Assembly (NCBI RefSeq): GCF_041321105.1
Contig: NZ_JBGGWD010000005.1
Coordinates: 8,544-72,543, forward strand
Length of the DNA: 64,000 nt
Reading direction: 5' to 3'
Origin: Fibrella musci
GTDB lineage: Bacteria; Bacteroidota; Bacteroidia; Cytophagales; Spirosomataceae
Part shown: in pieces, positions 1-64,000 of the stretch
Layout: the number at the start of each line of letters is the position of its first letter
Numbering within the stretch: the first letter of the stretch is position 1
Translations under genes and position numbers: made by a program
The notes under the pieces: model-generated
Seen by the model: the letters and a program-made list of their open reading frames with translations, nothing else
Database searches by the model: none
Told to the model about the DNA's origin: nothing

Positions 1-132
1 GAAGGTTTTCCCTGCGCATCGAGTATTTTGTATGTGTACTTCAGAGAGGTGGCGGCAGGGTTATCGGTCGAATCACCACAACTAAATGCCATCAGCAAAA
101 CTGTTGTACATAGGCCTGTGACTAAGGATATC
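1..132 (-). CDS. Lipoprotein, N-terminal 44 codons only; the gene continues past the window start.
   Basis: Reverse translation from the ATG at 130-132 gives MKKISLVTGLCTTVLLMAFSCGDS, a signal peptide with an AFSC lipobox. Confidence 0.5.
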
Positions 133-374
133 TTCTTCATAGCGTATAACATTGAAATTTGAACATTAAGCACATTAATTAGTACTAATTTGCCAGTTAG
201 TTACAATTATCAATATTTCCACGCATATGGTGTCACCAAAATGAATAATACATTGACTGAATTTATTAAGCGGTAAATATCATCCTATGTAGTAAAGTTT
301 CATAGAAGGTCAACACAGACAGATTAAGAGATTATCATTTTCATTATCAATCATTTACCTCGTCGATCTGATGG

Positions 375-641
375 TTATAAAGTAACGAAGCGATTAGAAT
401 CTAGTGAAGTCGGGGTTGTATTAAGGAGTACGTTAGTCGCCACGTCACAATACAGTGTCACCGTGCCGGTATAGCCATACCGGTTTTCCACGATGCCATA
501 CTCTAATTGATAAGTCATGTAAGGTTCGCGAAAAGGCCGGCTTTCGACTTTAGCGGCTTCTTTCTCTGCCTTTTTCCGGTAGAGCATGATGGTCACCCAG
601 GCATCTTGCTCAAACTGTCCCGTCGAGCGCAAAAGCGACAT
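375..641 (-). CDS. hypothetical protein (88 aa)
   Basis: ORF on the same strand as the replication module, with no recognisable motif. Confidence 0.3.
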   Translation of the reverse strand: MSLLRSTGQFEQDAWVTIMLYRKKAEKEAAKVESRPFREPYMTYQLEYGIVENRYGYTGTVTLYCDVATNVLLNTTPTSLDSNRFVTL

Positions 642-677
642 GCGGTTTCGCTAAGCATTACAGCTAGGATAAAGCTA

Positions 678-1322
678 TTATTTGGACTTCAATTCATCTA
701 TCTTCTGTCTGGCTTCAAGCAGTGCTTTCTCGATTGGCGTGATATCAACTAGATTAATGGCTCCGAATGAACGGTGGAAGCGATCCGTGTAATACGGATT
801 GGCGTCCAAATACCATTTTACCTTTCCCTCCTCCACAAAGTAACCAACTCGAACGGCATGATACGTGGCATATCGACTCTCGGTATAGCTTGCTTTCTCA
901 CGCATCGACAGCTCGACATTGTTCTTTAATAGTTTGATGGCCTGTTGCATTTCTACGTTTTCGTTATAACTCAGCGAAAACAAGGGACCTTGTGGATCAA
1001 CCGATTGATACTTATCGAACAGATGGAAATACCGAGTCGCCCCATCCACGGTTACTTTCCGAATGCGATTATAAAGCCGGTTCATCCCCATTGCAATGGA
1101 TGGTAACTGGTAGTCGGTGAGGGTTACCATCCGGCCTTGTTGCGCACTAAACTGATCTAAGCTAACGGTATCGGTTGGCAGTGTTTGCTGGGCAACTGAC
1201 CCCAAATTCAGGCTGAATAGGAAGGCAAGCAGTAATAACGTCGTTTTCATTTGTGAGGAGAAGATGAGTTGCTCTTCTTGGCAAACTAACCGATTCGCAC
1301 CAAACAAAAAATCACCATACAC
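678..1322 (-). CDS. Secreted hypothetical protein (214 aa)
   Basis: N-terminal signal peptide MKTTLLLLAFLFSLNLGSVAQQ; no recognised catalytic motif. Confidence 0.5.
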   Translation of the reverse strand: MYGDFLFGANRLVCQEEQLIFSSQMKTTLLLLAFLFSLNLGSVAQQTLPTDTVSLDQFSAQQGRMVTLTDYQLPSIAMGMNRLYNRIRKVTVDGATRYFHLFDKYQSVDPQGPLFSLSYNENVEMQQAIKLLKNNVELSMREKASYTESRYATYHAVRVGYFVEEGKVKWYLDANPYYTDRFHRSFGAINLVDITPIEKALLEARQKIDELKSK

Positions 1323-1442
1323 CCCGCAGAAGGATTAGATTTCGTAAACAGCAGAAACCTAGCAACGTGCAGCCAGATTAGGAAACAGGGTTATCCGTTG
1401 TTTACCTTTCAGCAGCTCGATCCGTCTGTAAAATAGCACTGG

Positions 1443-3296
1443 CTAGAAAGGGACAGGTTTTGTGTCCGGTAGTAACCGGTGGGCATTGCTAAAGCGGTCC
1501 GCTGAATCCTGAACCAGTGGTCGATTACTCCAGACCGAGGGCGGCAGCACCTGATTGACGTCCATAGGCATTGTTATCTGATTACCTTGACGGCCTAACT
1601 CGGATTCATAAGCCAATCCCGGCTCCTGGTAGCGGCCCGTTGACACGTCAAAGCGAAACGTGGCTAGCCCCAGCTTGCCATTGTAAAATAACTTCACTTT
1701 TTGCACGTGTACGTCAGTAGTATTGTCTTCGTAGTTACGGTAAATGCAAAGACCATTATCCGTTTTGCTGAAGAAATTAGCCGAACCGGCGATAGTGTAG
1801 AGGTTAGGAACCGGATACTTGCCTTTTTCCTTGGTTAGCTTAGTGGGGTGAGCTACAAAAAATACATGCACACCGTGGGTCTTGGCGAAGCGCGTTAGCT
1901 TCTGCATTACCTCACTGACGTACTCCCCTTCGGTTTGGTGTTCGCCGCGTCGATGCTCGATGCAGTTATAAGGGCCGATGGCGAAGTACTCGATGCCCTT
2001 ACGCAGTACCAACTCGGTAGCTTTACCGATCAGGCCGTCAATGGTCAGATCCGCCGTCTGATTGTCAATGACGAACAGGTGCTTACTCAAAAACTTATAA
2101 GCCGCATCCTTCTGAGCTAAATTCATCTTCTGAGCCGGGTCTTTGTGAGTGAAGGGTAGCCCTACGTATTTCTGCGCGTATTTGATCTGAATCGTCGGCG
2201 CTTCTTCCTCGAAGTTGAATACCGCCGCCCTGGCGCCGTAGCGAGCCATCTTACGTACCAGCAATTGACCAATGAACTCGTCTTTACCATGGCCAGGGAT
2301 GCCCGTCACCATCGTCACCTCACCGGGGGCAATGTTCAGCAGTCGGTCGAACTCGTCATAGCCCACCGGTTGAGGGGCTGGCCAGCCATGTTCGTAGATG
2401 GCCTCCAGCTCCTCGAATGTATCTTCAAGGGTCATTACGTTCTCCAGCTTGGGAGCCACCGCATTCTTGTAAAGTGCCCGCACGGCCTCGGGCCCATACT
2501 TAAGCCACACCTCATTGGCATCTTTGCAACCTTCTGGATATTCAACCAGCCAACACCGATGCTTACCTAAGCGCCGGATCAGTTCCTGCTTGAGAAACTG
2601 TCCCGCTTCGTCACCATCGACGGCGATGGTGATCTTCTCCAAATGCACGAAGGCATCGGCACAGTTGTCGAGGTATTCTAGCTTAGCACTGCCCTTCGAG
2701 GCACCGTTTGGCACCGATACGGCCCCGTAGTAGCCCGATTGGTAGAAGGTCATACAGTCGATCTCACCTTCACAGATCAGGGCGTCGGTGCGGTCCCTGA
2801 GTGCGTCCAGGTTGTAGAAGATCAGTTCGGCATCCTTAGTCATCCGAAAGCACTTCAGCGCATCGCGGTATTTGATGTTGATCTTTTCGCGGTTGCGGAA
2901 ATAATTGAAGTTAATGCAGGTTCGTGTGCCGGCAGGCGTATCTCCCTTAGCTGGCATCCAGTCCTGCGACTCCGAGACGCGAAAATACTGTAACGTCTCG
3001 GGAGTGATGCCCCGCTGACCAAACCACTCGATCATCCGCTCGCCCATGGGTAATTCGGGCACCGTCGGTTTCTGGTACTGCTGTTGACGATGTAACTGTC
3101 GCTGATCTTCCTCGGGGCTGGTGACGTGCCCTTTCCAGCCACAGTGGTGGCAGTTGTATATGCCTTTAGGTAAGTTGACCGATAGCGACTTATCCGCCTT
3201 ATTGTGGCGTTGCTGACTACAGGCGGGGCATTTCACTTTCTGGTTGGTAGGGCCATGCAGGCGAACGGCGATACCCAGATCATTGTAAGTAGGCAT
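1443..3296 (-). CDS. Bifunctional DNA primase/helicase (CHC2 zinc finger, TOPRIM, P-loop NTPase), P4-alpha/phage-plasmid type
   Basis: CPACSQQRH...NCHHCGW zinc-binding motif, TOPRIM-like LICEGEIDCMTF, and P-loop-like VTGIPGHGKDEF in the C-terminal half. Confidence 0.75.
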   Translation of the reverse strand: MPTYNDLGIAVRLHGPTNQKVKCPACSQQRHNKADKSLSVNLPKGIYNCHHCGWKGHVTSPEEDQRQLHRQQQYQKPTVPELPMGERMIEWFGQRGITPETLQYFRVSESQDWMPAKGDTPAGTRTCINFNYFRNREKINIKYRDALKCFRMTKDAELIFYNLDALRDRTDALICEGEIDCMTFYQSGYYGAVSVPNGASKGSAKLEYLDNCADAFVHLEKITIAVDGDEAGQFLKQELIRRLGKHRCWLVEYPEGCKDANEVWLKYGPEAVRALYKNAVAPKLENVMTLEDTFEELEAIYEHGWPAPQPVGYDEFDRLLNIAPGEVTMVTGIPGHGKDEFIGQLLVRKMARYGARAAVFNFEEEAPTIQIKYAQKYVGLPFTHKDPAQKMNLAQKDAAYKFLSKHLFVIDNQTADLTIDGLIGKATELVLRKGIEYFAIGPYNCIEHRRGEHQTEGEYVSEVMQKLTRFAKTHGVHVFFVAHPTKLTKEKGKYPVPNLYTIAGSANFFSKTDNGLCIYRNYEDNTTDVHVQKVKLFYNGKLGLATFRFDVSTGRYQEPGLAYESELGRQGNQITMPMDVNQVLPPSVWSNRPLVQDSADRFSNAHRLLPDTKPVPF

Positions 3297-3302
3297 AGGA
3301 CG

Positions 3303-3809
3303 TTAGACGACAAACGTTCGTTGACCGATTGGCTTTAAGCCTGTCGTAGCCGAGGAGTATTCATTTTCAAACGCACGATCCCTCAACCAGCGTTCGGGAT
3401 CTTTGCGGTACTGCGCGTCGGGCTGATGAGCAAGGTAATCCGGCAGCACAACAGTGGCTTTGTGGCGGTCCTTCTGGCACAATTTGGTCCATTGCTGGAA
3501 CGCCTTCTTCTTATTGGCCGACCGTTTGTCGTATTGCTGCCAGAAGGCCTCAAACTCATCATTGTATCCGCCCTGTTGTTTCGAATCAGGCGTATTCGCC
3601 AGTTCGACAGAACCGGCAAGAGATGACACTCCAGTGTCTTTCCCTTTAGGAGATACGTTAGTATCTCTTTCCTTTTCCTTTTGTGTACTTTTCCAGTAGT
3701 ATTCCACTGGAAAACATTGGGATAACTTAGTTATAAGTCTTGACAGTGGGAATTCAGCCCCTGAGGCTAGTTCGATGAGGTTTATCTTACCGCTTGTGAG
3801 TCTTGTCAC
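3303..3809 (-). CDS. hypothetical protein (168 aa), first gene of the primase operon
   Basis: Co-directional with the primase gene and separated from it by 6 bp. Confidence 0.45.
   Translation of the reverse strand: MTRLTSGKINLIELASGAEFPLSRLITKLSQCFPVEYYWKSTQKEKERDTNVSPKGKDTGVSSLAGSVELANTPDSKQQGGYNDEFEAFWQQYDKRSANKKKAFQQWTKLCQKDRHKATVVLPDYLAHQPDAQYRKDPERWLRDRAFENEYSSATTGLKPIGQRTFVV
3689..3714. promoter_or_regulatory. Palindrome TTTTCCAGT-N8-ACTGGAAAA
   Basis: Perfect 9-bp inverted arms. Related to the TTTTCC..GGAAAA sites downstream. Confidence 0.45.
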
Positions 3810-3923
3810 AGACTATCTTTTTCAGTCTTTCAACGGCGCGTTCACTCTAAAAAGCTGCGTAAAAGCATTTGATAGTTTCGTGTTCCAGTGATTCGTCCCG
3901 CATATCCATAAGTTAGCGAGCAG

Positions 3924-3951
3924 TTTTCCGATGGAAAATACTTGGAATACC
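3924..3951. repeat. Iteron-like unit 1: palindrome TTTTCCGATGGAAAA followed by GGAATACC
   Basis: Exact 15-bp palindrome, repeated 103 bp downstream. Confidence 0.55.
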
Positions 3952-4026
3952 TCGCATCCCGGTAAAGGTCATCGCTTGATTGCATCAGCAGTTCAACAGC
4001 TTAGTTTTCCTCTGCTTATCCGAAGG

Positions 4027-4055
4027 TTTTCCGATGGAAAACGCCCGGAATACCC
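4027..4055. repeat. Iteron-like unit 2: palindrome TTTTCCGATGGAAAA followed by GGAATACC
   Basis: Identical 15-bp palindrome plus a GGAATACC tail. Lies in the noncoding leader upstream of the primase operon. Confidence 0.55.
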
Positions 4056-4333
4056 AAGCAGTGAACGCAGTTGCCTCTGCAACCTGCTTCTGGCTATGGC
4101 ATCCTGTGGATTTTCTGTGACAGAAACCCTCGTTTCCTCCCAGCTTCTGCGTCAGAAACTAGGCACAGGATGCCCTGCTCTTGATGCGTTAGCCAAGACG
4201 GTTACTCACACCGCAGCCCCACCTTCTAATAACTATTGGTTGGCCCGAAGCCCTCGAATGTTGTAAAAGCCGTTTAATTCCGTCCCAAATACGGGATAAC
4301 TATCCTAGGTTATTACCGGCTTGCATCGTCCTT

Positions 4334-5125
4334 TTGACGATTGAACTTCAACCTCCACACCTTATGGTACCAAGTCGCTTACTGTTGCTACTTGTGAATC
4401 TCGCCCTCATCAGCCTGGCCTGTGATAGAAAGAAGCAAGAGCCGTCTACGCCTGCCCCCAGCCAGCATCTCTGTACGATGATGGGCCAAATCGAGCCCGA
4501 TCAGACACTTACTGGTGAATCCACACTGCTATGGCCCAAAAAGCGGATCGAGGTCTACTTTATGGATGATGATGGGCAGGTTCGAGATCGGGTCTTGGCT
4601 ATCGCCAATGCCTGGAAGCCATTCTCCGGCGTTCAATTTGTTCGTTCGTTCGATCAGAGCACATCCGATATTCGGGTATCCTTTCGAACTGACGGATGGT
4701 GGTCCTACATCGGAACGATGTCAACTGAAGTAGGCAAAGACTCAGCGACCCTATCCCTAGATAGCCTGTACTTATACCCCCCTGATAAATTTAGAAGCAT
4801 CGTCTTACACGAGTTTGGTCACAGCCTAGGATTACTGCACGAACATCAGCATCCGTTTCTTGAGATCGACTGGGATCTGCCTGCTCTGTATAAATACTAC
4901 GAGGATGAATATGGTGTCGATACGACTTGGGTGAAGGAAAATGTAATCCACAAATACGAGAGTTTGACCGGCATTTATTGCGAACCGGATCTAAAGTCCA
5001 TCATGCTTTATAAGATCCCCCCTGGTCTAACAAAAAACGCCATTGTCGCACCGGAGCCTCTGGATTTATCCGTATTAGACAAAAAATACATCCGCATCAT
5101 CTATGCAGGTGGCACCTGTAATTAA
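4334..5125 (+). CDS. Astacin-like (M12A-type) zinc metalloprotease, lipoprotein
   Basis: HEFGHSLGLLHEH matches HExxHxxGxxHE, with a SIMLY Met-turn. N-terminal signal with LISLAC lipobox. Confidence 0.7.
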   Translation: MTIELQPPHLMVPSRLLLLLVNLALISLACDRKKQEPSTPAPSQHLCTMMGQIEPDQTLTGESTLLWPKKRIEVYFMDDDGQVRDRVLAIANAWKPFSGVQFVRSFDQSTSDIRVSFRTDGWWSYIGTMSTEVGKDSATLSLDSLYLYPPDKFRSIVLHEFGHSLGLLHEHQHPFLEIDWDLPALYKYYEDEYGVDTTWVKENVIHKYESLTGIYCEPDLKSIMLYKIPPGLTKNAIVAPEPLDLSVLDKKYIRIIYAGGTCN

Positions 5126-5142
5126 CCTAAATCGACTTAACC

Positions 5143-6705
5143 ATGAAACGTCTACTCTTCTTGGCCCTGCTTACAGCTTTATACAGCTGCAAATCATCAC
5201 AGGTTGGTAAAAGTAAAACTAGCAATAATGATCAATCGGGTACAATCCAAGAGGAAGCAGCGGCAAACGACCCATCACAGGTACAAACGAAGTCCCTAAT
5301 TGAAAATGCGCTGATAACCGTTGACTTTGCTTCACCTAAGTACCCGCCTGTTATCGCAATAAGACCCAAGCAGACGCTTGAGATCGAGCTAAAAAACCTC
5401 AATCCATATCTATATGAAGTTTCAGTAAAAGACTCCTTGCTGGTGTTTCAAACCGAGCAGCCGGCTCTATTTGGCCAAATCTTCAAGTTACCGGAGTTAG
5501 AAGCAACCCCTACCGAGACCCCACCCGCCAACGATAAAGTAGCTGGAAAAGCCCCAGATCCTAATTCTTCAGCCAAACGGGCAAAAGAGGATGAAGGTGC
5601 GCTGGAACAGGCTTTGAAGACGTTCCTGGCTGGCTATTCAGGAAAAGAGAACAACGCTAAAGACCTGCTTATTCTGTCCACGATTGCGGATGATATCGGC
5701 AAATTGCTCACCGATTGTTATTCAACCCTGGATGAACTGAAAACTACGGCCAGATCATACATCGTCAGTAAGATCCCGGAACTCGACGTGGCGTCTTTAC
5801 CGATTGGCGTGCAGACCGAGATTACCAACAAGTCGACGGCTTTACGGAATGACTTAGAACGGTATGTGGCGACCGGTACGGATCTTAAGAAGCGGTACCT
5901 TGCTATCTTAGAGCGAGCCGACGGGGATATGACGCTCACTCAATATAAGAGTATTGAAAAAGATGTCAAGGAAAAAATAGCCTTGATCGATAAAATTCTT
6001 GAGAACATAAAGAAGATCCAAGACAAGATAAAAGCATTTGATGAAGCGAATGTCGGCGCTACAATCGAAGAGAACTATAAGAAGATCGCTACGTCCCGCA
6101 CCAATAGAACTATCCTACGCCCCACCAATTACAGTACCGATGAGGTCAATGTCTTCATCCAGGTAAAGAAGAAGAAGGAGGTCTTTTGCAACCCGGAGAT
6201 TAATAGCTTCCCGGTCATCGCCCTTGTTAAGGGTGGGGTAAAAATCGATTTCAGTACAGGCGTCGTCTTCAACATGGGACGTCAGTACTTTTTCAACCAA
6301 AACTATTACTACGACTCTGTGAGACGGGGGGACGGTAAGATGGCGGATAGTGTTCGGATTACCCGTAATCGAAACAACAACATCTTAGTACCATCGATCG
6401 GGGCCTTTCTACATGTATACTCGCGCCTCAACTCACAAGTCAATATTGGCGGTATGGTCGGGGCCAGTTTAGGCGCTGATCAGCGAGCCTACATTCATGT
6501 TGGCGGCTGTTTACTGCTCGGCAAGTCGGATCGCCTGGTCATTGGTGGTGGGGTTTCGATTGCGAACGCCAAGACGTTGGACGGCCAGTATTCAGAAGGG
6601 CAAGTCATTAAACGATCCTTGGCACCGACCCAAATACCAAGGGAGGATGCCACCCGGGTTGGCGCCTTCGTCAGTCTTAGCTGGAACCTGAACCTGGTCA
6701 AATAA
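5143..6705 (+). CDS. Lipoprotein of unknown function (520 aa)
   Basis: Signal peptide with LYSC lipobox. Starts 18 bp downstream of the metzincin gene. Confidence 0.55.
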   Translation: MKRLLFLALLTALYSCKSSQVGKSKTSNNDQSGTIQEEAAANDPSQVQTKSLIENALITVDFASPKYPPVIAIRPKQTLEIELKNLNPYLYEVSVKDSLLVFQTEQPALFGQIFKLPELEATPTETPPANDKVAGKAPDPNSSAKRAKEDEGALEQALKTFLAGYSGKENNAKDLLILSTIADDIGKLLTDCYSTLDELKTTARSYIVSKIPELDVASLPIGVQTEITNKSTALRNDLERYVATGTDLKKRYLAILERADGDMTLTQYKSIEKDVKEKIALIDKILENIKKIQDKIKAFDEANVGATIEENYKKIATSRTNRTILRPTNYSTDEVNVFIQVKKKKEVFCNPEINSFPVIALVKGGVKIDFSTGVVFNMGRQYFFNQNYYYDSVRRGDGKMADSVRITRNRNNNILVPSIGAFLHVYSRLNSQVNIGGMVGASLGADQRAYIHVGGCLLLGKSDRLVIGGGVSIANAKTLDGQYSEGQVIKRSLAPTQIPREDATRVGAFVSLSWNLNLVK

Positions 6706-6846
6706 GTAGGATTGTATGATGTTGCGGGTAGCCAGACAGAACCGCTCAGAACGGGCAAGCATACGAAATGGTGAGTCTTCTTAACAATGGTATTTATATA
6801 CTACATTTGTTAATAGTGTTATTCACTACCACCATTCACTTTCTTC

Positions 6847-7236
6847 ATGTCTGCTTCGCCCTACTCAATGACCGATGCCATTGCCCTGATGGATGAATGC
6901 CAGCGCAACTTTATCGCCAACCAAGCCCTGCTGCTCGATCTGCAACAGACCGATTCGTTGTACGATCAGTTGCTGACCCTGCCCCTCGATGAACTGGGCC
7001 GAAGCCTCAACACAGCCACCCTCGACTCGCTGCAACGGTCGTATCGTAACGGCATGGACATCATTCAGACGCAGCATCGGATGTTGCAGGTACTGGACTC
7101 GGTTAGGATGAGTGATCAGATCCTGCTGGGCTTTGATCTCCGGGAGTCTGCCCGCACGATCATCCGCCTGGCGACCGATCTATGGGAAAAGCAGGCGATT
7201 CTCCTCGCTCGCTTTGGGCGATGTCACAGCCTGTAA
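6847..7236 (+). CDS. hypothetical protein (129 aa)
   Basis: ORF ending at a strong bidirectional terminator. Confidence 0.4.
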   Translation: MSASPYSMTDAIALMDECQRNFIANQALLLDLQQTDSLYDQLLTLPLDELGRSLNTATLDSLQRSYRNGMDIIQTQHRMLQVLDSVRMSDQILLGFDLRESARTIIRLATDLWEKQAILLARFGRCHSL

Positions 7237-7279
7237 TGAAACAGCCCCTGTCAATTCGCTTGACAGGGGCTGTTTCATT
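7235..7279. terminator. Bidirectional intrinsic terminator, 20-bp perfect stem with a 5-nt loop
   Basis: AATGAAACAGCCCCTGTCAA-TTCGC-TTGACAGGGGCTGTTTCATT, placed between convergent genes. Confidence 0.7.
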
Positions 7280-7304
7280 AAGTAGAGTCTACTCCGGCCG
7301 CCGA

Positions 7305-10300
7305 TTAACTCCGACGGGACAGGTTCTGATAGTAACGAGTGATGCCATTGGGCCCAGCCTCTGACTCGGCAAAGCCGTTGCGGTCGATGTTAATGTTGAC
7401 CTGCTTCAACTGACGCAGTTGCTGACTCATCTGGTCCAACCGTTCTAAAAGCTGCTGATTCAGTTCCTGCTGCATGCTGACCGTTTCGGGGGCAACACCG
7501 GACGACAGTGCACTCGGCACCTGCATGGGGGGCAGGTAGATGTCCGTCCAGGGCCTGAGGATCGGCATGGTCAGTTGAGGCATCGACGGTGCCGGCAGCA
7601 GCAGGCGTTGTACCAGCTCGCGGTTAGTGACGTCGCCGTAGAGCCGACGGATGGCCGCGGACTCCTCGATGCTGAACACCCGTTCGCCTTTGGTGAGCCA
7701 CACTGGCACGGTATCGATCCCATCCGGATAGCGCGGGTCATCGACGTAATCCGTCCCCTTGGCGTATTTCTGACCCGTTTCCAGATCATAAGCGTCGGCG
7801 TAGTTAAAAAAGCCATTGACTGTTCTGCCCCCCGTATCAGTCGCGTAGCCGTCGATGGCTTCGGGCCGGTTGGCGTTGTAGAGCAGGTAGACCTTCCGTA
7901 CGCTCCCGTCAGGACGTTTGACGTAAATCTCACCCCGATAGCTCCCGTCACCCGTCCGCAGGCTATCGAGCACCGTGTTCATCTCCACCCAGTTCCCCCC
8001 ACTATCAAAGCCTGAACCCCGCACGGCGCCGTTGGCCGTGTAGGTACTGTTGCGATCAAACGACTTGCCACCTAACTCCCCGATGTAGGCGTTCAGTTCG
8101 TTAATCAGACCGCCGTTCCCGCCCCGCGCTTTCAATTTGGCGACCTCGATTTGCAGCTCAGTAATGGCCATATTTTTACGGGCATTGAACAGATTACGCT
8201 CCGCCTCGTAGGTTGCGTTGGCGTACTCGGTGTTGGCTAATCGACGTTGGTAGGCGGTGTTCACCTCATTATCCTTCAACTGGTTCTGGTACTTCAGAAT
8301 CGTTGCGGTCAGTTCGGCCTGAAGCGCTTCAATCTTGGTCTTGGTCTCCGTTTCCAGCGTCTTGATCCGGCTTTTCAGCTCCGTCTCTTTGGTTTCGTAG
8401 TCCGTGCGGTAGGTGTCGAGGGTTGTTTTAAGTTGGGTCTTCAGCGCCTCAGTTTCCTCCTTCTGGCGTTTTTCCAGTTCCAGTACCTTCTGAGTCTCCT
8501 CTTCCTTAAGTTTTTCGGTGAGGTCTTTCTCCTCCTCTTTAAGCTGCTTACTGACCAGTGTATTCGCCTTCGACTTGTCAAGCTTTGCATCCTCCACGTC
8601 TTTGTGGACCTGCTGAATCCGCTTCTCGTACTCATTAACGACGCGCGCCTTTTCGGCCTCATCGGTGAGGGTGGCGAGTATCCGATCACGCTGCGCAATC
8701 AGTTTATCAGTCTCTGTGGTGCGGTAGCGTTCGAGCGCCTCGTCACGCAGCCGGTCGATAATACCCGTGGCCTCCAACTCATCGGCCTTTGACTGTTCGA
8801 CCAACGATTTTCGATACTCATACGCATCACGCACCGCCTGTTTCTCGGCCTCATACCGGTCATTGATCTGTTGTAGGGCCCGGTCGTACTCCTCCTGGGC
8901 TAGATCACGCTTCTGATCGTAGGCATCCTTCAAGACCGCTAATTGGGCCTCGATGGCTTCCTTCTGTTTGTCCCGCTCCCCTTCGAGTAGCTCTTTCTGC
9001 TGCTCAAAGGCCTCTTTGGCTAAATCAATGGCTTTCTCGGTTCGGTCTTTCTCGGCTTCGTAGGCTTCTTCGATCTGCTTCAACCGCAATTCATGCACTT
9101 CCTTAAGCTCCGCCTTTTCCAACTCCAACTGTTCGATGCGCTCCCGCAGGCCCTTGGTTTGGTTGAAGCGACGCACCTCATCCAGCGTTTGCATGACCTT
9201 AGCCTCATCATCCATGTCTGAAGCCCTGATCTCGGCGATCTTCTGGATGAAGGCTAAATAATCATCCGTACGCCGTTGGTAGGCCGCTACTTCCTTCTCC
9301 TGCCGATAGAAGTTGCGCACCAGCTCAATCTGCTCATCATAGGTCCGTTCGGTCAGGGCAAGCTGCTCATCCAGATAATCCCGGTTTTGCTGACGGGAAG
9401 CCTTGTAGAACTCATCCAGAATGTCGCGGGTACGCCCGGCGGCTTCGGCGGTGGCCTGCCACTTGGCTCGTTCGGCCGCATTGAACATCTCGACCAGTTG
9501 GGTTACCAGTTGATAACCCATCGAAATCAGGCCCAACGTGGCCTGGGTCGAGGCGGTGGCGACTTGACTCACCGTTGCCTGATTGTCAGCCACGTTCTTC
9601 TTGGCCGCGGCCACGACCCCTTCCTGCGCCTTGATCTGCTGGGCATCGCCTGTTTTGTAGACCTCGAACAGCTTGGTCATCGCCCCCTCGTAAACCGATG
9701 TAGCGCCCTGTAAGTTGGCTTTGGCGACCTCTAGGGACTTACCCGACAGGGCATCCCAATCCGCGAACGTCTTCTTAGCTAGCCCGGCAATCGACCCCAT
9801 AAGCCCTGACTGCTGGGCCACCAGATCCACCACCAGGCCGAACACCTGTTTACGGCCTTCGATCTCATCGGCCATGTTCTTTTTCTTGATCTGGGCCGTT
9901 TCACGCTCGGCCTGCTCGATCTCCTGCTGCAACTCCCGGATGTCCTTTTTCCGCTCGGCGTTGGCCTCCTTTTCGGCTTTGAGTCGGGCCTGTTCCTGCT
10001 GCTTGCGGTCTTTGGTGGTCCACACCTGCAGGGCCGCAATGGCTTCCGCCGCTTCTTTTTCGATGCCCTGTTCCTGTTCCACCACATCCATCAGCACGTC
10101 GAGCTGATCCGCCCGTAGTTGGGCCCGCTTCTGTTCGTACTTCTCATGGATGGCAATCAACTGGGCCTTCACCGCCTCCTCAAATTGCTTTTCAACACCG
10201 AACGCGGCCTTCTTGGATACAATGCGTTTATTGGCCGCATCCATCTCAGCCCGCTCCTGCGCGGCCATCGCGGCCAGTTGCTGCTCATACGACCGGGCAA

Positions 10301-12866
10301 AATGACCTTTCATGAACGCTTCCCGGTCATGGGCGGCAAACACCTCAATCTCTTTGACTTTATCCGCTTCTGCTGTGGCCGTCGCGATGCGGGTCGTACT
10401 ACCCGTATCCTGCAACCGACTGAGGTTTTCTTCGTGGCGTTTTTTCTCGGCCAGCAGTTCAGCGCTCGAGCCTTTAGCGGCTTCCATGGCGTTCTGGTGG
10501 CGCGTCATCTCCGCATCCAGCATCGACTTGGTTTCCCCCTGACGCATCAGGTCGCGCCGTTGGGTGGATTCAAGGTTTTGCTTTTCCACCTCGCTGATGT
10601 TTTTCACCACGGTGCGCAGCGCCACAGTGGCCCCGCTGCCCATACCATGCCACAGGTCGTCCCACTGAGCGCGCATCCCGCCATTGAATTGCTTGGTGTA
10701 CTGGCTCGACTCATCCAGCGCTTTCAGTAGTTTGGCCGGATCCCCGTTGATCTGAATCAGCAACTCTTTGGGCAGTCGCTGCGCCGCCAGTTGCATGATT
10801 TCCTGTTCGGTTTTGTGCAACTCCCGTAGCCGGTCCCCATTGACTTCGACCCGGTAGGTTTCCCGCGCCAGCGCGATGCGATCCTGATACGATCGGTTCA
10901 CCTGCTTGAGCATCCTGTCAAGATCACCGTTGGACGTCTTCTCCGAGTTGATGCCGGCGAAGTATTCAGGGTATTTATTCACCAGATACTGAATCGCCAT
11001 GGCCCGCTCGACGGTGCCTTGCTTGGCTTGTTTGGCCAGCTCGACACTCTGGGTAATCAACCCGAGTTCCGTGCGGAGTTTGGTCTCCTGTTCGCCCACC
11101 GCATCGGTTACCTCGGTGGTGACCGCATCCCAGGCGGACATCGCTACCGTAATCGCCGTAACGGCCGTCAGTAAGGCCCCGATTGGATTGGCGACCACAA
11201 CGGCCCACAAAGAACGCCCCGCCACCGCCGAACGCACCTGAGCGGCGGTAAAGCCTTCGGTCGTACCGGCCATCGAAATCAGCGTCAGGTTGTAGGTGCC
11301 ACCAATGGCCACCGATGCCGCCCGGGTTACGTTGGCCGCCACCTCGGCAATCCTGGCCCGGTTAACGATAACCTCATACCCTGTCCAGGCGACAACGGCG
11401 GTACGTACCCACTTGGCCGTTCGGTCAATGGCCGAGTCGGATCCGGCCAGCACGTCGATCAAGTCACTCGTCCCGCCAATGACCTTTTGTAAACCATGCT
11501 GAACATAATCCCCCAGCCTCGCTTTGGCGAAAAAGAACTTGTCAGCCAGGTTAGACACCTGCCCGGCCATCGTTTCGGCCTGCATCTCCATCATGCGGTA
11601 GTAGCGGCCCCCTTCCGATGTGGCGTCTTGCAGGGCCTTCTTGACGTGGGCAAAACTGATCTCATGGGCTTCAGCCATCTTCACGACCTGATCGCGGGTT
11701 TTACCCATCGAAACGGCGAGCAAATCGTAAAGGGGTACGTTATTTTCGACCATTTGGTTAGTCTCAGCCTTGAAAAGGCGACCCTTGCTCATGATGTCGG
11801 TGTAGGCTTTGGCGACCAATGGCAGCTTTTCAGTACCCGCTACAGCGGCGATATCGCCCAGCATCTTGACCGTCGGAATCAACTCGGCCGTCGCTACCCC
11901 CATGGCTTTGAGGCGTCCGGTCACCGTCATTAGATCCTCCACCTGAAACGGGGTCGAAACGGCCAGCTTGGTCAACTCGATCATCAGTTGATCCGCCTGT
12001 TGTTTACTGCCCAACATCTGGGTCAGCCCCCCGGCGAAAATATCGACCTTCCCTTTGGCCTCGATTACCCCTTTCCCAAAGTCAAGGATCTCCTGCACCC
12101 CGAAAGCGGCCATAATCAGCGTACGGAGTTCACCATACACCTCCCGGTAGGCGCTGGGCTGACTGCGGATCAATTGGTTTTGCTGACCGATCTCCTGTCG
12201 TAACAGCGCGGTTTGGCGTAGCTGCTCCTGTCGAACGATGGCCGTCTGCTGATCCGCTTCCGCCTTGCGACCGATGGTCTGCTGTTGCAGTTCGGCGAGC
12301 AGCGCGGCCGTCTGCTGGTTGAGGTTATGCTTCTGGTCGGCCAGCTCCTGCGCCCGTAGCGCCTCGGCCTGCCGGGCCTGCTCCTTCAGGGCGGCATCAT
12401 ACTCAGCAGCCTGCCGGTTTAGCGCAGCCTTCAACTCGGTCAGTTCGGCGGCGTGATGAGCCTTCAAATCGGCTTCCTGTTTACGAAGCTCGGCCTCGCG
12501 TTCGGCCGTTAGCTCCTTGGCGAGTTCAGCCGCTAGCACCAGCCGTTCTTTTTCCGCGGTTTTGTAAGCAGTTGTCAAGCGATCTTCTGATTCTTTGAGT
12601 TGAATCAGTTGTCGATCCAGGGCGGCCTGCTTCTCGATGGTTTCCTGCCTGGCAACTTCTTTGGTGACGGCCAGTTGTTCGGCCGCCGCCGCCTTAGCCA
12701 GCGTGATCCCCTGCTGATAGGTTTGCTGGAGGGCACTGGCAGCTTTCTGGGCCACGGGTCCCTGCTCAGCTACCAATTGTTTAATGGCCTGAAGCTGCTC
12801 AATGGCTGAGGGTAATTCGGAGGCAACTGCGAATCGAAAGCGAATCGTCTGGTCGCGGTTTGACAT
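7305..12866 (-). CDS. Tape-measure-like giant coiled-coil protein (1853 aa)
   Basis: Residues ~230-560 resemble the phage tail tape-measure core, with long charged coiled-coil stretches. The ~300-aa C-terminal region is Gly/Asp/Tyr-rich and unassigned. Confidence 0.6.
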   Translation of the reverse strand: MSNRDQTIRFRFAVASELPSAIEQLQAIKQLVAEQGPVAQKAASALQQTYQQGITLAKAAAAEQLAVTKEVARQETIEKQAALDRQLIQLKESEDRLTTAYKTAEKERLVLAAELAKELTAEREAELRKQEADLKAHHAAELTELKAALNRQAAEYDAALKEQARQAEALRAQELADQKHNLNQQTAALLAELQQQTIGRKAEADQQTAIVRQEQLRQTALLRQEIGQQNQLIRSQPSAYREVYGELRTLIMAAFGVQEILDFGKGVIEAKGKVDIFAGGLTQMLGSKQQADQLMIELTKLAVSTPFQVEDLMTVTGRLKAMGVATAELIPTVKMLGDIAAVAGTEKLPLVAKAYTDIMSKGRLFKAETNQMVENNVPLYDLLAVSMGKTRDQVVKMAEAHEISFAHVKKALQDATSEGGRYYRMMEMQAETMAGQVSNLADKFFFAKARLGDYVQHGLQKVIGGTSDLIDVLAGSDSAIDRTAKWVRTAVVAWTGYEVIVNRARIAEVAANVTRAASVAIGGTYNLTLISMAGTTEGFTAAQVRSAVAGRSLWAVVVANPIGALLTAVTAITVAMSAWDAVTTEVTDAVGEQETKLRTELGLITQSVELAKQAKQGTVERAMAIQYLVNKYPEYFAGINSEKTSNGDLDRMLKQVNRSYQDRIALARETYRVEVNGDRLRELHKTEQEIMQLAAQRLPKELLIQINGDPAKLLKALDESSQYTKQFNGGMRAQWDDLWHGMGSGATVALRTVVKNISEVEKQNLESTQRRDLMRQGETKSMLDAEMTRHQNAMEAAKGSSAELLAEKKRHEENLSRLQDTGSTTRIATATAEADKVKEIEVFAAHDREAFMKGHFARSYEQQLAAMAAQERAEMDAANKRIVSKKAAFGVEKQFEEAVKAQLIAIHEKYEQKRAQLRADQLDVLMDVVEQEQGIEKEAAEAIAALQVWTTKDRKQQEQARLKAEKEANAERKKDIRELQQEIEQAERETAQIKKKNMADEIEGRKQVFGLVVDLVAQQSGLMGSIAGLAKKTFADWDALSGKSLEVAKANLQGATSVYEGAMTKLFEVYKTGDAQQIKAQEGVVAAAKKNVADNQATVSQVATASTQATLGLISMGYQLVTQLVEMFNAAERAKWQATAEAAGRTRDILDEFYKASRQQNRDYLDEQLALTERTYDEQIELVRNFYRQEKEVAAYQRRTDDYLAFIQKIAEIRASDMDDEAKVMQTLDEVRRFNQTKGLRERIEQLELEKAELKEVHELRLKQIEEAYEAEKDRTEKAIDLAKEAFEQQKELLEGERDKQKEAIEAQLAVLKDAYDQKRDLAQEEYDRALQQINDRYEAEKQAVRDAYEYRKSLVEQSKADELEATGIIDRLRDEALERYRTTETDKLIAQRDRILATLTDEAEKARVVNEYEKRIQQVHKDVEDAKLDKSKANTLVSKQLKEEEKDLTEKLKEEETQKVLELEKRQKEETEALKTQLKTTLDTYRTDYETKETELKSRIKTLETETKTKIEALQAELTATILKYQNQLKDNEVNTAYQRRLANTEYANATYEAERNLFNARKNMAITELQIEVAKLKARGGNGGLINELNAYIGELGGKSFDRNSTYTANGAVRGSGFDSGGNWVEMNTVLDSLRTGDGSYRGEIYVKRPDGSVRKVYLLYNANRPEAIDGYATDTGGRTVNGFFNYADAYDLETGQKYAKGTDYVDDPRYPDGIDTVPVWLTKGERVFSIEESAAIRRLYGDVTNRELVQRLLLPAPSMPQLTMPILRPWTDIYLPPMQVPSALSSGVAPETVSMQQELNQQLLERLDQMSQQLRQLKQVNINIDRNGFAESEAGPNGITRYYQNLSRRS

Positions 12867-13016
12867 AAATGAGGTCGTGAGATGGTGAGACCGAATTTAA
12901 CCTATTTGTTAATAACAATATTAACTTTCTAACTAATAATAATATTAACAAATACCTATTAATATATATGTCGACAATAAGGTTGAATAGGCGAAACGCA
13001 TTTGCAGTTATAGTCA

Positions 13017-14270
13017 ATGAAAAAAAATATATTAGCAATCAAATTTTACATTTGTACAACTACAAGAGGTTATAACATGCTAGAGAGTATCTGTATCAAA
13101 AGTGGACCAAATGATAATAGAATTGACTTTGGATTTTTATGTGAGTCAATTCTATTCTACGGAAAAGTAAGAGTAATTGTAGACTATAGGCGATTAAGAT
13201 ACTTATTCGACAGAATGAGTATCAGAGGGCTTGAGAGACTTATAAAACAAGGCAGAATCGAGGTTTTTATCGCAGAAAAGCATTTAGGTGCAATGACTTT
13301 TGGCGAAAACAAAAGCGATAAAAGATATGCGTTTGAAAGTATTCAAGGTGTAAATGATAATTACATAACAGAGTTGTATAAGGCTTTTGAACTTACCACA
13401 AAAGATATCAGAAAAAGTATCAAATTGACTAATGAATTCTGCGAAATTGTTAATCCTTTTAACTACTCGTCCTCATTGATTGAGTCTCTCAATGAAGATC
13501 TTGATAACAGAGAATATATAATTAACACTATGCATAGCTACATCAGTAGCAATTATCCGGAAGTAAGTATATCACCTTTTGACATCAATATAAATTTTAC
13601 TGTACACCCAGGTGAAGATGTCAAAAAAATGGCGGGATTTTCTAAAGAAAGTATTAGTGTTGAATCTAATTTACCAATAGACAAATTCCTCGAGTTAGAT
13701 CGCCGTCGAGGGTATGCAGGAACAGATTTTTACAGCGGTTATTTTCTGTCCCTATTAGAAACTGCCGGAGATATAGATACTGCAGCCCAATATTCGAGTG
13801 AAATAGCAACTAGAGAAATTTATTCAAATATGATTCGGTTCAAAGTTGAATCTTTATATATGAAGAATAAAAAAAGCACACAAGAGCTAGATGCTTTTAA
13901 TGAATATGTGATTAAAAATTGTCATTCTGTAGCTCAAGCCATTAATAGCTATAAGTTAAGTTTCTCAAAATTCATGAAAATTTTAGATACATCGGACAGA
14001 TTTAAAGGATGGTTAACTGAAAGTAATGATGATATTGGGTTAGTGGCAGAATATTACAAAGCCCTTAGTACAGACAACAGTATGTTTAGCAGCTTTCCAT
14101 TAAAACATATGAAGTTCATTTTTTTTGCGGCTGCAGGATTCTTTTTGACACCGATTCAAGGTATTGCATTAGGTGGGCTAGATTCCTTCTTCGTTGATAA
14201 GATAAAAAACGGCTGGAAACCCAATCAATTTGTTGACAATCAATTAAAGCCTAGTTTGCCGAAGAAATAA
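13017..14270 (+). CDS. Novel AT-rich cargo protein (417 aa) with a C-terminal hydrophobic segment
   Basis: Codon usage is very AT-rich compared with the flanks. No known motif. The tail FIFFAAAGFFLTPIQGIALGGLDSFFV is TM-like. An alternative start lies at M20. Confidence 0.5.
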   Translation: MKKNILAIKFYICTTTRGYNMLESICIKSGPNDNRIDFGFLCESILFYGKVRVIVDYRRLRYLFDRMSIRGLERLIKQGRIEVFIAEKHLGAMTFGENKSDKRYAFESIQGVNDNYITELYKAFELTTKDIRKSIKLTNEFCEIVNPFNYSSSLIESLNEDLDNREYIINTMHSYISSNYPEVSISPFDININFTVHPGEDVKKMAGFSKESISVESNLPIDKFLELDRRRGYAGTDFYSGYFLSLLETAGDIDTAAQYSSEIATREIYSNMIRFKVESLYMKNKKSTQELDAFNEYVIKNCHSVAQAINSYKLSFSKFMKILDTSDRFKGWLTESNDDIGLVAEYYKALSTDNSMFSSFPLKHMKFIFFAAAGFFLTPIQGIALGGLDSFFVDKIKNGWKPNQFVDNQLKPSLPKK

Positions 14271-14457
14271 AACAGTCTATGCCCAATTACCTTTACTTAT
14301 TTATTGATCCGTGAATAATTCTGTAAAGTAATCTACTGGTGGGCATAGGCAAATCATTCACAAACACATGAATAGCCAAGATTGACTTTACGAACTTATT
14401 CACGAGTCAACACCATTTTTTTATTTCCACTTTATTTATATCAATTGACATAATACT

Positions 14458-15537
14458 CTATATACCATTGAGAGAATTATTTATTTTCTCTTCTTGTTGG
14501 CCATCCCAAATATCATGTGATGAGCTATTTTCATCTCGTGAAATTGATAATAGGTTTTCCAAGTCTTTTGCACGAGTATATTGTTTATATTTGTCGTTTG
14601 GGGAAAAACGCAAGCTATAAAAATTAAATCGTAAAGCATATTTACTAAATTTTGTTATTGAGGCTTTGCCACCAAATGCTAGCATTAATTTTATTGTTTT
14701 ATCTGACAATTCGATTAAATCTGAGTTATTCACAAAAAGGCGAAATTGCTTCTTAAGCGGAAAGCCATTAGTGATTATACTACCTTGTTTCTGAAAATTA
14801 ACGCCTTTGTTATCATTTGTAAAATTGAGGCCAGTATCTTTTGCAATATTCTCAAATTCACCCAACGATGTAGTCAAGTTAATGTATATATCGCTGTCAT
14901 TTTCTCTGATACTACTGTTGAATATAGATGCTTCTAAAAGAATCTCTATCAATAGACTTTCATGCTGATCATGCATCTGGTATTGGACTACGCGTAAATA
15001 GCCTAATAATTCGGGTCGTCTAGTTTGTCTGAATAATGCCTCTACCACATAATGTGGTGCACCGATGCTCTGCCCATCCAGCCGTATTGGATATTCCTTT
15101 TTAAACTGATGAGGTTTGCTCTTACTTTCTTGTACCTCAATTAAATATACAAAATATCCATCGGTGAAATTAACAGCCGCTACTCTTATACCAACAGGCA
15201 TGTATGATATAGCTCCATGAATAAGATTGACTAATGCATCTTTTGTTTTAAGTGTAGTTGGAATAGGTGTGAGTTCACCCTTTACGACTCTGTATTTATC
15301 ATGTACTGCTACTTCAGATGGGGCACCAAATATCAATAATCCCCCTTCTGAGTTCAAGAAGGCAGTGATCGTGCGTAGAACACCATCAAAGTTAAAACCG
15401 CCATTTTTATCGGCAACAAAGCTCTTAAATTCCAAAGTGAGCGACTCTTCACGTGCCTGTGAGAAGTAATCAATCAGATCCTGACTGGTAATTTCTTCAT
15501 TCAATGATTTGCCAATATGGATTTCTGCAAATGACAT
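14458..15537 (-). CDS. AlbA_2 (Schlafen-like putative DNA-binding) domain protein with an unknown ~230-aa C-terminal domain
   Basis: N-terminal LTLEFKSF...GGLLIFG pattern typical of AlbA_2. AT-rich coding sequence. Confidence 0.55.
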   Translation of the reverse strand: MSFAEIHIGKSLNEEITSQDLIDYFSQAREESLTLEFKSFVADKNGGFNFDGVLRTITAFLNSEGGLLIFGAPSEVAVHDKYRVVKGELTPIPTTLKTKDALVNLIHGAISYMPVGIRVAAVNFTDGYFVYLIEVQESKSKPHQFKKEYPIRLDGQSIGAPHYVVEALFRQTRRPELLGYLRVVQYQMHDQHESLLIEILLEASIFNSSIRENDSDIYINLTTSLGEFENIAKDTGLNFTNDNKGVNFQKQGSIITNGFPLKKQFRLFVNNSDLIELSDKTIKLMLAFGGKASITKFSKYALRFNFYSLRFSPNDKYKQYTRAKDLENLLSISRDENSSSHDIWDGQQEEKINNSLNGI

Positions 15538-15569
15538 GGTTATATAATTTAATGTTTTTTGATAATTTG

Positions 15570-16937
15570 TTAGAGCAACGAGTCAAACGCAGCATCGACG
15601 GCACCTGACCCAAATGAATCTAGATAAATATTTGTCGTTGTCTCGTCTTTATGGCCCAGCGCCTGACCAATTACGGCGCTGGCATGACCAGCTCGCTTTA
15701 GATTAGTGGCAAATGAGTGCCTGGCTACATAAGTAGTCAATGGTGTTGCTAGGCCAATCGAGTCACTGATTGTCTTTAGATCCGTGTTTACTTGTCCCAG
15801 CACCTTGTGCAGCCGGTTCTTTACCTTATCGGCTGTTGAGTGGCTGGCTTTGTTCAGAATCGGAAAAATAAACGCATCCGGTCCGGTGTACGTCTCCCTT
15901 CGATATCGTTCAATTATGGACACAGCAGGAGCTATCAGCTTCAGCGAGAAATTACCGCCTGTCTTTTGCCGAACGTAGCTGATCCGGTAATTATCCTCTC
16001 CGGCTCGTTGTACGTCTTGCCAACGCAGTTGCGCCAGATCGACAAAGTTGATGCCGGCCACGAAGTAAGAGAACAAAAATACGTCCTTGGCCAGTTGCAT
16101 TCGCTCAGATTCCCGGCTTAGGCTGGCGTACTTGCCCGTTGGTCTAGCCGGCACTTCGTATTCTTCGACTTTGCGGATATCCTCCCGACTGACGGCCCGT
16201 TTCCTAGTCGAGGTATCGAATTTGCCGACACTAAATTTGCTTCGCTCCGCTACATTGCGGGCAAAGGGGTATTTGTCAGGCTTCATGGCCCCGTCAGCAA
16301 TGGCCCGGTTGAGCACCGTGCGCAAAACTCGAAACCGCTGGGACATGGTGTTCTCTGTATTACTTCGCTGCCGCAGGTAGGCCTCGAACTGGTTGCAAAA
16401 GGAAAGGTTCACCTGTTCAAAAGAGACGTCTGTGACTTGCTTTTGCTCGGTCAGAAACGAAGCCAGTTGTTTTTGTACATCGAGGTAGGTATCTGCCGTT
16501 CCATTGCGATGGGTAGCTCTGAGTGATTCGACCGTCTCTGTAAAGAAAGCTAGCAGTGTAGTGCGACGCGCCTGCTGCCTGCCTTCAATGGCTTTACTAA
16601 TAACCGCTGTTACATCGTGTCGCTCATCCGACTCAGTCAGCATAGCCGCTGCCTGGCTATATTTGTTTTCCCATTCGGCCAGTTTCTCGATCAGTTGAGT
16701 CCTGAATGGGGATGGATAGTTTTTTCGTATAGCCTCCCGATAGTTTGAGTGCTGGGCGTTCCAGTATTTGGGGTGCATAGTCAACCCAGTAGCAACATAT
16801 TTGGTCTTCCGGTCCTTCGTCACACGAAGCCAGAAAGGACACAGTCCTTCCTTATCCGCTTTATCCAGTCGGTACACGATCCGCACGGTGGCGCGGCCCT
16901 CTTTATGGCTGGTGGTACGTGGCATTTGATTTACCAA
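15570..16937 (-). CDS. int: Tyrosine site-specific integrase
   Basis: C-terminal catalytic region ARHSFATNLKRAGHASAVIGQALGHKDETTTNIYLD carries the R..H..R..Y signature. Confidence 0.85.
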   Translation of the reverse strand: MVNQMPRTTSHKEGRATVRIVYRLDKADKEGLCPFWLRVTKDRKTKYVATGLTMHPKYWNAQHSNYREAIRKNYPSPFRTQLIEKLAEWENKYSQAAAMLTESDERHDVTAVISKAIEGRQQARRTTLLAFFTETVESLRATHRNGTADTYLDVQKQLASFLTEQKQVTDVSFEQVNLSFCNQFEAYLRQRSNTENTMSQRFRVLRTVLNRAIADGAMKPDKYPFARNVAERSKFSVGKFDTSTRKRAVSREDIRKVEEYEVPARPTGKYASLSRESERMQLAKDVFLFSYFVAGINFVDLAQLRWQDVQRAGEDNYRISYVRQKTGGNFSLKLIAPAVSIIERYRRETYTGPDAFIFPILNKASHSTADKVKNRLHKVLGQVNTDLKTISDSIGLATPLTTYVARHSFATNLKRAGHASAVIGQALGHKDETTTNIYLDSFGSGAVDAAFDSLL

Positions 16938-17083
16938 AGCGGCTCAGGTAAAACGCTAGGTAAAACAAATATAGTAAAACAACGAGATACAGCCAGCTAC
17001 AACCAGAGCAACCGAAGTGTTTAAACTACTGCAAATCAACAATCTATATAAAATTCTGGATATAATAGAAAGTATATAGGCCC

Positions 17084-17124
17084 ATCCTTCTAAGAAGGCG
17101 GTCATAAGTTCGAATCCTATCGGG
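17084..17124 (+). repeat. Partial tRNA-Arg 3' segment (anticodon stem-loop, T-arm, acceptor 3' strand): att-like copy
   Basis: CCTTCTAAGAAGGCGGTCATAAGTTCGAATCCTATCGGGATC. Inverted copy of 17183-17228 with 2 mismatches. Confidence 0.55.
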
Positions 17125-17132
17125 ATCGCATA

Positions 17133-17178
17133 AAAAACAAAAAAGCCAGTCACCTGATTGGTTAACTGGCTGATTTTT
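17133..17178. terminator. Hairpin GCCAGT..ACTGGC flanked by A- and T-runs, at the centre of the tRNA-fragment palindrome
   Basis: AAAAAAGCCAGT-loop-ACTGGCTGATTTTT. Confidence 0.45.
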
Positions 17179-17182
17179 AGTG

Positions 17183-17262
17183 TGATCCCGATAGGATTCG
17201 AACCTATGACCGCCTTCTTAGAAGGAAGGTGCTCCCCTATTAAGCATTCATCCAAGCTGGGC
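17183..17262 (-). tRNA. tRNA-Arg(TCT)-like gene, possibly truncated or a pseudogene
   Basis: D-arm GCTT/GAGC. Anticodon stem CCTTC/GAAGG with loop CTTCTAA giving anticodon TCT. T-arm ATAGG-TTCGAAT-CCTAT. Acceptor 3' strand CGGGATC-A. I could not find a complementary 5' acceptor strand. Confidence 0.4.
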
Positions 17263-17522
17263 GAACTGCATCACCCTCGCAACCAGACAGATAAAATCGA
17301 TACGGCTGTGTTCTGCCGGGGAACGTACCTGAGTCGCTCATCAAGCGAGGAATACGCAAAGAATTGGGCTGGGTACGTCGACTCTGGCTTCAGCGTTAAC
17401 CAGTTGAGCCCTTAAGTCCCGCACCGCCGTTGGCATCGGGGCGGTGACTACGACTTTGTTCTCAGCCCGCTCGTCTTCTCCAGACGCGGAATCAGCTGAG
17501 TTTCGCATTCCGGTTTTCAGAC

Positions 17523-17556
17523 GAAAAGAGCCGCCCTGAGGGTGGCTCTTTTCGTT
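17523..17556. terminator. Intrinsic terminator-like hairpin GAAAAGAGCCGCCC/GGGTGGCTCTTTTC
   Basis: 14-bp stem that includes A/T tracts. No annotated gene reads into it. Confidence 0.4.
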
Positions 17557-17753
17557 AGGGGCAGGCGGCGCCCAATCGTTTCAACTGAGTTCTCGTTTGT
17601 GCCAGTTCAGACAGTACCCATGCCAATTGAACCTTCCTGTTCTTCGGCAGGGCTGAGGGGCCTCTCAACTTTGTGGCCGCCGGGTAAAACACGGTTCATA
17701 CAAACCGGCTCGTAACCCTGTCTGTCTTCCTCTTTTTAAACCGCATCAATGTC

Positions 17754-18974
17754 ATGTTTCGTTGTCCGAGTGTCCCCTCCTGTCTATTTCTCTTATTGAC
17801 GCTGCTCGCCTCTGCATTGGGTGGTTGCAAAAACGCCGCCACCGAGCCCGTCGACCCAACACAGCCCCCCGGCGGCGAGCCACCCCTCGAAAAACCCTTC
17901 ACGGCCATTCCCGACGAATTTGTGGGTACGTGGTACGCCTATCACAATCAAGGCCCACTAACCGACAACTGGACCAACGGTACTTTCCAGGGCGAACAGG
18001 GTTTTCGCGAGTTCCGTACTATGGTCTTCACCGGCGACGGCCGTAACGCCGTAGAGTACACCTCTCAGGTCTACAACTACGGCGATGAGACGTTGCAGAT
18101 CATCTACAAGGTCACAGGTACGTTGGTGTACAAAGCCAGTCCCGCTTCGATCACGTTCCACGCCCAGACGGGGATCCGGCGGACGTTTAGTAACAAGTAT
18201 TCGGGCTACAAAGACGCCTCGATAATTGCCAAGGACCTAAAGGACTACCAGATTGTCTGGGAGAATCCGCAGGCCACCAACATGTCGTCGATGACCAACT
18301 ACCTGACGACCACAATTATCGACCAGTCCGGACGGTATGCGAGTAAATACCAGAAACTAGGCGCAGGCAACCAGACGCCGACCACGGGCCTACCCTCGAC
18401 TACGCCCATCACCACCGGTACGTCGGTAAAAATCGGAAACCTGTATTACCCCACCGTTACGATTGGCAATCAGGAGTGGCTGGCCACTAACTATGCCGGT
18501 CCGGGTAGCCTGACTGAGCGCAACAAACCGCAGTACGGCACCTTCCTGGAATACGCCGATCTGGCAAAAATTCAACTGCCCGCGGGTTGGCGAATTCCCA
18601 GTCGGCAAGACTACACCCAGTTGCTCGAATCCCAGGGGTTGACCGTGTATGACTGGGGCACCAACGGCGAAGATGTTCCCTCGAAACGCATGTTGGGCCA
18701 GCTCATGGCCACCGACGCCTGGACCAAGAAAGACGGGTACGCCAACAACAAATCGGGTTTCAACGCCATGCCCGCCGACGTGCGCCGGCCCAAGGGTGTC
18801 AACCACGGCGAAGGCACGAACTGCACCCTGTGGATATCCGATCGAAATAGTTCAGATAACCCTATGTCGTTCAACATTATTCAGCTGCCCGGCGACACCT
18901 ACGCCACATTTGGCGAGCAGGTTCTGGGTTATGCCCCCGTGCTTATCCCACTTCGCCTCGTCCGGAATAAATAG
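17754..18974 (+). CDS. Lipoprotein with a C-terminal domain I take to be the Fibrobacter major paralogous domain
   Basis: Signal with LGGC lipobox. C-terminal GWRIPSRQDY...GFNAMPA pattern. Confidence 0.6.
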   Translation: MFRCPSVPSCLFLLLTLLASALGGCKNAATEPVDPTQPPGGEPPLEKPFTAIPDEFVGTWYAYHNQGPLTDNWTNGTFQGEQGFREFRTMVFTGDGRNAVEYTSQVYNYGDETLQIIYKVTGTLVYKASPASITFHAQTGIRRTFSNKYSGYKDASIIAKDLKDYQIVWENPQATNMSSMTNYLTTTIIDQSGRYASKYQKLGAGNQTPTTGLPSTTPITTGTSVKIGNLYYPTVTIGNQEWLATNYAGPGSLTERNKPQYGTFLEYADLAKIQLPAGWRIPSRQDYTQLLESQGLTVYDWGTNGEDVPSKRMLGQLMATDAWTKKDGYANNKSGFNAMPADVRRPKGVNHGEGTNCTLWISDRNSSDNPMSFNIIQLPGDTYATFGEQVLGYAPVLIPLRLVRNK

Positions 18975-19151
18975 AGCTGCGGCTTCCCCCGGCCAGATCG
19001 GCATCTGGCGACTCCGTATCCGGCGGGTAACGTACCTGCCGCCCGGCTCAGTACCTAAAGAACCGACCTGCCCCAGGCCTTGAGTCGGGTCGGTTCTACT
19101 GCCTCATCCACACCCCAATAAGATTCATCCATCCTCTTTTTTCATACCCAA

Positions 19152-19706
19152 ATGACAACTACTCGACTGTTGAACAGCCTTTTTCAGCCTCCTGTGCGCC
19201 GTTGTGCTGCCGGACTCCTGTCGATTGGCCTCTTGGCGTGCTCTTCCCCGGAAACGGCCCCGGCAACGGGCAACAACTACCTCAAGGTGACGCTCAACGG
19301 CCAGACCAAAACCTACACAAACGTCAAACTCGACGAAGAGGCCGTGGCTGGTTCGCTCCGCGTCTGGACCGTAGAAGGCAGAACCAGCGACGACGACTTT
19401 TTGTCCATGTCGTTCTGGGGAACCGGCACGGGCACTTACCCTTATAAGCCAACGGTCGATGCCTTCAAGCAGGTTAGTCAGATCGAATACCGAACCAAAA
19501 ACGGAATGCTGGCCAGTTATGCCGCCCTGGTTTGCCCCGACAACGCGGGTTATTATGCCCCACAGGGCCGCGTCGGAGTCACCCAGTATACCAATGGCAA
19601 AGCCGTTACCGGCACCTTCAGCGGGGCGTTGATGAGCGATCAGGACGCCGACAACTGCAACAAGCAGGGCACGCCCTTCAGCGGCGAATTTTCTATCCGT
19701 CAATAA
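19152..19706 (+). CDS. Lipoprotein (184 aa)
   Basis: Signal with LLAC lipobox. The antisense ORF 19125-19844 is probably a shadow of this gene. Confidence 0.5.
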   Translation: MTTTRLLNSLFQPPVRRCAAGLLSIGLLACSSPETAPATGNNYLKVTLNGQTKTYTNVKLDEEAVAGSLRVWTVEGRTSDDDFLSMSFWGTGTGTYPYKPTVDAFKQVSQIEYRTKNGMLASYAALVCPDNAGYYAPQGRVGVTQYTNGKAVTGTFSGALMSDQDADNCNKQGTPFSGEFSIRQ

Positions 19707-19831
19707 CGCCCGATTCATAACCAATCTATTCAACCACGAACCCATTTCTGGCTCACCACGAACCGATAACCGGCGAGGGTGATCATCCAGGGCATCATCC
19801 TGGAGGTGGGTATCTGGCCAGCCACACAACA

Positions 19832-20482
19832 ATGAATACTTCACTCATAACAAGTCAGATGACCTCGCTAAAGGGGATTTACTGGTGTTTGATCTGCGCA
19901 CTCCTGACGGCCGCCTGCCAGTCAACACCCGGCATAATCGAGCCACCGACCCCATCGCCTGACTCGGTTCGCATCGATGGTCATACCTACCCGACCCGGC
20001 TTATTGGCGCTCAGCGCTGGACCACCATCAATTACCGGGGACCGGGCGGTATTCCGTATGGCACTGGCACCGAAAAGCCGATCTACGGCCGCTATTACAC
20101 CTATGCTGAAGCCAAGGCGATTGCCCTGCCCGCAGGCTGGCGCTTGCCTACAGAGGCCGACTGGGTAACGCTGGTGCAAAGTCAGGGCATTATTCTGGAA
20201 CAGAACACGGCCAGGAAGCAGGAAGCGGTCAAAAAGCTGCTGTCGGTAACCAATTGGCGTAGTCTGCCGGGCACCAATGCCTCAGGATTCAACGCGCACC
20301 CTGCCGGCTACAGCACCAACAACCTTCCGCCCGAAGATGGCGATATCGCCGAGTTCTGGGCTGCGGGTGGCGTGTCGATGAGCATTCAGGAAAATAGCCA
20401 GGCTAATCACCTGCTGCGCTTCTACAGCAACGACAACGACCCGTCGGTCCGCTACACGCTCCGTTTTGTCTCCGATCGGTAA
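19832..20482 (+). CDS. Secreted protein with the same Fibrobacter-paralogous-like domain
   Basis: GWRLPTEADWVTLV...GFNAHPAGY; paralog of the 17754-18974 C-terminus. Confidence 0.6.
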   Translation: MNTSLITSQMTSLKGIYWCLICALLTAACQSTPGIIEPPTPSPDSVRIDGHTYPTRLIGAQRWTTINYRGPGGIPYGTGTEKPIYGRYYTYAEAKAIALPAGWRLPTEADWVTLVQSQGIILEQNTARKQEAVKKLLSVTNWRSLPGTNASGFNAHPAGYSTNNLPPEDGDIAEFWAAGGVSMSIQENSQANHLLRFYSNDNDPSVRYTLRFVSDR

Positions 20483-21899
20483 GGTCAATACAATGCTATC
20501 TCTCTACTCGAATCTTCCTTACATTATGTTTTTCTCCCTCCTCCGTAAAACGGGTTATGCCCTTGGCCTGCTCGGGCTGGCACTCGCCTGCAAACCGGGC
20601 CCCGACCCGATCGCACCCCCTCAGCCGCCGAAACCCGGCGTACCCACCGCTGTAGGCAAACCAATAGGTGCGGTCATCAGCAAAACCATCGGCCCCGCGG
20701 GTGGCACGCTCAGCAGCGCCGACGGTACCATGACCCTGCGTTTTCCTGCCGGAGCGCTAACCAAAGAAACGCTGATCACCGCTCAGCCCGTCGAAAACAC
20801 GGCGTTTGGCGGGGCTGGCGTGGGCTACGAATTTGGCCCCCACGGTACGCAGTTTGCCAAGCCCGTAACGCTAAGCTGGACCTACAAAGACAGTGACCTG
20901 CACGGCTCCTCGCCCGAGGCACTGGGCATTGCCGTCCAGGACGATAACCACATCTGGCGGGGACATACCAGCCTATTTGTCGAGGCCGATCAGCGGCGGG
21001 TTGTTGCGCCAATTTATCATTTCAGCCGGTATTCGTTCTACGAGAATTTTTGGATGGAGCCCATGCAGCAAACCCTGGCGCCTAACGAAACGGTAACGCT
21101 TAAAGTCTTCTACCAGGAGAATCACGGCCTGTACGAATCAAAGGGTTCAGAGGTGGTTCAGGAGCCAACACCTTGTAAACCGACGTCAGAAACAGAAGTA
21201 ACCCAGTGTTTAGGTGCCGATTTATTGACGCCGCTGACTTCTCCGGTGGAACTCTTGAAAGCGGATCAGGTAAAGAACTGGCGGGTAAACGGGCAGGACG
21301 TAACGGGTACCATTGAATCGCCAATTGGCTTTCTAAGCTATCACCAAGGTCAGTCAGTCATTTATAAGGCACCCGTCAGAGCGCCGGAGGCCAATCCCGT
21401 GGCCGTTAGTGTCGAGATTATCACACCGGGAAAAGGGAAACTGATGCTGGTTAGCAACCTGACCATCGAATCGCCCAATGAGCTGTACATCAACGGAGCC
21501 AAACAACCCAACGCGTACGCTAACGCCAATGTCGCCGAACTAGGCGCCTTTATTTTTGTAGGTCCGGAGCCCTACAAAAACGGTAACCAGAAACAGACTG
21601 GTGTTGCCATATCTTTTTCAGGAATTGGTGGTACCGGAACATTCACGCTTAGCAAGGAAATTGAAGGCAGGTTTTCAATGACCGCCATAGGACCGGATGG
21701 GCTAAACTATTCAGGGAGTTATGCGCCCCGACCAAACGGAGGTATCGTATACGGACCCGGCAGCGTGACGATTACCGAATTCAACTCCGCCAAAGAGCTC
21801 ATCGCTGGTTCATTCACGGCTACGCTTCATTATCAGGATCTGGAAAACAAAAGATACAAGTCAATGCAGGTCAAGGGGCGGTTCCGAACCGGAGGCTGA
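20466..21899 (+). CDS. Lipoprotein (477 aa)
   Basis: Signal with LALAC lipobox. No other motif recognised. Confidence 0.5.
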   Translation: MSPIGKVNTMLSLYSNLPYIMFFSLLRKTGYALGLLGLALACKPGPDPIAPPQPPKPGVPTAVGKPIGAVISKTIGPAGGTLSSADGTMTLRFPAGALTKETLITAQPVENTAFGGAGVGYEFGPHGTQFAKPVTLSWTYKDSDLHGSSPEALGIAVQDDNHIWRGHTSLFVEADQRRVVAPIYHFSRYSFYENFWMEPMQQTLAPNETVTLKVFYQENHGLYESKGSEVVQEPTPCKPTSETEVTQCLGADLLTPLTSPVELLKADQVKNWRVNGQDVTGTIESPIGFLSYHQGQSVIYKAPVRAPEANPVAVSVEIITPGKGKLMLVSNLTIESPNELYINGAKQPNAYANANVAELGAFIFVGPEPYKNGNQKQTGVAISFSGIGGTGTFTLSKEIEGRFSMTAIGPDGLNYSGSYAPRPNGGIVYGPGSVTITEFNSAKELIAGSFTATLHYQDLENKRYKSMQVKGRFRTGG

Positions 21900-21955
21900 G
21901 TACTTCAGGCGGGTTTCCCCACCGGGCAGCCAATTGTTTGTGTGTCCTTTCAGAA

Positions 21956-22023
21956 GGATATAGCCGAGGAGGCAGCTAGCGGGGTGTGAAGCGCCCTGGC
22001 TAGCTGCCTCCTCGGCTATATCC
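21956..22023. repeat. Perfect 25-bp inverted repeat with an 18-nt loop
   Basis: GGATATAGCCGAGGAGGCAGCTAGC...GCTAGCTGCCTCCTCGGCTATATCC, 57 nt after the stop of the preceding gene and without a T-run. Confidence 0.6.
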
Positions 22024-22446
22024 GTGTCTACCAAGCTGATAACAACCTCACTATCAACTGTTCGTTTTGGATCAGGTACGTTGTTCATGGTTAACGCCAC
22101 CCAAGGCCAATTCTTAACGCACTCTTACCCGCTCTATCGAAAAGTCATGAGTCAGACCGTCAGGTACGTCTGCTGGCAGCGGTAGTTCATCGAGGGTTGT
22201 CGGCACGCCTGTTACTCAGGTGAGCGCGAAGGCCAGACGAAAAACCACCCGGCTGCGTAAGCCGTGAAAAAACGTGCGGACTAGGCAACCTTACTACCCA
22301 TCGACCATAACAGAAACAGCCCGTGCTCAACGACAGACATCATTGAGCACGGGCTGTTGGATAATACGCTCAATCCGCTGGTTACGGTCAGCTTTGCAGG
22401 AACGAGCGTTTTCGGTAATCGGGCCGAAACCAGGTTGAACCAGCTG

Positions 22447-23781
22447 TTACTTCAGGGCTATTTCGATCACCGAATTAATATGCTGCCCTTCGCTTTCAGT
22501 ACGGGAATTCTGCGGATCGGTGAACCACTGGCCATCCACAATAAATTTGTAAGCGACCTTGCCGGGTTCCACCTCGATGTCGCTAACCCAGGCGTTGCCC
22601 TTCCGAACGAGGCGGTTAGTCTGCGAGCTCCAGTTGTTGAATGACCCGGCAACATAGACCGCTTTAGCGTCGGCAAAGCCTTTTAGCGCAAACGTATGGA
22701 CAACGTAGCGCGGCGGCTGACTCCTCAGTTCTGCAGCAATTCCCTGAAGCGCCTGCCGCCAATCGGGGGCCAGTGTGGTTTGCTTAGCCAACGCCCCAAG
22801 CGCCATAAGCTGAGCGGCATACAAGGCGCGATTGGCCGAAACAAGCGTATCGGGGGCCACGCCTACGCCCTCCCAGTTGGTGTGGGTTATGGGGTTGATG
22901 GCCCGGCCGTGGGGCACAAACAGGGCAAAATGGTCATTGACGCGCATTGTCTCGCCCGGATTGGCGCCGCCCTTGGTAGTGTCGCCCACAAGGGTGGCCC
23001 GCTTCAGGTTTTTGAGGTCGTAGGCCAGCTCCTCTGCTCCCGAGAACGTTTGTCGGCTGGTGAGGATATAGATGGGCTTTTTGCCGTAGTGACGACCCGA
23101 GACCTGGGCGTAGGTCCACGACTGAACAGTGCGATTACCCGTGCGCCAGTAAAAATCGTTGAGGTGCGTCGGCTCGTCGAAGAAATAGCTGCACAGCATC
23201 GGAATGGCGTGCTCCGACATGGCCCCGTGGCACTGCCGCAGATCGATGATCAGGGCATCGGTCCGGGCCAGGTAGTTCAAGGCGGCACTGTACGATTCAC
23301 CGGCAAACTCCGGCGGAGCAAGGTATTTGAAATTAATGTACCCCAGGTTCCCTTTCAGCACCGACACCCCCAGAATTCCGAAGTTTTCGCGGCGTAGCCC
23401 TTCCTGCATATAGCTTTTCTGCTGCTGCATCTCGGCGGGGGATAAGTCTTTTTGCCACAGTTGCTCCTGGGGAACGCCCTCCGGGAAATACGTCATGTGC
23501 ACGTGTTGATCGTGACAGATGCTTTGCAGGTCAGCGGTTAGTTGGCGGGCCAGCTGATAGCCGTCAGTCAGGGCCTCATAACTACGCAGCCGATCATGGA
23601 TGTGGCGTTCCATCTGCGCGGCGACTTCCGGAAAAACATACTGTTCGTTAAGGAGCCGGGTGGCGGCCTGGGCAGTTTGCCGAGCTTCGGCGGGTGCGAG
23701 GGCGGTCTGTCGGGTCGACTGGGCTACCGACGGGGCACTCACGGCTAAGAGGGCCCACAAGGGAAATAGGGATGGTCGCAT
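22447..23781 (-). CDS. S41 family C-terminal processing peptidase with a C-terminal CBM48/AMPK-beta-like glycogen-binding domain
   Basis: TSRQTFSGAEELAYDLK active-site region. C-terminal ...VYVAGSFNNW...KFIVDGQW... Start chosen at MRPSLFPLWALLAVSAPSVAQ (signal peptide) rather than the longer ORF start at 23970. Confidence 0.7.
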   Translation of the reverse strand: MRPSLFPLWALLAVSAPSVAQSTRQTALAPAEARQTAQAATRLLNEQYVFPEVAAQMERHIHDRLRSYEALTDGYQLARQLTADLQSICHDQHVHMTYFPEGVPQEQLWQKDLSPAEMQQQKSYMQEGLRRENFGILGVSVLKGNLGYINFKYLAPPEFAGESYSAALNYLARTDALIIDLRQCHGAMSEHAIPMLCSYFFDEPTHLNDFYWRTGNRTVQSWTYAQVSGRHYGKKPIYILTSRQTFSGAEELAYDLKNLKRATLVGDTTKGGANPGETMRVNDHFALFVPHGRAINPITHTNWEGVGVAPDTLVSANRALYAAQLMALGALAKQTTLAPDWRQALQGIAAELRSQPPRYVVHTFALKGFADAKAVYVAGSFNNWSSQTNRLVRKGNAWVSDIEVEPGKVAYKFIVDGQWFTDPQNSRTESEGQHINSVIEIALK

Positions 23782-24140
23782 GGGGAGTCGTATTGATTGG
23801 TGAATAAACCAAAGTTGGCTTGAGCTAGCCGCCCCCCCAATCGTCTGATGCATGGGCTGTCGATCTGCCTGCCCCAATTGCGTTGAAGACCGAGCGAACT
23901 GTTGCCCGAGCGACATTGACAGTTCGCGCCAGTCGACAGCGACGACTCGTATGATAAGTGCCGCACGCAACTGCCCCCCGACGGCAACTGGGCCGCGCCA
24001 TACAATGCATACACGTATTTAGACAATTCACTCGTAAAACCTGCCAATTGATACGGTCCTGGCACGACAGCCTGCGCGGAATAAACTATGTTTGACCAAC
24101 GTAAGGAAGCCGAAAGCCTCGCTCCATACCGCCCTACCCC

Positions 24141-25277
24141 ATGACCCTGCGCCCCGCCGATTTCTGGCTACGATTTATTGGCATTGGCTTGCAGAGTGGT
24201 CTGTCGATCATCACGAGTGAGGCTTTCTGGCAACCCCCGTCTTATCAACACCTCGTTCTGGTTGTGTACGTTCTGGCACGAACAACCGCGCTCTGGCAGG
24301 TAAACCGGGCCATTATCACCAGGTTTCGGTATGGGGTTAGCTGGGGGAACAGGGTCAGCAAGCGGCTGGCGATGACTTTCCTGGCCTGCTTCGGAGCAAC
24401 CACGCTGCTTCTGTGGGTATTTGACCTAATCTGGTTCGTAGGGATAGAGCATGAATCAACAGGTTCGATTCTGGACAGCAAGCATATCTACCTAAACTTT
24501 GGCAGTGTCAGGATTGCCATGAACACCTTCACCGTCGAGTTGTTTCATGCTTTTTTCTACTCCACCTTCTATCTAACGATCTACGAACTGTTCTTTTTCC
24601 GGCAGGACTCCTCGCGGTATCGGCTCGAACTGGCTCGTTCGGAAAAAGAGCGGGAGAAGCTGCACACGGCAAATCTGGAAAGCCAGTTTAACGTGCTGAA
24701 GCAGCAGGTAAACCCCCACTTTCTGTTCAACGCCCTCAATTCGCTGTCGGCCCTGATCAGCGAAGACCCTCAACAGGCCGAGGTGTTCGTGGATAAACTC
24801 AGCGGCGTGTATCGCTACGTGCTGCGGGCCAACAACGAGCCCCTGACTACGCTGGCGGCCGAGCTGGACTTTATCGACTCGTATTTTCACCTGTTGCAAA
24901 CCCGGTACGGCACCGGCTTGAGCCTGACGATGCAGGTCGACGAGCGTAGGCGCGGCTATAAGCTCCCGCCTCTAACGCTGCAACTGCTGGTGGAGAACGC
25001 CGTTAAACACAACGTGGTGTCGCCTAAGCGACCGCTTACCATCCTGATATACACGGATGAGTCGGGCCAGCTGGTTGTGCAAAACAACCTGCAACGCAAG
25101 GCCACCCGCGTCCTCTCCAACGGCGTTGGGCTAAATAACATAATGGCTAAGTATCAGATACTTAATTTACCCCAGCCAGCTATCGAAGAGACGGCAGGTC
25201 AGTTTACGATCCGGCTTTCGTTGTTGGCCGACGCCGCGTCACCAGCTACGGGACCGGCCGGGCTGATCAGCGATTAG
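24141..25277 (+). CDS. LytS/YehU-type sensor histidine kinase (His_kinase PF06580 type); orphan
   Basis: NPHFLFNALNSLSALI motif with N-terminal TM helices. No LytTR regulator nearby. Confidence 0.7.
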   Translation: MTLRPADFWLRFIGIGLQSGLSIITSEAFWQPPSYQHLVLVVYVLARTTALWQVNRAIITRFRYGVSWGNRVSKRLAMTFLACFGATTLLLWVFDLIWFVGIEHESTGSILDSKHIYLNFGSVRIAMNTFTVELFHAFFYSTFYLTIYELFFFRQDSSRYRLELARSEKEREKLHTANLESQFNVLKQQVNPHFLFNALNSLSALISEDPQQAEVFVDKLSGVYRYVLRANNEPLTTLAAELDFIDSYFHLLQTRYGTGLSLTMQVDERRRGYKLPPLTLQLLVENAVKHNVVSPKRPLTILIYTDESGQLVVQNNLQRKATRVLSNGVGLNNIMAKYQILNLPQPAIEETAGQFTIRLSLLADAASPATGPAGLISD

Positions 25278-25386
25278 TGCGCTAACCCGGCGGGACGTAT
25301 CAGAAACACCATACGCTCCTCAAAGGCATTACTACCTGAATACGACATACGGGCAGCGAGCCTGTTTACGCGGGATACGAAACGCC

Positions 25387-26304
25387 TTATTGCACCGACA
25401 GCCTGTATTCTACGGGTGTCATCCCGGCTTTGCGTTTGAATAACCGGCTGAAATACTGCGGGTACTCGAAGCCCAGTTGAAAGGCTACTTCATTGATGGT
25501 CAGGGACGTACCCAGGATCAATTGCTTGGCCTTGTCGATCAGCGCCTGATGAATGTGTTGCTGCGTATTTTGTCCCGTCTGCGACCGGAGCATATCGCTC
25601 AGGTACGCCGGGGATACGTTCAACTGTTCGGCGAAATACTGTACCGTGGGCAGCGGGCGCTCACTATCCAGGGCAAAGTAGCCCGTCAGCAGGGTTTCGA
25701 AGCGGGTTAGCAGGTCATGCTCGGCGACGCGACGCGTCAGGAATTGCCGGTGGTAAAACCGGTTGGCGTACGTCAGCAGCACGTCGAGTTGCGCCACCAG
25801 CATATCCTGGCTAAAGGCGTCGATCGGCTGGCTGTATTCGGCCCGGATGCCCGCCAACAGATTCTCCAGTAAGTGTTCTTCCTGCGCCGACAGGTGCAGG
25901 GCCTCGTTGACCTGATACGAAAAGAAGCTGTAGCCCGCTATTTTCTTGCCCAGCGGGTATTTACGAATCAGATCCGGGTGGAAAATCAGCATCCAGCCAC
26001 TCACCTCCGACAGATCCAGCGTACTGGCGGCCCAGCAACCCTGACCGGGGGCCAGAAACGTCATCACCCCCTCGTTGAAGTCGTAAGACCGATGGCCATA
26101 GAGAATCGTCCCGCCTTTCAGGTTGCGCTTCAATGACATCGTGTAGATCTGCTGCACCACCGGCGTGGGCGGGCAGGGCTTGTTGCGCACCACTTCCATA
26201 TCGATCAGCGCCAATAGCGGGTGGGCTGGCGCGGGCAGGTCGTAGAAACGGGTGTATTCCGTAACCGTGTTCAGCAGCTGGAACTCGTTGGCGGTGTGTT
26301 TCAT
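25387..26304 (-). CDS. AraC family transcriptional regulator
   Basis: C-terminal HTH ...INEVAFQLGFEYPQYFSRLFKRKAGMTPVEYR. Start placed at the ATG at 26302-26304 (MKHTANEF...), because the ORF-track start lies inside a hairpin. Confidence 0.7.
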   Translation of the reverse strand: MKHTANEFQLLNTVTEYTRFYDLPAPAHPLLALIDMEVVRNKPCPPTPVVQQIYTMSLKRNLKGGTILYGHRSYDFNEGVMTFLAPGQGCWAASTLDLSEVSGWMLIFHPDLIRKYPLGKKIAGYSFFSYQVNEALHLSAQEEHLLENLLAGIRAEYSQPIDAFSQDMLVAQLDVLLTYANRFYHRQFLTRRVAEHDLLTRFETLLTGYFALDSERPLPTVQYFAEQLNVSPAYLSDMLRSQTGQNTQQHIHQALIDKAKQLILGTSLTINEVAFQLGFEYPQYFSRLFKRKAGMTPVEYRLSVQ

Positions 26305-26322
26305 ACCAGTTGTTTTGGCCCT

Positions 26323-26366
26323 GTTCAGCACCGGGCTTGTTGAGTAACAAACCCGGTGCTGAACAG
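26323..26366. terminator. 22-bp hairpin with a 4-nt loop between the aldo/keto reductase stop and the AraC start
   Basis: CCTGTTCAGCACCGGGCTTGTT-GAGT-AACAAACCCGGTGCTGAACAGG, with one G-T pair. Confidence 0.55.
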
Positions 26367-26379
26367 GCTAACCACTCTA

Positions 26380-27399
26380 TTAATCGTTTTTAAAAAGCTC
26401 GGGATAAGCTGCCCCAGCCGCACTACCTACAGGCATGATGGCCTCCAGCTGGCTCAGCTCATCCGGAGTCAGAACCAGGTCGGCGGCAGCCACATTGGCT
26501 TCCAGGTACGTTCGGCGTTTGGTGCCGGGAATGGCGACCACGCCCTGCGCCAGCACCCAGGCCAGGGCCAGTTGCGCCGCCGTTACCCCTTTCGCGGTAG
26601 CCAACTCATTTAGCTTATCCACCAGCGCCAGGTTTTTGTAAAAATTCTCGCCCTGATAACGCGGAAAGAACCGGCGGGAATCGTTGGGCTCGAAATCATC
26701 AGGCGTTTTGAGCTCGCCCGACAAGAAGCCGCGCCCCAGTGGAGAATAACCCACGAAGCCGATGCCCAGTTCACGCGTGGCGGCCAGCACACCATCCTCT
26801 TCAACACCCCGGTCGAACAATGAATACTCAGTTTGCAGAGCCGTAATAGGGTGTACGGCATGCCCCCGCCGCAGGATCTCGGGCGATACTTCCGACAGCC
26901 CCAGAAACCGCACTTTTCCTTCCTCGACCAACCGGCTCATGGCCCCTACGCTGTCTTCGATGGGTACGTTCGGGTCGAGCCGGTGCAGGTAATATAGGTC
27001 GATGTAATCGGTGTTGAGGTTGGTCAGCGACCGCTCGATCGACTTGCGGATGTAGTCCGGGTGGCCGTTCAGTCGATTGGTGTAGGTTTCGTTGTCATCG
27101 ACCTCGAAGCCAAATTTGGTGGCCAGAATCACGCCGTCGCGTTTACCAGCAATGGCCCTCCCGACCAGACGCTCGTTCAGCATAGGGCCATACAGATCGG
27201 CGGTATCAAGCAGGTTTACGCCCAGTTCCAGCGCCCGGTGAATCGTGGCGACGCTTTCAGTTTCGTCGGCGGTACCATATACCGACATGCCGTTGATCCC
27301 GGCGGTCATGCCCATGCAGCCCAACCCTTCGATGGGTACAGTCAATCCCTGGCTCCCCAGGGCTACTCGTTTGATAGTGTTCATACGTTGTTGCGGCAA
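26380..27399 (-). CDS. Aldo/keto reductase
   Basis: AKR fold signature throughout, e.g. [24 protein letters not shown]. Confidence 0.85.
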
Positions 27400-27579
27400 C
27401 CGATTGGTTATTTCCGCAACAAAGGTCCAGCCCCACGGGCCGCGGCGGCCTATACAAACCGGAGGTTCTACAACACAAAACGAGGCAGCCCATTACAGAC
27501 TGCCTCGTTTTGGTGTATGCTGGATTGGGCCCTTAACAGGTAGCCAATCGTTATTTACCCGCGATCGTAGTGCCTGGAC

Positions 27580-27822
27580 CTACCACGATGCCCACTGTGT
27601 GTAGTAGCCGTAGCTGCTGCGGGCCGCCGAATCGGACATGGCGACGCCGGTACGTACCTGATCGATGGTGCCGCTAAACCGGGCCAGCCCGTTCAGGGGC
27701 AGATCATTGGGTACGTTGCCTTTCTGGCGTGGATACTGGGCAATTGAGTCAAACAAGTCCTGAAGGTATGCTTCGTCGTCAATGCCATCTAAGGGGAGGA
27801 GTTCGTCGTTCATCGAAGCCAT
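27580..27822 (-). CDS. Small hypothetical protein (80 aa)
   Basis: ORF only; acidic N-terminus. Confidence 0.3.
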   Translation of the reverse strand: MASMNDELLPLDGIDDEAYLQDLFDSIAQYPRQKGNVPNDLPLNGLARFSGTIDQVRTGVAMSDSAARSSYGYYTQWASW

Positions 27823-27896
27823 AATCGAGCCTATTTAGTGGTTTGAGGGCACGCTGCTACCTTATAAGCACCATTTCCCTAAAGCTTACTGCCTTC

Positions 27897-29561
27897 TCAT
27901 CGAATTGTATTTTTTCCACCAAATTTTGTACCAAAGAAATCGCCCGCGTTCCAGACCGGGCGTTCAGTAGCCTGGGCCGTCAGGTAGCCAATCAGGAATT
28001 GTAACTGCACGTGCCGGGCGGCGGCGCTCCAGTCAAACGGCTGGTTCATGTCGTCCTGCGGGGTGTGGTAGGTGGTGGCCCGCCAGTCGAGATTGAGTTT
28101 GGTACCGTCGCGTGAATCACCGGTAGTGGAGCCACTCTTGACATAAATGGCCGGAATGCCCTGGCGTACGAAGCTGAAGTGGTCAGACCGCATAAAGACC
28201 GACTGCTCGGGAATAGGGTCTTTGGCGATCTGCACGCCCACAAAGCTGGCGGCGGCTTCCACGGCCCCTTTCATGCTCGAATGCTCGGAGCCATAGGGTA
28301 CGATGTCGAGCAGCGGATGGAAGAAGAACGGCATGTCGAGGCACAGGTTCGCCACGATTTGCTCTTTCGGTACGGTGGGGTTGCTGGCGAAATAATCGGA
28401 CCCCAGCAGGCCCATTTCCTCGCCCGTTAAGGCCACGAACAGAATCGATCGGCGGGGTTTCTGGGGTAGTGTCGAGAAGAGACGAGCGGCTTCGAGGTTG
28501 ATGGCCACGCCCGAGGCGTTATCGTGCGCTCCGTTGTTAATGGAGTCGCCCTTAATCGGACGAGTAACGCCGAGGTGGTCGAGGTGAGAGACGTAGACGA
28601 CGTATTCACCACTCAGTTTCGGGTCGATGCCGGGCAGCAATCCCACGATGTTTTCGCCCACCAGGCCGTCGTTCAGGTCGGTCTGGGTACGTGCCTGCAC
28701 CGATACGTTGAGCGGAAACGCCTGCGGCTTGCTTTGGTTGGCGGCGGTGCGGGCGTCGGCAAACGAGCGGGGTGCGTTGGCAAACAGCGCCCGGCAGGTC
28801 GAGTCGCCCAGAGAAGCCACCACCCGAAGCTGCGGGTAGGTACGTTGCGCGCGGCCCTGCGCGTCGGTCCAGCGGTAAATGGCCTGCCGGTTGCGGGGCG
28901 CGTTGGACTCGATTCGGGCGCGCATATCGGTAGGCAGGCTGAAGGTGATGATGCCCACGGCCCCGCGCGCCGCGGCGACTTCCTGCTTGGCCGACCCAGA
29001 GTAGGCCCGCTGATTAGACGGGAACGAAGCCGGCGCGCCGTTGAAGCAGGCCACGATCTTTCCTTTTACGTCGATGTTGGCGTAGTCGTCGTAGCCCAGT
29101 TCGGGCGCCGACACGCCAAAGCCAACAAATACGACCTCGGCCGACACTTCGCTCGTGGCTTCGCCAAAGTTGGGGCTCAACACAAAGTTACGGCCGTAGG
29201 TCAGTGGGTACGTTAGTCCGTTTTGGGTCAGCACCATCGAGCTTCCCTCCTCCCGCACCTGCGCTTTCCGCAACGGCACGGCCTGCCGGTACGTACCCCG
29301 CTGACCGGCGGGCTTGAAGCCCAGCGTCTGAAACTGCTTTTCGACGTATTGTGCCGCCAATTCAAAGCCGGGCGTACCGGGTTTGCGGCCTGCCAGTTTG
29401 TCGTCGGCGAGGTAGCGCATGTGGGCTTCCACGGCTTCGGGTTTGACCCGTTTGGCCGCCTGTTGGGCCTCAGCGGGGATGGTACTAGTGGTGACCTGCG
29501 CAGAAACGGACTGAATTAGTCCGGCGCAGAGGAAGAAAAAAACGCGCGAGTTGAGTATCAT
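27897..29561 (-). CDS. M28 family peptidase with a PA domain, secreted
   Basis: Signal peptide, HLDHLG, and a GEEMGLLGSDYFA zinc-aminopeptidase motif. Confidence 0.8.
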   Translation of the reverse strand: MILNSRVFFFLCAGLIQSVSAQVTTSTIPAEAQQAAKRVKPEAVEAHMRYLADDKLAGRKPGTPGFELAAQYVEKQFQTLGFKPAGQRGTYRQAVPLRKAQVREEGSSMVLTQNGLTYPLTYGRNFVLSPNFGEATSEVSAEVVFVGFGVSAPELGYDDYANIDVKGKIVACFNGAPASFPSNQRAYSGSAKQEVAAARGAVGIITFSLPTDMRARIESNAPRNRQAIYRWTDAQGRAQRTYPQLRVVASLGDSTCRALFANAPRSFADARTAANQSKPQAFPLNVSVQARTQTDLNDGLVGENIVGLLPGIDPKLSGEYVVYVSHLDHLGVTRPIKGDSINNGAHDNASGVAINLEAARLFSTLPQKPRRSILFVALTGEEMGLLGSDYFASNPTVPKEQIVANLCLDMPFFFHPLLDIVPYGSEHSSMKGAVEAAASFVGVQIAKDPIPEQSVFMRSDHFSFVRQGIPAIYVKSGSTTGDSRDGTKLNLDWRATTYHTPQDDMNQPFDWSAAARHVQLQFLIGYLTAQATERPVWNAGDFFGTKFGGKNTIR

Positions 29562-29656
29562 TCGGGGCGTATTAATTGACTGGATGTGCCGGATTGAGGG
29601 GCCAGCTTAACTATCGACAAGATACGGCATCCGGCTGAGGAAAACGCCCTATTCGG

Positions 29657-30706
29657 TCAGTTGTCGGTAGCTGGCGAGACCACTGGCTCAGGATTAGGCC
29701 CATAGGCGGCTAACCCGGCTTGCAGCCGTTTCTGGATGCTATGGCGCAGCCGGGCGGGCTCGAGCACCTGCATGCCATCGCCAAAGCCCAGGATTTCTTT
29801 TTCCAGTTCGAAGTTGTGCTGCACTAGCAGTTCGATCAGGATACCGGCTTCGGTTCGCTCCAGCACCCGTTGCGAATGGTGCAGGGGTTTGGTTTCGACG
29901 TAGGGCGCGTGGCGGGCGATCACGAAGAGCTTCACGCGAACGGGCCGCAGATTTTCGCTCACCGTGACGCCGATGACGTGCCGGTAATAATGGTCGGGGT
30001 CGATGTGCTCGTTGGGTACGTAGTCGGCGGAAGTATCTACGCTGAGCGACAGCATCCGGTCGAGGGCCAGGTTGTTGAGCATCCCTTTGCCGTTGCGCAG
30101 ACCAACGGCAAACCAGCGGTTTTTAAACTCCTTGAGCCACCAGACGTGAAAGGTAAACGTCTGCGGAGCGCGGGCCGAAAACGACTGATACTCGATTCGG
30201 AGCGCCCGTTTCTGAATTACCGCCTGGTAGAGTTCGTCGAGCAGGTGAAGGCCCCGCAGGTTATCGTTCTTCTCGAAGTCGATCACCCGCGCCGACTTCT
30301 GAGCAGTGGCATAGACGTGATCTTCCAGCTTCTGCACCACCTCGTTGAGTGCCGAAAAATGCGAGAAGCCCCGAAATTGTTTCAGCACCTCTACGGCTTC
30401 ATTCATCCGCGACAGATCGCCATCCGACAGTGGAATGTTAGTGATGCTGTAGGTGGGATCGTCGTAGGTGTAGTACTTTTTGTCGATCACCACGATGGGC
30501 GCAAAATAACCCAGTTTGTCGCTGCGCATCAGTTGCAGATCGGCCTGCACAGTGCGGCGGCTGATGCCTTTGTCGATGCCTTCATACTCGTACAGGGCTT
30601 CGGAGACACGCTCGATCAGGTCGTCGAGCGTCCATTTGCGTTGCCGGTTGCGCAGGCAGACGTCCAGCGTTTTATAGCGAATAAGGGCGTTTCGGTTGGT
30701 AGGCAT
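29657..30706 (-). CDS. HTH plus WYL domain transcriptional regulator
   Basis: N-terminal wHTH-like region (RYKTLDVCLRNRQRKWTLDDL) with architecture similar to WYL-family regulators. Confidence 0.55.
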   Translation of the reverse strand: MPTNRNALIRYKTLDVCLRNRQRKWTLDDLIERVSEALYEYEGIDKGISRRTVQADLQLMRSDKLGYFAPIVVIDKKYYTYDDPTYSITNIPLSDGDLSRMNEAVEVLKQFRGFSHFSALNEVVQKLEDHVYATAQKSARVIDFEKNDNLRGLHLLDELYQAVIQKRALRIEYQSFSARAPQTFTFHVWWLKEFKNRWFAVGLRNGKGMLNNLALDRMLSLSVDTSADYVPNEHIDPDHYYRHVIGVTVSENLRPVRVKLFVIARHAPYVETKPLHHSQRVLERTEAGILIELLVQHNFELEKEILGFGDGMQVLEPARLRHSIQKRLQAGLAAYGPNPEPVVSPATDN

Positions 30707-30844
30707 AATGGCACGCGGATGACATGGATTTTAAGGATGATCGCGGATTTTATGCTTATGATAGCCAATCCTTTTCATCCAGACGCGCACTCTTAAGTCG
30801 TAAGCTGCGGTCCCATCCATCATTCAATTTTTGTAAAAATTTTT

Positions 30845-30871
30845 CATCTGCGCAAAAAGACTGCGCAGATG
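30845..30871. promoter_or_regulatory. 10-bp inverted repeat CATCTGCGCA-N7-TGCGCAGATG upstream of the WYL regulator
   Basis: Perfect palindrome ~140 bp upstream of the start codon. Candidate operator. Confidence 0.4.
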
Positions 30872-31034
30872 GCCTAAACCTTTGTCGTAGTGAAAGCGCC
30901 GATGGCCAGCCCGGACGAGGGTTTCTGCAGGGCCCCGTAGTATCGCAGCCGCTGGCTGATCCCGATATGCTGCTGGTAGCAGGTGGCTGCACTATTAGAT
31001 CTGTGGGTTGGGGGTTCAAGTCCTCCCTCTGTTT

Positions 31035-31089
31035 CGGCAGGGTAGCTCAATGGTAGAGCAACAGCAAAATGCAGGTTCGAATCCTGCTA
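31035..31089 (+). other. tRNA-like remnant: acceptor/D-arm and T-arm present, anticodon arm absent. A further T-arm-like fragment lies at 31010-31034.
   Basis: GGCAGGGTAGCTCAATGGTAGAGCA then directly GCAGGTTCGAATCCTGC. The 3' strand TATCAAC does not pair with the 5' end. Confidence 0.3.
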
Positions 31090-31442
31090 TCAACCTGTAA
31101 AGTTGATCCATGGATGGGAAGTCGACCGCTTCTAAAAATGGTCACTCGATAATTGGATCGGTCAGCCACGATCCGGTGGCGGTTGGGTTCGCCCGACCAC
31201 CACAGCTTAGTCAGCGCCAGCGGGCCGGTAACGCGGCTGGGGCGGGCTTGGCGGCGGTAACCGGGTTGTTGGCTGGGTACGTTGGTTCGTCAGACAGCGT
31301 TGCGTCTGATGGGGCCGGCCTCCTCGCCAACACAGGTTCCCAATGCCTCGCACCAAAGCAGTCGCCGCGTCGGCTTCCGCGTGGGCTAGGCGGGTCGCTG
31401 GCTGATCGGTTTTTTAATGAATTACCTTAAACACCATTTGCA

Positions 31443-32558
31443 ATGAAAACGGTACGCATCCTGGCTCATCAGATTGGGCTTGTATTTAAACATGGCGGCT
31501 ACAAAAAAAAGCTGTCGGCGGGCAACCACTGGGTTTGGTCCAACGAAACCGTCTATGTCTACAATCAGGGAGAGCCGTTCCAGAACCCACCCTGCGAGCT
31601 GGCCCTGTTGCTGGCTCACCCGGAGGTCGCCGCGGCCCTTGATGTAATAGACGTCAACGACAACGAAATCGCGCTGCAATACGAGCGGATCGCCGGGTCG
31701 TCGACGGGTCTGTTTCAGACCATTCTGCGCAAAGGCCGCTGGGCTTACTGGAAGGGCGTGAAACAATACACCTACATCCGGGCCGATCTGAGCCAGTTGA
31801 CCATTCCGGCCGAGGTTGACCTGGCCTCGCTGATGCCGCAGCCGCTGTCGGCCTACGTGCGGACGTATTCCGTGGAAGCCCACGAGCAGGGCGTGCTGTT
31901 TGTCGACTGGCAATTTGATCGGGTGTTGACGCCAGGTACGTATCACTGGTGGAAAAACACCACGCCCATCCACGTCCTGAAAGTCGACATGCGGCAGCAG
32001 CAACTGGAGGTGTCGGGTCAGGAGATGCTGACCAAAGACAAAGCCTCGCTGCGGTTGAGCTTCTTCGTGCCCTATCAGGTACGTGACGTGCTGAAGGCGT
32101 TGGTCGACAACAAAGACTACGACAAGCAGTTATATGTTGCCGTGCAGCTGGCCCTGCGTGAATACATCGGTGGCCTGACGCTCGACGAGTTGCTGGACCG
32201 CAAAAACGACCTGGCGCCGTTTGTGCTGGCCGCCACCGCCGCTAAAGCTGCCGCGCTGGGTATCGAGTTGCGGGGCGGTGGGGTGCGCGACATCATTTTG
32301 CCGGGCGACATGCGCGACATCATGAATCAGGTGCTGATGGCCGAGAAAAAAGCGCAGGCCAACAGCATCATGCGCCGCGAAGAAACCGCTTCGACCCGTA
32401 GCTTGCTGAACACCGCCAAGCTGATGGAAGACAACGAGATGCTGTGGAAGCTGAAAGAGATGGAGTACGTAGAAAAAATCGCCGACAAGATCAATTCTAT
32501 TTCCGTGTCCAACGGCGGCCCGATCGTCGATCAGTTGAAGCAATTGTTTGTGAAGTAA
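31443..32558 (+). CDS. SPFH/band-7 (stomatin/prohibitin-like) domain protein
   Basis: Central/C-terminal ...GGVRDIILPGDMRDIMNQVLMAEKKAQANSIMRREE... characteristic of SPFH proteins. Confidence 0.65.
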   Translation: MKTVRILAHQIGLVFKHGGYKKKLSAGNHWVWSNETVYVYNQGEPFQNPPCELALLLAHPEVAAALDVIDVNDNEIALQYERIAGSSTGLFQTILRKGRWAYWKGVKQYTYIRADLSQLTIPAEVDLASLMPQPLSAYVRTYSVEAHEQGVLFVDWQFDRVLTPGTYHWWKNTTPIHVLKVDMRQQQLEVSGQEMLTKDKASLRLSFFVPYQVRDVLKALVDNKDYDKQLYVAVQLALREYIGGLTLDELLDRKNDLAPFVLAATAAKAAALGIELRGGGVRDIILPGDMRDIMNQVLMAEKKAQANSIMRREETASTRSLLNTAKLMEDNEMLWKLKEMEYVEKIADKINSISVSNGGPIVDQLKQLFVK

Positions 32559-32670
32559 GTTACCCCCCGCCCTAAAGGGAGCCCGCTGGCGCACGAATAC
32601 GCCTACGGCGGAGCTACTAAAGCGCCAGCAGGCACCCTTTAGGTGGTCCGGCATTCCGGCGGGGGGTAAC
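32559..32670 (+). promoter_or_regulatory. Large multi-stem structured element between the SPFH stop and the rtcB start
   Basis: Outer 13-bp arms GTTACCCCCCGCC/GGCGGGGGGTAAC. Nested stems CCTAAAGGG/CCCTTTAGG and GCTGGCGC/GCGCCAGC, plus small hairpins CGCC-TAC-GGCG and CCGG-CATT-CCGG. Followed by an A-rich tract rather than a U-tract. Confidence 0.5.
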
Positions 32671-32694
32671 CGCACCAAAAAACAAAACCATCCC

Positions 32695-34230
32695 ATGGAA
32701 ACCTCCTTTTCTCTTGACGAATTACTGGCGCTGGGGCCGATTCCCGAGGCGCTGCAACCGGCGTTTCTGCGCGTAGCCAACGGGCTGACGCAACGGGCCG
32801 AATACCCTAAAGCGTACGTACTGGGTTTGCTGGCGCAGTTGCTCCAGAATCCGAAGAAGTTTGCCTATTCGAAAAACAAAGTCACGAACCTGGCCCGGTC
32901 GGTGTATGAACTGAGTCAGCAGGGTGTTAGCATTCCGCTGAGCGAAACCGGGGCAACGTACCTGCCCGCCGAGCCCGCGCCATACGTACTAAACACCGAT
33001 CAGAAACAGACCGAAACCGCCTTCGATCTGCGTGAGGGACCACTCCCCTACGCGGTCTTCGGGCGCGATTTCATCGAAGAAGGCGCGCTGAAACAGATGC
33101 ACACGGCTGCGAGCCTGCCGGTGTCGGTGGCGGGCGCGCTCATGCCCGACGCCCATCAGGGTTACGGACTGCCCATCGGCGGCGTATTGGCGACCGAGGC
33201 GAATACCGTGATTCCGTTTGCGGTGGGAGTCGACATTGCCTGCCGGATGTGCCTGTCGATCTTCGACCTGACGCCCGATTTTCTGAAGCGAGAACCGCAT
33301 TTGCTGAAAAAATCGCTGGTGGAGCAAACCAAGTTTGGCATCGGGGGCGAAACCCGCGAAAAGCTCGATGAAAGCGTGATGGATTTGCCTGAATGGCGCG
33401 CCACGAAGGTGATCCGGGACCTGAAAGACAAAGCCTACCGGCAGTTGGGTAGCTCGGGAACGGGCAACCATTTTGTGGAGTGGGGCATTGTGGAGGTGTA
33501 TGCCGACGAAGGCGCGGAGACCAGACTGAACCTGACACCGGGCGAGTACCTGGCCCTGCTGTCGCACTCGGGGTCGCGGGGTTTTGGCGGCAATGTGGCT
33601 AATTACTACTCGAAACTGGCCATGCAGAAGACGAAGCTGCCCAAAGAAGCGGCGCACCTGGCCTGGCTCGACCTGAACACCGAGGAAGGGCAGGAATACT
33701 GGATTGCGATGAACCTGGCGGGTGAATACGCTTCGGCCAATCACCACGAAATCCACCGGAAACTGGCCAAAGCCCTGCGTCAGAAACCACTGGTGATGGT
33801 CGAGAACCACCACAATTTTGCCTGGAAAGAGCAACTGGCCGATGGCCGTGAGGTGATCGTCCATCGCAAGGGTGCAACGCCCGCTGGTCCCGATGTGTTG
33901 GGGATCATTCCCGGCTCAATGACCCAACCGGGCTTTGTCGTGCGCGGACGCGGCAACGCCGAATCGATCAATTCGGCGTCGCACGGGGCCGGACGGCTGA
34001 TGTCACGTACCCAGGCGTTCAACAGCATCACCCGGTCGCAGTGGAACAAAGCGCTCGCCGACGCCGACGTGCAGTTGGTGGGTGGCGACCTCGACGAAGC
34101 GCCGATGGTGTACAAAGACATCGATACTGTCATTAACGCTCAACGTGATCTGGTATCGGTACTGGCGAAGTTTACGCCCAAAATCGTTCGGATGGCCGAC
34201 GCCAACCGGAAAGAAGGGCGCGAAGATTGA
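32695..34230 (+). CDS. rtcB: RNA-splicing ligase RtcB, with a ~100-aa N-terminal extension
   Basis: NHHNFAWKE...HRKGATPA and PGSMTQPGFVVRG motifs typical of RtcB. Confidence 0.85.
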   Translation: METSFSLDELLALGPIPEALQPAFLRVANGLTQRAEYPKAYVLGLLAQLLQNPKKFAYSKNKVTNLARSVYELSQQGVSIPLSETGATYLPAEPAPYVLNTDQKQTETAFDLREGPLPYAVFGRDFIEEGALKQMHTAASLPVSVAGALMPDAHQGYGLPIGGVLATEANTVIPFAVGVDIACRMCLSIFDLTPDFLKREPHLLKKSLVEQTKFGIGGETREKLDESVMDLPEWRATKVIRDLKDKAYRQLGSSGTGNHFVEWGIVEVYADEGAETRLNLTPGEYLALLSHSGSRGFGGNVANYYSKLAMQKTKLPKEAAHLAWLDLNTEEGQEYWIAMNLAGEYASANHHEIHRKLAKALRQKPLVMVENHHNFAWKEQLADGREVIVHRKGATPAGPDVLGIIPGSMTQPGFVVRGRGNAESINSASHGAGRLMSRTQAFNSITRSQWNKALADADVQLVGGDLDEAPMVYKDIDTVINAQRDLVSVLAKFTPKIVRMADANRKEGRED

Positions 34231-34306
34231 GGTCAGGAACCCGCTACTTGTCAATCAGCCCCCATTGATCGTCAGTGGGGGCTGATTTTTTAACGGCCAG
34301 ATCAGC

Positions 34307-35455
34307 CTACGAAATGGTTTTTAGTAAAACACCCAATAAAGCAGCACCGGCAATTAAATAAGGCTCGGGTAACTTGTTGAACCGCCACAAAAGCACGCCC
34401 GCCAGCAGGGCCAGGCATAGTGCAGGCCAGTCGGTCAGCTGCCGTCGACCCAGTACAACAACTGCCCCGGCAATGGCACCGACCGCACCAATGGTGATGC
34501 CATCGACGAAGGCCCGGATGCCGGGTCGTTGACCGTAGCGTTTGAAGTAAGGGGCGGGCAGAATCGTGAGCAGGTAGCAGGGCAAAAACGTGGCTAGGGC
34601 CGCTACGCAGGCACCAGCCCAGCCCGCCACCAGATACCCAATGAAAGCTACCGTGATGACCACCGGCCCCGGCGTGATCATGGCAACGGCCACCGCATCC
34701 AGAAACTGCTGCTCGTTGAGCCAGCCGTATTCCTTCACGACGCCCCCGTACAGAAACGGAACAATGGCCAGACCGCTACCAAAAACAAACGCGCCCGCTT
34801 TCCCGAAAAACAGGGCCAGTTTCCAGTAAATCGACCCCGGTGTCGCCAGCCCCCACAACTCTATAGTGGGCGACAACGTACCCAGACGGCTCAACTGTCG
34901 AAAATCGGGGGGCGATTTAACCAGCCAGTAGAGCACGCCCGCGCCCACGATAAGTCCGATCAGTTCCGTTTCCAGAACTGCCGTCGTTACCGCCGAAACC
35001 CCGAAAATCACCCAGCCTAGCCAATCGGCCGGGCGAACGGTTTTGAGGGTAAGCTTATACGTACCCATCGCAATAATGGCGATAACAGCCGCCCCGATGC
35101 CGTAAAAAATGGCCTGAATCCAGGCTAATCCGCCAAAGCGCACGTAGGCCCAGCCAATCGCCAGCACCATCAGAAAAGAGGGAATCACGAAGGCCACGCC
35201 AACGGCCGTTGCGCCAAGTATGCCGTAGTGTACGTAGCCCAGATAAATGGCCAGTTGAGCCGCCAGCGGGCCGGGTGCCAACTGCGCCAGCGCTACACCT
35301 TCACGGTAGTCGGCTTCGCTGATCCACTGGCGGGCTACCACCAGATCGCGGTGCATGTAGCCGATCAGGGCGGGTGGTCCACCAAAACCAACGGTTCCTA
35401 GTTTCAGGAAGTAAACCACCAGGTCACGGAGCGAATAGGTAGCGGTTGTATGCAT
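34307..35455 (-). CDS. chrA: Chromate transporter ChrA
   Basis: GGPPALIGYMHRDLV..., LAQLAPGPLA, and a duplicated CHR domain architecture. Confidence 0.8.
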   Translation of the reverse strand: MHTTATYSLRDLVVYFLKLGTVGFGGPPALIGYMHRDLVVARQWISEADYREGVALAQLAPGPLAAQLAIYLGYVHYGILGATAVGVAFVIPSFLMVLAIGWAYVRFGGLAWIQAIFYGIGAAVIAIIAMGTYKLTLKTVRPADWLGWVIFGVSAVTTAVLETELIGLIVGAGVLYWLVKSPPDFRQLSRLGTLSPTIELWGLATPGSIYWKLALFFGKAGAFVFGSGLAIVPFLYGGVVKEYGWLNEQQFLDAVAVAMITPGPVVITVAFIGYLVAGWAGACVAALATFLPCYLLTILPAPYFKRYGQRPGIRAFVDGITIGAVGAIAGAVVVLGRRQLTDWPALCLALLAGVLLWRFNKLPEPYLIAGAALLGVLLKTIS

Positions 35456-35458
35456 GGC

Positions 35459-36049
35459 TCAGAAAGAAACGCCGAACTGAAAACCGAGCGTGGCGCTGGT
35501 GGGGCGGTCGTTGCCAAAGCGAACGGGTAGTGGTATGGCCAGAAAATAATTCATCGGGCCGGGCCGACGGAAGGTTTTGTTCAATACCGGCGTAACCCCG
35601 TAGCGCCCACCGGTTTCAAACGCCAACCGATTAGCGAGCGTAAACCCTTTACCCAGGCCTACCAGCACACCCGGATGAAACAGCACATTGTTGACCCGGC
35701 TAATCCCCGCTTCGGATCGGATAAACGGCACGATTTCCAGCGAATAACCGATGTTGGCCGTTTTCCAGATGTTGACTCCGACGGGAAAACCAACCTGGTA
35801 AAAGCTTTTAAAATTGACCACCGGCGCATCCTGACTGAACGTCACGATCGGGTGAAGAATACCCTGATACAGCACCGTGCGGGGATAGTCATGGACGGGA
35901 GGTACCTGCTGGGCGTGCATCGCCAACGGGATCAGGGTTAACAACAGGCTGATAGTTAGCAGCCCGACAGGCCGAAAAAACAAAGCCTGACAATAAGTTG
36001 AGTAGCCGTAAAGCATGCGCGTAAACATAGCGTTGACTGGGCTCGGCAT
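35459..36049 (-). CDS. Hypothetical membrane/outer-membrane protein (196 aa), probably co-transcribed with chrA
   Basis: Hydrophobic signal-like segment and a beta-rich alternating pattern. 3 bp from chrA. Confidence 0.4.
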   Translation of the reverse strand: MPSPVNAMFTRMLYGYSTYCQALFFRPVGLLTISLLLTLIPLAMHAQQVPPVHDYPRTVLYQGILHPIVTFSQDAPVVNFKSFYQVGFPVGVNIWKTANIGYSLEIVPFIRSEAGISRVNNVLFHPGVLVGLGKGFTLANRLAFETGGRYGVTPVLNKTFRRPGPMNYFLAIPLPVRFGNDRPTSATLGFQFGVSF

Positions 36050-36115
36050 ACCAGAACCGAACCCGGTTACAAGGCTATGAACGCTTCGTTGGCTGGCATA
36101 GCACAGAATTGCCCT

Positions 36116-36239
36116 TTGGCCTATTCTTTACCTTTTTGGACCTGTTTTCGATAAGCCGACGGACTTATGCCGACCATTTTTTTGAACACGCGCGTGAAAT
36201 GACTCTGATCGGAAAAGCCCGTCAGGTACGCAATGTCGG
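36116..36239 (-). pseudogene. Orphan 3' fragment of an AraC-family gene (last 41 codons plus stop): direct repeat copy A
   Basis: About 95% identical to 37394-37517. Encodes ...DIAYLTGFSDQSHFTRVFKKMVGISPSAYRKQVQKGKE*. Confidence 0.7.
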
Positions 36240-36242
36240 AAG

Positions 36243-37349
36243 TTAGGTCGCTGTTTTGTCTTTGAGTACGTACACCGTTGCCCTTCCTTCACCCATCCGT
36301 TCCAGCATGCCCTGCTGCACCATGTATTGCAGGTCCTTTTTGAGCGTGTTCACCGACAAATCAGGCAGCAGCGCAGACAGATCGCTAACCTTGACAGGTC
36401 GATTCGCCTGGAACGACGCAACGACTCGCTGCTGTCGGGCATTGAGATAACCACCTTTATCTTTATACAGCGCATACTTATTGTTTAACCGATCAGTTAA
36501 CGTTTTCAAACAGTCGAGAAAGAAGATGATCCAATCGCCAATGAGCTCACGATCTGTTCCCCGATGTTGCTGACCCGCCATCAATGCCCGGTAATAATCG
36601 GCTTTCCGCTGCTCGATAATATTTTCAAACGACACATACTGGGCGAAGTCGTAGCCCATTTTCAACAACAGCAAGGTTGTCAATAATCGCGACAACCGGC
36701 CGTTACCGTCCTGAAACGGGTGAATAGAGAGAAACTCATAGACAAAAAGCCCGATAACCAGAAGCGGGTGAATTTGCTTGTTGCTTAAGGCCGCAGCCAC
36801 CCACCGGAGCATGTCAAACATCTCCGCTTCGATCAGGTGCGGCGCCGTCGTGTTAAATATGACCCGTTGTGTACCGTCCGGGTAGTTAGCCACAACCTGG
36901 TTCGAAAGGGCTTTGTAACTGCCCCGGTGCCGTTGGTCTTTATCGCTATAGCGAAGCAGGACACCGTGCAGCTGCTTTACGTAAGACTCGGTTAATTCGA
37001 TTGCTTTGGCATGGTCCAGAATCAGATCCAAGGCTTCATAATAGCCAAATACCTCTTGTTCATCGCGGGTTTTAAACTCGGTGACCTTTACACTCCGTAC
37101 CAGTTTTTCAACCTCCTCATTGGTTAAGATAGCCCCTTCAATGCGGGTGGATGACCCAATACTTTCGATAGTAGCGACTCGCCTTAACTCGCGCAGATAA
37201 CGGTTATTTTTTTGCTCGATAGCTTCCCATTTCCCCCGAAACGCGTCAATCAGGCCAATACGACGTATTATTTCCTGTGTTGCCGCAAAATCGAACTGGA
37301 GCTTGTGCTCAAATATCATATCCGTATTGTATCCGTATTGTATCCGCAA
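36243..37349 (-). CDS. fic: Fic/DOC family protein (AMPylator-type) with a C-terminal winged-helix
   Basis: HPFQDGNGRLSRLL Fic motif. The ORF-track start is a TTG; an ATG (MIFEHKL...) lies 10 codons later at 37317-37319. Confidence 0.8.
   Translation of the reverse strand: MRIQYGYNTDMIFEHKLQFDFAATQEIIRRIGLIDAFRGKWEAIEQKNNRYLRELRRVATIESIGSSTRIEGAILTNEEVEKLVRSVKVTEFKTRDEQEVFGYYEALDLILDHAKAIELTESYVKQLHGVLLRYSDKDQRHRGSYKALSNQVVANYPDGTQRVIFNTTAPHLIEAEMFDMLRWVAAALSNKQIHPLLVIGLFVYEFLSIHPFQDGNGRLSRLLTTLLLLKMGYDFAQYVSFENIIEQRKADYYRALMAGQQHRGTDRELIGDWIIFFLDCLKTLTDRLNNKYALYKDKGGYLNARQQRVVASFQANRPVKVSDLSALLPDLSVNTLKKDLQYMVQQGMLERMGEGRATVYVLKDKTAT
37321..37346. repeat. Tandem 11-bp repeat TCCGTATTGTA x2.4 at the Fic 5' end
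   Basis: tccgtattgtatccgtattgtatccg, immediately upstream of (or within the first codons of) fic. Confidence 0.6.
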
Positions 37350-37393
37350 ATGTATGATATACCTTGCTAGAAGATAAGCCTGTTGATTACCCG

Positions 37394-37517
37394 TTGGCCT
37401 ATTCTTTACCTTTTTGAACCTGTTTTCGATAAGCCGACGGGCTTATGCCGACCACTTTTTTGAACACCCGCGTGAAATGACTCTGATCGAAAAAACCCGT
37501 CAGGTACGCAATGTCGA
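37394..37517. repeat. Direct repeat copy B, the intact 3' end of the AraC gene
   Basis: 124 bp with 6 mismatches versus 36116-36239. The two copies bracket the fic gene. Confidence 0.7.
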
Positions 37518-38268
37518 GGAGCGAATGATCGGGCTCGCTGAGCAGTTGGATGGCTTTGTCGATGCGCAGTTTCCGGATGTATTCGCCAAAGGTCAGGTTG
37601 TCGAAGTGGGTGGCAAATTCCCGCGACAGGTAGGTCGGGTTTAGTTGCACCGCTTCGGAAAGGGCTTTAAGGCTGATGCCCGCCGGACCGCCGATCCGGT
37701 TAGTGTCGATATGGTCCTGAATCAGGGTTTCGAGTTCGCGAATCCAGCCGGGCGTTCGTTTCCGGGCTTTCTTCTGCGACGCCAGGTACGTTGCCATCAC
37801 CTGAATCAGGCGATTTTCGGTGGGGTTCTGCGTGTGCTTCTCGTGTTGCAGGTACGTTGCCCAGCTGTAGAGCGCATCGTAGAGGACCATGCCCTGCGCC
37901 AGCAATTCCTCGTCATTTTGCAGGTTATAGGCCAGCCCGGCCGAGATGGCCCACAGCCCGGCGGCCTGCTCGGCCAGGGCGTGATTATCGGTGTCGGCTC
38001 CGCGCACAATGGGTGCTATCGTGTGCAGAGCCGGATCACGCATGTCGTATTTTTTCAGGAAACAATCGAAGGTACAGTCGGTGCCGTAATGCGAAAACTC
38101 AACGCCAGGTACGTCGAAGGGCGTTGCGCCCAGGGCCTCAGCTTGGGTCAGCACATCGTCGGCAGGTACAAACACGATCTGGGCGTCGGGGTCGATAAAG
38201 CGGCGTATGAGCCAGGGGCAGGCGATGCGGTCAATCTTCGGGCGTTCGCGGGTGATCCAGATCATCAC
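37399..38268 (-). CDS. AraC family transcriptional regulator
   Basis: C-terminal HTH_18 region ...LDIAYLTGFFDQSHFTRVFKKVVGISPSAYRK. The start overlaps the permease stop by 38 bp, so the true start is uncertain. Confidence 0.7.
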   Translation of the reverse strand: MMIWITRERPKIDRIACPWLIRRFIDPDAQIVFVPADDVLTQAEALGATPFDVPGVEFSHYGTDCTFDCFLKKYDMRDPALHTIAPIVRGADTDNHALAEQAAGLWAISAGLAYNLQNDEELLAQGMVLYDALYSWATYLQHEKHTQNPTENRLIQVMATYLASQKKARKRTPGWIRELETLIQDHIDTNRIGGPAGISLKALSEAVQLNPTYLSREFATHFDNLTFGEYIRKLRIDKAIQLLSEPDHSLLDIAYLTGFFDQSHFTRVFKKVVGISPSAYRKQVQKGKE

Positions 38269-39709
38269 TTACGGAGGAAAGATGCAGTTTACTGCGTTTT
38301 TTGCCGTACGCAAAATAGATCGCCAGCCCAATGGCCAGCCAGATGACGAGCCGCAACCAGGTGTCGCCGGGTAGGGAGACCATCATCACGAGGCAGGTCA
38401 GAATACCCAGAATCGGCACCACGGGTACCCACGGGGTACGAAAAGCGCGGGGAGCGTCGGGCTGTTTTTTGCGCAGAATCAGAATGCCGATGCAGACCAT
38501 CACGAAGGCTAGCAACGTGCCGATGCTCGTCATTTCGCCCACTACGCGAATGGGTACAAAACCGGCAAACAGGCCAATGAATACGCACAGCAGCACGTTG
38601 GCTTTCCAAGGCGTACGGAAACGGGGGTGCACCTCCGAAAACGCCTTAGGCAACAGTCCATCGCGGCTCATCGAGAAAAACACCCGCGACTGCCCCAGCA
38701 GATCGACCAGGATGACAGACGTATAGCCGATCAGAATGGCGCCGATGATGAGTTGTCCCAGCCAGCGGTAGGGCGTTTTTTCGATGGCAATGGCCACCGG
38801 TGCCGCGCTGTTTTTAAACTCGGTATAGTTGGCCATACCGGTCATGACGTAGCCGAACAGCACGAACAGAATGGTGCAGACTACCAGCGAGCCAATAATG
38901 CCAATAGGCATGTCGCGCTGCGGATTTTTGGCTTCCTGTGCCATCGTGGCCACAATGTCGAAGCCGATAAAGACGAAGAACACGACGCCCGCGCCCCGCA
39001 AAACCCCGCTCCAGCCGTATTCGCCGAACGTACCCGTGTTGGTCGGAATGTAGGGCTGATAATTGGCCGGGTCGATATACTGCCAGCCGAGGGCGATGAA
39101 TACGAGTACGACCAGCACTTTCAGCGTGACCACAATGGCGTTGAAGATAGCCGAACCCGACGTGCCACGAATGATGATACTGGTGATGAGTACTACGATC
39201 AACACCGCAGGTACGTTCATAAAACCCGTTACGACCGACCCGTCGGCACCAGTGGCGGTTTCAAACGGCGACAGCATAATTTGAGGCGGAATGTGCAGGC
39301 CGTAGTTCCCCAGAAATCGGTTGAGGTATTGCGACCAGCTGATGGCCACCGTAGCCGCCCCGACGGAGTATTCGAGCACCAGGTCCCAGCCGATGATCCA
39401 GGCGAAGAGTTCGCCCAGCGTGGCATACGCATACGTGTAGGCACTCCCTGAAATGGGTACCATTGCGGCAAACTCAGCGTAGCATAGGGCACTGAACGCA
39501 CAACCCACAGCGGCCACCACGAAGGAAAGCGTTACAGCTGGCCCGGCATGGTTGGCGGCGGCGATACCCGTGAGGGAAAATAGGCCCGCGCCAATGATGA
39601 CGCCAATGCCAATGGCTACTAAGTTGAACGCGCCCAGCGATCGTTTAAGGGTCGATGAGTCACTAGCCGCGGCTTCCTGCCGCAGTCGTTCAAGCGATTT
39701 AATGCGCAT
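38231..39709 (-). CDS. APC-superfamily amino acid permease
   Basis: Twelve or more hydrophobic helices and APC-type motifs such as FSYAEFAAMVPISGSAYTYAY. Confidence 0.8.
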   Translation of the reverse strand: MRIKSLERLRQEAAASDSSTLKRSLGAFNLVAIGIGVIIGAGLFSLTGIAAANHAGPAVTLSFVVAAVGCAFSALCYAEFAAMVPISGSAYTYAYATLGELFAWIIGWDLVLEYSVGAATVAISWSQYLNRFLGNYGLHIPPQIMLSPFETATGADGSVVTGFMNVPAVLIVVLITSIIIRGTSGSAIFNAIVVTLKVLVVLVFIALGWQYIDPANYQPYIPTNTGTFGEYGWSGVLRGAGVVFFVFIGFDIVATMAQEAKNPQRDMPIGIIGSLVVCTILFVLFGYVMTGMANYTEFKNSAAPVAIAIEKTPYRWLGQLIIGAILIGYTSVILVDLLGQSRVFFSMSRDGLLPKAFSEVHPRFRTPWKANVLLCVFIGLFAGFVPIRVVGEMTSIGTLLAFVMVCIGILILRKKQPDAPRAFRTPWVPVVPILGILTCLVMMVSLPGDTWLRLVIWLAIGLAIYFAYGKKRSKLHLSSVSDDLDHPRTPED

Positions 39710-39730
39710 AGGTACGTTGAGAAATAGCTA

Positions 39731-40549
39731 TTAACGGGTCAGCAAACCTGCGTCGAGCACGAATTGGGAACCGGTGATGTAGCGTGCCCCGTCGGAGACC
39801 AGGTATAGCACCATCGCCGACACGTCTTCTGGTTCAACCCAGGGAACCGGCAATAAATTTCCCGCCGACCGCTCGGCAATTTCCTGCGTGGTGGTGCCTT
39901 CCAGCGCCGCCAGTCCGTCGTTCATGGGCGTATTGACGCCCGTGGGGTGGATGGAATTGACGCGTATGTTGTAGGGTGCCAGCTCGATAGCCCATGATTT
40001 GGTGAGGCCAACGAGCCCCCATTTCGAGGCGGCGTAATGGCTCAGGCGATTCATACCCCGCAGACCGGCGATGCTCGAATTGTTGAGAATAACCCCCGAT
40101 TTCTGTTCCATCATCACCGGAATAACGCGCCGCGCCACCAGCCAGGCCCCCTTCAGGTTGATGTCGAGCATGGCATCCCAGGCGTCTTCGGTGAGTTCGT
40201 GCGCCAGTCCGTAGGCACAGATACCCGCGTTGTTGAAGAGAATATCGATCCGCCCGAATTCAGCCATCGCCTGCTCCACCGCGCGGGTCACGTCGGCGTC
40301 GTTCCGCACATCGCCCGTCACGGGCAAACAACCCGCCCCTAAGGCTTCCACATCCACTTTCAACTGCGTCAGTTCGTCGGCTGAGCCGAAGGTGTAGGCT
40401 GGGTACGTCAGGTTTTGGGCGACGTCGAAGGCGACGATATTGATGCCTTCGTTGGCTAACGCCAGCGCTACGGCCCGGCCCTGTCCGTGGGCGGCACCTG
40501 TGATGAAGGCGACTTTAGGGGTGGTCCGGTTTTCAGACGAGTCAGGCAT
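39731..40549 (-). CDS. SDR family NAD(P)-dependent oxidoreductase
   Basis: TGAAHGQGRA Rossmann motif, NNAG, and YAASKWG (YxxxK). Confidence 0.85.
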   Translation of the reverse strand: MPDSSENRTTPKVAFITGAAHGQGRAVALALANEGINIVAFDVAQNLTYPAYTFGSADELTQLKVDVEALGAGCLPVTGDVRNDADVTRAVEQAMAEFGRIDILFNNAGICAYGLAHELTEDAWDAMLDINLKGAWLVARRVIPVMMEQKSGVILNNSSIAGLRGMNRLSHYAASKWGLVGLTKSWAIELAPYNIRVNSIHPTGVNTPMNDGLAALEGTTTQEIAERSAGNLLPVPWVEPEDVSAMVLYLVSDGARYITGSQFVLDAGLLTR

Positions 40550-41096
40550 GATGGGAAGATTGGGTTAAGGGCAAATAAGGATAGAGGTACTCATCAATGC
40601 TGACATGCAGCACGTTATTCATCAGGTTCGTGGCGATCATCTGCCCGGCGAAGGCAACAAGGGTAACGATTTCCGGTGCCAAAAACCGCTGCCGGATGGG
40701 ATCGTAGACCTCGTCAGGTACGTCACCCCGGTTTTGGGCAATGGCGGCGCCGAAGTCAAGCAGGTGTTGCTCGTCGTCGGTCAGGTGCAGGTCTTCGGGC
40801 CGCTCACCGTTTTGAATGATGATCTTGCGGAAAAACGTGGTGCAAAGCGGGCAGTTACTCGCTTCTGAAATTGCGTGCGCAAACAGATACGCCGACCGCT
40901 CGCCCATGATGCCGATAACCGCGTGATACAACGGATACCATTGCATATACACGTCGAACGCCAGCGGCGAATGGCTCAGCGTGGCTTTCATGTTGGTAAT
41001 CCGCGAGCCGGGGTAATCGTCAATGTGCCTAGCCCAGGCGGCTTTGAGCGCATCGGAAGCGGCAGATTCGGGTAGCGGGTCAATGCGGGGTGTCAT
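40542..41096 (-). CDS. Carboxymuconolactone decarboxylase (CMD/AhpD-like) family protein
   Basis: Size and helical pattern fit; overlaps the SDR gene by 8 bp, so probably an operon. Moderate. Confidence 0.5.
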   Translation of the reverse strand: MTPRIDPLPESAASDALKAAWARHIDDYPGSRITNMKATLSHSPLAFDVYMQWYPLYHAVIGIMGERSAYLFAHAISEASNCPLCTTFFRKIIIQNGERPEDLHLTDDEQHLLDFGAAIAQNRGDVPDEVYDPIRQRFLAPEIVTLVAFAGQMIATNLMNNVLHVSIDEYLYPYLPLTQSSHHA

Positions 41097-41184
41097 AGCG
41101 TTCTGTCCGTTTTTAGGATAACGAGTAATGGCAAGTTACGACCGAAGCCTCTACCCTACCACGTTCATTCCCTCAACCTATCGG

Positions 41185-42654
41185 TTACGAGCCAAGCAGC
41201 GAAATGGGCACGTCCTTCCCAAAGCTGTCGCGCAGGGCGACCCGGGCCGCGTGGTAGCCACACATCCCGTGTACGCCTCCCCCCGGCGGGGTGGCCGACG
41301 AGCAGATATACACGCCCGATTTGCCAGTCTGGTAGGGCGACAGGCTCAGCGTAGGCCGCGTGAACAGCTGCCGCCAGTCGATGATGCCGCCGTTAATGTC
41401 GCCCCCCACATAATTGGGGTTCCAGGCCTCGACCTGTGCCGTATTCATCGTATGTCGGGCCAGGATGCGGTCGCGAAAACCAGGCGCGAATCGCTCGACC
41501 TGCCGTTCGATTACGCCGGTCATGTCGATGGTCGAGCCGTTGGGTACGTGGCAATAGGCCCAGGCGGTGTGTTGGCCAGCGGGAGCCCGCGTCGGGTCAA
41601 AACGGCTTTGCTGCGCCAGCAACACATAGGGCCGGTCGGGGTGGCCGCCGTCGTAGGTTTGCTGTTCGGCGAGTACAATTTCTTCCAGCGTGCCGCCGAG
41701 GTGGATAGTACCCGCCTGCCCGCAATCGGAATTGGTGAACGGGATAGGGCCGTCGAGTGCCCAGTCGATTTTGAAAATGCCGGGGCCGTAGCGGTAGTGT
41801 TCCAGTTGCTTCCGGTAGATGTACGGAAACCCGTCGCCCACGATACGCAGCAATTGTTTGGGCGTCAGGTCGAAGAGCACCACGCGCGATTTGGGCAGAT
41901 CGGCCATTGAGCGCACCGGCCGATCGACTACGATCTGGCCACCCAGCGATTGCAGGTACGCCGCCAGCGCGTTGGCAATCTGCTGCGAGCCGCCTTTGGG
42001 CATGGGCCAGCCGGACCCGGATTCGGCGCGTTGGTGCCCCGCCGCCATCAGTACCAGCGCAATCGCCGAGGTGGTGAGGTTGGTAAGGGGCTGAATGGCA
42101 TGTGCCGCCATCCCCGCCAGCAGGCCCCGCGCTTCGGTGGTCTTGAACCGACGGGCCAGGTACGTTGCCGGTAGCAGTGCATCGAGACCAAACGAGGCCA
42201 GATCGATCGGATGGTTCGGGAAGCGCAGGGGCCCCAGCAGGTCGGGGGCCAGCGTGGTCCAGTGTGCCACAATCGGCTCAAAAAGCGACCGGTACGTTGC
42301 CGCATCGGAGCCCAGCCGTTGGGCCGTTTCGGCCACGGACCCCGCCAGCACGGCCGCCCCGCCCCCATCGAACGGATGAGCCGCCGCAACGGGTGGGTAG
42401 ATCCACTCCAGCCCGTAGTCGGCGAGGGGTAGCTGCTGAAACAAGGGCGAGCCCGCCGCCAGCGGATGAATCGCCGACCCCATGTCGTGCACAAAGCCGG
42501 GCAGCGTGAGCTGTGCCGACCGGGTGCCGCCCCCGATGGTGTCGCGGGCTTCCAGCACTACCACCGACAGCCCCGCTTTCGCCAGCACAATGGCCGCACT
42601 CAGGCCGTTCGGGCCCGCGCCCACAATCACCGCATCGTAGTTAGTTTCCGCCAT
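41185..42654 (-). CDS. FAD-dependent oxidoreductase, phytoene desaturase (CrtI)-related
   Basis: N-terminal YDAVIVGAGPNGLSAAIVLAKAGLSVVVLEAR dinucleotide-binding motif. Confidence 0.75.
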   Translation of the reverse strand: MAETNYDAVIVGAGPNGLSAAIVLAKAGLSVVVLEARDTIGGGTRSAQLTLPGFVHDMGSAIHPLAAGSPLFQQLPLADYGLEWIYPPVAAAHPFDGGGAAVLAGSVAETAQRLGSDAATYRSLFEPIVAHWTTLAPDLLGPLRFPNHPIDLASFGLDALLPATYLARRFKTTEARGLLAGMAAHAIQPLTNLTTSAIALVLMAAGHQRAESGSGWPMPKGGSQQIANALAAYLQSLGGQIVVDRPVRSMADLPKSRVVLFDLTPKQLLRIVGDGFPYIYRKQLEHYRYGPGIFKIDWALDGPIPFTNSDCGQAGTIHLGGTLEEIVLAEQQTYDGGHPDRPYVLLAQQSRFDPTRAPAGQHTAWAYCHVPNGSTIDMTGVIERQVERFAPGFRDRILARHTMNTAQVEAWNPNYVGGDINGGIIDWRQLFTRPTLSLSPYQTGKSGVYICSSATPPGGGVHGMCGYHAARVALRDSFGKDVPISLLGS

Positions 42655-42748
42655 TGTTTGCGCACCCGCCGGGCCCCACCAGCCTACCCAGACAGGTGCG
42701 ACTGTGGGGCGTGTTCATCAATATACACAACGAAAATCGTTGGCGCGT

Positions 42749-43564
42749 TTAATCCTGAATCCGCTTGGCAAACCGGTGGTAAAAGGGAGTTCGGCTGCTG
42801 GCATCCTTGGGCTGGTAGTCGCCCGTAATGATAGGGATGTACATCACCCGGCGGCGGCTGGCGGCACCAATGTGCGGCGACTGTTCTACGCGGTGCCACA
42901 GGTTGCCGTCGTGGATGGTGAGGTCACCCGCCTCGATGTCGAAGCCCACTTCGCGGCGATCGGGCCGGTGATCGATAAACTGCCGTTTGCGGAAGAGCGT
43001 CAGCAGCGTGCTCTGGCGGTGCGTGCCGGGCAGCACCCGCAACCCCCCGTTCGATTGGGGGCAGTCGTCGAGGTGCAGTCCCACGTTGAGCATCGGCCGG
43101 ATGCGCCCCCCCAGAAACAGATCGCGAGGGCTATCGGTATGCCAGCCCATGCGTGAGAAGCTCGACTCCGATGCCCGCACGTAATGATTGACCACCAGCC
43201 CGTCTTTCTCCTGAGGGCTAATCCGACCCGCGTAGGGCGTCAGGAGTTGGGTAAGCGCCTGCAGACGTTCGTCGGACAGGAACTCCGTCAGCAGCGGGCT
43301 GTAGTGCGACGTAAACGCAAACCGCTGCACAATCCGGCGTCCGGTTTCGTCGTAGCCGAATTTGATGGGCGTTCCGTTGATCTTATCGAGACAGTCGGCC
43401 AGCCATTCCGCTTCAATCCGCTCAATATCAGCCAGAAACGACTGCACCGTAGAGCGGTCAACGAACTGTTTGATGTGGAGATAGCCGTTGCGGCGAAAGA
43501 AGTCAAGTTGCTGGGTGGATAGGAGTTCGTGGAGTTGAACCGGAGAGTCGGTGATGGTCAGCAT
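42749..43564 (-). CDS. Phytanoyl-CoA dioxygenase (PhyH) family Fe/2OG oxygenase
   Basis: WHTDSP...H pattern and overall PhyH-like layout. Confidence 0.7.
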   Translation of the reverse strand: MLTITDSPVQLHELLSTQQLDFFRRNGYLHIKQFVDRSTVQSFLADIERIEAEWLADCLDKINGTPIKFGYDETGRRIVQRFAFTSHYSPLLTEFLSDERLQALTQLLTPYAGRISPQEKDGLVVNHYVRASESSFSRMGWHTDSPRDLFLGGRIRPMLNVGLHLDDCPQSNGGLRVLPGTHRQSTLLTLFRKRQFIDHRPDRREVGFDIEAGDLTIHDGNLWHRVEQSPHIGAASRRRVMYIPIITGDYQPKDASSRTPFYHRFAKRIQD

Positions 43565-43573
43565 GCGGATGAA

Positions 43574-44032
43574 TTAGTTAAGCGCCTTCGGAAACAGACG
43601 CACATAAAACGTATAGACGTAACAACCGGCGCAGAAGCCAACCCCAGCTTCCAGGGCGGCAAATACCGCCAGCACGGCTGTCGGGATAAGGCTTGATATA
43701 CCCGCCAGCTGCAACCCGGCAATGAGCAGGGCGAAGCCCAATCCAATGCGGGCGGCAAAGCGTTTGGGCGCCAGATCGGTGCCTTTATAGGGCAGTTTTG
43801 CGGCGCTGATGAGTTGGTCGGCCACGTACCCCAGCGGGCTGTAGCGCCCCCACGTTGAACTGCGCAGCCCAAAATCAATCAGTAACAGCAGGGGCAGCAT
43901 CAGGCTACCGGCCCATAGCGACGCCGTCAGGAAGTAAACAATGGCGATTGTCAGCACCAGCCCAGCAATCAGCCGTACTTTGGTTTCGTTGACCTGAACG
44001 CCATCCGTTGGACAAATGAGGTTATTGCTCAT
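43574..44032 (-). CDS. DUF4395-like small membrane protein
   Basis: Four hydrophobic helices. 10 bp from the PhyH gene. Confidence 0.45.
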   Translation of the reverse strand: MSNNLICPTDGVQVNETKVRLIAGLVLTIAIVYFLTASLWAGSLMLPLLLLIDFGLRSSTWGRYSPLGYVADQLISAAKLPYKGTDLAPKRFAARIGLGFALLIAGLQLAGISSLIPTAVLAVFAALEAGVGFCAGCYVYTFYVRLFPKALN

Positions 44033-44045
44033 ATTGGTTGGCTAA

Positions 44046-44978
44046 TTAGTGGTTACCGTACCGTTTCTCGCCCGCCCGAACGGCAGTAGCCAGTCGGTTT
44101 TGGCTGGGGGGCAACGGGCAGGTGGCAAAAGGCGTAAAGGCGCAGGGCGGGTTGATACTCTGGTTGAAATCCAGCACGACATTACCCTGTTCATCGGGGA
44201 GGTCGGCATACAAAAAACGGCCTGATCCATAGGTATCGCGAGTATTGGTTTGGTCACCAAACAGAATAAACAGCTTCCGGTCGCCTTCCCTGACGGCATC
44301 GAGCCGGTAAGTTTTTCCCTGATGATCGAAGACCAGCGTACCGGCCAGCGGCTGCTGCGACGTTTGGCCCGTTACGTCCAGAATCGGGATGGTGCGCGGC
44401 GCGGTTGGGCGCTCCAGGTGGGCCGTCACGCGCCAGCTTTCATCAGCCGGAAACCGCTCGATACCCGTAAACGCCTTCAGTAGTGGGCTGGATAGATCGC
44501 GCAGCCGAACGGCATACCGATCGCCGCGTTTGATGACAAACCAGCGCAGCGACCCATGGCTCAGCGTGATTGGCTTCGTCAGTTCCGGCGAGAAGATGGT
44601 TTTCGTGGTCAGCACGGGCTCGCCATCGGCCAGGACGGTAGCACCAGGAGCCGCCTCAAACTGTACCGACCCCTTCGCCAGCCGGAACGTACCCAGCTGA
44701 GCCGGCGCCCGGTCGGCGGGGAATGTCAGATCGTTTCCCGGATCGGTACCCGCTTCATTGGCTCCCTCTTTGAGCCAGAACAGCCCCGCCAGATTCAGCC
44801 AGCCGGTTTCGCTCCGCAATGATTCAATCCGTTGCTGATGCCAGACCTCGAGCCGCTGCCGATAGGTCGGCTCATCGGACCGGAAGCCGATGAGGGCCAG
44901 GCAGGCCAGCCCCCAAAACCAGAAAAAGGTGCGGGCGTAGGGGTTGATCGGGCCCGTTTCGATGATCATCTCGTCCAT
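44046..44978 (-). CDS. DUF1684-like protein
   Basis: GWLNLAGLFWLKEGAN segment typical of DUF1684. Confidence 0.5.
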   Translation of the reverse strand: MDEMIIETGPINPYARTFFWFWGLACLALIGFRSDEPTYRQRLEVWHQQRIESLRSETGWLNLAGLFWLKEGANEAGTDPGNDLTFPADRAPAQLGTFRLAKGSVQFEAAPGATVLADGEPVLTTKTIFSPELTKPITLSHGSLRWFVIKRGDRYAVRLRDLSSPLLKAFTGIERFPADESWRVTAHLERPTAPRTIPILDVTGQTSQQPLAGTLVFDHQGKTYRLDAVREGDRKLFILFGDQTNTRDTYGSGRFLYADLPDEQGNVVLDFNQSINPPCAFTPFATCPLPPSQNRLATAVRAGEKRYGNH

Positions 44979-44981
44979 GGC

Positions 44982-45314
44982 TTAGTCGTTGTTTAGTTCG
45001 TTGATGCTCACCACACCCCGGATAGCGCGCAACTGCCGTTGCAGCACGGTCCGGTGGGTTTCGTCGGGTACGTCGACTGTCAGGCAGCCCGTTACCCGCA
45101 CGCCCGCCTGCACCTCAAAGGTCATTCCCAGGATGCGGCAGCGGTCGTCTTGCGGCACCGCCTGCGTGATGTCGTTGACGAAACTCGGGCGGTCGAAACC
45201 GGTGATGTAATAACTGGTTCGTGCGCCCGCCAAAGCCACATGAGCGGAGCGGGTGGCCCGCCCGCCCGACAGCGTTGCCTGTGTTGCTGGTTGTGTTGCG
45301 TTCATTGGACTCAA
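44982..45314 (-). CDS. hypothetical protein (110 aa), possibly ACT-like
   Basis: ORF 3 bp upstream of the DUF1684 gene. Weak similarity impression only. Confidence 0.35.
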   Translation of the reverse strand: MSPMNATQPATQATLSGGRATRSAHVALAGARTSYYITGFDRPSFVNDITQAVPQDDRCRILGMTFEVQAGVRVTGCLTVDVPDETHRTVLQRQLRAIRGVVSINELNND

Positions 45315-45717
45315 AACAAGCTTTAGACTATATAATCTATCTATTTAATAGATTTATTCTTTAAAGAAATAAGCCAGTGTGGATCTGACTTACGGGAAAG
45401 CCTCTACAGCGACAACTGCCGTAGTGGCTATGGGACAAAGTTGGTATGTGATTTTATAGGATGCAAGAAATAGCTAAAAAAATGATTGTCAGCCATTTAT
45501 ACATTAGTCTATCTACTTTGCGGACTAAATATATAGTACCCTGATTATTAATCACTTTTCGCCAGACACACCCACGCCTGTCGCCTGTGTTTCGGGCAGC
45601 GCATCCATCAAAAAATTTCGGGTCATACCGAACAACCGCGCGCTACGCAGGCCCAAACCGTTCAGGTACGTTCAATACGGGGTGGCCAGTACCGGCCATG
45701 CCGGGGGCGGGAGTCGG

Positions 45718-46281
45718 TTAGTTACGGTCGCTATTGGCGTGTTTCGGGCGGGAGAAGGGCGGCTGACGCAGTAGTTGGAAGGCGTTTTCGTCGCCCAGCA
45801 ACACGGCCCGCCGAAGGTCGCTCTCGGCCTGACTCAGTTGCCGTAGTTCCACGCGGGCCAGCGCACGCCAGCGATAAGCGTCGGGGCGTTCGTCGCGGAT
45901 GTGCCAGACGGCTTTGTCGAATTCCCGGAAAGCCTCGGTGTACTGCTCTACCCGGTAGAGCGCAATACCCCGGTCCAGATAACAGTCGGCCAGCGTATTA
46001 TCGCGGTTGACGGCCTGCGTGAGGTCGTAGATGGCAGAGAAGTGATTTTCCAGCAACAGCTGACACTTACCCCGATAGGCATACGCCACCGCCGATTGGG
46101 GGTGTTTCTGCACGGCATCGTTGAAGTAATCAAACGCCGCCTCGATCTCGCGGTTTTTCACCAGTTGAATCCCCGGCAGAAACCGCTTCATGTCTTTTTC
46201 GGAGGCTGTTTCATGGTCGATCAGATAGTACCGGAGCACCAGGTAAACGACAAACAAAAAGCCCAGCAGTATAACCTCCAT
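45718..46281 (-). CDS. Membrane-anchored TPR repeat protein
   Basis: N-terminal TM helix followed by repeated A..Y..G..L.....A TPR units. Confidence 0.6.
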   Translation of the reverse strand: MEVILLGFLFVVYLVLRYYLIDHETASEKDMKRFLPGIQLVKNREIEAAFDYFNDAVQKHPQSAVAYAYRGKCQLLLENHFSAIYDLTQAVNRDNTLADCYLDRGIALYRVEQYTEAFREFDKAVWHIRDERPDAYRWRALARVELRQLSQAESDLRRAVLLGDENAFQLLRQPPFSRPKHANSDRN

Positions 46282-46379
46282 ACCACGCTGTTCCTACGAT
46301 TTACGAATAGCTAAATTACGCACATCCCCACACATTATGGGCGTTAAAACTAGTTTTCTGGTCAACTGGTCGGGTCGGG

Positions 46380-46730
46380 TCAGGCCAGTGTTTGCCGGAC
46401 GGCTTTGGGCAGCCCCGCCACCACCAGTTCGTATGAATGATCGATCAACTCGCGGATAAGGCTATCGCGCAACGAACCATCCGAGGTGACCGTGTTCCAG
46501 TGCCGTTTATTCATGTGAAACGCCCCTTCGATAGCCGCATGTTCGTCGCGCAGCAGCACGGCCCGCTCCGGATCGCACTTCAGGCTTACGCGCATCGGGC
46601 GGCTATCCATGTCGCTGAGGGCAAACATTTTCCCCGCTACCTTGAACACAAGTGTTGTTTCGTCAAATGGAAGCGACTCGGTGGTGGCGGGTTTGCTCAG
46701 GCAATAGGTGCGGAGTTCGTCGAAGCTCAT
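46380..46730 (-). CDS. MmcQ/YjbR family DNA-binding protein
   Basis: Similar along its length to the YjbR family, e.g. ...KVAGKMFALSDMD... Confidence 0.65.
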   Translation of the reverse strand: MSFDELRTYCLSKPATTESLPFDETTLVFKVAGKMFALSDMDSRPMRVSLKCDPERAVLLRDEHAAIEGAFHMNKRHWNTVTSDGSLRDSLIRELIDHSYELVVAGLPKAVRQTLA

Positions 46731-46915
46731 CGGAAAAAGGCGCGGTACAGCATCACCAGCAAACAGAATAGGAACATGATGATGGAGATCCGGTTGATGC
46801 CGTGCATCATGCGGAGGTTTACGCTCGTGGGCTGATTGGGATCGGGTTTGCGAAACACCCGCAGGAAGTAATTAAACACCGGCCCAATCTTGAGATAATC
46901 AGTTAAACGGCTCAC
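46727..46915 (-). CDS. Small membrane protein (62 aa)
   Basis: Overlaps the yjbR-like gene by 4 bp. One C-terminal TM helix. Confidence 0.35.
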   Translation of the reverse strand: MSRLTDYLKIGPVFNYFLRVFRKPDPNQPTSVNLRMMHGINRISIIMFLFCLLVMLYRAFFR

Positions 46916-47338
46916 AGAAAGTGTGTTTTAAAGTTCGACTGCCGGATGAGCAACCGTGTTCCGTTGAGCGCGGCCTCACCCATTCCTATAGCGTTTTAGC
47001 GAGCGAAAAGGTTTACCCGCCCCACAAAAATAGGGCATCAAGCCCTCTGTGCCTTCGTGGCCATCGGTCGATCTGATGAGCGCCCCCCTACCCGGCGCCC
47101 CAAATGGGCCAGATAATCAATCGAGCCAGCCAAACCACCCGCCAGTTAGTTATGTCTGATGGGCCTGTGCGCGTTCCTCTGAGGCTATTGCGGCGCTTTT
47201 CAGGTACGTAACGGCAGCAACAGAGCGGTTCATGTGCCGCCTTCGTTGCCTCCTACGTAGCCTTTGCGACTTTACGCACCTGCCTGTTGGCGGTTTCGAT
47301 GACTAGCCTCACCTTGATATACGGTAAACAACACCTTT

Positions 47339-48277
47339 ATGATGAATCGCTACGTACCTGTTGCCTTTGCCCTAATAGCCCTGCCCTTTCTGGTTGCCCT
47401 GCGCGCCTCGGATGTGCTGAACGACATTGGCGTGACAATGACCGACGTGCGTACAGGTACGTTACAGAGTCTGCGCCGAGAAGGCGTGTTTATGTTCTCG
47501 CCAAATTCGGCGATACGGGCAGCCGCCGCACGGATTCCCATAGGCTCCCGCGCGGCTACCGTACAGATGCTGGGGAACGTGGTGCGTAGCTATGTCGAGT
47601 CAGACGCGTTCCGGCACGATTACCAGCAGGCGCTCCGGGATCAGTCACCCGACGATGAAATCCACAGCACGCCTGATGTTGGTAACCAGCCAATCCAACC
47701 AACCGACTCCGAGGCGGCTATCAACGCTCAGGCGACCGCCATGCAACAGGCTTATCTGCACCTGAACCCCGCTACGCTCTACAGTGCCATTACGGCGCAA
47801 CTGCCTCAGATGGAAGCCGAGCTTGCCACGCTTCAGGGCGACGACCGGCGACTGATGCAACAGCATATCACCGAAACCAACCGGATGCTGGCTGCCTGCG
47901 CGGGCCAACCGGCCGAGTTTAAAAAGCAATACCTGGCTTATCAGCTTCAGCAACTGCGGCAGAGCGCCCGGAAACCGGCTGACGGTGGGCTGGCGAAAGC
48001 GACACCCCACACCGCCCGGCCCCGCAACGCGAAAGCGCTACCGGCCTCCCAACGGGCTGTTCAGCCTTTATTGAAGAAGCAATTGGCGGCTTTCGTGGCT
48101 CTTTGCAACGACGTAGATTTTAACGCTAAACTGGTCGCCAACGAAACGGGTCAGGAGTTTGCCAACCCGGCTTACCGGGCCAAATCGGCCAACTGGAAAT
48201 TGCTGTTTCGCATGGGCAAGGAGCCGGTCATGGCCGCGCGGGCCTTCGCCCAGTCGTGGCTGGCCGACTTAGGCTGA
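47339..48277 (+). CDS. Secreted hypothetical protein (312 aa)
   Basis: Signal peptide MMNRYVPVAFALIALPFLVALRA. Gln/Ala-rich. Confidence 0.5.
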   Translation: MMNRYVPVAFALIALPFLVALRASDVLNDIGVTMTDVRTGTLQSLRREGVFMFSPNSAIRAAAARIPIGSRAATVQMLGNVVRSYVESDAFRHDYQQALRDQSPDDEIHSTPDVGNQPIQPTDSEAAINAQATAMQQAYLHLNPATLYSAITAQLPQMEAELATLQGDDRRLMQQHITETNRMLAACAGQPAEFKKQYLAYQLQQLRQSARKPADGGLAKATPHTARPRNAKALPASQRAVQPLLKKQLAAFVALCNDVDFNAKLVANETGQEFANPAYRAKSANWKLLFRMGKEPVMAARAFAQSWLADLG

Positions 48278-48327
48278 TTGGCTTGTGGCTACAGGTTATT
48301 GCTAATCCTGTAGCCACAAACCCGGCA

Positions 48328-48807
48328 TCAGTTGGTTACCCGAACGCGGTTGGGGTGTAGGCAATCCTGCCAGTAGTCGACGATTACCTTCAACTGGTGG
48401 CGAATCTGTTGAATATCGCTTTGCTTCTCGAAGAACCCCTGAATCGTGAGTTCATAGGCCTCGTCGACCAGCGGCTCGTAGGCGGGGTACGTGAAGAAGA
48501 TAAACGGGATGGCTTTCTTTTTCAGACGCGGGTCCTGCTCGATCTGGCGACGAAGTTCCAGCCCGTTCATACGGGGCATGGCCACCTCCGAGATAATCAG
48601 GAAGGGTTTTTGCTCGGTTTTCTGCAGGTAATCAAAAGCGGTCTCGCCATCGTTGAACAGCAAAACAGGGTGGTCGGGGGCTAACTCTTGAAGGATAGGC
48701 TTCAGGAGGTCCTGATCGTCCTGATCACTGTCGATAAAGAGAATGGGTTGGCTGGCGTTCATTAAGGCGAAACTCAGGTTGAAAAAGTACAACCCAATTC
48801 GCCCCAA
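48328..48807 (-). CDS. Single-domain response regulator (REC only)
   Basis: ILFIDSDQDD...ISEVAMPRMNGLEL receiver signature with no output domain. Confidence 0.7.
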   Translation of the reverse strand: MGRIGLYFFNLSFALMNASQPILFIDSDQDDQDLLKPILQELAPDHPVLLFNDGETAFDYLQKTEQKPFLIISEVAMPRMNGLELRRQIEQDPRLKKKAIPFIFFTYPAYEPLVDEAYELTIQGFFEKQSDIQQIRHQLKVIVDYWQDCLHPNRVRVTN

Positions 48808-48838
48808 TTTCGCCCATCAACTGAGCCTATGGTCAGAA

Positions 48839-50911
48839 TTAGCTTGCCACGGCGGTCGGTTCGAGCCAGCGGCCGTCTTCCCGAATCAATTCAATGAGCT
48901 CGTCGACAGCCCGGGCGGCCGATACTGATTTCTTCACCACCTGCTGCCCCCGGTACAGCGCGATCTTGTCGCGACCGATGCCCACGTACCCATAATCGGC
49001 ATCAGCCATCTCGCCGGGTCCGTTCACGATACAGCCCATGATCCCGATCTTGACGCCTTTCAGGTGGTCGGTCCGCTGCCGGATCGTGGCCGTGGTTTCC
49101 TGCAAATCGAACAGCGTACGGCCGCACGACGGGCACGAGATGTATTCGGTTTTGGTGATGCGGGTGCGGGCGGCCTGCAAAATACCAAACGCCAGCCCGT
49201 TCAACTGTTTCAGTTCGTCGAGGTCGTCGGTGCGGGTGCTACACAGAAGTACGCCATCCCCAAAGCCATCGATCAACAGCCCGCCCACGTCCGTGGCGGC
49301 GTAGAGCGGCAGGTGTTCGGCAGGTACCCCGCCGGGGTTGGGCAAGCTTGGGTAGCCGCGCTGAATCACCACGGGGAGGGTCAGTTTACGGTCGGCGAGT
49401 TCGATAAATAGCCGCCGCAGTTCGGGCATGGCGTGGGTGTTGTCGGTATGCACGATTCCCACCACGTTGCGATCCTGCCGCAACGCCTCAGCGAGTTCGT
49501 CGTTCAGGTCAAGCAACGAAAACCGCACGAAGTTGAGCCGGAAGTGCAGGCCCTGCGACTGATGGCGGGCGTGCAGGTATTCGGCGGCCGTCAGCATCGG
49601 CAACGCGTTCATCCCGTCGGCGTGGCTGCGCCAGGCGGCATAGTCGACAATCTCTTTCAGGCCGTTGGGCAGCATAAACTGCGCCGGCTTGCTACCCGTG
49701 TAGAGGTAGTCGGCGCCAAGGTCGTTCATGGCCCATTTGTCGGGGACGGGCAGGTAAAAATGGCCTACTGCTTTCAGCACGTCGGTTTCGTTGACCACCG
49801 TGTGGCTGTAGTCGGCAATGACCCTGGGTACGTTGCTGCCCCCGAAATTGGCGACCTCGCTCGTTTGCCGCCGCGTGTACTGGAACGGATCGTAGGGCAG
49901 CGGCTGGGTGAGGTCGGGAATGGCGTCGGCGGTCTGGGCGCGGTTGGTATAGCGGTCGATCAGCGCTTTGGCCACGGGCGCTTCAAATTCGGGTTCTTCC
50001 GTCAGCGACACGCGCACGGTATCGCCCAGCCCATCTTCGAGCAGCGTACCGATGCCCAGCGCTGATTTGATGCGGCCATCTTCGGCCTCGCCCGCCTCCG
50101 TCACGCCGAGGTGCAGCGGATAGGGTTTCAGGCCCTCTTCGGCCAGCCGTTGCACCAGCAGCCGGTAGGCCTGCACCATCACCTGCGGGTTGCTCGACTT
50201 CATCGACAGCACGATGTTGTAATAATTCTCAGCCTCGCAGATGCGCAGGAATTCGAGCGCCGACTCCACCATGCCAACGGGCGTGTCGCCGTAGCGGCTC
50301 AGAATCCGGTCGGACAGGGAGCCGTGGTTGGTGCCGATCCGCATGGCCGTACCGTACTCTTTGCAGATGCGCACCAACGGCAGGAATTTCTCCCGGATGC
50401 GCTCCAGTTCGGCCGCATAAGCCGCGTCGGTGTAGTCGATGTGCTCGAACCGCTTCCGGTCGGCGTAGTTGCCGGGGTTGATGCGGACTTTCTCCACCAG
50501 TCGCGCGGCCAGTTCGGCGGCGTTGGGCGTAAAATGGATGTCGGCAATAAGCGGCGTTGTGTAGCCCCGCGCCCGCAGTTCTTTCCGAATGTTATCGAGA
50601 TTCTGGGCCTCTTTCACGCTCGGCGCCGTAATGCGGATATACTCGCAGCCCGCCTCGATCATCCGGATGCTCTGCGCCACCGACCCCGCCGTATCCATGG
50701 TGTCGATGGTGGTCATCGACTGCACGCGGATGGGGTACTCCGAGCCCATAGGTACGTCGCCGATGTTGACCGTAATGGTCTGGCGGCGGCTGTACTGGGT
50801 GAGGGAAGGCGCGTAAAGGGCGGGTGAGGCCGCGGGTACGTCGTTCGAGAAAGCGTTGGTCAGAAAATCGAGCATAGAGGTGGCAATTGGGGCACCGCAT
50901 TGGGACACCAC
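48839..50911 (-). CDS. ispG: 4-hydroxy-3-methylbut-2-enyl diphosphate synthase IspG, long form with an inserted domain
   Basis: GcpE motifs including CPSCGRT and TEAGEAEDGR. Length 690 aa, as in Bacteroidetes/Chlamydia-type IspG. Confidence 0.9.
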   Translation of the reverse strand: MVSQCGAPIATSMLDFLTNAFSNDVPAASPALYAPSLTQYSRRQTITVNIGDVPMGSEYPIRVQSMTTIDTMDTAGSVAQSIRMIEAGCEYIRITAPSVKEAQNLDNIRKELRARGYTTPLIADIHFTPNAAELAARLVEKVRINPGNYADRKRFEHIDYTDAAYAAELERIREKFLPLVRICKEYGTAMRIGTNHGSLSDRILSRYGDTPVGMVESALEFLRICEAENYYNIVLSMKSSNPQVMVQAYRLLVQRLAEEGLKPYPLHLGVTEAGEAEDGRIKSALGIGTLLEDGLGDTVRVSLTEEPEFEAPVAKALIDRYTNRAQTADAIPDLTQPLPYDPFQYTRRQTSEVANFGGSNVPRVIADYSHTVVNETDVLKAVGHFYLPVPDKWAMNDLGADYLYTGSKPAQFMLPNGLKEIVDYAAWRSHADGMNALPMLTAAEYLHARHQSQGLHFRLNFVRFSLLDLNDELAEALRQDRNVVGIVHTDNTHAMPELRRLFIELADRKLTLPVVIQRGYPSLPNPGGVPAEHLPLYAATDVGGLLIDGFGDGVLLCSTRTDDLDELKQLNGLAFGILQAARTRITKTEYISCPSCGRTLFDLQETTATIRQRTDHLKGVKIGIMGCIVNGPGEMADADYGYVGIGRDKIALYRGQQVVKKSVSAARAVDELIELIREDGRWLEPTAVAS

Positions 50912-50986
50912 AAAGGTAACACAAACGCGGGCAAGCCTGTTCGCCTGGCTGCTGGCCGCGGCAGCAACGGAGCGGCAGGCAGTACG

Positions 50987-51754
50987 CTAGGCTGGATCAG
51001 CGGCATGCTTTCGACCACTAATGCCCGTGGCACAGCCATAAAAATAATCGTCGAGCTGCACCATTAACCCGTAGCGTTCAAATACCGCCCGGGCTGCTTT
51101 CGCGTTGGCAAACCGGTCGGTATACTCCCACAGCATGCGGTAATCACTGGGATTGCCCAGGAATACGTTTCCCAACAGGGGGATCATTCGTTTCAGATAA
51201 AACCGGTACAACCAGAGCAACAGCTTGTTGGGTGGCTTCGAAATCTCGATAAACGAAAACTGGCCTTGTGGCTTCAGAATCCGGCTCGTGGTTTTTGCCA
51301 GGGCCTCCAACTGCGCGCCATTGAACGTTTTGAGGCCAAACGCACAGACAACCACATCAAACTCGCCGGACGACAGGTCACTGGCTAAAATGTCCTGATT
51401 CAGGACGGTGAATCGGCTGTTGAATTGCTGTTCATTTTTCTGACTGCTTACCCGGTGCATTTCTTCCGAAAAATCCAATGCCGTGAAGGTAGCCCTCGGG
51501 TACCGATCGAGCAGAAGCGCCCAGTTTTCACCCAGACCCGATAGCAGGTCGATTACCCGAATGGGGCGCTCATCTGTCGGCAACCGGCGAATGAACTGGT
51601 TGCGCCAGCGTATCGAAAACCCAAACGACGTGATGAAATTCATGCGCTCATACGAGCCCGACATGCGGTTGAACAGGCGCTTCACGTAAGCAGGTTCGTA
51701 GATATTATCGCAGCTATTACCATTGATATCGTCCATGTACAAAAATGAATGCAA
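50987..51754 (-). CDS. Class I SAM-dependent methyltransferase (UbiE/MenG-like)
   Basis: VIDLLSGLGEN motif I and a DVVVCAFGL region. Confidence 0.65.
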   Translation of the reverse strand: MHSFLYMDDINGNSCDNIYEPAYVKRLFNRMSGSYERMNFITSFGFSIRWRNQFIRRLPTDERPIRVIDLLSGLGENWALLLDRYPRATFTALDFSEEMHRVSSQKNEQQFNSRFTVLNQDILASDLSSGEFDVVVCAFGLKTFNGAQLEALAKTTSRILKPQGQFSFIEISKPPNKLLLWLYRFYLKRMIPLLGNVFLGNPSDYRMLWEYTDRFANAKAARAVFERYGLMVQLDDYFYGCATGISGRKHAADPA

Positions 51755-51815
51755 CGAAATTGATTAACAAGCTACGTTAGTAGTTACCTGACGATCGCTC
51801 GTCAGCGCATATGGC

Positions 51816-52190
51816 TTATGCGTCAGGGCCTGTTTTGATCACGAACGCATTTAGCTCGACCATCTTACCCTCGTGAAAACGCCAGACATCGCAGTAGGCG
51901 TACCGGACCGGCTGCCCGTCCTCGTCCTTCATGATGATGTCGCCAAGGGCCGTTAGAAAATCGCCCTCGGCGATCATGTTCGTGACCGTGAAGTTGGGCG
52001 GCTCGTGGTTTGTCGTCTCGAGGTAGTGGCGCACGGCGTCCTTGCCCCTAAGGGTTGTTTCGCCGACGTAGGTCCATTCCGTATCGTCGGAGCAGAACGC
52101 CAGAAACCCGTCCAAATCGCCTTTGGCGATAGCGGCGTTCGCCTTTTCTAAGATCGTTTTGTTGTCTTCTGCCATGGCATTGTCACCCAT
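51816..52190 (-). CDS. NTF2-like/SnoaL-like small protein
   Basis: Size and a ...WRFHEGKMVELNAF... pattern. Confidence 0.5.
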   Translation of the reverse strand: MGDNAMAEDNKTILEKANAAIAKGDLDGFLAFCSDDTEWTYVGETTLRGKDAVRHYLETTNHEPPNFTVTNMIAEGDFLTALGDIIMKDEDGQPVRYAYCDVWRFHEGKMVELNAFVIKTGPDA

Positions 52191-52370
52191 TACAAGCCAT
52201 TTCTGGCTTTTCTGAGGTAACGCGTTGACGCGGGGTCTGGTTATTCAACCTACCTAACTGGCCGGGCTGCACTGTCGGCCCGAACCCGGCAACGACGCAA
52301 CAGGCTGTCTTCCGAACCGGCTCATTCGGTAAGAGGGCTGGCCATTATTTCAGCCGGAGACCAACCGACG

Positions 52371-53234
52371 TCAGTGACTGGCTTCGGTGGTTTTGCGTTC
52401 GTTGAAAAAGTCCAGCGCGATCTGGCAAAGCCGCTCACTATGCTGCTCCGGCATGTCGTGGCCTGTGTTCGGGTAGATACACAGTTGGCCTTGTTTCAGC
52501 GAGCGAAATAAGTCGATGCTATGTTCTAACCGGATCATGTCCCGATCGCCGCGAATGAGGAGCACCGGCACCGCAATGCTGACCAGCTTCGCGTCGGGCA
52601 CTTTGCTTTCCCTTGCCCACATTTTTTGGTTGTCTTCCCAGAATTTGACCCATTTCTCGGGTTGGGGATTCAGCCGCTGATAGTGGTTGAGCCAGTCTTT
52701 GTCTTCTTTTACCGCTTCGACGGTGTATTCATTCAACAGGTCACGCCCTTCCTGCGTTAGCCCGCTGGCTTTCGAGTTGGATGCCCCGCTGACCACTTTT
52801 TTCACTTTGTCGGGCCGGTTGGCCGCCAGTAACAGGGCCGTGTTGCCGCCCATGCTCCACCCCATCACGTAGACACTGTCCAGTTGCAGCTTGTCAATCA
52901 GGGCAGAGCCGTATTCGGCCAACAGGTCGCCGCTCAGACTGTCGGCCTGCTCGGAGCGGCCATGTCCGGGTGCATCGGGTGCGATGACCCGGAAGTGCTT
53001 CGACAGTTCCGGAATAAGGGAGCTGACCGTTTCGATGGAACCGAGGCCCTGATGAAGCAGCAACAACGGCGTTCCGCTGCCGTATTCCTCGTAGTACAGC
53101 TTCGTGCCGTGGAGGGTCAGGTACGTTCCGTGGTTGGAACCGTATTGACTAGTTTTTGCCGCCTCGTCTGTATGCGTACAGGCCGCCAGCAGGAGACTTA
53201 GCAGCAGGCAGTAAGCGATCGGTTTTATGTCCAT
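52371..53234 (-). CDS. Alpha/beta hydrolase, lipoprotein
   Basis: LLLAAC lipobox, GWSMGG nucleophile elbow, HG oxyanion motif. Confidence 0.75.
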   Translation of the reverse strand: MDIKPIAYCLLLSLLLAACTHTDEAAKTSQYGSNHGTYLTLHGTKLYYEEYGSGTPLLLLHQGLGSIETVSSLIPELSKHFRVIAPDAPGHGRSEQADSLSGDLLAEYGSALIDKLQLDSVYVMGWSMGGNTALLLAANRPDKVKKVVSGASNSKASGLTQEGRDLLNEYTVEAVKEDKDWLNHYQRLNPQPEKWVKFWEDNQKMWARESKVPDAKLVSIAVPVLLIRGDRDMIRLEHSIDLFRSLKQGQLCIYPNTGHDMPEQHSERLCQIALDFFNERKTTEASH

Positions 53235-53410
53235 TCGTTGGCCAAACAGGCATGGTGGTCTCCTAATCGGAGATGCCTGTTGGGGGTAACGAGTACCGCC
53301 TGTGGTGAATGGTTGTAACGAGCCGTGTTTTATTCGTTTAACACCGACGGCATTGCTGGCAGGCGAGCAACGTCACTGGACACACGTACCTGAACCGTAA
53401 CACCCCCTTT

Positions 53411-53439
53411 GGTTGGCTGAGCACTTGACGTTGAGACGT
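53411..53439. repeat. Island-flanking repeat copy 1: GGTTGGCTGAGCACTTGACGTTGAGACGT
   Basis: About 85% identical to 56243-56271. Both lie in GC-rich spacers that flank AT-rich cassettes. Confidence 0.45.
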
Positions 53440-53490
53440 ACTTCCTGCCGCCCGCCTACGTACAGTAAGGCAAGCTCATGGAGTTAGGCC

Positions 53491-53754
53491 TCAAATCACG
53501 TTTTGTCTGGCGTTGAGTTCTTTCTTTATGGCTTTTAAATTGCTCCAGTTTAAAAACAGAATGGGCATCAACGCAAACGGAATTACCCCCAGCCCCATGC
53601 TCGTTGCATCAAGTCCTTTTTTGCGGGCCAACAGTACGACCATAACGAGCAGGGCCGAAAGCGCACCAGCCAGCATACCCGTTGCGAGTTCTGTTGTTTT
53701 TTTGTGTTTAAGCAATGCTTCATTGCTCATCTCTTCAATTTTTTGACTTTTCAT
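53491..53754 (-). CDS. Small two-TM membrane protein (87 aa)
   Basis: Two hydrophobic helices. AT-rich coding. Confidence 0.4.
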   Translation of the reverse strand: MKSQKIEEMSNEALLKHKKTTELATGMLAGALSALLVMVVLLARKKGLDATSMGLGVIPFALMPILFLNWSNLKAIKKELNARQNVI

Positions 53755-54202
53755 ACAACCGATTTAGTATTAAGAAAACGGAACTTCAGTGAGAGCATTT
53801 ATTCTTTCGCTGAGCCGGGGATAGATACACCTTTTCATTGCTTATTATGTTTGCAAAACGCTCCAGGGGGCTGATGGAGGCCACGACTTAGCCCAAACCA
53901 CCTCAACGCCTTCGCTACCTTTTCACAATCAGTTTTGTTGCGCCCTCCAATGTAGCTTTCCTCATGTGATTCTTGTCTACCACTACGTGGACAGCAGAGC
54001 TAATCGACGACGCACGGCATCTGCTTGGGGTACGTTCCTAACCAAAACGACGGGCGTTTTGTGCCGTTGCGAGCGCAAAGCTAGGTACGTTGCTGGCCCA
54101 TGTTTGGCTTGTCGGCGGGCCGTTGAAACCACCGCTACCTCGTACAATACAGAATAGTTGTATGATAAAAAAACGTGTCTTTCGTCAACGACCAAATGTA
54201 AC

Positions 54203-54709
54203 CTAAACTCTTGTGCATGAAAATTTGATGTTCAACTGTTTTATGAAATCGAAATCATTAATCCATTTAATATCAAGATTATCGCACACATTTGGGATTT
54301 TAATCTTCGTTGAATTTGCGGCTGTAACTTTCTCTTCTTTTGTAACCACGATAGCCTGCTCATTCATAGCATGAGCAATCACCCAAGGATCAGCAAGAGA
54401 CCTACCTTTTTTATTATCAACTAGTTGTTGATGCAATGGATTTGAGCTGTAAATTGATCTAAGGCAAGTTATTACAGACGAATTTGTTTTTCGAACAGGT
54501 ATTCGGCTTGTTTTCAGCCATTCAGAAAGGTCATCCTCTGTATTTACTATCTCGTCAAAAACCTGTTCAGCAATAAAAATTCGACCGCTACTACCCAAGC
54601 TTATTAATATATCCCAATATCCGGGACAAAACGTTGGTGAGTAATATTTTTGCCATGCTTCAATGAGTACATTAGCATCCAAGCAATAACTTTCTCCTGA
54701 TGTACTCAT
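54203..54709 (-). CDS. DUF4411 family PIN-like protein, the putative toxin/effector of the module
   Basis: CLDANVLIEAW N-terminus, ADPWVIAHA and KIPNVCD motifs. AT-rich. Confidence 0.6.
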   Translation of the reverse strand: MSTSGESYCLDANVLIEAWQKYYSPTFCPGYWDILISLGSSGRIFIAEQVFDEIVNTEDDLSEWLKTSRIPVRKTNSSVITCLRSIYSSNPLHQQLVDNKKGRSLADPWVIAHAMNEQAIVVTKEEKVTAANSTKIKIPNVCDNLDIKWINDFDFIKQLNIKFSCTRV

Positions 54710-55887
54710 TTGTATAGTTGTGCTTCTAATTTTTGGAATTTGTTAACGTGAACATTGAGCAAACTGCTAGCCAAAGTGGGTTCAATCCGACCTCCACGAA
54801 AGGCATCAAGAACTGTTTGAGTGAACAGTCTGCTATTCCTGTTTAGCTGAAGAAGGTAATAGTCAGGTCCTCCACTACTATTCTTTTGTCTAGCTTTTCT
54901 TTCCTCCTCACGCTTGATAAACTCCTTAAAAGCTGTATCAGCTTGTGTTCTAAGCTTTGAGTAGGTGGGTGCAGAAATAATGCTAAGATTTAAAGCTCTA
55001 ACAATCATAGCTACTGAACTTACTCCTAGCGACCTCGAAGCTTGAAAAACATTGTTATAGTCTTGTAATTTTTGAGGGCCAATACTTTGAAGTATCTCTT
55101 TTGGCATCAAGGCGTTAGCGGCTACCTCGTTACAGAAAAGCTCAACCGGATGAAACTTATCTCTGTCTTTCTGAACAATATCTATTGCATTCGATACACC
55201 AGTTGCTGCAATCCAGATGTGGGCTAACTCATGAACAAAAGTAAAAAGTTGCGGTGCGTTCCAATCATCAGAATTAATAAAAACGAATGGAGCAAAAGGA
55301 TCAGCAATAGCAAATCCCTGTAACTCATCTGAATCTAATTTAAGCCTAGAATGTATGAAACTAGTTCTAGAAACAAATACGCCATTAACCTCAGCAGAAC
55401 CAATCCACTCTTTAATGGGATTGTTAGTTTTGTAGCTGCTTGGATTAATTTTTAGAGTTTCAAGAATGTCTTTTGCAACTTTTGCAGGGTCGGAGTTTAA
55501 TGTAAAGCGTCCGACAAAAGGTAATTTGGCGTCGCCATTTTCAGCATGTAGATCACTCAACCAAGCTTGCTTTTGTTGTATCTCCCGAATTATAAAAACA
55601 GATGATGTAGTTAGTGGTTTAGAGCCTGGCTTCCTAAAATCTTGTAATGGCTGGAAATCCCTAGGTATGTCAGGTAGAAAAAATAAAGCAAATGGCCTCT
55701 TGTAGTGCTTTGCTAATTCTTGGGCTTGCCTAATTGTGGGCTGATCTACGCCATCTTCCCATGATTGCAGTTTTTCAACAGACACGGAGATTTTAGCAGC
55801 AGCAATTTCTTCGGACATACGTGCCGATTCTCTTGCCCATTTTAGTATAATAGGTGTTATAAAAGCTTCGTCAGCCATCGCTAGCAA
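54706..55887 (-). CDS. XRE-type HTH fused to an ImmA/IrrE (COG2856) zinc metallopeptidase
   Basis: N-terminal HTH-like segment. HELAHIW (HExxH) in the C-terminal half. Overlaps the DUF4411 gene by 4 bp. Confidence 0.7.
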   Translation of the reverse strand: MLAMADEAFITPIILKWARESARMSEEIAAAKISVSVEKLQSWEDGVDQPTIRQAQELAKHYKRPFALFFLPDIPRDFQPLQDFRKPGSKPLTTSSVFIIREIQQKQAWLSDLHAENGDAKLPFVGRFTLNSDPAKVAKDILETLKINPSSYKTNNPIKEWIGSAEVNGVFVSRTSFIHSRLKLDSDELQGFAIADPFAPFVFINSDDWNAPQLFTFVHELAHIWIAATGVSNAIDIVQKDRDKFHPVELFCNEVAANALMPKEILQSIGPQKLQDYNNVFQASRSLGVSSVAMIVRALNLSIISAPTYSKLRTQADTAFKEFIKREEERKARQKNSSGGPDYYLLQLNRNSRLFTQTVLDAFRGGRIEPTLASSLLNVHVNKFQKLEAQLYK

Positions 55888-56242
55888 ATCTATATATAGC
55901 CTTCTATATAATCATTATCGTAACGAAAAAAAGATAAAATTCATTACTATACAGTTGCTTATTCGTTCTGTCGCAGGTAGTTGGGGCAAATCACCGCCTC
56001 CGCAACGTGCTTAACCCAGGTGATTCGTGTCGGCGGGGACGTGTCTAGGCCGGGGTTCGCTCACGAGTGGCTGGCAAATAGCCGCAACGTGCTGTTTTAC
56101 AGAATATTCCTGTCCGCCGAGACGTGCTTACGCCGTGACGCGTACGCCTTACACGGACAAGCAGCAACCCCCCTGAGTGTTGATGGATGAGGGCGCTACA
56201 TGCCTGAACAATCGAAACTTGCAACCTTTACACACTCATTAT

Positions 56243-56271
56243 GTTGGGCTGAACACTTGCCTTTGAGACGT
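56243..56271. repeat. Island-flanking repeat copy 2: GTTGGGCTGAACACTTGCCTTTGAGACGT
   Basis: Imperfect direct repeat of 53411-53439. Confidence 0.45.
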
Positions 56272-56466
56272 GCGGCCTGTCGACGGAGAGCTGCCCCGGC
56301 GCAGAGCGAACAACAACGTACCCAATCCAATTCTGTACTGACGGCGAAGCTAGTTAACTAACCTTCTTCTATACCGAGACTATATGTCTAAACGCGCTGC
56401 CTGTCGCCAGCGAATAGCAAAGGAGAAAAGTACAAGTCGACAATATTAAATTTTGAAACACAGATA

Positions 56467-57057
56467 TTATTTGTCTGGCCTTCTTCTCCTTTTTTTAGAC
56501 AATATACTTTTTAGAAGTTGCTCTTCTTCTGGAGTGAGTTCATCTTCAGAATAATCAACACCTTCAGCAGTACTAGTGTGATTTTTACTGGATTCACCTT
56601 CAGAAGTATCAATATCAGGACTATTTAATAATTTTGGCTCAGGGGCCATTAATTTTCTTGGGCTGTATGTTGAATGTTGTTCAAACTCAGGCAAAATCGC
56701 ACCAGCTAAAATAAAATCATTAGCTCCTGTAAAAATATTTCTTCTTAAAATTTCAGCTTGCTCCCTTCCTATTTTCTCCTCTTTTTCAAGAGTATTGATA
56801 TTTTCAATGACTGGTAAAGCTTTAGTAATCAGATCTATGCGTTCGTGAAGTTTCTTTTCTCTATAAAATATTACTCTATCCCAAAGTCCTATAATTAATT
56901 CCTTTAACGAGGTAACTACTTTTGCCGCGCCTAAAAAGTCAAAAGATTTATCGCTGCCTGAATCGATAGCTACAACGCTTAAGTCGTTTTCATTGTGTCC
57001 TAAAATTTGCGCTATAGTTTCATAAAAGAGATTAACACTACTAAGGGCTTTTATCAA
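56467..57057 (-). CDS. Hypothetical protein (196 aa) with an acidic, Lys/Arg-rich tail
   Basis: AT-rich ORF. C-terminus ...EEEQLLKSILSKKRRRRPDK. No known motif. Confidence 0.4.
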   Translation of the reverse strand: MIKALSSVNLFYETIAQILGHNENDLSVVAIDSGSDKSFDFLGAAKVVTSLKELIIGLWDRVIFYREKKLHERIDLITKALPVIENINTLEKEEKIGREQAEILRRNIFTGANDFILAGAILPEFEQHSTYSPRKLMAPEPKLLNSPDIDTSEGESSKNHTSTAEGVDYSEDELTPEEEQLLKSILSKKRRRRPDK

Positions 57058-57183
57058 ACGTTCAGGATGTGATGCTTCTTTATTTTCTTCAGGAAGAATA
57101 ATTGTAATAATTTCTTGATTATCATATGGGTTGTAGTCAACAGATACTTGGTTGTTAGTGCGTTGTATATAATCAACATTATC

Positions 57184-57543
57184 TTATTTTAACAGATCAG
57201 GTAGTTTATCTAAATAATCCCTGATGAACGTTAACCCTCTATAATATTTAATATAAACCTCCCTGGAAGTGCCATTATCACCAGCTAAAATTCGTGTCCA
57301 TATCTTAGTACTTTCAATACCGTCTAACCCGAAAATTGATAGAATTTCTTTGTCAGTTTTGTCGAAATTACGGTAGTAATTAGAGAACGTCTGAAACGCT
57401 TCAACTGCAATCTCTGGATTAGCTTTCTTATCAGAAGAAGAAGACGGTGAAACGACATGTTGAAAAACACTAACGACTCCTGAGTCTATAATGGCTTTTT
57501 TTAATTTCATTATAGAGTTAATAATGTCAATTCTTCTCATCAA
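57184..57543 (-). CDS. Hypothetical protein (119 aa)
   Basis: AT-rich ORF, 126 bp upstream of and on the same strand as the 196-aa ORF. Confidence 0.4.
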   Translation of the reverse strand: MMRRIDIINSIMKLKKAIIDSGVVSVFQHVVSPSSSSDKKANPEIAVEAFQTFSNYYRNFDKTDKEILSIFGLDGIESTKIWTRILAGDNGTSREVYIKYYRGLTFIRDYLDKLPDLLK

Positions 57544-58029
57544 ATTTTATCTATAAGTGGAATTAATCAGTAAATGATCAAAGTCTATAAAGACTGAAAA
57601 TGTAAGTTAGTTCTTTTTTCAAAAACTTTCTAATTGAATGCCACATACCTAATAGACGTGCTTTAACCTTATCGGGGCGGTCAGCTACCATCCTAGACTC
57701 TGGAATGTAAACCTCAACTTACCCAACGATCACATTCCCATGTCGCCCGAAACCCAGAAATGAAAGCCCCAGAGCTGCCCCTGTCGGGACGTGCAACTTG
57801 TCGCACGAGGCATGCATCTCACGCTTTTTATTCTTGTCTGGCGCACCCAACATAGTATTGGACGCAAAACTGCGGAACTATTCCCATTGATAATCAGACG
57901 ATTCTAGTTCCGCAACTACATTTTCTTGTGTTGATTCGGTCAAAGGCGTTTACAAATACGAAAATAGATTGGTTATGTCCAATGGCCGTTGCGGATTTTT
58001 TCTGGACGGTATTCCGGCTGGGTCCATTT

Positions 58030-58962
58030 TCATCGGAACAGTACGATCAGGGCGGCGCCGATGACCATGATGGTGGCGCCGATTAGTTTAGGCAATAGCT
58101 GGCGTTCGCCGAAAAACTGGTAGCCAAACAGTACACTCACGACCGCCGACGTCTGGAAGAGTGCCAGTGCGTAGCCTACCTGCATGCCACTGAAGGCCAC
58201 CGTAGTCGATAGTTGCATCAGGCCCACCAGGGCAATCAGGGCCAGGTAGCTCATGCGTTGGCGGGCCAGCAGTCGGCATTGGGCGGCTATCGTCGAGCGG
58301 TGCAGGCTGCCGTACCAGCCCCACGACAACACGCTGCCCAGCACGCACCAGACCACAAACACGGTGGTGGCATCGGCCAGCAGCACGGCCCTTTTGATAT
58401 ACACCGCCTCAATGGCCGAGCAGATCAGCGCCAACACGCGCCACCGGATTTCGGGTTGCCCCATCAGCCGCCAGCCGCCACCGCCCGCGCCGCGATTGGG
58501 TTGCAGCACGAAGTAGCTCCCCAGCACAATTAGCCCCACGCCCAGCAGGCCCGCCACGCTCGGCACTTCGCCCAGCAGCACGGCCCCCACCACCATACTG
58601 ACGACGGCCTTGTAGGCGTTGATCGGCCCCAGCACCGACAAATCGCCCGTCTGCAAGGCTTTAACCAGCAGCGTATTGCCCAGCACGGCTAATACGCCCA
58701 TCAGCAGCGCGTTGGTCCAGAAGTCGAGGCTCAGGTGCCGGGCGGTTTCCCAGCGATAGACGAACAGGCAGGCGATGAACAACCCGGTGTAGGTCACCGC
58801 CGTCACGAACAGCGGATCGGCGGATTGGTGCGTGAGCTTCTTCTGAAAAACGTTGGCCAGCGGATTGGCCAGAATCCGAACCAGCAGAGCCAGGGAGGTT
58901 ATCGTACCAACGAAGAGCAGCATGGGCCGGGCAGATTGGGTAAAGCAAGCAGCAATGGGCAA
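58030..58962 (-). CDS. DMT superfamily (EamA-like) transporter
   Basis: Ten predicted TM helices in a duplicated five-helix arrangement. Confidence 0.7.
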   Translation of the reverse strand: MPIAACFTQSARPMLLFVGTITSLALLVRILANPLANVFQKKLTHQSADPLFVTAVTYTGLFIACLFVYRWETARHLSLDFWTNALLMGVLAVLGNTLLVKALQTGDLSVLGPINAYKAVVSMVVGAVLLGEVPSVAGLLGVGLIVLGSYFVLQPNRGAGGGGWRLMGQPEIRWRVLALICSAIEAVYIKRAVLLADATTVFVVWCVLGSVLSWGWYGSLHRSTIAAQCRLLARQRMSYLALIALVGLMQLSTTVAFSGMQVGYALALFQTSAVVSVLFGYQFFGERQLLPKLIGATIMVIGAALIVLFR

Positions 58963-58988
58963 AGGAGCCGGCGGGGTTGGTGGGCGGG

Positions 58989-60161
58989 TTAGTCGGTGGT
59001 CAGGGTCGTCCCGTCGGCTACGCGCACTACATAAGCCTTCCCCCCTACCCGGTCAATCGCCTCGGCAACGGCCTCGGCCCCGTTGGGCGCGTAGACGAAC
59101 ATGGATCCGCCGCCACCTGAGCCGTTGATTTTGCCACCCAGTGCCCCCGCCGCCAGGGCCGCGTCGAGCATCCGGTCGATTTTAGGCGTCGAAATGCGCT
59201 GGGCATCGCGGAGGTTGGTCTGGTGCTCGGTCAGCAACGTACCCAGTTGCCGATCAAACGCCGGTACGTTGGTGGGGGGCGTCTGCAACTGCGTGTGGGC
59301 CTGCCGCAGCAGGTCGCGGTTGGCGAGGGTGCCTTTCAGCAGGATGTACTCGTCTTTCGTGAGCTGGTCTTTGAACTCAGGTACGTCGGTAAGGGCGGCC
59401 GTGTGCAGCGAGAAGTCGGGGCGGCTTTGTTGGATGCGCTGCACCACGTCGAGCATCCCGAGTTTAACCCGCCGCAGAATGCCGATGGTATCTTTTGGCT
59501 CCCCGGAATCGCCCAGCACGAAGGTGCCGAGTGGGGGCGTCAGGGCTTCCAGGGCGATGGCGGGCGTGCCGTCGGGTCGTTGCGATTCGAGGTAAATCAC
59601 GTTGCCCACGGCGGTGGCGAAGTGGTCCATCATACCGCCCGGTTCGCCAAATTCGAGCACTTCGGCGCGGTAGGCCAGTTCGGCCAGGGTCATGGGCGGC
59701 AGGTGGCGGGGCGCATCGGCCAGTTGACTCAGCACATTCAGCCAGCTCACAATCAGGGCCGACGAACTCGACGCCCCGGCGTTGATCGGGATGGTGCCGC
59801 GTACGGTCGCTTCGATGCCTCGACTAAAGGTGAACCCCTCCTGCAACAGCACATTCACGCACGACCGCAGGTAATCCCGGTCGGCCGGGTACGGCAGGCG
59901 ATTCCCGTCGAACGGAATGATCACATCCTGACCGATGTCGGGCAGATGCAGACGGAACTCGCGGGCATTGGGGTCAGGGCGGGCGGTGAGGGCAACGCGG
60001 CGGTCGATGGCGGCGGCAATGACTGGCAGGCCCAGGTAATCGAGGTGTTCGCCAAATAGACAAATGCGGCCGGGCGTCGAGGCAGTGAGGTTCGTTGTTA
60101 ACACGCAGAAACAAGCGGGAAGGTGTAGGAGGTCGTTGGCGGTTGGGCCAGACAGGGTCAA
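58989..60161 (-). CDS. GHMP family sugar kinase (galactokinase-like)
   Basis: ICLFGEHLDY, NAGASSSSALIVS (PxGSGLGSSAA-type), and C-terminal GGKINGSGGGGSMF. Confidence 0.7.
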   Translation of the reverse strand: MTLSGPTANDLLHLPACFCVLTTNLTASTPGRICLFGEHLDYLGLPVIAAAIDRRVALTARPDPNAREFRLHLPDIGQDVIIPFDGNRLPYPADRDYLRSCVNVLLQEGFTFSRGIEATVRGTIPINAGASSSSALIVSWLNVLSQLADAPRHLPPMTLAELAYRAEVLEFGEPGGMMDHFATAVGNVIYLESQRPDGTPAIALEALTPPLGTFVLGDSGEPKDTIGILRRVKLGMLDVVQRIQQSRPDFSLHTAALTDVPEFKDQLTKDEYILLKGTLANRDLLRQAHTQLQTPPTNVPAFDRQLGTLLTEHQTNLRDAQRISTPKIDRMLDAALAAGALGGKINGSGGGGSMFVYAPNGAEAVAEAIDRVGGKAYVVRVADGTTLTTD

Positions 60162-60193
60162 AGTAACGGAATTTGGCCGTCAGTCGGGCGGCG

Positions 60194-61402
60194 TCACAGC
60201 TTCAGCCGGATACCCAGTCGGTTGAGGCCACCCGTCACGCCCACACAGAGCAACGCAAACAGCAGCGACTTGATCAGCCCGATACCGCCCGTCAGCAGGA
60301 CGGCGGGCAGGTGGAGATCGGCAAACTCGACGAACGCATAGGCGAAGTAGGGTATCAGGTAACACAGCAGGGTGTCGGTCCCGGCGGGTTTGATCGCCCG
60401 AAACCAGTGGCCCTTACCCGCCACGTCGACCAGCCAGTGCAGGGCCGTAAAGGCCAGCAACGTAAACGCACTGCACAGAAACAGCCAGGCGGGGGTAGCG
60501 CCCAGTTTGGCCAGCCCCCAGATGGGCCGGGTGTAGATCGACAGCCCGATCAGCCCCACCGACGCCAGCAGAAAGCCGAGGGTCATGGCCCGCCCGTAGC
60601 CTCGTTCGACGCACCACCGAAACACGGTGGCCGTCAGCGCCCCGCCCAACGTCAGGCCGGCGAGGGTGCCTCCCCGGATGGCGTCGGGTATCCACTGCAC
60701 CAACGGCGGAAACGCATAGGCCTTTGCCGCCACGCTCAGCCCACAGAAGGCCACCCAGATCATCGCCAGCACGGCGATGCGCCCGCCCGCCAGCAAGGTA
60801 GCCAGCGCTCCCACCAGATACGACCAGCCAATGAGGCCCAGAATACCCCACCAGTGCGTGGCAAACGGTCCCAACGGATCTCCGCCCCGGTAGCGCAGGG
60901 CCAGCCCCAGCAGCACCACCCAGCCGACAAGCGGACCGATGCGGCGGCGGACCGGCGACCCAGTTTTGGGGTACGTGTTCCAGATGAGGATGAAGGCGCT
61001 ACAGGCCAGTACGTTCCAGCCAAGGCGGGGAATACCCGTGGCCGCTTCGTTTATGTATTCGCCGTTGACGAGCCACAGCCCCATCACCAGCAGGGCGGCG
61101 GCGCGGGTGAGGATATGCCCGGCGATCTGCGTGTCGGTTTCCTGCCGGGTACGTCGGTGCTGAATGGCAAACGGGATCGACAGCCCCACGATGAACAGAA
61201 AAGCCGGGAACACCACGTCGGCGAGGCCAATGCCATCGGCCCCCTCAGGTACGTGTTCCAGCCAGGCCGGGATGGCCGTCAGTGACCAGAGGTCATTGAC
61301 AAAGATCATTAGCACCATCGTCAGCGCCCGCAGCACGTCGATGGAGTCGACGCGGGTGAGCACCCGGTGTGGGCTGGTTGTAGCGGAAGCGGTCGATACC
61401 AT
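60194..61402 (-). CDS. Membrane acyltransferase, DUF1624/DUF5009 (HGSNAT-like)
   Basis: N-terminal RVDSIDVLRALTMVLMIFVND followed by ~10 TM helices. Confidence 0.55.
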   Translation of the reverse strand: MVSTASATTSPHRVLTRVDSIDVLRALTMVLMIFVNDLWSLTAIPAWLEHVPEGADGIGLADVVFPAFLFIVGLSIPFAIQHRRTRQETDTQIAGHILTRAAALLVMGLWLVNGEYINEAATGIPRLGWNVLACSAFILIWNTYPKTGSPVRRRIGPLVGWVVLLGLALRYRGGDPLGPFATHWWGILGLIGWSYLVGALATLLAGGRIAVLAMIWVAFCGLSVAAKAYAFPPLVQWIPDAIRGGTLAGLTLGGALTATVFRWCVERGYGRAMTLGFLLASVGLIGLSIYTRPIWGLAKLGATPAWLFLCSAFTLLAFTALHWLVDVAGKGHWFRAIKPAGTDTLLCYLIPYFAYAFVEFADLHLPAVLLTGGIGLIKSLLFALLCVGVTGGLNRLGIRLKL

Positions 61403-61474
61403 AGCAGGCCGGTTTACGCCCCCAAGATAAGCCCGATCGAATCGCTTTTAACGACCCGAGCGGGTCAAACCGCC

Positions 61475-62392
61475 TTAGAAATACAGATTGGCGGCGGTCC
61501 GAAAGGTGTTGCAGTGGGCATCGACGATGTCGGCCACGCGGGGCGAGTACCCGCCGCCCATCGACACCACAATGGGCAGGCCCACCCGCCGGGCTTCTTC
61601 GAACACAAACCCATCGCGCTGCTGCACGCCGGCCATCGACACGCCCAGCTTGCCCAGTCGGTCGGTTTCCAGAATATCGACACCCGCCACGTAGAACAGA
61701 AAATCGGGCTGTTGCTCGGTCAGGAGCCGGGGCAGCGTGTCATAAAGAAGGTTCAGGTACGTGTCGTCGCGGGTGCCGGTGGACAGTTCCACGTCGAGGT
61801 CCGACTGTTCTTTTTTGAGCGGATAATTGTCTTTGCCATGCATGCTGAACGTAAACACGCGGGGTTCCCCCTGAAACATCACCGCCGTACCGTTGCCCTG
61901 ATGCACATCGAGGTCGATGACCAGTATCTTCTTTGATTGCCTCGTTTCGAGCAGGTAGTGTGCCGCTACGCCCACGTCGTTGAGCAGGCAAAAGCCTTCA
62001 CCATGATCGGGGTAGGCATGGTGCGTCCCCCCGGCCACGTTCATGGCAACGCCGTCGCGGCGGGCGTGTTTGGTGGCGTCGAGCGTGCCCTGCGTGATGA
62101 CCCATTCGCGCTCGATCAGCCGGGGCGACATCGGGAAGCCAATCCGCCGGACCATCCGGGCATCGACGGTCTGCGTTTTCAGGGCGTCGACGTACCCAGC
62201 CGTGTGCACTCCCAGCACCCAGCGGTCGTCGACGGGATCGGGGGCGAAGAAGTTGGCCTCCGTGCAGGTGCCGTCATAAAGCAGCTGTTCGTGAATGAGT
62301 TCGTATTTGATCATCGGGAACCGGTGGGGTTCGCCGTTGGGTCCGGTGGGCAATTCGTGCTTATAAAGCGGGGCGTAGGCGATTCTGAGCAT
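61475..62392 (-). CDS. Histone deacetylase superfamily protein (AcuC/HDAC-like)
   Basis: DLDVHQGNGTA and GFCLLNDVGVAA motifs. Confidence 0.8.
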   Translation of the reverse strand: MLRIAYAPLYKHELPTGPNGEPHRFPMIKYELIHEQLLYDGTCTEANFFAPDPVDDRWVLGVHTAGYVDALKTQTVDARMVRRIGFPMSPRLIEREWVITQGTLDATKHARRDGVAMNVAGGTHHAYPDHGEGFCLLNDVGVAAHYLLETRQSKKILVIDLDVHQGNGTAVMFQGEPRVFTFSMHGKDNYPLKKEQSDLDVELSTGTRDDTYLNLLYDTLPRLLTEQQPDFLFYVAGVDILETDRLGKLGVSMAGVQQRDGFVFEEARRVGLPIVVSMGGGYSPRVADIVDAHCNTFRTAANLYF

Positions 62393-62554
62393 CTAAACAA
62401 ATGATGGGCCGTTGGATAAAAATTGACGCCCGCTAAGGAAATGAGTCTCAACGTATAGCGTACTGCGTTCGTAATTTGGTGGTCTTCGCGGTCCCGAGTT
62501 AGAAAACCCAAAAGCAGCAAGGGCAGTTTATCCAATACCAATTTCATCGACCCT

Positions 62555-62989
62555 ATGAACATCGAACTATCTACCTCCGCCGAGCCGGTGCCCTTCGAAC
62601 TTCTCGACGTACTGGTTCAGAATCGCCGCGATCAGGATGCCAACCGCTCGCTGTTATCGCTGCATTTTGTGGGCAAACGTGGCCTTCAAACCGATCGCCT
62701 CAAGATGCCCCTGCTGACCTGGTACGATGCGAATCGGTTGCAACAATTTACCCATCAATTAGCCAACGCCGACCCGTCGGACCGCCCGCGCGATGGGCAT
62801 ATCGACCTGCCCGATGCCGGTTTGCGGCTGGTTGCCAACACCAAAGGTCGCCCGTCGATCCGGGTTGAAGCCATGCCCACCGCCAAACGTCGGTTTGCGC
62901 CCGTTGTCATCAACGGCAGCGCCGCCGGCCTGCGCGACTACGCCAAGGTGCTCTATACCCGCCTGTGGGAAGCCTTCTGCCGGGGGTGA
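62555..62989 (+). CDS. hypothetical protein (144 aa)
   Basis: ORF followed by a strong terminator. Confidence 0.45.
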   Translation: MNIELSTSAEPVPFELLDVLVQNRRDQDANRSLLSLHFVGKRGLQTDRLKMPLLTWYDANRLQQFTHQLANADPSDRPRDGHIDLPDAGLRLVANTKGRPSIRVEAMPTAKRRFAPVVINGSAAGLRDYAKVLYTRLWEAFCRG

Positions 62990-63028
62990 TCGTGAATGCA
63001 CAATGAATAATGCGGTCCGCCGCTGCGG

Positions 63029-63095
63029 GACAATGCACAATGGGCCGACGCAAGTGTGATCTTGCGTCAGCCCATTGTGCATTGTCTGTTATTAT
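63029..63095 (+). terminator. Intrinsic terminator: 17-bp and 8-bp nested perfect stems followed by a T-rich tract
   Basis: GACAATGCACAATGGGC...GCCCATTGTGCATTGTC with inner GACGCAAG/CTTGCGTC, then TGTTATTAT. Confidence 0.7.
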
Positions 63096-63217
63096 CATAC
63101 TTAAGTATAAATTCTTGCTATTTTCACTAGTTACGCCAAGTAGATCATCATGGAAAACGGCTTATGCGGCCGTTTAGTGAACCTGTTGATTGCACCACTA
63201 TTCACGTAACTAGCCAC

Positions 63218-64000
63218 ATGAGGACATCCCTTTGTAAGCTTGGAACCGCATTAGGCTTCCTGGTCTTACTTACAAGAACTACCCTATTCGCCCAGGCACA
63301 GCAAGCCGACGCGGCCCTATTTGATAAAGGCGCGTTCATCGACGGTGGCCTGCCCGCGATTCAGGCCATAACGCCCAAAGGAGAACTTCCCGGGAAGAAA
63401 ATCCCCTATTACCTACGTAGTGGCGACGGTGAACGTTACCTGGTAGGCGGGTTGGTCGTGAACAGGATGGCCCGGGCCGCCGACACAGGCGATCTGTATG
63501 AGTGGACTGTCATTACGGGTGGGAAAGGGGCCATGCTGCCGTCGCACACGCATGCCCAAACGCACGAAGCAATCCTGGTGCTCGACGGTGAACTTGAACT
63601 CTGGCTGGCCGATAGGCACTACCGTCTCATAAAGGGTGATTTTGCCAGTGTCCCGCCCGGTACATCCCATGCCTTCCGCCTGCTTTCCCACCATACGCAG
63701 TTGGTCTCCATGAGCAATGGCAACCGGATGGACGCCCTCTACCGAACACTGGGAAAACCCTACATCGGCACGGTTCAACCATCGGATGATGTCCCTGCCA
63801 TCGATCAGGCAACGTTGAAAAAGGCAGAAACCGTAGCTGATGTACACTTCGACGGTAAGCCGCTGACTACCGGTCATGCCGAACGCGTCTCAAACGCCCA
63901 ACTGCCCAAATCGGCGGTACCCTACGTACTGGCGGCGGGCGAAGGCGATCGCTATACCATTGGGAACGAGCTCTTTGGCATCTTGTGTGACAATGCGACG
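63218..64000 (+). CDS. Secreted cupin (quercetin-dioxygenase/pirin-like bicupin), partial; continues beyond the window end
   Basis: ATG at 63218, signal peptide MRTSLCKLGTALGFLVLLTRTTLFAQA. Cupin motifs ...PSHTHAQTHEAILVLDGELE... and ...PPGTSHAF. Confidence 0.55.
   Translation, partial: MRTSLCKLGTALGFLVLLTRTTLFAQAQQADAALFDKGAFIDGGLPAIQAITPKGELPGKKIPYYLRSGDGERYLVGGLVVNRMARAADTGDLYEWTVITGGKGAMLPSHTHAQTHEAILVLDGELELWLADRHYRLIKGDFASVPPGTSHAFRLLSHHTQLVSMSNGNRMDALYRTLGKPYIGTVQPSDDVPAIDQATLKKAETVADVHFDGKPLTTGHAERVSNAQLPKSAVPYVLAAGEGDRYTIGNELFGILCDNAT

Follow-up and report, generated by a model that had tools for sequence, protein, structure and literature searches.

Putative iterons of an in-gene replication origin, most likely orphaned, in a decaying mosaic prophage of Fibrella musci

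We analysed a 64-kb stretch of DNA from Fibrella musci, a member of the Cytophagales (the window, by which the whole of that stretch is meant), the first 17 kb of which are prophage-like and hold the genes and features collected in Table 1. The primase-helicase gene begins 7 bp downstream of the 168-aa ORF, and its product has 100% identity to protein P0151 of Fibrella sp. WM1 and 76% amino acid identity to its counterpart at locus L167. The proteins of adjacent genes are also exact matches to those of WM1. A fragment of a DnaB-type helicase resembling that of locus L130 was found at 650-417. In the NCBI annotation the interval from ACAW74_16415 to the M12 peptidase gene is free of locus tags. 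The 111-aa ORF is likewise unannotated, has no match to a Pfam or PHROG family, is missing as an exact sequence from the protein collection and crosses a decayed gene on the minus strand, in agreement with an earlier note on this DNA that had called it probably spurious.

Table 1. Genes and sequence features of the prophage-like part of the window, with the tract of intact relatives for comparison
Feature	Position	Strand	Remarks
Primase-helicase (Toprim + DnaB_C), 617 aa	1443..3296	-	predicted partner of the initiator C-domain
168-aa ORF	3303..3809	-	linker and C-terminal domain of an initiator of phage replication
Conserved putative origin core adjoining iteron 2	3639..3688	-	alignment A2
Type-A initiator N-domain trace	3667..3945	-	profile positions 55-143, one frame, 5 stops
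Site 3, putative iteron array (counterpart of in-gene iteron 2)	3687..3727	-	sequence, weight matrix; half-sites TTTTCC 3689, TATTCC 3700, GGAAAA 3709, GGATAA 3720
Site 1, putative iteron array	3911..3951	+	core TTTTCC-GAT-GGAAAA 3924-3938; half-sites 3913 (TTAGCG, weak), 3924, 3933, 3944 (GGAATA)
111-aa ORF	3931..4266	+	judged spurious
Site 2, putative iteron array	4005..4054	+	five phased half-sites: TTTTCC 4005, TTATCC 4016, TTTTCC 4027, GGAAAA 4036, GGAATA 4047
Putative second kind of origin repeat	4098..4174	.	palindromes TTCTGTGACAGAA 4113-4125, TTCTGCGTCAGAA 4145-4157
Three genes, of which the first encodes an M12 lipoprotein peptidase	4364-7236	+	
Tape-measure-like protein, 1853 aa	7305-12866	-	
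Low-GC insert including a Schlafen/AlbA_2 gene	13000-15500		
Tyrosine integrase	15570-16937	-	has arm-binding domain
Purine tract of intact type-A initiator genes			GTACACAAAAGG

The 15-mer TTTTCCGATGGAAAA is present in two exact copies at 3924-3938 and 4027-4041 (start-to-start distance 103 bp), each followed after five nucleotides by GGAATACC, just as the earlier note had described them, and the motif search which that note had proposed found no third copy in the 64-kb window with up to two mismatches allowed (0.16 expected). The 15-mer is not the perfect palindrome it had been taken for, as its reverse complement is TTTTCCATCGGAAAA and its 6-bp arms, TTTTCC and GGAAAA, flank an asymmetric GAT. 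A further element, TTTTCCAGT-N8-ACTGGAAAA, does lie at 3689-3714 with the first copy of the 15-mer 210 bp further on, but it is not the separate type of palindrome it had been held to be: on the minus strand it reads TTTTCC-AGT-GGAATA-CTACT-GGAAAA, which is the three-part plan of the copies at 3924 and 4027.

All three elements belong to roughly symmetric hexamer arrays of ~41 bp, centred at 3931 (site 1), 4034 (site 2) and 3707 (site 3), whose units are 6-bp half-sites (TTWTCC/TWTTCC and their complements, GGAAWA) at 11-bp phasing with the core TTTTCC-N3-GGAAAA. A weight matrix built on the three-part plan scored 18-30 bits at the three centres on both strands and at most 15 bits in the rest of the window. 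Half-sites of the form GGAAWA or GGATAA on either strand number 13 in the 380 bp from 3673 to 4052, as against 1.6 per kb window-wide, and across the three arrays 11 of 12 half-sites are intact. The 29-mers of sites 1 and 2 are identical at 25 of their 29 bases, and all four differences lie inside the 5-nt spacer, an outcome for which we calculate a chance of C(5,4)/C(29,4) = 2e-4 if differences were evenly scattered. Similarity between the 103-bp units is confined to these 29-mers, and the lack of similarity in their flanks rules out a diverged 103-bp tandem duplication. The frame differs among the three sites, and the motif is kept in the window without any open frame. Site 3 lies within the 168-aa ORF as drawn, so that not all of the repeats are in a noncoding leader as had been supposed, and its central ACT (3706-3708) overlaps a GTG (3707-3705), the codon from which the NCBI annotation begins a 134-aa protein.

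Several other candidates for the repeats of this region were considered. Two further inverted pairs of 8-9-mers (3804/4114 and 3838/4060) are at the level that we estimate for chance in an 800-bp region, and an Rfam search of 3200-4700 gave no credible match. DnaA boxes have the sequence TTATCCACA, or TTWTNCACA in relaxed form, and were rejected because they have only the TTWTCC half in common with the repeats, the CACA half being missing from both TTTTCCGAT and TTTTCCAGT.

The 168-aa ORF has no methionine codon, and the 134-aa version starts at the GTG noted above. Residues 60-154 of the 168-aa ORF match phrog_270, phrog_9327 and phrog_1701, which represent the C-terminal part of phage replication initiation proteins and helicase loaders. 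An exhaustive search yielded 2199 relatives, most of them proteins of 200-300 aa in which the domain is C-terminal, and versions that consist of the C-domain by itself also occur. The closest full-length relative is P0002 of L167 (269 aa), with 53% identity between residues 40-168 of the ORF and 144-269 of P0002, and the N-terminus of P0002 is a Lin1244_N domain (PF14297, formerly DUF4373). Judged by these matches, the 168-aa ORF is the back half of an initiator whose front half, the presumed DNA-binding domain, is missing.

A trace of that front half was detected by searching six-frame translations with A1, a profile made from four type-A N-domains, which gave 17.3 bits, part of this score coming from peptides encoded by the iterons themselves; tblastn with the initiator of L171 gave E = 0.002 on the same stretch. 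Profile positions 1-54 are absent from the whole window by tblastn, Pfam and profile search, a Pfam signal for Lin1244_N is absent from every minus-strand frame, and neither Pfam nor tblastn found an intact or frameshifted Lin1244_N upstream of the 168-aa ORF. In addition, the 64-kb window holds no ORF for a type-A N-domain. The initiator gene in the window is a pseudogene. Since the trace from ~3667 to 3945 is interrupted by stops, the ~520 bp that the earlier note had regarded as a noncoding leader are largely the decayed 5' part of the initiator gene, and the repeats lie in-gene in intact relatives. A profile search of a large protein database with type-A N-domains missed even the known Spirosoma protein and is hence uninformative on a second copy in Fibrella.

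The motif was found at six type-A loci, namely L169 (a Spirosoma migulaei prophage), L171, L130, L172, L176 and L177. L169 and L171 were identified as relatives of the primase-helicase at 62-65% identity, and L130 was exposed by a relaxed scan of viral contigs, which gave mostly single chance matches but two matches 212 bp apart in this case; an exact-motif scan of viral contigs had 0 matches. Loci L001-L127, which are primase-helicase relatives from genome and viral collections, had at most 45% identity, came without the 168-aa protein and were unusable for alignment of the leader. The cultured-phage collection contained no DNA match to 3600-4200, and exact look-up of the window primase and of P0001 returned no contig on record.

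Each of the six loci carries two copies of the motif, at a distance of 212 bp, within the Lin1244_N/DUF4373 initiator gene (for example GTTTTCCGTTGGAAAACACTTGGAAAA in L169/L171), and no further match above 15 bits was found outside these two in-gene places in the 3-18 kb available for each locus. Iteron 1 occupies codons ~56-65 of the N-domain and is translated as VFRWKTLGK, and iteron 2 occupies codons ~127-136 in the disordered linker, where it is translated as EFSxGK. In L176 both in-gene copies are identical to the 15-mer of the window. Site 1 agrees with in-gene iteron 1 at 24 of 26 positions in L177 and at 23 of 27 in L169, site 2 equals iteron 1 of L171 at 26 of 29 positions, and site 3 stands at the homologous place, the boundary of N-domain and linker, in the remnant of a gene that is itself no longer intact. 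The spacings of the window arrays are 224, 103 and 327 bp, versus the 212 bp of the relatives.

Codon usage in the six genes separates the motif from the peptide that it encodes. An identical degenerate amino acid is found in 63 alignment columns, and a single codon is kept in nine of these. All four such columns in the half-sites of iteron 1 keep a single codon (V57 GTT, F58 TTC, K61 AAA and K65 AAA), whereas the spacer codons R59 (CGN), T62 (ACN) and L63 (CTN) are each represented by 3-4 different codons (P = 2e-4 for the pattern in iteron 1). The third positions are therefore frozen in half-sites and free in spacers, demonstrating that it is the DNA that is conserved here and not the peptide. 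The helicase-side partner of the motif varies among the relatives, being a primase-helicase, a DnaB or an AAA+ loader.

A second conserved element adjoins the second in-gene copy. In all six type-A relatives copy 2 is followed by the purine tract GTACACAAAAGGAAAAGG, with GTACACAAAAGGAAAAGGAAAAG and a short palindrome lying directly 3' of the motif. The tract is translated as YTKGKGK in L130, L171 and L172 and as STQKEKE in L176, which also has one additional 11-bp half-site unit. Its counterpart in the window reads, on the minus strand, GTACACAAAAGGAAAAGGAAAG (3688-3667) and then the palindrome GAGATAC-TAAC-GTATCTC (3667-3650). Site 3 with its flank (3715-3639, minus strand) has 82.5% identity to L130 over 80 nt and 83% identity to L177 over 65 nt, and 3694-3640 has 91% identity to L172 over 55 nt that comprise the outer half-site and the tract only; no DNA-level alignment to L130, L172 or L177 was obtained around the window tract. 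One base within 3661-3672, GGAAAG(A)GATAC, is additional in the window relative to L172 and L177; it shifts the reading frame and places the C-domain in another frame than the iteron-2 reading. A+T content is 64% over the purine tract region (3650-3749), in a genome of ~56% GC.

The affinities of the region are divided between two sources. The genes of locus L167 are arranged as integrase, HTH_17, VRR_NUC-like, initiator and primase-helicase (617 aa), and the initiator gene carries the palindrome TCTGTGACAGAAA four times, once at codon ~70 and three times at 21-bp intervals at codons ~126-144. Three palindromes of this type, TTCTG-N3-CAGAA, are present in the window, where 0.07 would be expected, and two of them, at 4113 and 4145, are the pair TTCTGTGACAGAA and TTCTGCGTCAGAA, which are enclosed by an 11-bp inverted repeat (4098-4108/4164-4174) in a region (4098..4174) with a folding z of -5.3 on the minus strand. 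The C-domain and the primase-helicase are L167-like, and the repeats and linker resemble those of L130, L172 and L177. From these resemblances and the L130-like DnaB fragment, the replication module is a mosaic, and one in decay. At sites 1 and 2 the best third half-site (GGAATA) faces away from the ORF, the opposite of the arrangement in the relatives, which suggests that the region has been rearranged and not merely decayed.

Examination of more distant DUF4373 genes indicated that the pattern extends well beyond the type-A loci. Contigs from gut metagenomes have the palindrome GTTAATGTAGACATTAA at both in-gene positions, and the Flavihumibacter contig L001 has AATGCGAATGCATTGC at both. A GTTAATG-N-CATTAAC palindrome is shared by the gut contigs, Bacillus phage Pavlov, Listeria phage B054 and Enterococcus phage phiFL1A. 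Four N-domain subfamilies thus have four different palindromes at the same in-gene positions. The in-gene clusters are 210-250 bp apart in these genes, and (G)TACACA(A/G)AG with an A/G-rich tract comes after the last repeat in every case that we examined except the Flavihumibacter contig, which has a purine tract only, further downstream. Across these sequences, the repeat co-varies with the N-domain subfamily and the tract stays constant. As the repeats follow the N-domain and not the C-domain or the helicase, the N-domain is the proposed binder. This differs from the earlier note, which had put forward the 168-aa protein or the N-terminus of the primase as binders: the 168-aa ORF corresponds to the C-terminal, helicase-side domain, and the repeats co-vary with Lin1244_N, a putative winged-helix domain. 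Foldseek gave weak fold matches (E at least 0.035). Our literature search found no description of an in-gene pattern throughout the DUF4373 family, and no paper mapping the origin of Pavlov, B054 or phiFL1A.

Based on their architecture, on co-variation and on analogy, the three arrays are probably iterons for a Lin1244_N domain, belonging to a replication origin located within the initiator gene that has here most likely been orphaned in a decaying mosaic prophage, a reading to which we give a probability of roughly 0.78. The earlier note had suggested a phage or plasmid origin among its possibilities, and the evidence from the relatives supports that suggestion. Points that count against our reading are the weakness of the fold matches, the low score of the N-domain trace, and the spacings and half-site orientation by which the window departs from the relatives. 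In an intact phage of this kind, dimers of the initiator would occupy the TTTTCC-N3-GGAAAA core, and more subunits might then join at the half-sites phased at 11 bp, and so on one face of the helix. The two in-gene clusters would cooperate, and the DNA would open in or beside the purine tract, with the variable C-terminal domain recruiting or loading the helicase, which at this locus would be the primase-helicase. The origin in the window is expected to be silent unless a type-A initiator of the same specificity comes in trans.

The preservation of the arrays in a ruined gene could mean that the sites are still in use, and two versions of this possibility deserve mention. The first is that the arrays are a working origin, fired by the 134/168-aa C-domain protein, by the primase-helicase acting as alpha does in P4, or by a type-A initiator whose gene lies in another part of the genome. 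The near-complete set of half-sites and the whole of the origin core have outlasted the coding capacity of the N-domain, the four differences between sites 1 and 2 are restricted to the spacer, and the primase-helicase and C-domain ORF are both open, stand-alone C-domains being known. However, repeats that co-vary with the N-domain, and not with the C-domain or with a helicase partner that itself varies, argue against either local protein as the one that fires the origin; a type-A N-domain ORF is absent from the 64 kb, and the DnaB fragment represents further decay nearby. We therefore regard a working origin as improbable. The second version is that the orphan origin is kept since it is useful, either as a decoy for the initiators of incoming phages of the same specificity or as a handle in cis by which a superinfecting or co-resident type-A phage would drive over-replication of the defective island in situ. 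Near-perfect half-sites in a ruined gene and differences confined to spacers would be expected if the sites were selected as decoy or handle, and we nevertheless assign this idea only a slim chance. If the handle version were correct, the neighbours on the island, including the M12 peptidase operon and the Schlafen-like gene, would be over-replicated too.

Reading the arrays as repressor operators, for the leftward replication genes, the rightward M12-peptidase operon or both, and possibly acting by looping, has some appeal given the presence of three sites with dyad symmetry between divergently oriented genes, spacings of 103 and 327 bp that are near whole numbers of helical turns, and the overlap of site 3 with an annotated start codon. 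It was also the alternative offered by the earlier note. We consider it very unlikely, because in six relatives the motif is at fixed codon positions within coding sequence and not at promoters. Moreover, a sigma-70 scan gave no convincing promoter, our home-made scan for the Bacteroidota -7/-33 elements (TTG/TAnnTTTG) found no full promoter, only -7 elements with one mismatch and none of these on the minus strand, and Pfam and PHROG identified no adjacent repressor or HTH gene.

Still harder to sustain is the notion that the repeats are functionless as DNA, being the by-product of a repeated peptide (VFRWK/FSxGK) or of a local duplication. The motif is indeed translated in the relatives, and sites 1 and 2 do have most of their 29 bases in common, but the freezing of third codon positions is limited to the half-sites, the adjoining tract is conserved even where it is read in different frames, the motif persists in the window with no open frame and with its three sites in different frames, and the 103-bp units are dissimilar beyond the 29-mers. 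Least probable of all is that the repeats are arm-type or accessory sites for an integrase or excisionase at the junction of two tandem prophage remnants, as, despite the arm-binding domain of the integrase and a gene order suggestive of two remnants or a rearrangement, the integrase gene is 11.5 kb from the motif and in the relatives the motif is within the initiator gene, with 2-3 kb separating it from the integrase and from the host junction.

Interpreted as orphaned in-gene iterons, an unexplained "regulatory" repeat becomes a defined object, that is, a putative lambda-style in-gene origin stranded in a broken prophage. An origin within a gene is a known architecture, and the more useful by-product of our analyses is the pattern found throughout the DUF4373 family. 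This pattern, which consists of two subfamily-specific palindrome clusters ~210-250 bp apart and then the invariant purine tract GTACACAAAG, would permit origins to be predicted from sequence in many phages of Bacteroidota and Firmicutes with DUF4373/Lin1244_N initiators, and it offers matched pairs of initiator and site for tests of specificity. Our results also illustrate how gene callers place starts, such as that of the 134-aa protein, or ORFs, such as that of 111 aa, over relics of this type.

Comparison with known systems places the arrays nearest to origins inside initiator genes. At the ori and crr of P4 the binder is the primase-helicase itself, an arrangement not seen at the window locus. 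The iterons of plasmids (those of RepA, pi and TrfA) are 17-22-bp tandem direct repeats located outside the rep gene, and through handcuffing they also govern copy number. In contrast, the arrays described here are dyad-symmetric, are 103 and 224 bp apart and are in-gene in the relatives. Phage-encoded resistance (PER) is known for phages of Streptococcus and Lactococcus. The decoy idea has a precedent in that system, as an origin fragment on its own, with the phage absent, can hamper the replication of incoming phages dependent on the same initiator, both in PER and in the iteron-dependent inhibition of lambda (PMC6356513, PMC3349717). Those cases differ from ours in that they involve multicopy plasmids or amplifying elements, whereas the window has a single chromosomal copy.

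The lambdoid origin is in the middle of gene O and comprises iterons and an AT-rich tract (PMC7466680). The similarities to ori-lambda are its position in the initiator gene at the junction of a DNA-binding N-domain and a helicase-recruiting C-domain, the presence of several dyad-symmetric sites followed by an A/T-rich or purine-rich tract, and the joint change of repeat sequence and N-domain between phages, which in lambda has been described (PMC7466680). There are also clear differences, since Lin1244_N/DUF4373 is unrelated to lambda O in sequence and Pfam finds nothing O-like here, the repeats are grouped into two clusters separated by ~210-250 bp where lambdoid phages have 19-mers side by side, four or six in number, each repeat unit is a 6-bp half-site at 11-bp phasing, and the gene in the window is dead. 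The initiators closest to the present case are gp38 of Pavlov, gp52 of B054 and gp18 of phiFL1A, all from temperate phages. Their repeat is GTTAATG-N4-5-CATTAAC versus TTTTCC-N3-GGAAAA, and the identity of their N-domains is at most 40%, but they share with the type-A initiators the same N-domain family and the same layout, in which (G)TACACAAAG and a purine tract come after two palindrome clusters within the gene.

The linker-coding part of the 168-aa ORF, which encodes an initiator linker and C-domain, contains two short palindromes. Relatives have a conserved palindrome 3' of their purine tract, and the second of the two is its counterpart; in L177, a locus with the window-type motif inside its initiator gene, this palindrome reads GATAC-TAAC-GTATC. 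Upstream of the ORF, an inverted repeat encloses two palindromes that are the same as the in-gene origin repeats of L167, the element with the closest relative of the window's primase-helicase, and minus-strand folding of this region is unusually strong (z = -5.3). A DnaB-type fragment positioned downstream of the primase-helicase has 40% identity to residues 370-445 of the DnaB of L130, another locus with the window-type motif (alignment at window 650-417). This fragment adds a second indication of mosaicism and decay in the replication module.

Features of the replication module and of the possible cargo regions (window coordinates)
Feature	Position	Strand	Remark
88-aa ORF, DnaB-type replicative helicase C-terminal fragment	375-641	-	Pfam DnaB_C
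Palindrome GACAC-TCCA-GTGTC	3625-3638		in linker-coding part of 168-aa ORF
Palindrome GAGATAC-GTTA-GTATCTC	3650-3667		in linker-coding part of 168-aa ORF
11-bp inverted repeat GGCATCCTGTG / CACAGGATGCC	4098-4174		encloses two TTCTG-N3-CAGAA palindromes
M12 (astacin-like) metallopeptidase	first gene of 4364-7236	+	lipoprotein signal (…SLAC)
417-aa ORF and 359-aa Schlafen/AlbA_2 protein	within 13000-15540		low-GC insert

Two intact relatives, L169 (a Spirosoma migulaei prophage) and L171, share the order integrase, HTH_17, initiator, primase-helicase and, further on, terminase/tape measure. Because the window departs from this order, having its integrase and an 1853-aa TMP_3 gene (both within 7305-16937) upstream of the replication genes and separated from them by three opposite-strand genes, it suggests two prophage remnants or one rearranged prophage. 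The low-GC (0.32) insert adjoins the integrase and looks like a small defence-type cargo. The genes of 4364-7236, where GC is lower than the host's, may also be prophage cargo; the 520-aa and 129-aa ORFs following the metallopeptidase had no family match. A second low-GC stretch lies at 54000-58000 (0.37-0.43 versus a background of ~0.57).

Initiator genes of the DUF4373/Lin1244_N family were compared from Bacillus phage Pavlov (L201), Listeria phage B054 (L202), Enterococcus phiFL1A (L203), L181, L186, L188, L167 and the Flavihumibacter contig L001. Every gene examined has a subfamily-specific palindrome within it, most have two palindrome clusters ~210-250 bp apart, and all except that of L001 have (G)TACACA(A/G)AG and a purine tract after the last repeat. 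Together, the clusters and tract look like a general origin signature of the family, one that would be predictable from sequence.

Follow-up and report, generated by a model that had tools for sequence, protein, structure and literature searches.

An AT-rich islet beside a Fibrella integrase carries a Schlafen (AlbA_2) gene and a gene of a widespread unannotated family, apparently as independent cargo

Introduction

In Fibrella sp. WM1, an AT-rich islet of about 2.7 kb adjoins an integrase gene and contains two convergent open reading frames, hereafter gene A and gene B. Do the two genes work together against phages, or are they separate accessory genes that happen to be neighbours, and what could each of them do? 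A preliminary description of the window (the whole stretch of 64,000 nucleotides analysed here) had treated them as partners. We favour, with modest confidence, the reading that they are two independent single-gene modules, adjacent by chance, with a proposed nuclease role for B and a proposed effector role for A.

Results

Composition and borders of the islet

The GC content drops sharply at about position 12,870 and stays between 0.25 and 0.40 until about 15,570-15,600, compared with 0.53-0.62 in the flanks. The lowest part is 12900-13099, with a GC content of 0.25. The features of the islet and its borders are as follows.

7305..12866, minus strand: tape-measure-like gene (1,853 aa), left border of the islet, divergent from gene A
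12867..13076, no strand: AT-rich intergenic and leader region with an inverted repeat and a -7-like box
13077..14270, plus strand: gene A (397 aa from the likely start; the frame is open over 13017..14270, 417 aa)
14271..14457, no strand: convergent intergenic gap of 187 bp with a 26-nt inverted repeat
14458..15537, minus strand: gene B (359 aa), AlbA_2/Schlafen domain and C-terminal beta-sandwich
15570..16937, minus strand: tyrosine integrase (455 aa), right border of the islet
17097..17245, no strand: candidate attachment region, with a partial tRNA and an inverted, near-identical 31-nt copy

The preliminary description was right on the contrast in composition and on the position of the two genes, wedged between a tape-measure-like gene and an integrase. 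The left-hand gene matches Pfam TMP_3 (E 3.6e-20) and phrog_9959 (E 1e-41), and tape-measure proteins of Riemerella phages were among its tblastn matches (E 1e-26). The right-hand gene carries the Arm-DNA-bind_5, SAM_5 and Phage_integrase domains. Foreign cargo beside the integrase, as proposed earlier, also agrees with this composition. We read the islet as accessory cargo, gained by horizontal transfer, of an element that carries an integrase, since its GC content is 0.25-0.40 against flanks of 0.55-0.60 and A-family genes in general are GC-poorer than their flanks (39 of 45 loci, median difference -9 points). The left end of the element falls outside the window. The islet may, as suggested earlier, mark an integrase-proximal hotspot, in which case related elements would carry other cargo at this position; relatives of the integrase were not found in IMG/VR, and a tblastn search of the element backbone genes against all fetched loci gave no match except the B homologues. 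Upstream of the integrase, a partial tRNA (17191-17245, minus strand) was detected by the Rfam tRNA model (39.3 bits, model positions 10-63). A 31-nt 3' portion of this tRNA (17184-17214, minus strand) recurs inverted and near-identical at 17097-17127 on the plus strand, the 31-mer matches having 0 and 1 mismatch. No intact tRNA gene is present within 17097..17245, where ARAGORN finds nothing.

Repeated motifs had been reported between 12867 and 13016. The sequence AATATTAAC does occur twice, at 12917 and 12941, but both copies belong to a single 21-nt imperfect inverted repeat (12903-12923 / 12934-12954, 86% complementary), and a count of two in the window is only slightly out of the ordinary, being reached in 4 of 100 shuffles. 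A Bacteroidota-type -7 box, TACATTTG (TAnnTTTG-like), lies at 13047-13054, upstream of the likely start of gene A, and the integrase is preceded by a TATATTTG box (16966-16973). Statements on promoters are weak, because scans for TAnnTTTG (28 found, 27.9 expected window-wide) and for sigma-70 promoters (16 found, 12.6 expected) were both at chance level. The region 12867..13076 is a putative promoter/operator region. In the gap between the two genes, a 26-nt inverted repeat (14304-14329 / 14385-14410, 81% complementary) could possibly act as a bidirectional terminator. Gene B shares its strand with the integrase and starts only 32 nt beyond the integrase stop codon. As no separate promoter box was seen for it, gene B may be co-transcribed with the integrase.

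Gene B encodes a predicted stand-alone Schlafen nuclease

The AlbA_2 (Schlafen-like) domain attributed to the gene B product was borne out by a match to Pfam SLFN_AlbA_2 (PF04326) at residues 31-158 (E 7.7e-12; 46.2 bits against a cut-off of 25.3), and the same domain was present in 120 of 120 gene B homologues among the matches listed. The predicted structure (pLDDT 89) adopts the three-dimensional Schlafen/AlbA_2 fold over residues 25-170 approximately, followed by a beta-sandwich at about 175-345. The C-terminal part, formerly given as some 230 aa of unknown sequence, is thus about 185 aa long and confidently predicted to be a beta-sandwich. AlbA_2 was the sole domain found in the Pfam scan, which detected neither an HTH nor an HATPase_c_4 domain; a match to Nop10 (E 0.077) was at chance level.

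The motif E31-x4-E36-x-K38 is invariant in 42 homologues. In the window, the reading frame of gene B is intact and E31, E36, K38 and the other family-invariant residues are kept. In an alignment with the Schlafen chain 5yd0, E31 and E36 fall on its ES...IEFK motif, the glutamates of which we take, from the SLFN13 literature, to be the catalytic glutamates of that protein. Where this chain has GVDD, a position that by our own offset count is presumably D248 of SLFN13, the third catalytic aspartate, the B family has G71-A72-P73 (GAP). The third acidic member of the mammalian Schlafen triad is therefore not conserved in the family at the mapped position; other invariant aspartates of B (D100, D154) might substitute for it. 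B is a stand-alone prokaryotic Schlafen (AlbA_2) protein and, given the conserved E-x4-E-x-K centre, most likely a regulated, metal-dependent RNA (tRNA) endonuclease of the abortive-infection type. Its beta-sandwich would be the likely regulatory or sensing part. Once activated, B would stop translation and, through abortive infection or exclusion, benefit both the element and the host.

The B family is common in Bacteroidota. Regions resembling prophages (L068, L069) contain B homologues, which also occur in unrelated elements and, outside elements, beside CBASS or Avs2; one homologue is located 60 nt downstream from a CBASS operon (L070). Genes encoding CBASS cyclases, Avs2, AbiEii, PtuB (Septu), ParE, integrases and transposases are among the neighbours of the family. 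An anti-phage defense role for B is likely.

Gene A belongs to a large family without annotation

Gene A had been described as encoding a protein of 417 aa. The frame 13017..14270 is indeed open over that length, but the likely start is at 13077, giving 397 aa, because all homologues begin at the position of M21 (MLESI/MFESI) and the -7 box precedes this start. The protein comprises an N-terminal alpha/beta domain (1-200), a helical domain (218-330), a Gly-rich hydrophobic segment (about 345-370) and a GWKPNQF motif (379-385). As for the hydrophobic end ascribed to it, the stretch FIFFAAAGFFLTPIQGIAL is hydrophobic (Kyte-Doolittle 1.88, 19-residue window), but about 30 hydrophilic residues follow, including the near-invariant GWKPNQF. 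Across the family, the segment at this position is Gly/Ala-rich and moderately hydrophobic: the value reaches at least 1.6 in 21 of 57 members, and the Kyte-Doolittle maximum falls within the last 80 residues in 40 of the 57. The earlier view of A as a membrane-anchored effector depends on this segment, which is clearly hydrophobic in the window copy and only borderline in the family. The predicted model has a pLDDT below 50 at residues 330-384, which cover this segment. Most relatives have about 25 more residues in the Gly-rich segment than the window copy, which may for that reason be impaired; its reading frame is intact, and the family-invariant E23, Y28, E242 and WKPNQF are all kept.

No recognizable domain had been noticed in A, and scans of Pfam, NCBIfam, PHROG and PADLOC gave no credible match either, a hit to AAC(6')-29 (E 0.03) being at chance level. 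The same type of scans on 57 diverse family members likewise gave no credible match, with only scattered single PADLOC matches at E above 5e-4. Neither A nor B had a match at E<=1 in PADLOC v2.0.0 (2023), in line with the earlier statement that neither gene corresponds to a named defense system. No sequence or fold relationship of A to a named family was found in Pfam, NCBIfam, PHROGs, PADLOC, PDB or BFVD, and neither the solved nor the viral structures include a close relative of its fold. No publications on the WKPNQF motif came up in a literature search.

At E<=1e-3 the A family comprises 2,195 representatives, a size of about 2,200 that counts clusters at 50% identity. Nearly all of them are full length, with 385-410 aa, and the family as a whole is about 395 aa long. 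They occur in Bacteroidota, Acidobacteriota, Proteobacteria, Planctomycetota, Verrucomicrobiota, Chloroflexota and other phyla. Type I restriction-modification genes are located near A-family genes at four loci (L001, L008, L015, L062), one of which (L008) also has McrBC-like genes with DUF499. Other neighbours are a PIN-TPR and an AlbA_2-HATPase protein (L007) and toxin-antitoxin inserts within a his operon (L010); integrases were found near the gene at six loci, in addition to L002 and the window. Genes at positions -2 to +2 matched 173 PADLOC models, against 59 for genes of the same loci at least 6.5 kb away. This count is a rough one, swollen by redundancy among the restriction-modification models, and the distal control genes also include defense genes. 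Many neighbours have housekeeping functions, including sulfatases and oxidoreductases, and A-family genes often have no element genes nearby. Both families recur in mobile or defense-rich neighbourhoods, which supports the mobile and defense setting suggested earlier. In tblastn searches, neither A nor B matched any of 50,697 phage genomes, and the single plasmid match of A was on a Buttiauxella plasmid which, judged from its gene content, we take to be a phage-plasmid. The low GC content, the neighbours and the occasional decay of A-family genes suggest that they behave like horizontally transferred conflict genes.

As a working model, A would be a single-protein conflict or defense effector whose C-terminal part, a glycine-rich hydrophobic hairpin together with the WKPNQF motif, acts at the membrane under the control of the Rossmann-like N-terminal domain and the helical domain. 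A defense role for A is possible. We propose only tentatively, and with rather low confidence, that A represents a new and widespread single-gene anti-phage or anti-mobile-element family in which the Rossmann-like domain, with a sensing or enzymatic role, triggers a membrane-active glycine-rich hairpin.

Genes A and B do not occur together elsewhere

No B-family gene was present within 10 kb on either side of about 55 other A loci, and the window was the only match when a B profile was run over all A loci. Reciprocally, an A profile had 0 matches in 55 B loci. Blastp clustering of neighbouring genes revealed no conserved partner for the A family or the B family, and the closest homologues of A (P0002, 54%) and of B (P0030, 47%) are both unpaired. 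The partnership put forward in the preliminary description thus did not stand, and sharing an AT-rich islet should not be taken to mean that two genes work as a pair. From these gene neighbourhoods we read A and B as unrelated, independent mobile accessory genes rather than as a two-gene system, each of them a plausible single-gene anti-phage candidate.

Discussion

A cooperative two-gene anti-phage system, made for example of a sensor and a membrane effector, would fit the adjacency of A and B in one compositionally distinct islet, and one A homologue (L007) adjoins a different AlbA_2 protein, of 441 aa and with HATPase_c_4. However, A and B are convergent and separately transcribed, any overlap between the two families is small beside the size of either, and the absence of co-occurrence, down to the closest homologues, largely refutes such a system, which we consider very improbable. 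A toxin-antitoxin reading of the two genes was also rejected, as they are convergent, both large and never co-occur.

Other explanations bear on what the genes do. AlbA_2 domains occur in DNA-binding regulators too, and A and B could be maintenance or regulatory genes of the element rather than defense genes, B being a DNA-binding regulator and A a membrane protein of the element. Superinfection exclusion, lysis control and addiction are membrane roles that A could have in that case. This is rather unlikely, as B has no HTH or HATPase_c_4 domain and keeps its E-x4-E-x-K centre, as B homologues are also found in unrelated elements and outside elements beside CBASS or Avs2, and as A often lies without element genes nearby. 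It is more doubtful still that the genes are selfish or decaying cargo without current function. A in particular could be impaired, given the residues missing from its Gly-rich segment; the closest A relative is cut off by an IS element, in other genomes several members of the family are fragmented, and the junction tRNA, too, is degenerate. Against this, both reading frames are intact and retain all family-invariant residues. At a similar or slightly lower level of probability, A could be a HUP/Rossmann-like enzyme, cyclodipeptide-synthase-like or nucleotidyl-transferase-like, that acts on a small molecule and is not a membrane effector. Two independent single-gene modules remain our preferred reading. 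The composition, the domain content, the family sizes, the neighbourhoods and the lack of co-occurrence are observations, whereas nuclease activity, membrane action and a role in defense are proposals drawn from them.

Of the two genes, A is the more valuable lead, since its unannotated family is large, cross-phylum and conserved over its full length, and a structural relative could not be detected. Should A prove protective, it would define a new defense family; otherwise it stands for a sizeable unannotated family worth a Pfam entry.

Comparison with known systems

Single-gene abortive-infection or other defense proteins with C-terminal membrane-active segments resemble A by functional analogy only. 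Like them, A is stand-alone, patchily distributed, low in GC relative to its host, provided with a C-terminal hydrophobic segment and found among restriction-modification, toxin-antitoxin, integrase and defense genes. It differs in having no sequence or fold relationship to a named family, and its membrane action is one that we infer.

Several AlbA_2 proteins differ from B in architecture. The mammalian SLFN11/12/13/14 proteins have N-terminal tRNA endoribonuclease domains, whereas B has a single AlbA_2 lobe in 359 aa, no helicase, and the unconserved GAP at the counted position of the third aspartate. The AlbA_2 effectors SAMD9 and Avs9 combine a STAND NTPase with downstream sensor repeats, and B, at its size, has no STAND ATPase. 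Bacterial AlbA_2-HATPase_c_4 (RecG-like) putative regulators such as DIP2311 (PDB 3lmm) contain HATPase_c_4 and winged-helix domains that B does not have. In Cash (CRISPR-associated Schlafen) proteins, a Csx15/CARF-like Rossmann sensor is found in a type III CRISPR context; B has a beta-sandwich instead, and no CRISPR genes lie beside it in the window.

Bacterial AlbA_2 clades are significantly associated with defense (PMC12680541), and in CbCash the E17-D22-K24 centre cuts tRNA (PMC13462974). B is closest in kind to these prokaryotic Schlafen proteins (PMC13462974), with which it shares the AlbA_2/Schlafen fold, the E-x4-[E/D]-x-K centre, neighbourhoods of defense and mobile elements, and the combination of a small nuclease domain with a separate putative sensor domain. 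With its Schlafen domain and beta-sandwich, B adds a compact architecture to the set of bacterial Schlafen nucleases and could serve as a small model for how these nucleases are switched on.

The AT-rich islet and its borders

The 2.7-kb islet (~12,870 to ~15,600 in the window; GC 0.25-0.40, against 0.53-0.62 outside) is best read as two accessory genes, independent of each other and acquired horizontally, that sit with the integrase on one side and the remainder of an integrative element of phage origin on the other. The GC profile and the ORFs agree with the preliminary description of an AT-rich islet with two convergent ORFs, reaching from a tape-measure-like gene to an integrase. The products of both ORFs have 100% identity to NCBI entries for Fibrella sp. 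WM1 (Bacteroidota, Cytophagales). The features are as follows:

Left of the islet: tape-measure-like gene, 1,853 aa (Pfam TMP_3, phrog_9959, Riemerella siphovirus tape-measure proteins)
13017..14270, + strand: ORF A, inside the low-GC stretch, convergent with B
14458..15537, - strand: ORF B, inside the low-GC stretch, convergent with A
Right of the islet: tyrosine integrase of the Bacteroidota type

Two copies of the reported AATATTAAC motif are present, but they form the two arms of a single imperfect inverted repeat (21 nt), and the pair carries modest statistical weight. B lies downstream of the integrase on the same strand, 32 nt from its stop codon to the B start, so that co-transcription of the two is possible.

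A and B are not a pair

The islet had been described as a two-gene, putatively anti-phage cargo. The A-family loci came from the genomes of 56 species, from 5 viral contigs and from 7 distinct contexts in metagenomes or genomes; within 10 kb on either side of A, the sole match to the B-family profile was the window's own B. Conversely, an A-family gene was found in none of 55 B-family loci, 37 of which had at least 3 kb of flank. The two genes are thus not partners, and their convergent orientation means that they do not form one operon. The closest homologue of A (P0002, 54% identity), cut short by an IS element, has no B nearby, and the closest homologue of B (P0030, 47% identity) has no A nearby. 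When neighbours were clustered by blastp, neither family showed a conserved partner; the only genes that recurred beside A were tyrosine recombinases (6 loci, plus L002 and the window), sulfatases (4 loci) and HsdR (3 loci).

The surrounding element

Outside the islet, the element resembles either a prophage remnant or an integrative element of an atypical kind, and its left end lies beyond the window. Further features are:

1443-3296, - strand: Toprim and DnaB_C primase-helicase
17191-17245, - strand: partial tRNA (Rfam model positions 10-63)

Over window positions 1-7300, Pfam gave no match to a capsid, portal or terminase gene. The tape-measure-like gene stands alone on its strand; its neighbours at 4334-7236, on the opposite strand, encode an astacin-like metallopeptidase, then 520-aa and 129-aa proteins without a domain match. 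Other low-GC patches of the element (0.38-0.45; 1-500, 3501-4000 and 5001-5500) may be additional foreign inserts.

Beyond the integrase, the region 17080-17260 holds degenerate tRNA sequence, probably an att/tRNA junction that has been rearranged or has decayed. By eye, the anticodon loop of the partial tRNA reads TCT, which would be Arg-like. Its 3' portion (31 nt, 17184-17214, - strand) has an inverted near-identical copy at 17097-17127 (+ strand), beyond a hairpin-forming spacer, and the palindrome gives spurious Rfam "MIR6459" matches on both strands. ARAGORN found no intact tRNA in the 64-kb window. On the chromosomal side of the junction (17754-20482) lie three adjacent lipoprotein-like genes of normal host GC, two of them with Fibrobacter succinogenes major paralogous domains.

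Gene A belongs to a widespread orphan family

The family is an orphan one, and in the genomes that carry it its members behave much as defence or conflict genes do. A word-indexed search returned only 28 relatives; exhaustive profile search gave 2,195 cluster representatives at E ≤ 1e-3, including 832 at E ≤ 1e-30. Nearly all members have 385-410 aa and match end to end. They occur across many phyla of bacteria, and one contig with a member is placed in an archaeal genome bin. As anticipated, no domain was recognised: scans of A and 57 diverse relatives against Pfam, NCBIfam, PHROGs and PADLOC were empty. The genes had lower GC than the DNA around them in 39 of 45 loci (median difference -9 points), and their contexts were heterogeneous.

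Genomic contexts of A-family genes, by locus
Type I restriction-modification islands: L001, L008, L015, L062
McrBC-like genes with DUF499/DUF1156: L008
PIN-TPR and AlbA_2-HATPase cluster: L007
Toxin-antitoxin inserts within the his operon: L010
Integrase-bearing islands: L002, L013, L027, L065
Plain metabolic neighbourhood: L003

Neighbours within two genes of A matched 173 PADLOC models, against 59 for an equally large set of genes from the same loci, each at a distance of 6.5 kb or more; the test is crude, the models being redundant and the distal set also containing defence genes, and the enrichment is suggestive only.

Several copies look fragmented or IS-truncated. At L132 (288-2506), the closest A relative (54% identity) ends at residue 347, and a DDE_Tnp_1 transposase gene overlaps its 3' end. 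In a Methylococcaceae genome bin (L010, 6400-17200), the histidine-biosynthesis operon, an unusual insertion hotspot, is interleaved with accessory genes: the A-family gene, Phd/YoeB, a HEPN protein, a ParB_N protein, Uma2, and HipA_2 with DUF3037. In two Bacteroidota genomes (L027, 8779-11194; L065, 8811-11191), the A-family gene is directly preceded, at 43-53 nt and on its own strand, by a tyrosine recombinase, which hints at a small mobile cassette of integrase plus A. The sole plasmid match (L079, 60296-61492) is on p1WJP83 of Buttiauxella sp. WJP83, a 111-kb IncFIB plasmid that we judge from gene content to be a phage-plasmid because of its phage-like neighbouring genes (dnaE, 5'-3' exonuclease, a DUF2591 protein and an AAA family ATPase).

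The most likely start of A is at 13077, which leaves 397 aa, since every homologue starts at the position of M21 and a TAnnTTTG box lies at 13047-13054 of the window. The hydrophobic segment noted previously exists, but it does not end the protein: about 30 hydrophilic residues follow, with a near-invariant GWKPNQF. The AlphaFold model (pLDDT 77, pTM 0.69) has an alpha/beta domain at the N-terminus, predicted with confidence, then a helical domain and, before WKPNQF, a hydrophobic Gly/Ala-rich stretch of low confidence. With low confidence, we propose that A would be an effector directed at the membrane and controlled by its N-terminal domains. Most relatives have about 25 more residues in the Gly-rich segment than the window's A, and another copy may therefore be a better choice for experiments.

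Gene B joins the prokaryotic Schlafen proteins as a new putative nuclease

Relatives of B have 325-370 aa and come mainly from Bacteroidota. Two loci, L068 (with a terminase) and L069, are prophage-like regions. In Aquimarina algiphila (L070, 4475-7999), a B-family gene follows a CBASS operon (Sa_NUDIX effector, SMODS cyclase, E2-CBASS) at a distance of 60 nt, with both on the same strand. This gene may simply be a neighbour in a defence island, or it may serve CBASS as an accessory or alternative effector. Neighbours across the family include CBASS cyclases, Avs2, AbiEii, PtuB and several PADLOC candidate genes, as well as ParE toxins, integrases and transposases. No backbone genes are common to the window element and other B-carrying elements, and B is therefore itinerant cargo.

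The AlbA_2 domain read from the sequence was borne out by a match to Pfam SLFN_AlbA_2, the sole sequence domain of B. The C-terminal part indeed has no further sequence domain, yet the predicted structure (pLDDT 89) places a beta-sandwich after the AlbA_2 lobe, similar to generic beta-sandwiches such as TTHA1873 and macroglobulin receptor-binding domains. B would probably be an abortive-infection or exclusion effector gated by this domain.

E31, E36 and K38 are invariant in 42 homologues. In the alignment with the solved Schlafen chain 5yd0, E31 and E36 fall on its ES...IEFK motif, whose glutamates we take to be the catalytic E205 and E210 of SLFN13. Where an offset count places the third catalytic Asp of the mammalian proteins, the B family has GAP and so does not conserve it; judged from sequence, nuclease activity is therefore plausible but not assured. 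All bacterial AlbA_2 clades tested are significantly defence-associated (PMC12680541). The bacterial Schlafen CbCash cuts tRNA T-loops with an E-x4-[E/D]-x-K centre (E17, D22, K24; PMC13462974), and B keeps this arrangement.

Follow-up and report, generated by a model that had tools for sequence, protein, structure and literature searches.

In the tRNA-gene attachment (att) sites of elements with tyrosine integrases, the integrase gene adjoins a 3′ tRNA fragment whose start falls within the anticodon stem-loop, the interval between that gene and the core contains arm-type repeats, the host terminator is kept, and the empty site is found in a relative. The locus described here, which lies in a 64,000-nucleotide stretch of the Fibrella musci genome (hereafter the window), resembles such sites in each of these respects, although its arm-type repeats are putative. 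It differs from them in that the host carries a second, inverted core just past the terminator, a feature that is absent from normal att sites.

Two further kinds of system resemble the locus in part. Duplicated tRNA genes of which one has become a pseudogene are like it in that one copy is canonical and the other has lost either the 5′ acceptor strand, as in the window, or the 5′ two-thirds, as in Fibrella aestuarina BUZ 2 and a Fibrella-like contig (L024). Here, by contrast, the duplicates are convergent and have one terminator in common rather than lying in tandem, and the full length of the second copy is putative. The other comparison is with inverted repeats that evolve in concert. According to one report, template switching turns imperfect inverted repeats into perfect ones and lengthens their arms (PMC5941160), and homogenization and expansion of such arms by this route are described in three others (PMC13100816, PMC8794818, and PMC8604942). 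As in the literature on quasipalindrome correction (PMC5941160, PMC8794818, and PMC13100816), the arms at this locus are centered on a pre-existing hairpin, resemble each other within a genome more than they resemble their orthologues, and vary in length by lineage. They are, however, far longer than the short inverted repeats studied there, with 28-56 nt of tRNA sequence in addition to the hairpin, and conversion is a putative process here. Moreover, because one arm represents a present or former functional tRNA gene, conversion at this locus should be directional.

The Quasi-palindrome and Its Hairpin

A quasi-palindrome of 148 bp at positions 17082-17229 was found to consist of a hairpin flanked by two inverted 3′ segments of tRNA-Arg(TCT), in good agreement with the palindrome of ∼140 bp around a hairpin that had been described from the sequence alone. 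A repeat search placed the inverted arms at 17082-17137 and 17174-17229 (56 nt, 91% complementary) and the stem of the inner hairpin at 17139-17150/17165-17176. Each strand of the window contained a single occurrence of a 35-nt tRNA pattern, for which 100 shuffles gave an expectation of 0, and folding of a 156-nt region as single-stranded DNA yielded −64.4 kcal/mol (z = −16.8 versus shuffles). The arms are not identical. The tRNA part differs at two positions, as had been claimed, with A/G in the T stem at 17106 and G/A at the discriminator at 17128, and these two mismatches are accompanied by an offset in the hairpin.

ARAGORN called no tRNA gene in the whole 64-kb window, so that the predictor check suggested by the sequence-only reading returned no canonical full tRNA. 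The Rfam tRNA model matched only 17191-17245 on the minus strand (model positions 10-63, 39.3 bits), with the acceptor stem absent; a complete cloverleaf, as expected of a functional tRNA-Arg UCU, was detected in the window by neither program. Matches to the Rfam family MIR6459, a plant microRNA precursor, were obtained for 17092-17219 on both strands (57 and 55 bits, with a gathering score of 100) and were discarded as false positives arising from the long hairpin. A palindrome scan of viral contigs gave no matches.

The hairpin at the palindrome center (17131-17180) has A/T runs on both sides and has homologues directly after tRNA-Arg(TCT) in 16 relatives. Beside it, TTTTTTGTTTTTT is visible in the minus sense and TGATTTTTAG in the plus sense. 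On the strength of its sequence features, this hairpin is probably a bidirectional terminator. Like known bidirectional intrinsic terminators, it has an A run and a T run and lies between a protein gene and a tRNA gene. Unlike them, its stem is lengthened by tRNA-derived sequence, and the terminator is a putative one, the palindrome hairpin having gone uncalled in a simple consensus terminator scan. Its orientation was compared with that in other genomes (contigs L024 and L011) and is hard to read from a near-symmetric structure, for which reason an early alignment that made the terminator native to the minus-strand copy was withdrawn. The loop, TGATT in the window versus TTAATT/TTATTT in L024/L011, if anything favors the plus sense.

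The Plus-strand Fragment and the Adjoining Element

The proximal arm (17082-17130, plus strand) comprises the 3′ part of tRNA-Arg(TCT) from the anticodon stem to the discriminator and forms the integrase-side att junction. BLAST aligned positions 31-73 of the family tRNA with 17085-17127 at 93% identity, bearing out the earlier description of the plus-strand piece as a tRNA 3′ fragment; the T stem contains a mismatch (ATAAG/CCTAT). Identity to the tRNA begins at position 30/31, and the same boundary is present in Spirosoma fluviale (contig L020) and F. aestuarina (contig L001), the fragment of F. aestuarina BUZ 2 beginning at tRNA position 30. In S. fluviale, a 53%-identical integrase reads away from a plus-sense fragment that has TCCTTCTAAGAAGG as its start and the native terminator behind it, and no inverted copy was found at this junction. 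A boundary in the anticodon stem-loop is therefore common to three related but distinct elements (those of the window, L020, and L001). Taken together, these alignments locate the junction boundary at position 30/31 with confidence, and the plus-strand fragment has the appearance of a standard integrase-proximal junction. A search of the whole window for a third copy of the tRNA piece found none.

The gene for a tyrosine integrase of the Bacteroidota type (15570-16925, minus strand; Pfam Arm-DNA-bind_5, Phage_int_SAM_5, and Phage_integrase) lies ∼160 nt from the plus-strand tRNA fragment and reads away from it into the element. Integrases of the Arm-DNA-bind_5/SAM_5 type represent the NBU1/NBU2 and CTnDOT-like enzyme family. 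The protein matches the site-specific integrase of Fibrella sp. WM1/F. musci at 100% identity and has relatives of 50-65% identity in Spirosoma, Larkinella, Fibrella, and Hymenobacter. Back-translated integrase patterns retrieved no close relatives from the genome and viral contig collections, and only generic tRNA-Arg matches came from the E. coli, plasmid, and phage collections. Between the integrase gene and the fragment, at 16946-16980 on the plus strand, AGGTAAAAC is present twice and is followed by AGTAAAAC; in the window, AGGTAAAAC occurs at 16946 and 16958 only (0.43 expected). Paired short direct repeats are also found between the integrase gene and the tRNA fragment in L020 (GGTTGAAAC twice) and L001 (GGTACAAC twice), and such repeats are probable arm-type integrase-binding sites.

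Judged by its gene content, the block to the left of the integrase is best described as a phage-like integrative element, and the genes to the right of the palindrome are ordinary chromosomal ones. To the left are found low-GC cargo, an AlbA_2/Schlafen protein, an 1853-residue protein with a tape-measure domain, a replication initiator, and a primase-helicase. The low-GC block (13000-15540, 32-38%) adjoins the integrase gene and contains the AlbA_2/Schlafen gene (14458-15537, minus strand) and a gene for an unassigned 417-residue protein (13017-14270, plus strand), the products of which are possibly defense cargo of the element. The gene for the 1853-residue protein (7305-12866, minus strand) lies among non-structural genes, namely those for the replication initiator, the primase-helicase, and an astacin-like peptidase. 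Capsid and terminase genes were not seen in the part of the element that falls within the window; the element may be a prophage or another phage-like element.

The Minus-strand Copy

The distal arm (17181-17245, minus strand) is a tRNA-Arg(TCT) pseudogene that covers positions 10-76 and consists of the D, anticodon, and T arms and the 3′ acceptor strand. The three arms had been recognized in the sequence-only reading and are recovered by the Rfam model; the tRNA-like part had, however, been drawn too far, to 17262, and ends at 17245 (tRNA position 10). BLAST revealed 94% identity to positions 23-75 of the family tRNA. Both the anticodon arm (CCTTC/CTTCTAA/GAAGG, anticodon TCT) and the T arm (ATAGG/TTCGAAT/CCTAT) are intact. 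The D loop departs from the family consensus. Upstream of 17245, where the sequence reads TTGGATGAAT, there is no GATCCCG or GGTCCCG that would pair with the 3′ strand CGGGATC, which agrees with the earlier observation that this copy has no 5′ acceptor strand. When artificial GGTCCCGTA was placed in front of the distal arm, restoring 9 nt, ARAGORN called tRNA-Arg(tct). A D-arm-like piece just upstream of 17245 was marginal (233/5000 shuffles) and was rejected. The earlier suggestion of a pseudogene that arose through successive events is upheld for the minus-strand copy.

The Syntenic Locus in Related Genomes

The genes for RtcB, Band_7, WYL, M28 peptidase, aldo-keto reductase (AKR), and AraC proteins in F. 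aestuarina BUZ 2 are collinear with positions 25387-34230 of the window, and the WYL-M28-AKR-AraC block is collinear in all three genomes compared (window, BUZ 2, and L024, the last being a Logan contig from the short-read data set SRR13325294 of a Fibrella-like genome). Protein identity between the window and BUZ 2 is 95% for AKR and 92% for the AraC-family regulator (WP_370699315; 25387-26331, minus strand), which serves as the synteny anchor and is 95% identical to its L024 counterpart. In BUZ 2, a different element with a 50%-identical integrase lies beside the same tail-to-tail structure, the order being a plus-sense T arm and acceptor piece, a perfect 20-bp hairpin, and an inverted fragment running from the anticodon to the 3′ end. 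This element is >10 kb in length, its far end not being reached within 10 kb of the integrase gene, and its cargo includes a type I restriction-modification system.

In L024, the order is AraC stop codon, GGTTCCTTGGTTCGAATCCAAGCGGGATCACA, hairpin, and reverse complement of tRNA-Arg(TCT), and the tRNA runs unbroken across the position-30/31 boundary into a canonical D arm (ATAGAGCATCTTCC...). The contig ends in the D loop, up to which point the empty-site tRNA is seen. In both BUZ 2 and L024, the distal tRNA fragment directly abuts the AraC stop codon. L024 reads as an unoccupied site in which the palindrome is already present, and the comparison establishes, at the level of sequence, that the palindrome is older than the integration. 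Because the same arrangement occurs at the syntenic BUZ 2 locus and beside the att-uninterrupted tRNA in L024, the minus-strand copy is assigned to the host, as a feature that precedes the integration event. The idea that the minus-strand copy was the target of the integrase does not survive this comparison, given the BUZ 2 synteny and the L024 empty site.

A tRNA scan of genomes identified 16 intact tRNA-Arg(TCT) genes in Spirosoma, Rudanella, and Arsenicibacter, which have their 5′ two-thirds in common and in every case precede a hairpin terminator, and one fragment besides, that of S. fluviale (L020). An inverted copy was present at none of the 17 non-Fibrella tRNA-Arg(TCT) loci (Spirosomataceae), which makes the palindrome a feature of the Fibrella lineage. 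F. arboris, F. rubiginis, and F. aquatilis are without the M28-AKR-AraC synteny and provided no further states of the locus.

Several side observations concern integration at tRNA genes in these bacteria. tRNA-Arg(TCT) is an integration hot spot in Spirosoma species (L006, L007, L011-L014, and L020), and many of the “intact” Spirosoma tRNA-Arg(TCT) genes have paired arm-type repeats (GGTACAAC or GGTTGAAAC) after the terminator. In S. fluviale, an intact tRNA with arm-type repeats is carried by one contig (L013), and the integrase with its fragment is on another (L020). The L020 fragment is itself followed by GGTACAAC repeats, an order that suggests elements in tandem. In Fibrella sp. USSR17 (L002, 3790-3860) and HMF5335 (L004, 3770-3850), 54%-identical integrases lie beside a tRNA-Val(TAC) 3′ fragment and terminator, in the same orientation as in the window and with no inverted copy; it follows that the integrase family has switched its target tRNA. 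A second tail-to-tail tRNA arrangement occurs in other Bacteroidota. Two metagenome contigs (L022, 246-500, and L023, 4-283) each carry an intact tRNA-Lys(TTT) with its terminator and, behind these, 21-22 nt of the tRNA 3′ end repeated in inverted orientation, with identity beginning in the T loop. This piece precedes a conserved unit of ∼120 nt that an 11-nt inverted repeat (AATCCCAGCGG) closes, and a truncated integrase is found in L023 ∼0.9 kb from the tail-to-tail tRNA-Lys.

Likeness of the Two Arms within Each Genome

The tRNA parts of the two arms were found to be identical at 44/46 positions in WM1, about 48/48 in BUZ 2, and 28/28 in L024. Identity between arms is thus 96-100% within genomes, while 5 of 28 positions are different in orthologous arms. 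The differences between genomes consist of two T-stem base pairs (ATAGG/CCTAT versus CTTGG/CCAAG) and one acceptor position, and in all three genomes the non-functional arm carries the variant of its own genome. The flanking 5.3 kb are 87-88% identical, and the three genomes are equidistant. Since paralogous arms are closer to each other than orthologous arms are, the sequences provide clear evidence that the arms evolve in concert. An unconstrained 30-nt relic would not track its partner, so the arms must be either homogenized or selected to pair. For homogenization, we infer that the route is gene conversion or replication template switching at the hairpin. With three genomes, the likeness of the arms fits gene conversion and selection for pairing equally.

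This behavior, in which a non-functional tRNA arm of 30-65 nt follows the species-specific sequence of its partner over genomes that have diverged by ∼12%, is the sole feature of the locus that is of some wider interest. It makes the locus a compact natural case of concerted evolution in a palindrome centered on a terminator.

The 8-kb Segment and a Candidate 5′ End of the Distal Copy

A segment of 8 kb (17246-25243) is found in this genome only and is missing between AraC and the palindrome in BUZ 2 and L024. It encodes Fib_succ_major-domain lipoproteins, an S41 peptidase, and a LytS-type histidine kinase. Gene-content analysis of 17246-25243 revealed no recombinase gene, and neither terminal inverted or direct repeats nor arm-type repeats were detected there; the GC content is 0.558 versus 0.577 for the host. 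As the three genomes are equidistant, the 8-kb difference may reflect either an insertion or a deletion.

The distal arm consists of the T arm and acceptor strand only in BUZ 2 and L024 and of positions 10-76 in the window. A candidate for the 5′ end of the latter lies at the far side of the 8-kb segment, where GGTCCCGTAGCT (25244-25255, minus strand) exactly matches family tRNA-Arg(TCT) positions 1-12, is oriented like the distal copy, and overlaps it by GCT (3 nt). It corresponds exactly to the part that the distal copy lacks. Of 200,000 shuffles of the 159-nt boundary region, 74 yielded a shared 12-mer by chance. Over the entire window, the match was not significant (BLAST E = 0.2), and another chance 12-mer is present at 11178-11189. 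No Bacteroidota-type −7 box precedes the 12-mer. It sits just past the conserved end of the kinase, most of the best 150 homologues stopping at query residue 362-369. As for the kinase itself (24141-25277), its C-terminal tail of 14-16 residues is missing from most of these best 150 homologues, and the tail (25233-25277, plus strand) is read through the antisense of the 12-nt tRNA 5′ piece. A degenerate tRNA remnant sought right behind the AraC stop in this genome was not significant (592/5000 shuffles) and was dropped.

These matches would be accounted for if a full-length, convergent second tRNA-Arg gene had been split at the D stem by an 8-kb insertion. The chances for and against such a split seem evenly balanced, given that the segment has no recombinase, no terminal repeats, and a host-like GC content, that no promoter box stands before the 12-mer, and that the three genomes have a star-like relationship. 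The divergent D loop of the distal copy also calls for extra decay or a divergent paralogue and counts against the duplicate account. A full-length ancestry of the distal copy is what we infer.

Origin of the Palindrome

The arrangement is probably explained by an ordinary integration scar and an older inverted tRNA duplicate, predating the element, that meet at one terminator hairpin. In the history that we propose, the minus-strand copy would be the leftover of an older inverted duplicate, placed tail-to-tail across the common hairpin before integration in the Fibrella lineage. The phage-like integrative element below ∼17084 would then have recombined inside the anticodon stem-loop of the host tRNA-Arg(UCU), leaving the 3′ 46 nt of the host and the terminator at the integrase end, and an intact tRNA would presumably have been rebuilt with the copy carried by the element at its far end, to the left of the window. 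Gene conversion within the palindrome, or replication template switching, would presumably keep the arms alike. The redundant copy would have decayed differently in each lineage, being trimmed to the T arm and acceptor strand behind the AraC stop in BUZ 2 and L024 and split at the D stem by the 8-kb insertion in this genome. That simple integration cannot yield an inverted pair, as the sequence-only reading pointed out, holds true, but because the inverted copy would be older host DNA, the apparent exception to the direct-repeat rule is explained, and the rule stands. The mirror-image tRNA-Arg site is odd in appearance, yet it is the product of ordinary processes.

Other origins were weighed against this history. 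Two opposing integrations might have produced the mirror image, the distal copy then being the att scar of an 8-kb element (17246-25243) in a convergent tRNA-Arg gene. The segment is indeed specific to this genome, is flanked by directly oriented tRNA pieces (positions 1-12 and 10-76), and lies at a tRNA that is an integration hot spot of the family. Its want of a recombinase and of arm-type or terminal repeats and its host-like GC content argue in the other direction, as does an overlap of just 3 nt that falls in the D stem rather than at the position-30/31 boundary of the integrase family; BUZ 2 and L024, moreover, carry the inverted fragment without any such segment. We regard a double integration as unlikely. 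An unusual att architecture, the other possibility raised in the sequence-only reading, would have the integrase make or need the inverted copy, for example by reversed-alignment recombination at the anticodon (CCTTCTAAGAAGG) or the T loop (TTCGAA). Near-perfect palindromes do exist within the core, and a tail-to-tail tRNA-Lys fragment lies beside a decayed integrase in L023. IntDOT-like enzymes, furthermore, tolerate heterology in the overlap region. A reversed alignment, however, predicts a center at the anticodon or T loop, whereas the palindrome is in fact centered on the terminator loop, toward which both 3′ ends point. The plus-strand boundary at 30/31 is the standard one, as in L020 and L001; the L024 palindrome stands beside a tRNA that is unbroken at the junction point of the element family, and the related element at the same tRNA in L020 has no inverted copy. 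This explanation, largely refuted by L024 and L020, is very improbable.

Selection provides a different account of the same likeness between arms. The inverted arm might be kept for pairing, with the stem of ∼50 bp separating the tRNA from the convergent AraC (or kinase-side) transcript, either as an insulator or as a terminator that works in both directions. Five positions co-vary between the arms over the three genomes, the arm begins right at the AraC stop in BUZ 2 and L024, and the predicted fold is very stable. The same co-variation is, however, predicted by gene conversion, 16 related genomes have the short hairpin alone, the arm is no longer behind AraC in this genome, and the simple terminator scan did not call the hairpin; selection for pairing is accordingly a doubtful explanation. 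There is likewise a small chance that the palindrome is a maintained functional structure of Fibrella, either a cruciform or a long-hairpin terminator, with the second, inverted att core (positions 28-76, complete here) serving as a decoy or an alternative recombination partner. Were this so, recombination between the inverted cores could let the integrase invert either the 56-bp terminator spacer or the entire element. A false palindrome created in assembly must also be considered, palindromic joins being a known type of assembly error. The structure is internal to a 723-kb contig, though, and recurs in the complete BUZ 2 genome and the independent short-read contig L024 with species-specific sequence in each, and its arms are non-identical, with two mismatches and the hairpin offset. 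An artifact is extremely improbable.

The integration scar beside an older duplicate, which remains the preferred reading, carries a caution for programs that call the boundaries of islands or prophages from tRNA fragments, as a decayed inverted tRNA copy can be mistaken for the end of an element.

Other Features of the Window

A candidate YrlA-like bacterial Y RNA was identified at 30973-31096 on the plus strand (Rfam RF02553; 43.5 bits, below the gathering score of 69), the tRNA-like domain of which (31041-31092) matches the Rfam tRNA model at 30.4 bits. It is located between the gene for a WYL/WCX regulator (29657-30706, minus strand) and those for Band_7 and RtcB (31443-34230, plus strand). 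A second low-GC block extends from 53000 to 58000, with 39-45% GC versus about 57% in the surroundings.

What the first reader, a model, noticed from the sequence alone, without database searches (positions are those of the whole stretch)
17320..64000. Hyper-abundant, strand-biased 9-mer CAGGTACGT (core GGTACGT) confined to the chromosomal part of the window
By eye I count about 40 copies of GGTACGT and about 14 of ACGTACC on the + strand between 17.3 and 64 kb, plus 3 palindromic GGTACGTACC sites. Examples are at 18115, 22072, 22160, 26496, 31932, 32075, 37785, 37850, 38107, 39208, 40715, 42163, 45664, 47195, 47450, 53118, 59384, 61246 and 61757 (forward CAGGTACGT) and 17323, 19030, 32957, 47352 and 53386 (reverse). 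About 8 total would be expected for a 7-mer at this GC content, and fewer than 1 for the 9-mer against ~25 observed. Copies sit inside genes in different codon phases, for example TYL in ...ATYLA... and VP in ...DVPG..., and in intergenic DNA, without disrupting ORFs. The forward:reverse bias of about 3:1 resembles Chi/KOPS-type polar sequences. The element at 1-17 kb has only about 5 copies, and the AT-rich cassettes have none. That supports a foreign origin for those regions and a host-specific function for the motif.
Basis: seen in the sequence. Interest (0 to 1): 0.75.

Follow-up and report, generated by a model that had tools for sequence, protein, structure and literature searches.

The report
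Hyper-abundant Fibrella DNA word YRGGTACGT
The chromosome of this Fibrella-like bacterium (phylum Bacteroidota) carries a short asymmetric DNA word, (C/T)(A/G)GGTACGT, about once per 750 bases; it is kept against codon preference, conserved between species, missing from a prophage, and most resembles the 'self-DNA' uptake tags so far known only in two proteobacterial families, though its function is untested.

Summary
GGTACGT occurs 68 times in the window, against 5.8 ± 2.3 in dinucleotide shuffles. CAGGTACGT occurs 25 times, against 0.34. They are the commonest 7-mer and 9-mer of 17.3-64 kb.

The enrichment acts at the DNA level:
- The word falls in all six frame and sense classes.
- It is 4-fold over a synonymous-codon shuffle.
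- Sequence identity to a relative that is 86% identical overall is 98% inside the word and 83% in its flanks.

The host is a Fibrella-like member of the Spirosomataceae. The same word (consensus YR-GGTACGT-T, 1.1-1.5 per kb) fills every Fibrella and Fibrivirga locus sampled. It is at background in Spirosoma, Rudanella, Nibrella, Larkinella and one close metagenomic relative.

Window 1-17.25 kb is a prophage end. It has 5 copies where about 23 are expected at host density.

The 45:18 strand bias is real here. It does not recur in 34 independent loci (156:149, no overdispersion) or in four unbiased 18-22 kb loci, so a Chi/KOPS-type polar reading is not supported.

Best reading (about 0.35): an uptake-sequence-like self-DNA word. 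Chi-like and HIP1-like readings stay open. I found no paper that reports the word.

The parts
17246..64000 (.). host chromosomal DNA carrying 63 copies of GGTACGT (45 on +, 18 on -), 1.35 per kb
   Evidence: spacing fits an exponential distribution (KS P = 0.46)
1..17245 (.). motif-poor prophage end, given as context: primase-helicase 1443-3296, tape-measure protein 7305-12866, integrase 15570-16937, tRNA remnant 17191-17245. It has 5 chance-level copies and none with a CA flank
2253..2261 (-). motif copy CTGGTACGT in prophage, chance-level
   Evidence: in ORF 1443-3296(-)
11398..11406 (+). motif copy GCGGTACGT in prophage, chance-level (palindrome GGTACGTACC)
   Evidence: in ORF 7305-12866(-)
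11403..11411 (-). motif copy TGGGTACGT in prophage, chance-level
   Evidence: in ORF 7305-12866(-)
11732..11740 (+). motif copy GGGGTACGT in prophage, chance-level
   Evidence: in ORF 7305-12866(-)
16912..16920 (+). motif copy GTGGTACGT in prophage, chance-level
   Evidence: in ORF 15570-16937(-)
17323..17331 (-). motif copy CAGGTACGT
   Evidence: intergenic
17370..17378 (+). motif copy TGGGTACGT
   Evidence: intergenic
17923..17931 (+). motif copy TGGGTACGT
   Evidence: in ORF 17754-18974(+)
18115..18123 (+). motif copy CAGGTACGT
   Evidence: in ORF 17754-18974(+)
18415..18423 (+). motif copy CCGGTACGT
   Evidence: in ORF 17754-18974(+)
19030..19038 (-). motif copy CAGGTACGT
   Evidence: intergenic
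22073..22081 (+). motif copy CAGGTACGT
   Evidence: in short ORF 21861-22100(-)
22161..22169 (+). motif copy CAGGTACGT
   Evidence: intergenic
25506..25514 (-). motif copy TGGGTACGT
   Evidence: in ORF 25387-26331(-)
26503..26511 (+). motif copy CAGGTACGT
   Evidence: in ORF 26380-27399(-)
26961..26969 (+). motif copy TGGGTACGT
   Evidence: in ORF 26380-27399(-)
27647..27655 (+). motif copy CCGGTACGT (palindrome GGTACGTACC)
   Evidence: in ORF 27580-27822(-)
27652..27660 (-). motif copy CAGGTACGT
   Evidence: in ORF 27580-27822(-)
27708..27716 (+). motif copy TGGGTACGT
   Evidence: in ORF 27580-27822(-)
28684..28692 (+). motif copy TGGGTACGT
   Evidence: in ORF 27897-29561(-)
28837..28845 (+). 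motif copy TAGGTACGT
   Evidence: in ORF 27897-29561(-)
29205..29213 (+). motif copy TGGGTACGT
   Evidence: in ORF 27897-29561(-)
29286..29294 (+). motif copy CCGGTACGT (palindrome GGTACGTACC)
   Evidence: in ORF 27897-29561(-)
29291..29299 (-). motif copy GGGGTACGT
   Evidence: in ORF 27897-29561(-)
30013..30021 (+). motif copy TGGGTACGT
   Evidence: in ORF 29657-30706(-)
31274..31282 (+). motif copy TGGGTACGT
   Evidence: in ORF 31110-31430(+)
31933..31941 (+). motif copy CAGGTACGT
   Evidence: in ORF 31443-32558(+)
32076..32084 (+). motif copy CAGGTACGT
   Evidence: in ORF 31443-32558(+)
32956..32964 (-). motif copy CAGGTACGT
   Evidence: in ORF 32695-34230(+)
34005..34013 (-). motif copy TGGGTACGT
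   Evidence: in ORF 32695-34230(+)
34876..34884 (-). motif copy TGGGTACGT
   Evidence: in ORF 34307-35455(-)
35059..35067 (-). motif copy TGGGTACGT
   Evidence: in ORF 34307-35455(-)
37783..37791 (+). motif copy CAGGTACGT
   Evidence: in ORF 37399-38268(-)
37849..37857 (+). motif copy CAGGTACGT
   Evidence: in ORF 37399-38268(-)
38106..38114 (+). motif copy CAGGTACGT
   Evidence: in ORF 37399-38268(-)
39028..39036 (-). motif copy CGGGTACGT
   Evidence: in ORF 38231-39709(-)
39208..39216 (+). motif copy CAGGTACGT
   Evidence: in ORF 38231-39709(-)
39709..39717 (+). motif copy TAGGTACGT
   Evidence: abuts the start codon of ORF 38231-39709(-)
40400..40408 (+). motif copy TGGGTACGT
   Evidence: in ORF 39731-40549(-)
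40715..40723 (+). motif copy CAGGTACGT
   Evidence: in ORF 40542-41096(-)
41541..41549 (+). motif copy TGGGTACGT
   Evidence: in ORF 41185-42654(-)
42157..42165 (+). motif copy CAGGTACGT
   Evidence: in ORF 41185-42654(-)
42289..42297 (+). motif copy CCGGTACGT
   Evidence: in ORF 41185-42654(-)
43824..43832 (-). motif copy GGGGTACGT
   Evidence: in ORF 43574-44032(-); conserved in L001
44687..44695 (-). motif copy TGGGTACGT
   Evidence: in ORF 44046-44978(-); conserved in L001
45065..45073 (+). motif copy CGGGTACGT
   Evidence: in ORF 44982-45314(-); conserved in L001
45663..45671 (+). motif copy CAGGTACGT
   Evidence: intergenic; conserved in L001
47201..47209 (+). motif copy CAGGTACGT
   Evidence: intergenic
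47352..47360 (-). motif copy CAGGTACGT
   Evidence: in ORF 47339-48277(+); conserved in L001
47454..47462 (+). motif copy CAGGTACGT
   Evidence: in ORF 47339-48277(+); conserved in L001
48484..48492 (+). motif copy GGGGTACGT
   Evidence: in ORF 48328-48807(-); L001 has GGTAGGT here
48984..48992 (-). motif copy TGGGTACGT in ispG
   Evidence: conserved in L001, L005 and L210; Spirosoma and Rudanella encode the same G-Y-V with other codons
49825..49833 (+). motif copy TGGGTACGT in ispG
   Evidence: conserved in L001, L002, L005 and L210; Spirosoma and Rudanella encode the same N-V-P with other codons
50749..50757 (+). motif copy TAGGTACGT in ispG
   Evidence: conserved in L002 and L005, lost in L001 and L210; Spirosoma and Rudanella encode the same D-V-P with other codons
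50833..50841 (+). motif copy CGGGTACGT in ispG
   Evidence: conserved in L001
53118..53126 (+). motif copy CAGGTACGT
   Evidence: in ORF 52371-53234(-); conserved in L001
53384..53392 (-). motif copy CAGGTACGT
   Evidence: intergenic
54027..54035 (+). motif copy GGGGTACGT
   Evidence: in doubtful short ORF 53983-54195(-)
54082..54090 (+). motif copy TAGGTACGT
   Evidence: in doubtful short ORF 53983-54195(-)
56316..56324 (-). motif copy TGGGTACGT, the only copy inside the AT-rich island
   Evidence: intergenic
59237..59245 (-). motif copy TGGGTACGT
   Evidence: in ORF 58989-60161(-)
59261..59269 (+). motif copy CCGGTACGT
   Evidence: in ORF 58989-60161(-)
59378..59386 (+). motif copy CAGGTACGT
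   Evidence: in ORF 58989-60161(-)
60968..60976 (+). motif copy GGGGTACGT
   Evidence: in ORF 60194-61402(-); conserved in L001
61146..61154 (+). motif copy CGGGTACGT
   Evidence: in ORF 60194-61402(-); conserved in L001
61246..61254 (+). motif copy CAGGTACGT
   Evidence: in ORF 60194-61402(-); 7-mer core conserved in L001
61754..61762 (+). motif copy CAGGTACGT
   Evidence: in ORF 61475-62392(-)
62190..62198 (-). motif copy TGGGTACGT
   Evidence: in ORF 61475-62392(-)

Best explanation
YR-GGTACGT-(T) is a lineage-specific 'self-DNA' word of the Fibrella/Fibrivirga clade (Spirosomataceae, Bacteroidota). It behaves like the DNA uptake sequences of Neisseriaceae (DUS) and Pasteurellaceae (USS).

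Proposed mechanism (inferred, not shown): a sequence-specific DNA-binding component of a DNA-import or recombination pathway prefers fragments that carry the word. Copies arising by point mutation are then spread and kept by homologous replacement between conspecifics (molecular drive), or by direct selection. The word therefore accumulates at about 1 per kb in long-resident DNA, whatever the gene, frame or strand. Recently arrived DNA such as the prophage lacks it.

Shown here:
- the enrichment;
- its DNA-level nature;
- conservation at orthologous positions;
- the clade restriction;
- the absence of general strand polarity;
- the depletion in the prophage.

For: 1. Density and sharpness. There are 68 copies against 5.8 expected, and 25 against 0.34 for the 9-mer. 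Density is 1.1-1.5 per kb in six species groups, all with the same consensus CA>TG-GGTACGT-T and no further flank conservation. Single-mismatch neighbours are at or below expectation, 0.3-1.2x.

2. DNA-level selection. The word falls in all six frame and sense classes. In genes there are 48 copies, against 11.9 in synonymous-codon shuffles and 4.7 under independent codons. At three ispG sites, Spirosoma and Rudanella keep the same amino acids (NVP, DVP, GYV) using codons that lack the word.

3. Conservation. 13 of 15 window sites and 13 of 13 L001 sites are shared, against 37-43% for other 7-mers. Per-base identity is 98% in the word and 83% in its flanks.

4. Clade restriction, like a dialect. 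The other few double hits look like local repeats. Density is 0.2-0.45 per kb in Spirosoma, Rudanella, Nibrella and L210; the single, pattern-selected Larkinella locus holds only one copy besides its seed pair.

5. No general polarity. Orientation is 156:149 with no overdispersion. Uptake sequences are likewise reported to have no genome-wide orientation bias (PMC2346458).

6. The prophage is depleted, 5 copies against 23 expected. Mobile elements in Neisseriaceae are DUS-poor in the same way (PMC7371117, abstract seen).

7. Self-preferential DNA uptake has been shown in another member of Bacteroidota, Riemerella columbina, with no signal identified (PMC7965970).
Against: - Competence, sequence-biased uptake and a receptor are all unshown for Fibrella, and no competence gene lies in the window.
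- The invariant core is only 7 bases. With the flanks it carries about 15-16 bits, less than DUS or USS.
- One-mismatch variants are not enriched, whereas my recollection is that imperfect USS are common in Haemophilus.
- No association with terminators or inverted pairs was seen in the 17.2-37.2 kb part that was scanned. About half of DUES are reported to lie in terminators.
- The window's own 45:18 bias is not explained by this model.
- L210, a relative as close by IspG as named Fibrella species, lacks the enrichment.
Confidence: 0.35

Rival explanations
1. Chi-like site. The word would be read as single-stranded DNA by the clade's AddAB or RecBCD enzyme. It would switch the enzyme from degradation to RecA loading, and so mark and protect self DNA.
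For: - It is an over-represented, asymmetric, sharply defined 7-9-mer enriched in resident DNA and poor in the prophage.
- The window shows a 71% one-strand bias (76% for the 9-mer) in all six 8-kb blocks, and in genes of both orientations (Fisher P = 0.02).
- Bacteroides uses AddAB, and its Chi was unknown at the time of that paper (PMC2887965).
Against: - To my knowledge, Chi sites characterised so far are skewed 60-80% to one replication strand. Here 34 independent loci give 156:149 with chi-square 25 on 34 df, and four unbiased loci are balanced.
- Orientation shows no link to GC3 skew.
- Three of the seven 'wrong-way' copies in + genes lie in one repetitive gene, which weakens the Fisher test.
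- At 1.3 per kb the density is higher than for 7-8-mer Chi sites as I recall them.
Confidence: 0.2
2. HIP1-like word. It would be maintained by a DNA-modification or short-patch-repair system, for example an orphan methyltransferase plus a mismatch endonuclease that converts near-matches into the word. There would be no role in uptake or double-strand-break repair.
For: - Conservation across orthologues exceeds that of the flanks, and the word lies in every frame, as reported for HIP1 (PMC4390886, abstract seen).
- Several one-mismatch neighbours are below expectation, e.g. GGTACAT 0.60x, GGTACCT 0.30x and CGTACGT 0.34x.
- At orthologous sites the outgroups carry CA/TG where Fibrella has the CG of the word.
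Against: - The word is not a palindrome.
- No methyltransferase or Vsr-like gene is in the window.
- The neighbour depletion is partly an artefact, because the Markov expectation is inflated by the word's own sub-words.
- The internal palindromes GTAC and ACGT, outside the word, are at about 0.77 of a base-composition expectation. This is my arithmetic from the counts.
Confidence: 0.12
3. Binding site of an abundant chromosome-organising or segregation protein (a monomeric reader), spread along the resident chromosome.
For: The motif is sharp, placement is random (exponential spacing) and the word is absent from foreign DNA. A non-coding array in F. arboris carries 3 co-oriented copies per roughly 430-bp unit, with the word better kept than the rest of the unit.
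Against: Known systems of this kind as I recall them (parS, matS, SlmA and Noc sites) are palindromic and number tens per genome, not thousands. Nothing in the window points to such a protein.
Confidence: 0.1
4. KOPS/AIMS-type guide for the FtsK translocase.
For: A local 3:1 strand bias of an asymmetric word.
Against: KOPS-type motifs are highly skewed (PMC3384302 abstract) and, as I recall, far rarer, about 1 per 10 kb. Here the skew is 71% at best and absent in the relatives.
Confidence: 0.03
5. By-product of codon or amino-acid usage, paralogous repeats or a mobile element.
For: Some abundant words in relatives are of this kind. CATCGAC in L210 is 13 of 19 in one frame, and ATGTACAAT is a tandem repeat.
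Against: - The word is 4-fold over a synonymous shuffle that keeps protein sequence and per-gene codon usage.
- It occupies all frames, both senses and intergenic DNA.
- Nothing is conserved beyond -2 to +1 around the core.
- It uses the disfavoured Val codon GTA.
Confidence: 0.02

Closest known systems
DNA uptake sequences: DUS of Neisseriaceae (ATGCCGTCTGAA and its dialects) and USS of Pasteurellaceae (AAGTGCGGT, ACAAGCGGT)
   Same: - A short asymmetric word at about 1 per kb, inside genes in all frames and between genes.
- Shared by related genera and absent from their neighbours.
- Conserved at orthologous positions.
- Poor in prophages and islands.
- No genome-wide strand polarity in the relatives sampled.
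   Different: - The sequence is unrelated and the phylum is different (Bacteroidota).
- The strict core is shorter, 7 bases plus 3 weak positions.
- One-mismatch variants are not enriched.
- There is no association with terminators or inverted pairs.
- Competence, biased uptake and a receptor are unknown in Fibrella.
Chi sites (E. coli GCTGGTGG, B. subtilis AGCGG, L. lactis GCGCGTG, S. aureus GAAGCGG; sequences from my own knowledge)
   Same: An over-represented asymmetric 5-8-mer, specific to a lineage and enriched in resident DNA. This window shows a one-strand bias of 71%.
   Different: The bias is not seen in 38 other loci of related genomes. Density is higher. The enzyme that would read it is untested, and replication direction is unknown.
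HIP1 (GCGATCGC) of cyanobacteria
   Same: A hyper-abundant word in all frames, conserved beyond its flanks, with a patchy distribution among relatives and a function still debated.
   Different: HIP1 is a palindrome with cognate methyltransferases. The Fibrella word is asymmetric, and no methyltransferase link has been tested.
KOPS / architecture-imparting sequences
   Same: An asymmetric word with a local strand bias.
   Different: The skew is far too weak and inconsistent, and the density is about ten-fold too high.

Membership tests
DNA uptake sequences (DUS/USS) | Short asymmetric word hyper-abundant in the genome (about 1 per kb) | tested here: met
   1.35 per kb in the host part of the window; 1.1-1.5 per kb in Fibrella/Fibrivirga loci
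DNA uptake sequences (DUS/USS) | Both orientations about equally frequent genome-wide | tested here: inconclusive
   Met in relatives: 156:149 in 34 loci, and 13:13, 13:13, 11:9, 8:9 in unbiased loci. Not met in this window (45:18). No complete genome was available.
DNA uptake sequences (DUS/USS) | Shared by a clade, absent or different in neighbouring genera (dialects) | tested here: met
   Present in Fibrella spp. and Fibrivirga. At background in Spirosoma, Rudanella, Nibrella, Larkinella and L210.
DNA uptake sequences (DUS/USS) | Under-represented in recently acquired DNA | tested here: met
   Prophage has 5 copies against 23 expected, P = 6e-6
DNA uptake sequences (DUS/USS) | DNA carrying the word is taken up preferentially by competent cells | not testable with these tools
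   Needs uptake or transformation competition assays
DNA uptake sequences (DUS/USS) | Competence machinery and a sequence-specific receptor (ComP in Neisseria) | not tested
   No such gene in the window. Whole genomes could not be searched.
DNA uptake sequences (DUS/USS) | Frequent location in terminators or inverted pairs (typical of DUS, not required for USS) | tested here: not met
   No motif copy overlaps a terminator-like hairpin in 17.2-37.2 kb. Only 9 of 68 copies are intergenic.
Chi sites | Over-represented asymmetric 5-8-mer | tested here: met
Chi sites | Orientation skewed toward one replication strand throughout each replichore | tested here: inconclusive
   Window 45:18, but replication direction is unknown. 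Relatives show no overdispersion of orientation (chi-square 25.3, 34 df) and no link to GC3 skew.
Chi sites | Recognised by RecBCD or AddAB with attenuation of the nuclease | not testable with these tools
   Needs biochemistry
KOPS / FtsK-orienting sequences | Very strong skew (>80-90%) that flips at the origin and at dif | tested here: not met
   71% at best; balanced in relatives
HIP1-type highly iterated palindromes | Palindromic word | tested here: not met
   GGTACGT differs from its reverse complement ACGTACC. The palindrome GGTACGTACC occurs only 3 times.
HIP1-type highly iterated palindromes | Cognate methyltransferase(s) | not tested
   None in the window; genomes were not searchable
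REP / MITE-type repeats | Longer imperfect palindromic element, intergenic | tested here: not met
   Nothing is conserved beyond -2 to +1, and 87% of copies lie inside ORFs

The most novel reading that the evidence does not exclude
Fibrella and Fibrivirga carry the first uptake-type, or otherwise machine-read, 'self-DNA' word found outside Proteobacteria. That would imply a sequence-specific DNA reader in Bacteroidota unrelated to ComP, whether it serves import, recombination or self/non-self discrimination.
Probability: 0.3. Interest if true: 0.85.

Novelty: new variant of a known kind. Interest (0 to 1): 0.66.

Why it matters
As far as I know, sequence-tagged self-DNA recognition in natural transformation is established in only two proteobacterial families. 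The Chi sequence of Bacteroides AddAB was unknown as of 2010, and I found no later report of one for any Bacteroidota.

A sharply defined, conserved, clade-restricted word at about 8,000 copies per genome (extrapolated from 1.3 per kb) gives both questions a concrete, testable candidate in a cultivable genus.

It is also practical. The word marks resident against recently acquired DNA in Fibrella genomes, such as the prophage and islands here. It could also guide the design of transforming DNA for these bacteria.

Tried and rejected
- **Codon or amino-acid artefact.** Rejected by the synonymous-codon shuffle and the independent-codon model. A per-strand version of the shuffle test turned out to be circular, because the shuffle keeps the amino-acid contexts the word itself created.
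- **Longer repeat or mobile element.** Rejected: no flank conservation.
- **Known RNA families.** None, apart from tRNA remnants.
- **Periodic or clustered placement.** Rejected: spacing is exponential.
- **Replication strand from GC skew.** Skew is flat over the window. A third-position estimate per locus is too noisy and uncorrelated with orientation.
- **Gene-sense preference as the cause of the bias.** ACGTACC on the sense strand is 68:35 in loci around ispG, but these share orthologous sites. It is 128:138 in 34 independent loci, so the preference is not robust.
- **Finding the window's own genome.** An exact-protein look-up failed twice. I tried two plasmid accessions that I recalled for F. 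aestuarina, and neither was in the collection.
- **Motif-rich phages.** The viral-contig scan returned only one-strand tandem-repeat hits in low-GC contigs.
- **'Dialects' in neighbours.**
  - Rudanella lutea has GTCGGTA 23 times in 22 kb (4x, several frames), but only 15 times in R. paleaurantiibacter.
  - L210's top words are codon-pair or tandem-repeat effects.
- **F. arboris repeat array as a structured RNA.** Folding z-scores were -0.6 and -0.4, and there is no Rfam hit.
- **Literature.** No paper in the library holds the word in a bacterial context.

Full report
**Observation**

GGTACGT occurs 48 times on the + strand and 20 times on the - strand of the window. Within 17320-64000 the counts are 45 and 18. 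CAGGTACGT occurs 19 and 6 times, all within 17320-64000. Dinucleotide-preserving shuffles of the window give 5.76 ± 2.30 copies of the 7-mer (largest 12) and 0.34 ± 0.54 of the 9-mer.

In 17.3-64 kb, GGTACGT is the single most frequent 7-mer and CAGGTACGT the most frequent 9-mer. An order-2 Markov model expects 4.4 and 0.38 per strand. A maximal-order Markov model gives 36 against 45, but that is uninformative, because the 6-mer sub-words GGTACG and GTACGT carry the same excess. The listed coordinates are right to within a few bases. One reverse 9-mer (27652) was missed. The AT-rich island at 54-57.5 kb holds one copy (56316), not none.

**Anatomy**

Aligning all copies shows an invariant 7-base core. 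It has weak preferences at -2 (C or T), at -1 (A or G) and at +1 (T), and nothing conserved beyond those positions. The flanks are CA in about half of copies, then TG, CG and TA. The consensus is therefore YR-GGTACGT-T. It is not part of a longer repeat.

Spacing between copies fits an exponential distribution (KS P = 0.46). No copy overlaps a terminator-like hairpin in the 20 kb scanned.

**The signal is in the DNA, not the proteins**

Copies fall in all three phases of both sense orientations, and nine are intergenic. Shuffling synonymous codons within each of 38 genes keeps the protein sequences and each gene's codon usage. It gives 11.9 copies against 48 observed; across 1000 shuffles neither orientation exceeded 11 or 15 copies. 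An independent-codon model, with motif codons masked, gives 4.7. The word uses the disfavoured valine codon GTA.

At three orthologous sites in ispG, Spirosoma linguale and Rudanella lutea encode the same residues (N-V-P, D-V-P, G-Y-V) with synonymous codons that lack the word.

**Host and distribution**

The IspG protein of the window is 94% identical to one from a Logan assembly. It is 83-85% identical to those of Fibrella arboris, F. aquatica and an uncultured Fibrella, and 77-82% identical to those of Spirosoma, Rudanella and Nibrella.

Loci fetched around ispG without reference to the motif show the following counts:

| Group | Locus | Organism | Copies |
|---|---|---|---|
| Fibrella-type | L001 | closest relative | 23 in 22 kb |
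| Fibrella-type | L005 | uncultured Fibrella | 26 in 22 kb |
| Fibrella-type | L211 | metagenomic contig syntenic with L005 (Fibrella-like) | 26 in 22 kb |
| Fibrella-type | L212 | F. aquatica | 20 in 20 kb |
| Fibrella-type | L002 | F. arboris, beyond a repeat array | 17 in 17.6 kb |
| Neighbour | L003 | S. linguale | 5 in 22 kb |
| Neighbour | L004 | R. lutea | 5 in 22 kb |
| Neighbour | L208 | R. paleaurantiibacter | 10 in 22 kb |
| Neighbour | L209 | Nibrella | 5 in 22 kb |
| Neighbour | L210 | metagenomic relative, IspG 85% identical | 7 in 22 kb |

I scanned one genome per species of the GTDB collection for two CAGGTACGT copies 55-85 bases apart. Of these, 36 come from Fibrella (six species-level genomes) or Fibrivirga algicola. 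The rest are essentially single, chance-level hits scattered over unrelated phyla; the few double hits elsewhere look like local repeats. Pooled over 379 kb of Fibrella/Fibrivirga DNA, the word occurs 504 times against 83 expected. Its single-mismatch neighbours are at 0.3-1.2 of expectation.

**Conservation**

The window and L001 align over 11.2 kb at 86% identity. Thirteen of 15 window sites, and all 13 L001 sites, are conserved. That compares with 43% of all 7-mers and 37% of 7-mers within 42 bases of a site (P = 1e-4). Per-base identity is 98.1% in the word and 83.3% in its flanks. Sites in ispG are also shared with F. arboris and the uncultured Fibrella. L210, which lacks the enrichment, keeps 2 of the 4.

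**Foreign DNA**

Window 1-17.25 kb is the end of a prophage. It carries:
- a Toprim/DnaB-like primase-helicase;
- a 1853-residue tape-measure protein;
- an AT-rich insert with a Schlafen/AlbA_2 protein;
- a tyrosine integrase next to an inverted pair of tRNA-derived segments.

It holds 5 copies, none with the CA flank, where host density predicts 23 (Poisson P = 6e-6).

**Strand bias**

In this window the bias is real.
- The split is 45:18 (P = 0.0009), and all six 8-kb blocks lean the same way.
- It holds in genes of both orientations. GGTACGT against ACGTACC on the sense strand is 7:3 in + genes and 10:28 in - genes (Fisher P = 0.02). Three of the seven lie in one repetitive gene.
- In L001, subtracting the conserved sites from the totals leaves 7:3 in the same direction in DNA not shared with the window.

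The bias does not generalise.
- In the 34 other Fibrella/Fibrivirga loci, with the selecting pair removed, orientation is 156:149. Summed chi-square is 25.3 on 34 degrees of freedom.
- The CA 9-mers alone give 57:73, also without overdispersion.
- The unbiased loci give 13:13, 13:13, 11:9 and 8:9.
- A skew of 70%, as in this window, would have produced clear overdispersion.

Two possible causes were checked.
- Orientation does not correlate with a per-locus estimate of replication-linked GC3 skew, though that estimator is noisy.
- A 2:1 preference for ACGTACC on the sense strand appears in the ispG-region loci (68:35). These share orthologous sites, and the 34 independent loci give 128:138.

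I therefore treat the window's bias as a local, unexplained feature. It is not evidence for a replication-polar element.

**Interpretation**

Among known classes of hyper-abundant words, one combination stands out here:
- asymmetry;
- a density of about 1 per kb;
- indifference to frame, gene and, in general, strand;
- conservation at orthologous sites;
- restriction to a clade;
- depletion in mobile DNA.

That combination matches the uptake sequences of Neisseriaceae and Pasteurellaceae. No general orientation bias has been observed for those (PMC2346458). Self-preferential uptake has been shown in another member of Bacteroidota, Riemerella columbina, with no signal identified (PMC7965970).

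I commit to an uptake-sequence-like self-DNA word as the most likely mechanism, at about 0.35. The reader protein and the process are inferred. A Chi-like role (about 0.2) stays open, because Bacteroides uses AddAB and its Chi had not been identified (PMC2887965), and because this window is biased. The balanced relatives argue against it. A HIP1-like, modification- or repair-linked word (about 0.12) and a site for a chromosome-organising protein (about 0.1) are not excluded. KOPS and compositional artefacts are effectively ruled out.

**Novelty**

No paper in the searchable library holds the word in a bacterial context, and searches on uptake sequences and Chi in Bacteroidetes found no description. 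I rate it a new variant of a known kind: a lineage-specific genomic word like DUS, USS, Chi or HIP1. It has an unrelated sequence, lies in a phylum where none has been described, and does not meet all the defining features of any one family.

Noticed in passing
window 1-17245: End of an integrated prophage: Toprim/DnaB-like primase-helicase (1443-3296), astacin-like protein (4334-5125), 1853-residue tape-measure protein (7305-12866) and a tyrosine integrase with an Arm-binding domain (15570-16937).
   Followed up: partly
window 17080-17245: Inverted pair of tRNA-derived segments around a hairpin. Rfam tRNA hit at 17191-17245(-), model positions 10-63; ARAGORN calls no tRNA. Probably the attachment site of the prophage. 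Window 17130-17234 is 85% identical to L005 13785-13888.
   Followed up: partly
window 13000-15540: AT-rich insert (GC about 0.32) inside the prophage: a 417-residue protein with no Pfam match and a Schlafen/AlbA_2 protein, a defence-like cargo.
   Followed up: no
window 54200-57550: AT-rich island (GC about 0.40) with a DUF4411 protein (54203-54709) overlapping an IrrE/ImmA-type M78 peptidase (54706-55887), plus two small ORFs. It looks like a toxin-antitoxin or defence pair.
   Followed up: no
window 29657-34230: A WYL/WCX regulator (29657-30706, - strand) lies next to tRNA-like fragments at 31010-31092 (weak Rfam tRNA hit 31041-31092). These are followed by a Band_7/SPFH protein and an RtcB RNA ligase. 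The layout recalls RNA-repair operons that carry tRNA-like non-coding RNAs.
   Followed up: no
L083 1-8000 (F. arboris JBGGWE010000004.1, start of contig); also L001 7078-7805: Non-coding array of roughly 430-bp units, about 71% alike. Each unit has 3 co-oriented copies of the word (22:1 in 8 kb) and iteron-like TGTC/ACG sub-repeats. It lies beside a tyrosine recombinase. There are no convincing ORFs, no Rfam hit and no significant RNA fold. The word is better conserved than the rest of the unit.
   Followed up: partly
L004 (Rudanella lutea KB913013.1, 130242-152239): GTCGGTA/TACCGAC occurs 23 times in 22 kb (5.5 expected), in several frames and both orientations. It occurs only 15 times in R. 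paleaurantiibacter (L208). This may be a weaker word of another genus that shares GGTA with the Fibrella word.
   Followed up: partly
L210 (ENA ERZ26165134 contig_1, 120990-143005): A relative whose IspG is 85% identical to the window's lacks the enrichment (7 copies in 22 kb) but keeps 2 of 4 ispG sites. Either the word is decaying there or the lineage lies outside the clade. L210 also has an (ATGTACA)n tandem repeat at 20783-20830.
   Followed up: partly
window 34307-38268: Chromate-resistance genes (ChrA transporter 34307-35455; ChrB-AraC fusion 37399-38268) flank a Fic-domain protein (36243-37349). The Fic region is one of the motif deserts (35.07-37.78 kb).
   Followed up: no
window 19040-25500: Two consecutive motif deserts of about 3 kb each cover FISUMP-domain proteins, an S41-like peptidase and a histidine kinase. 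This may be accessory DNA younger than its surroundings.
   Followed up: no
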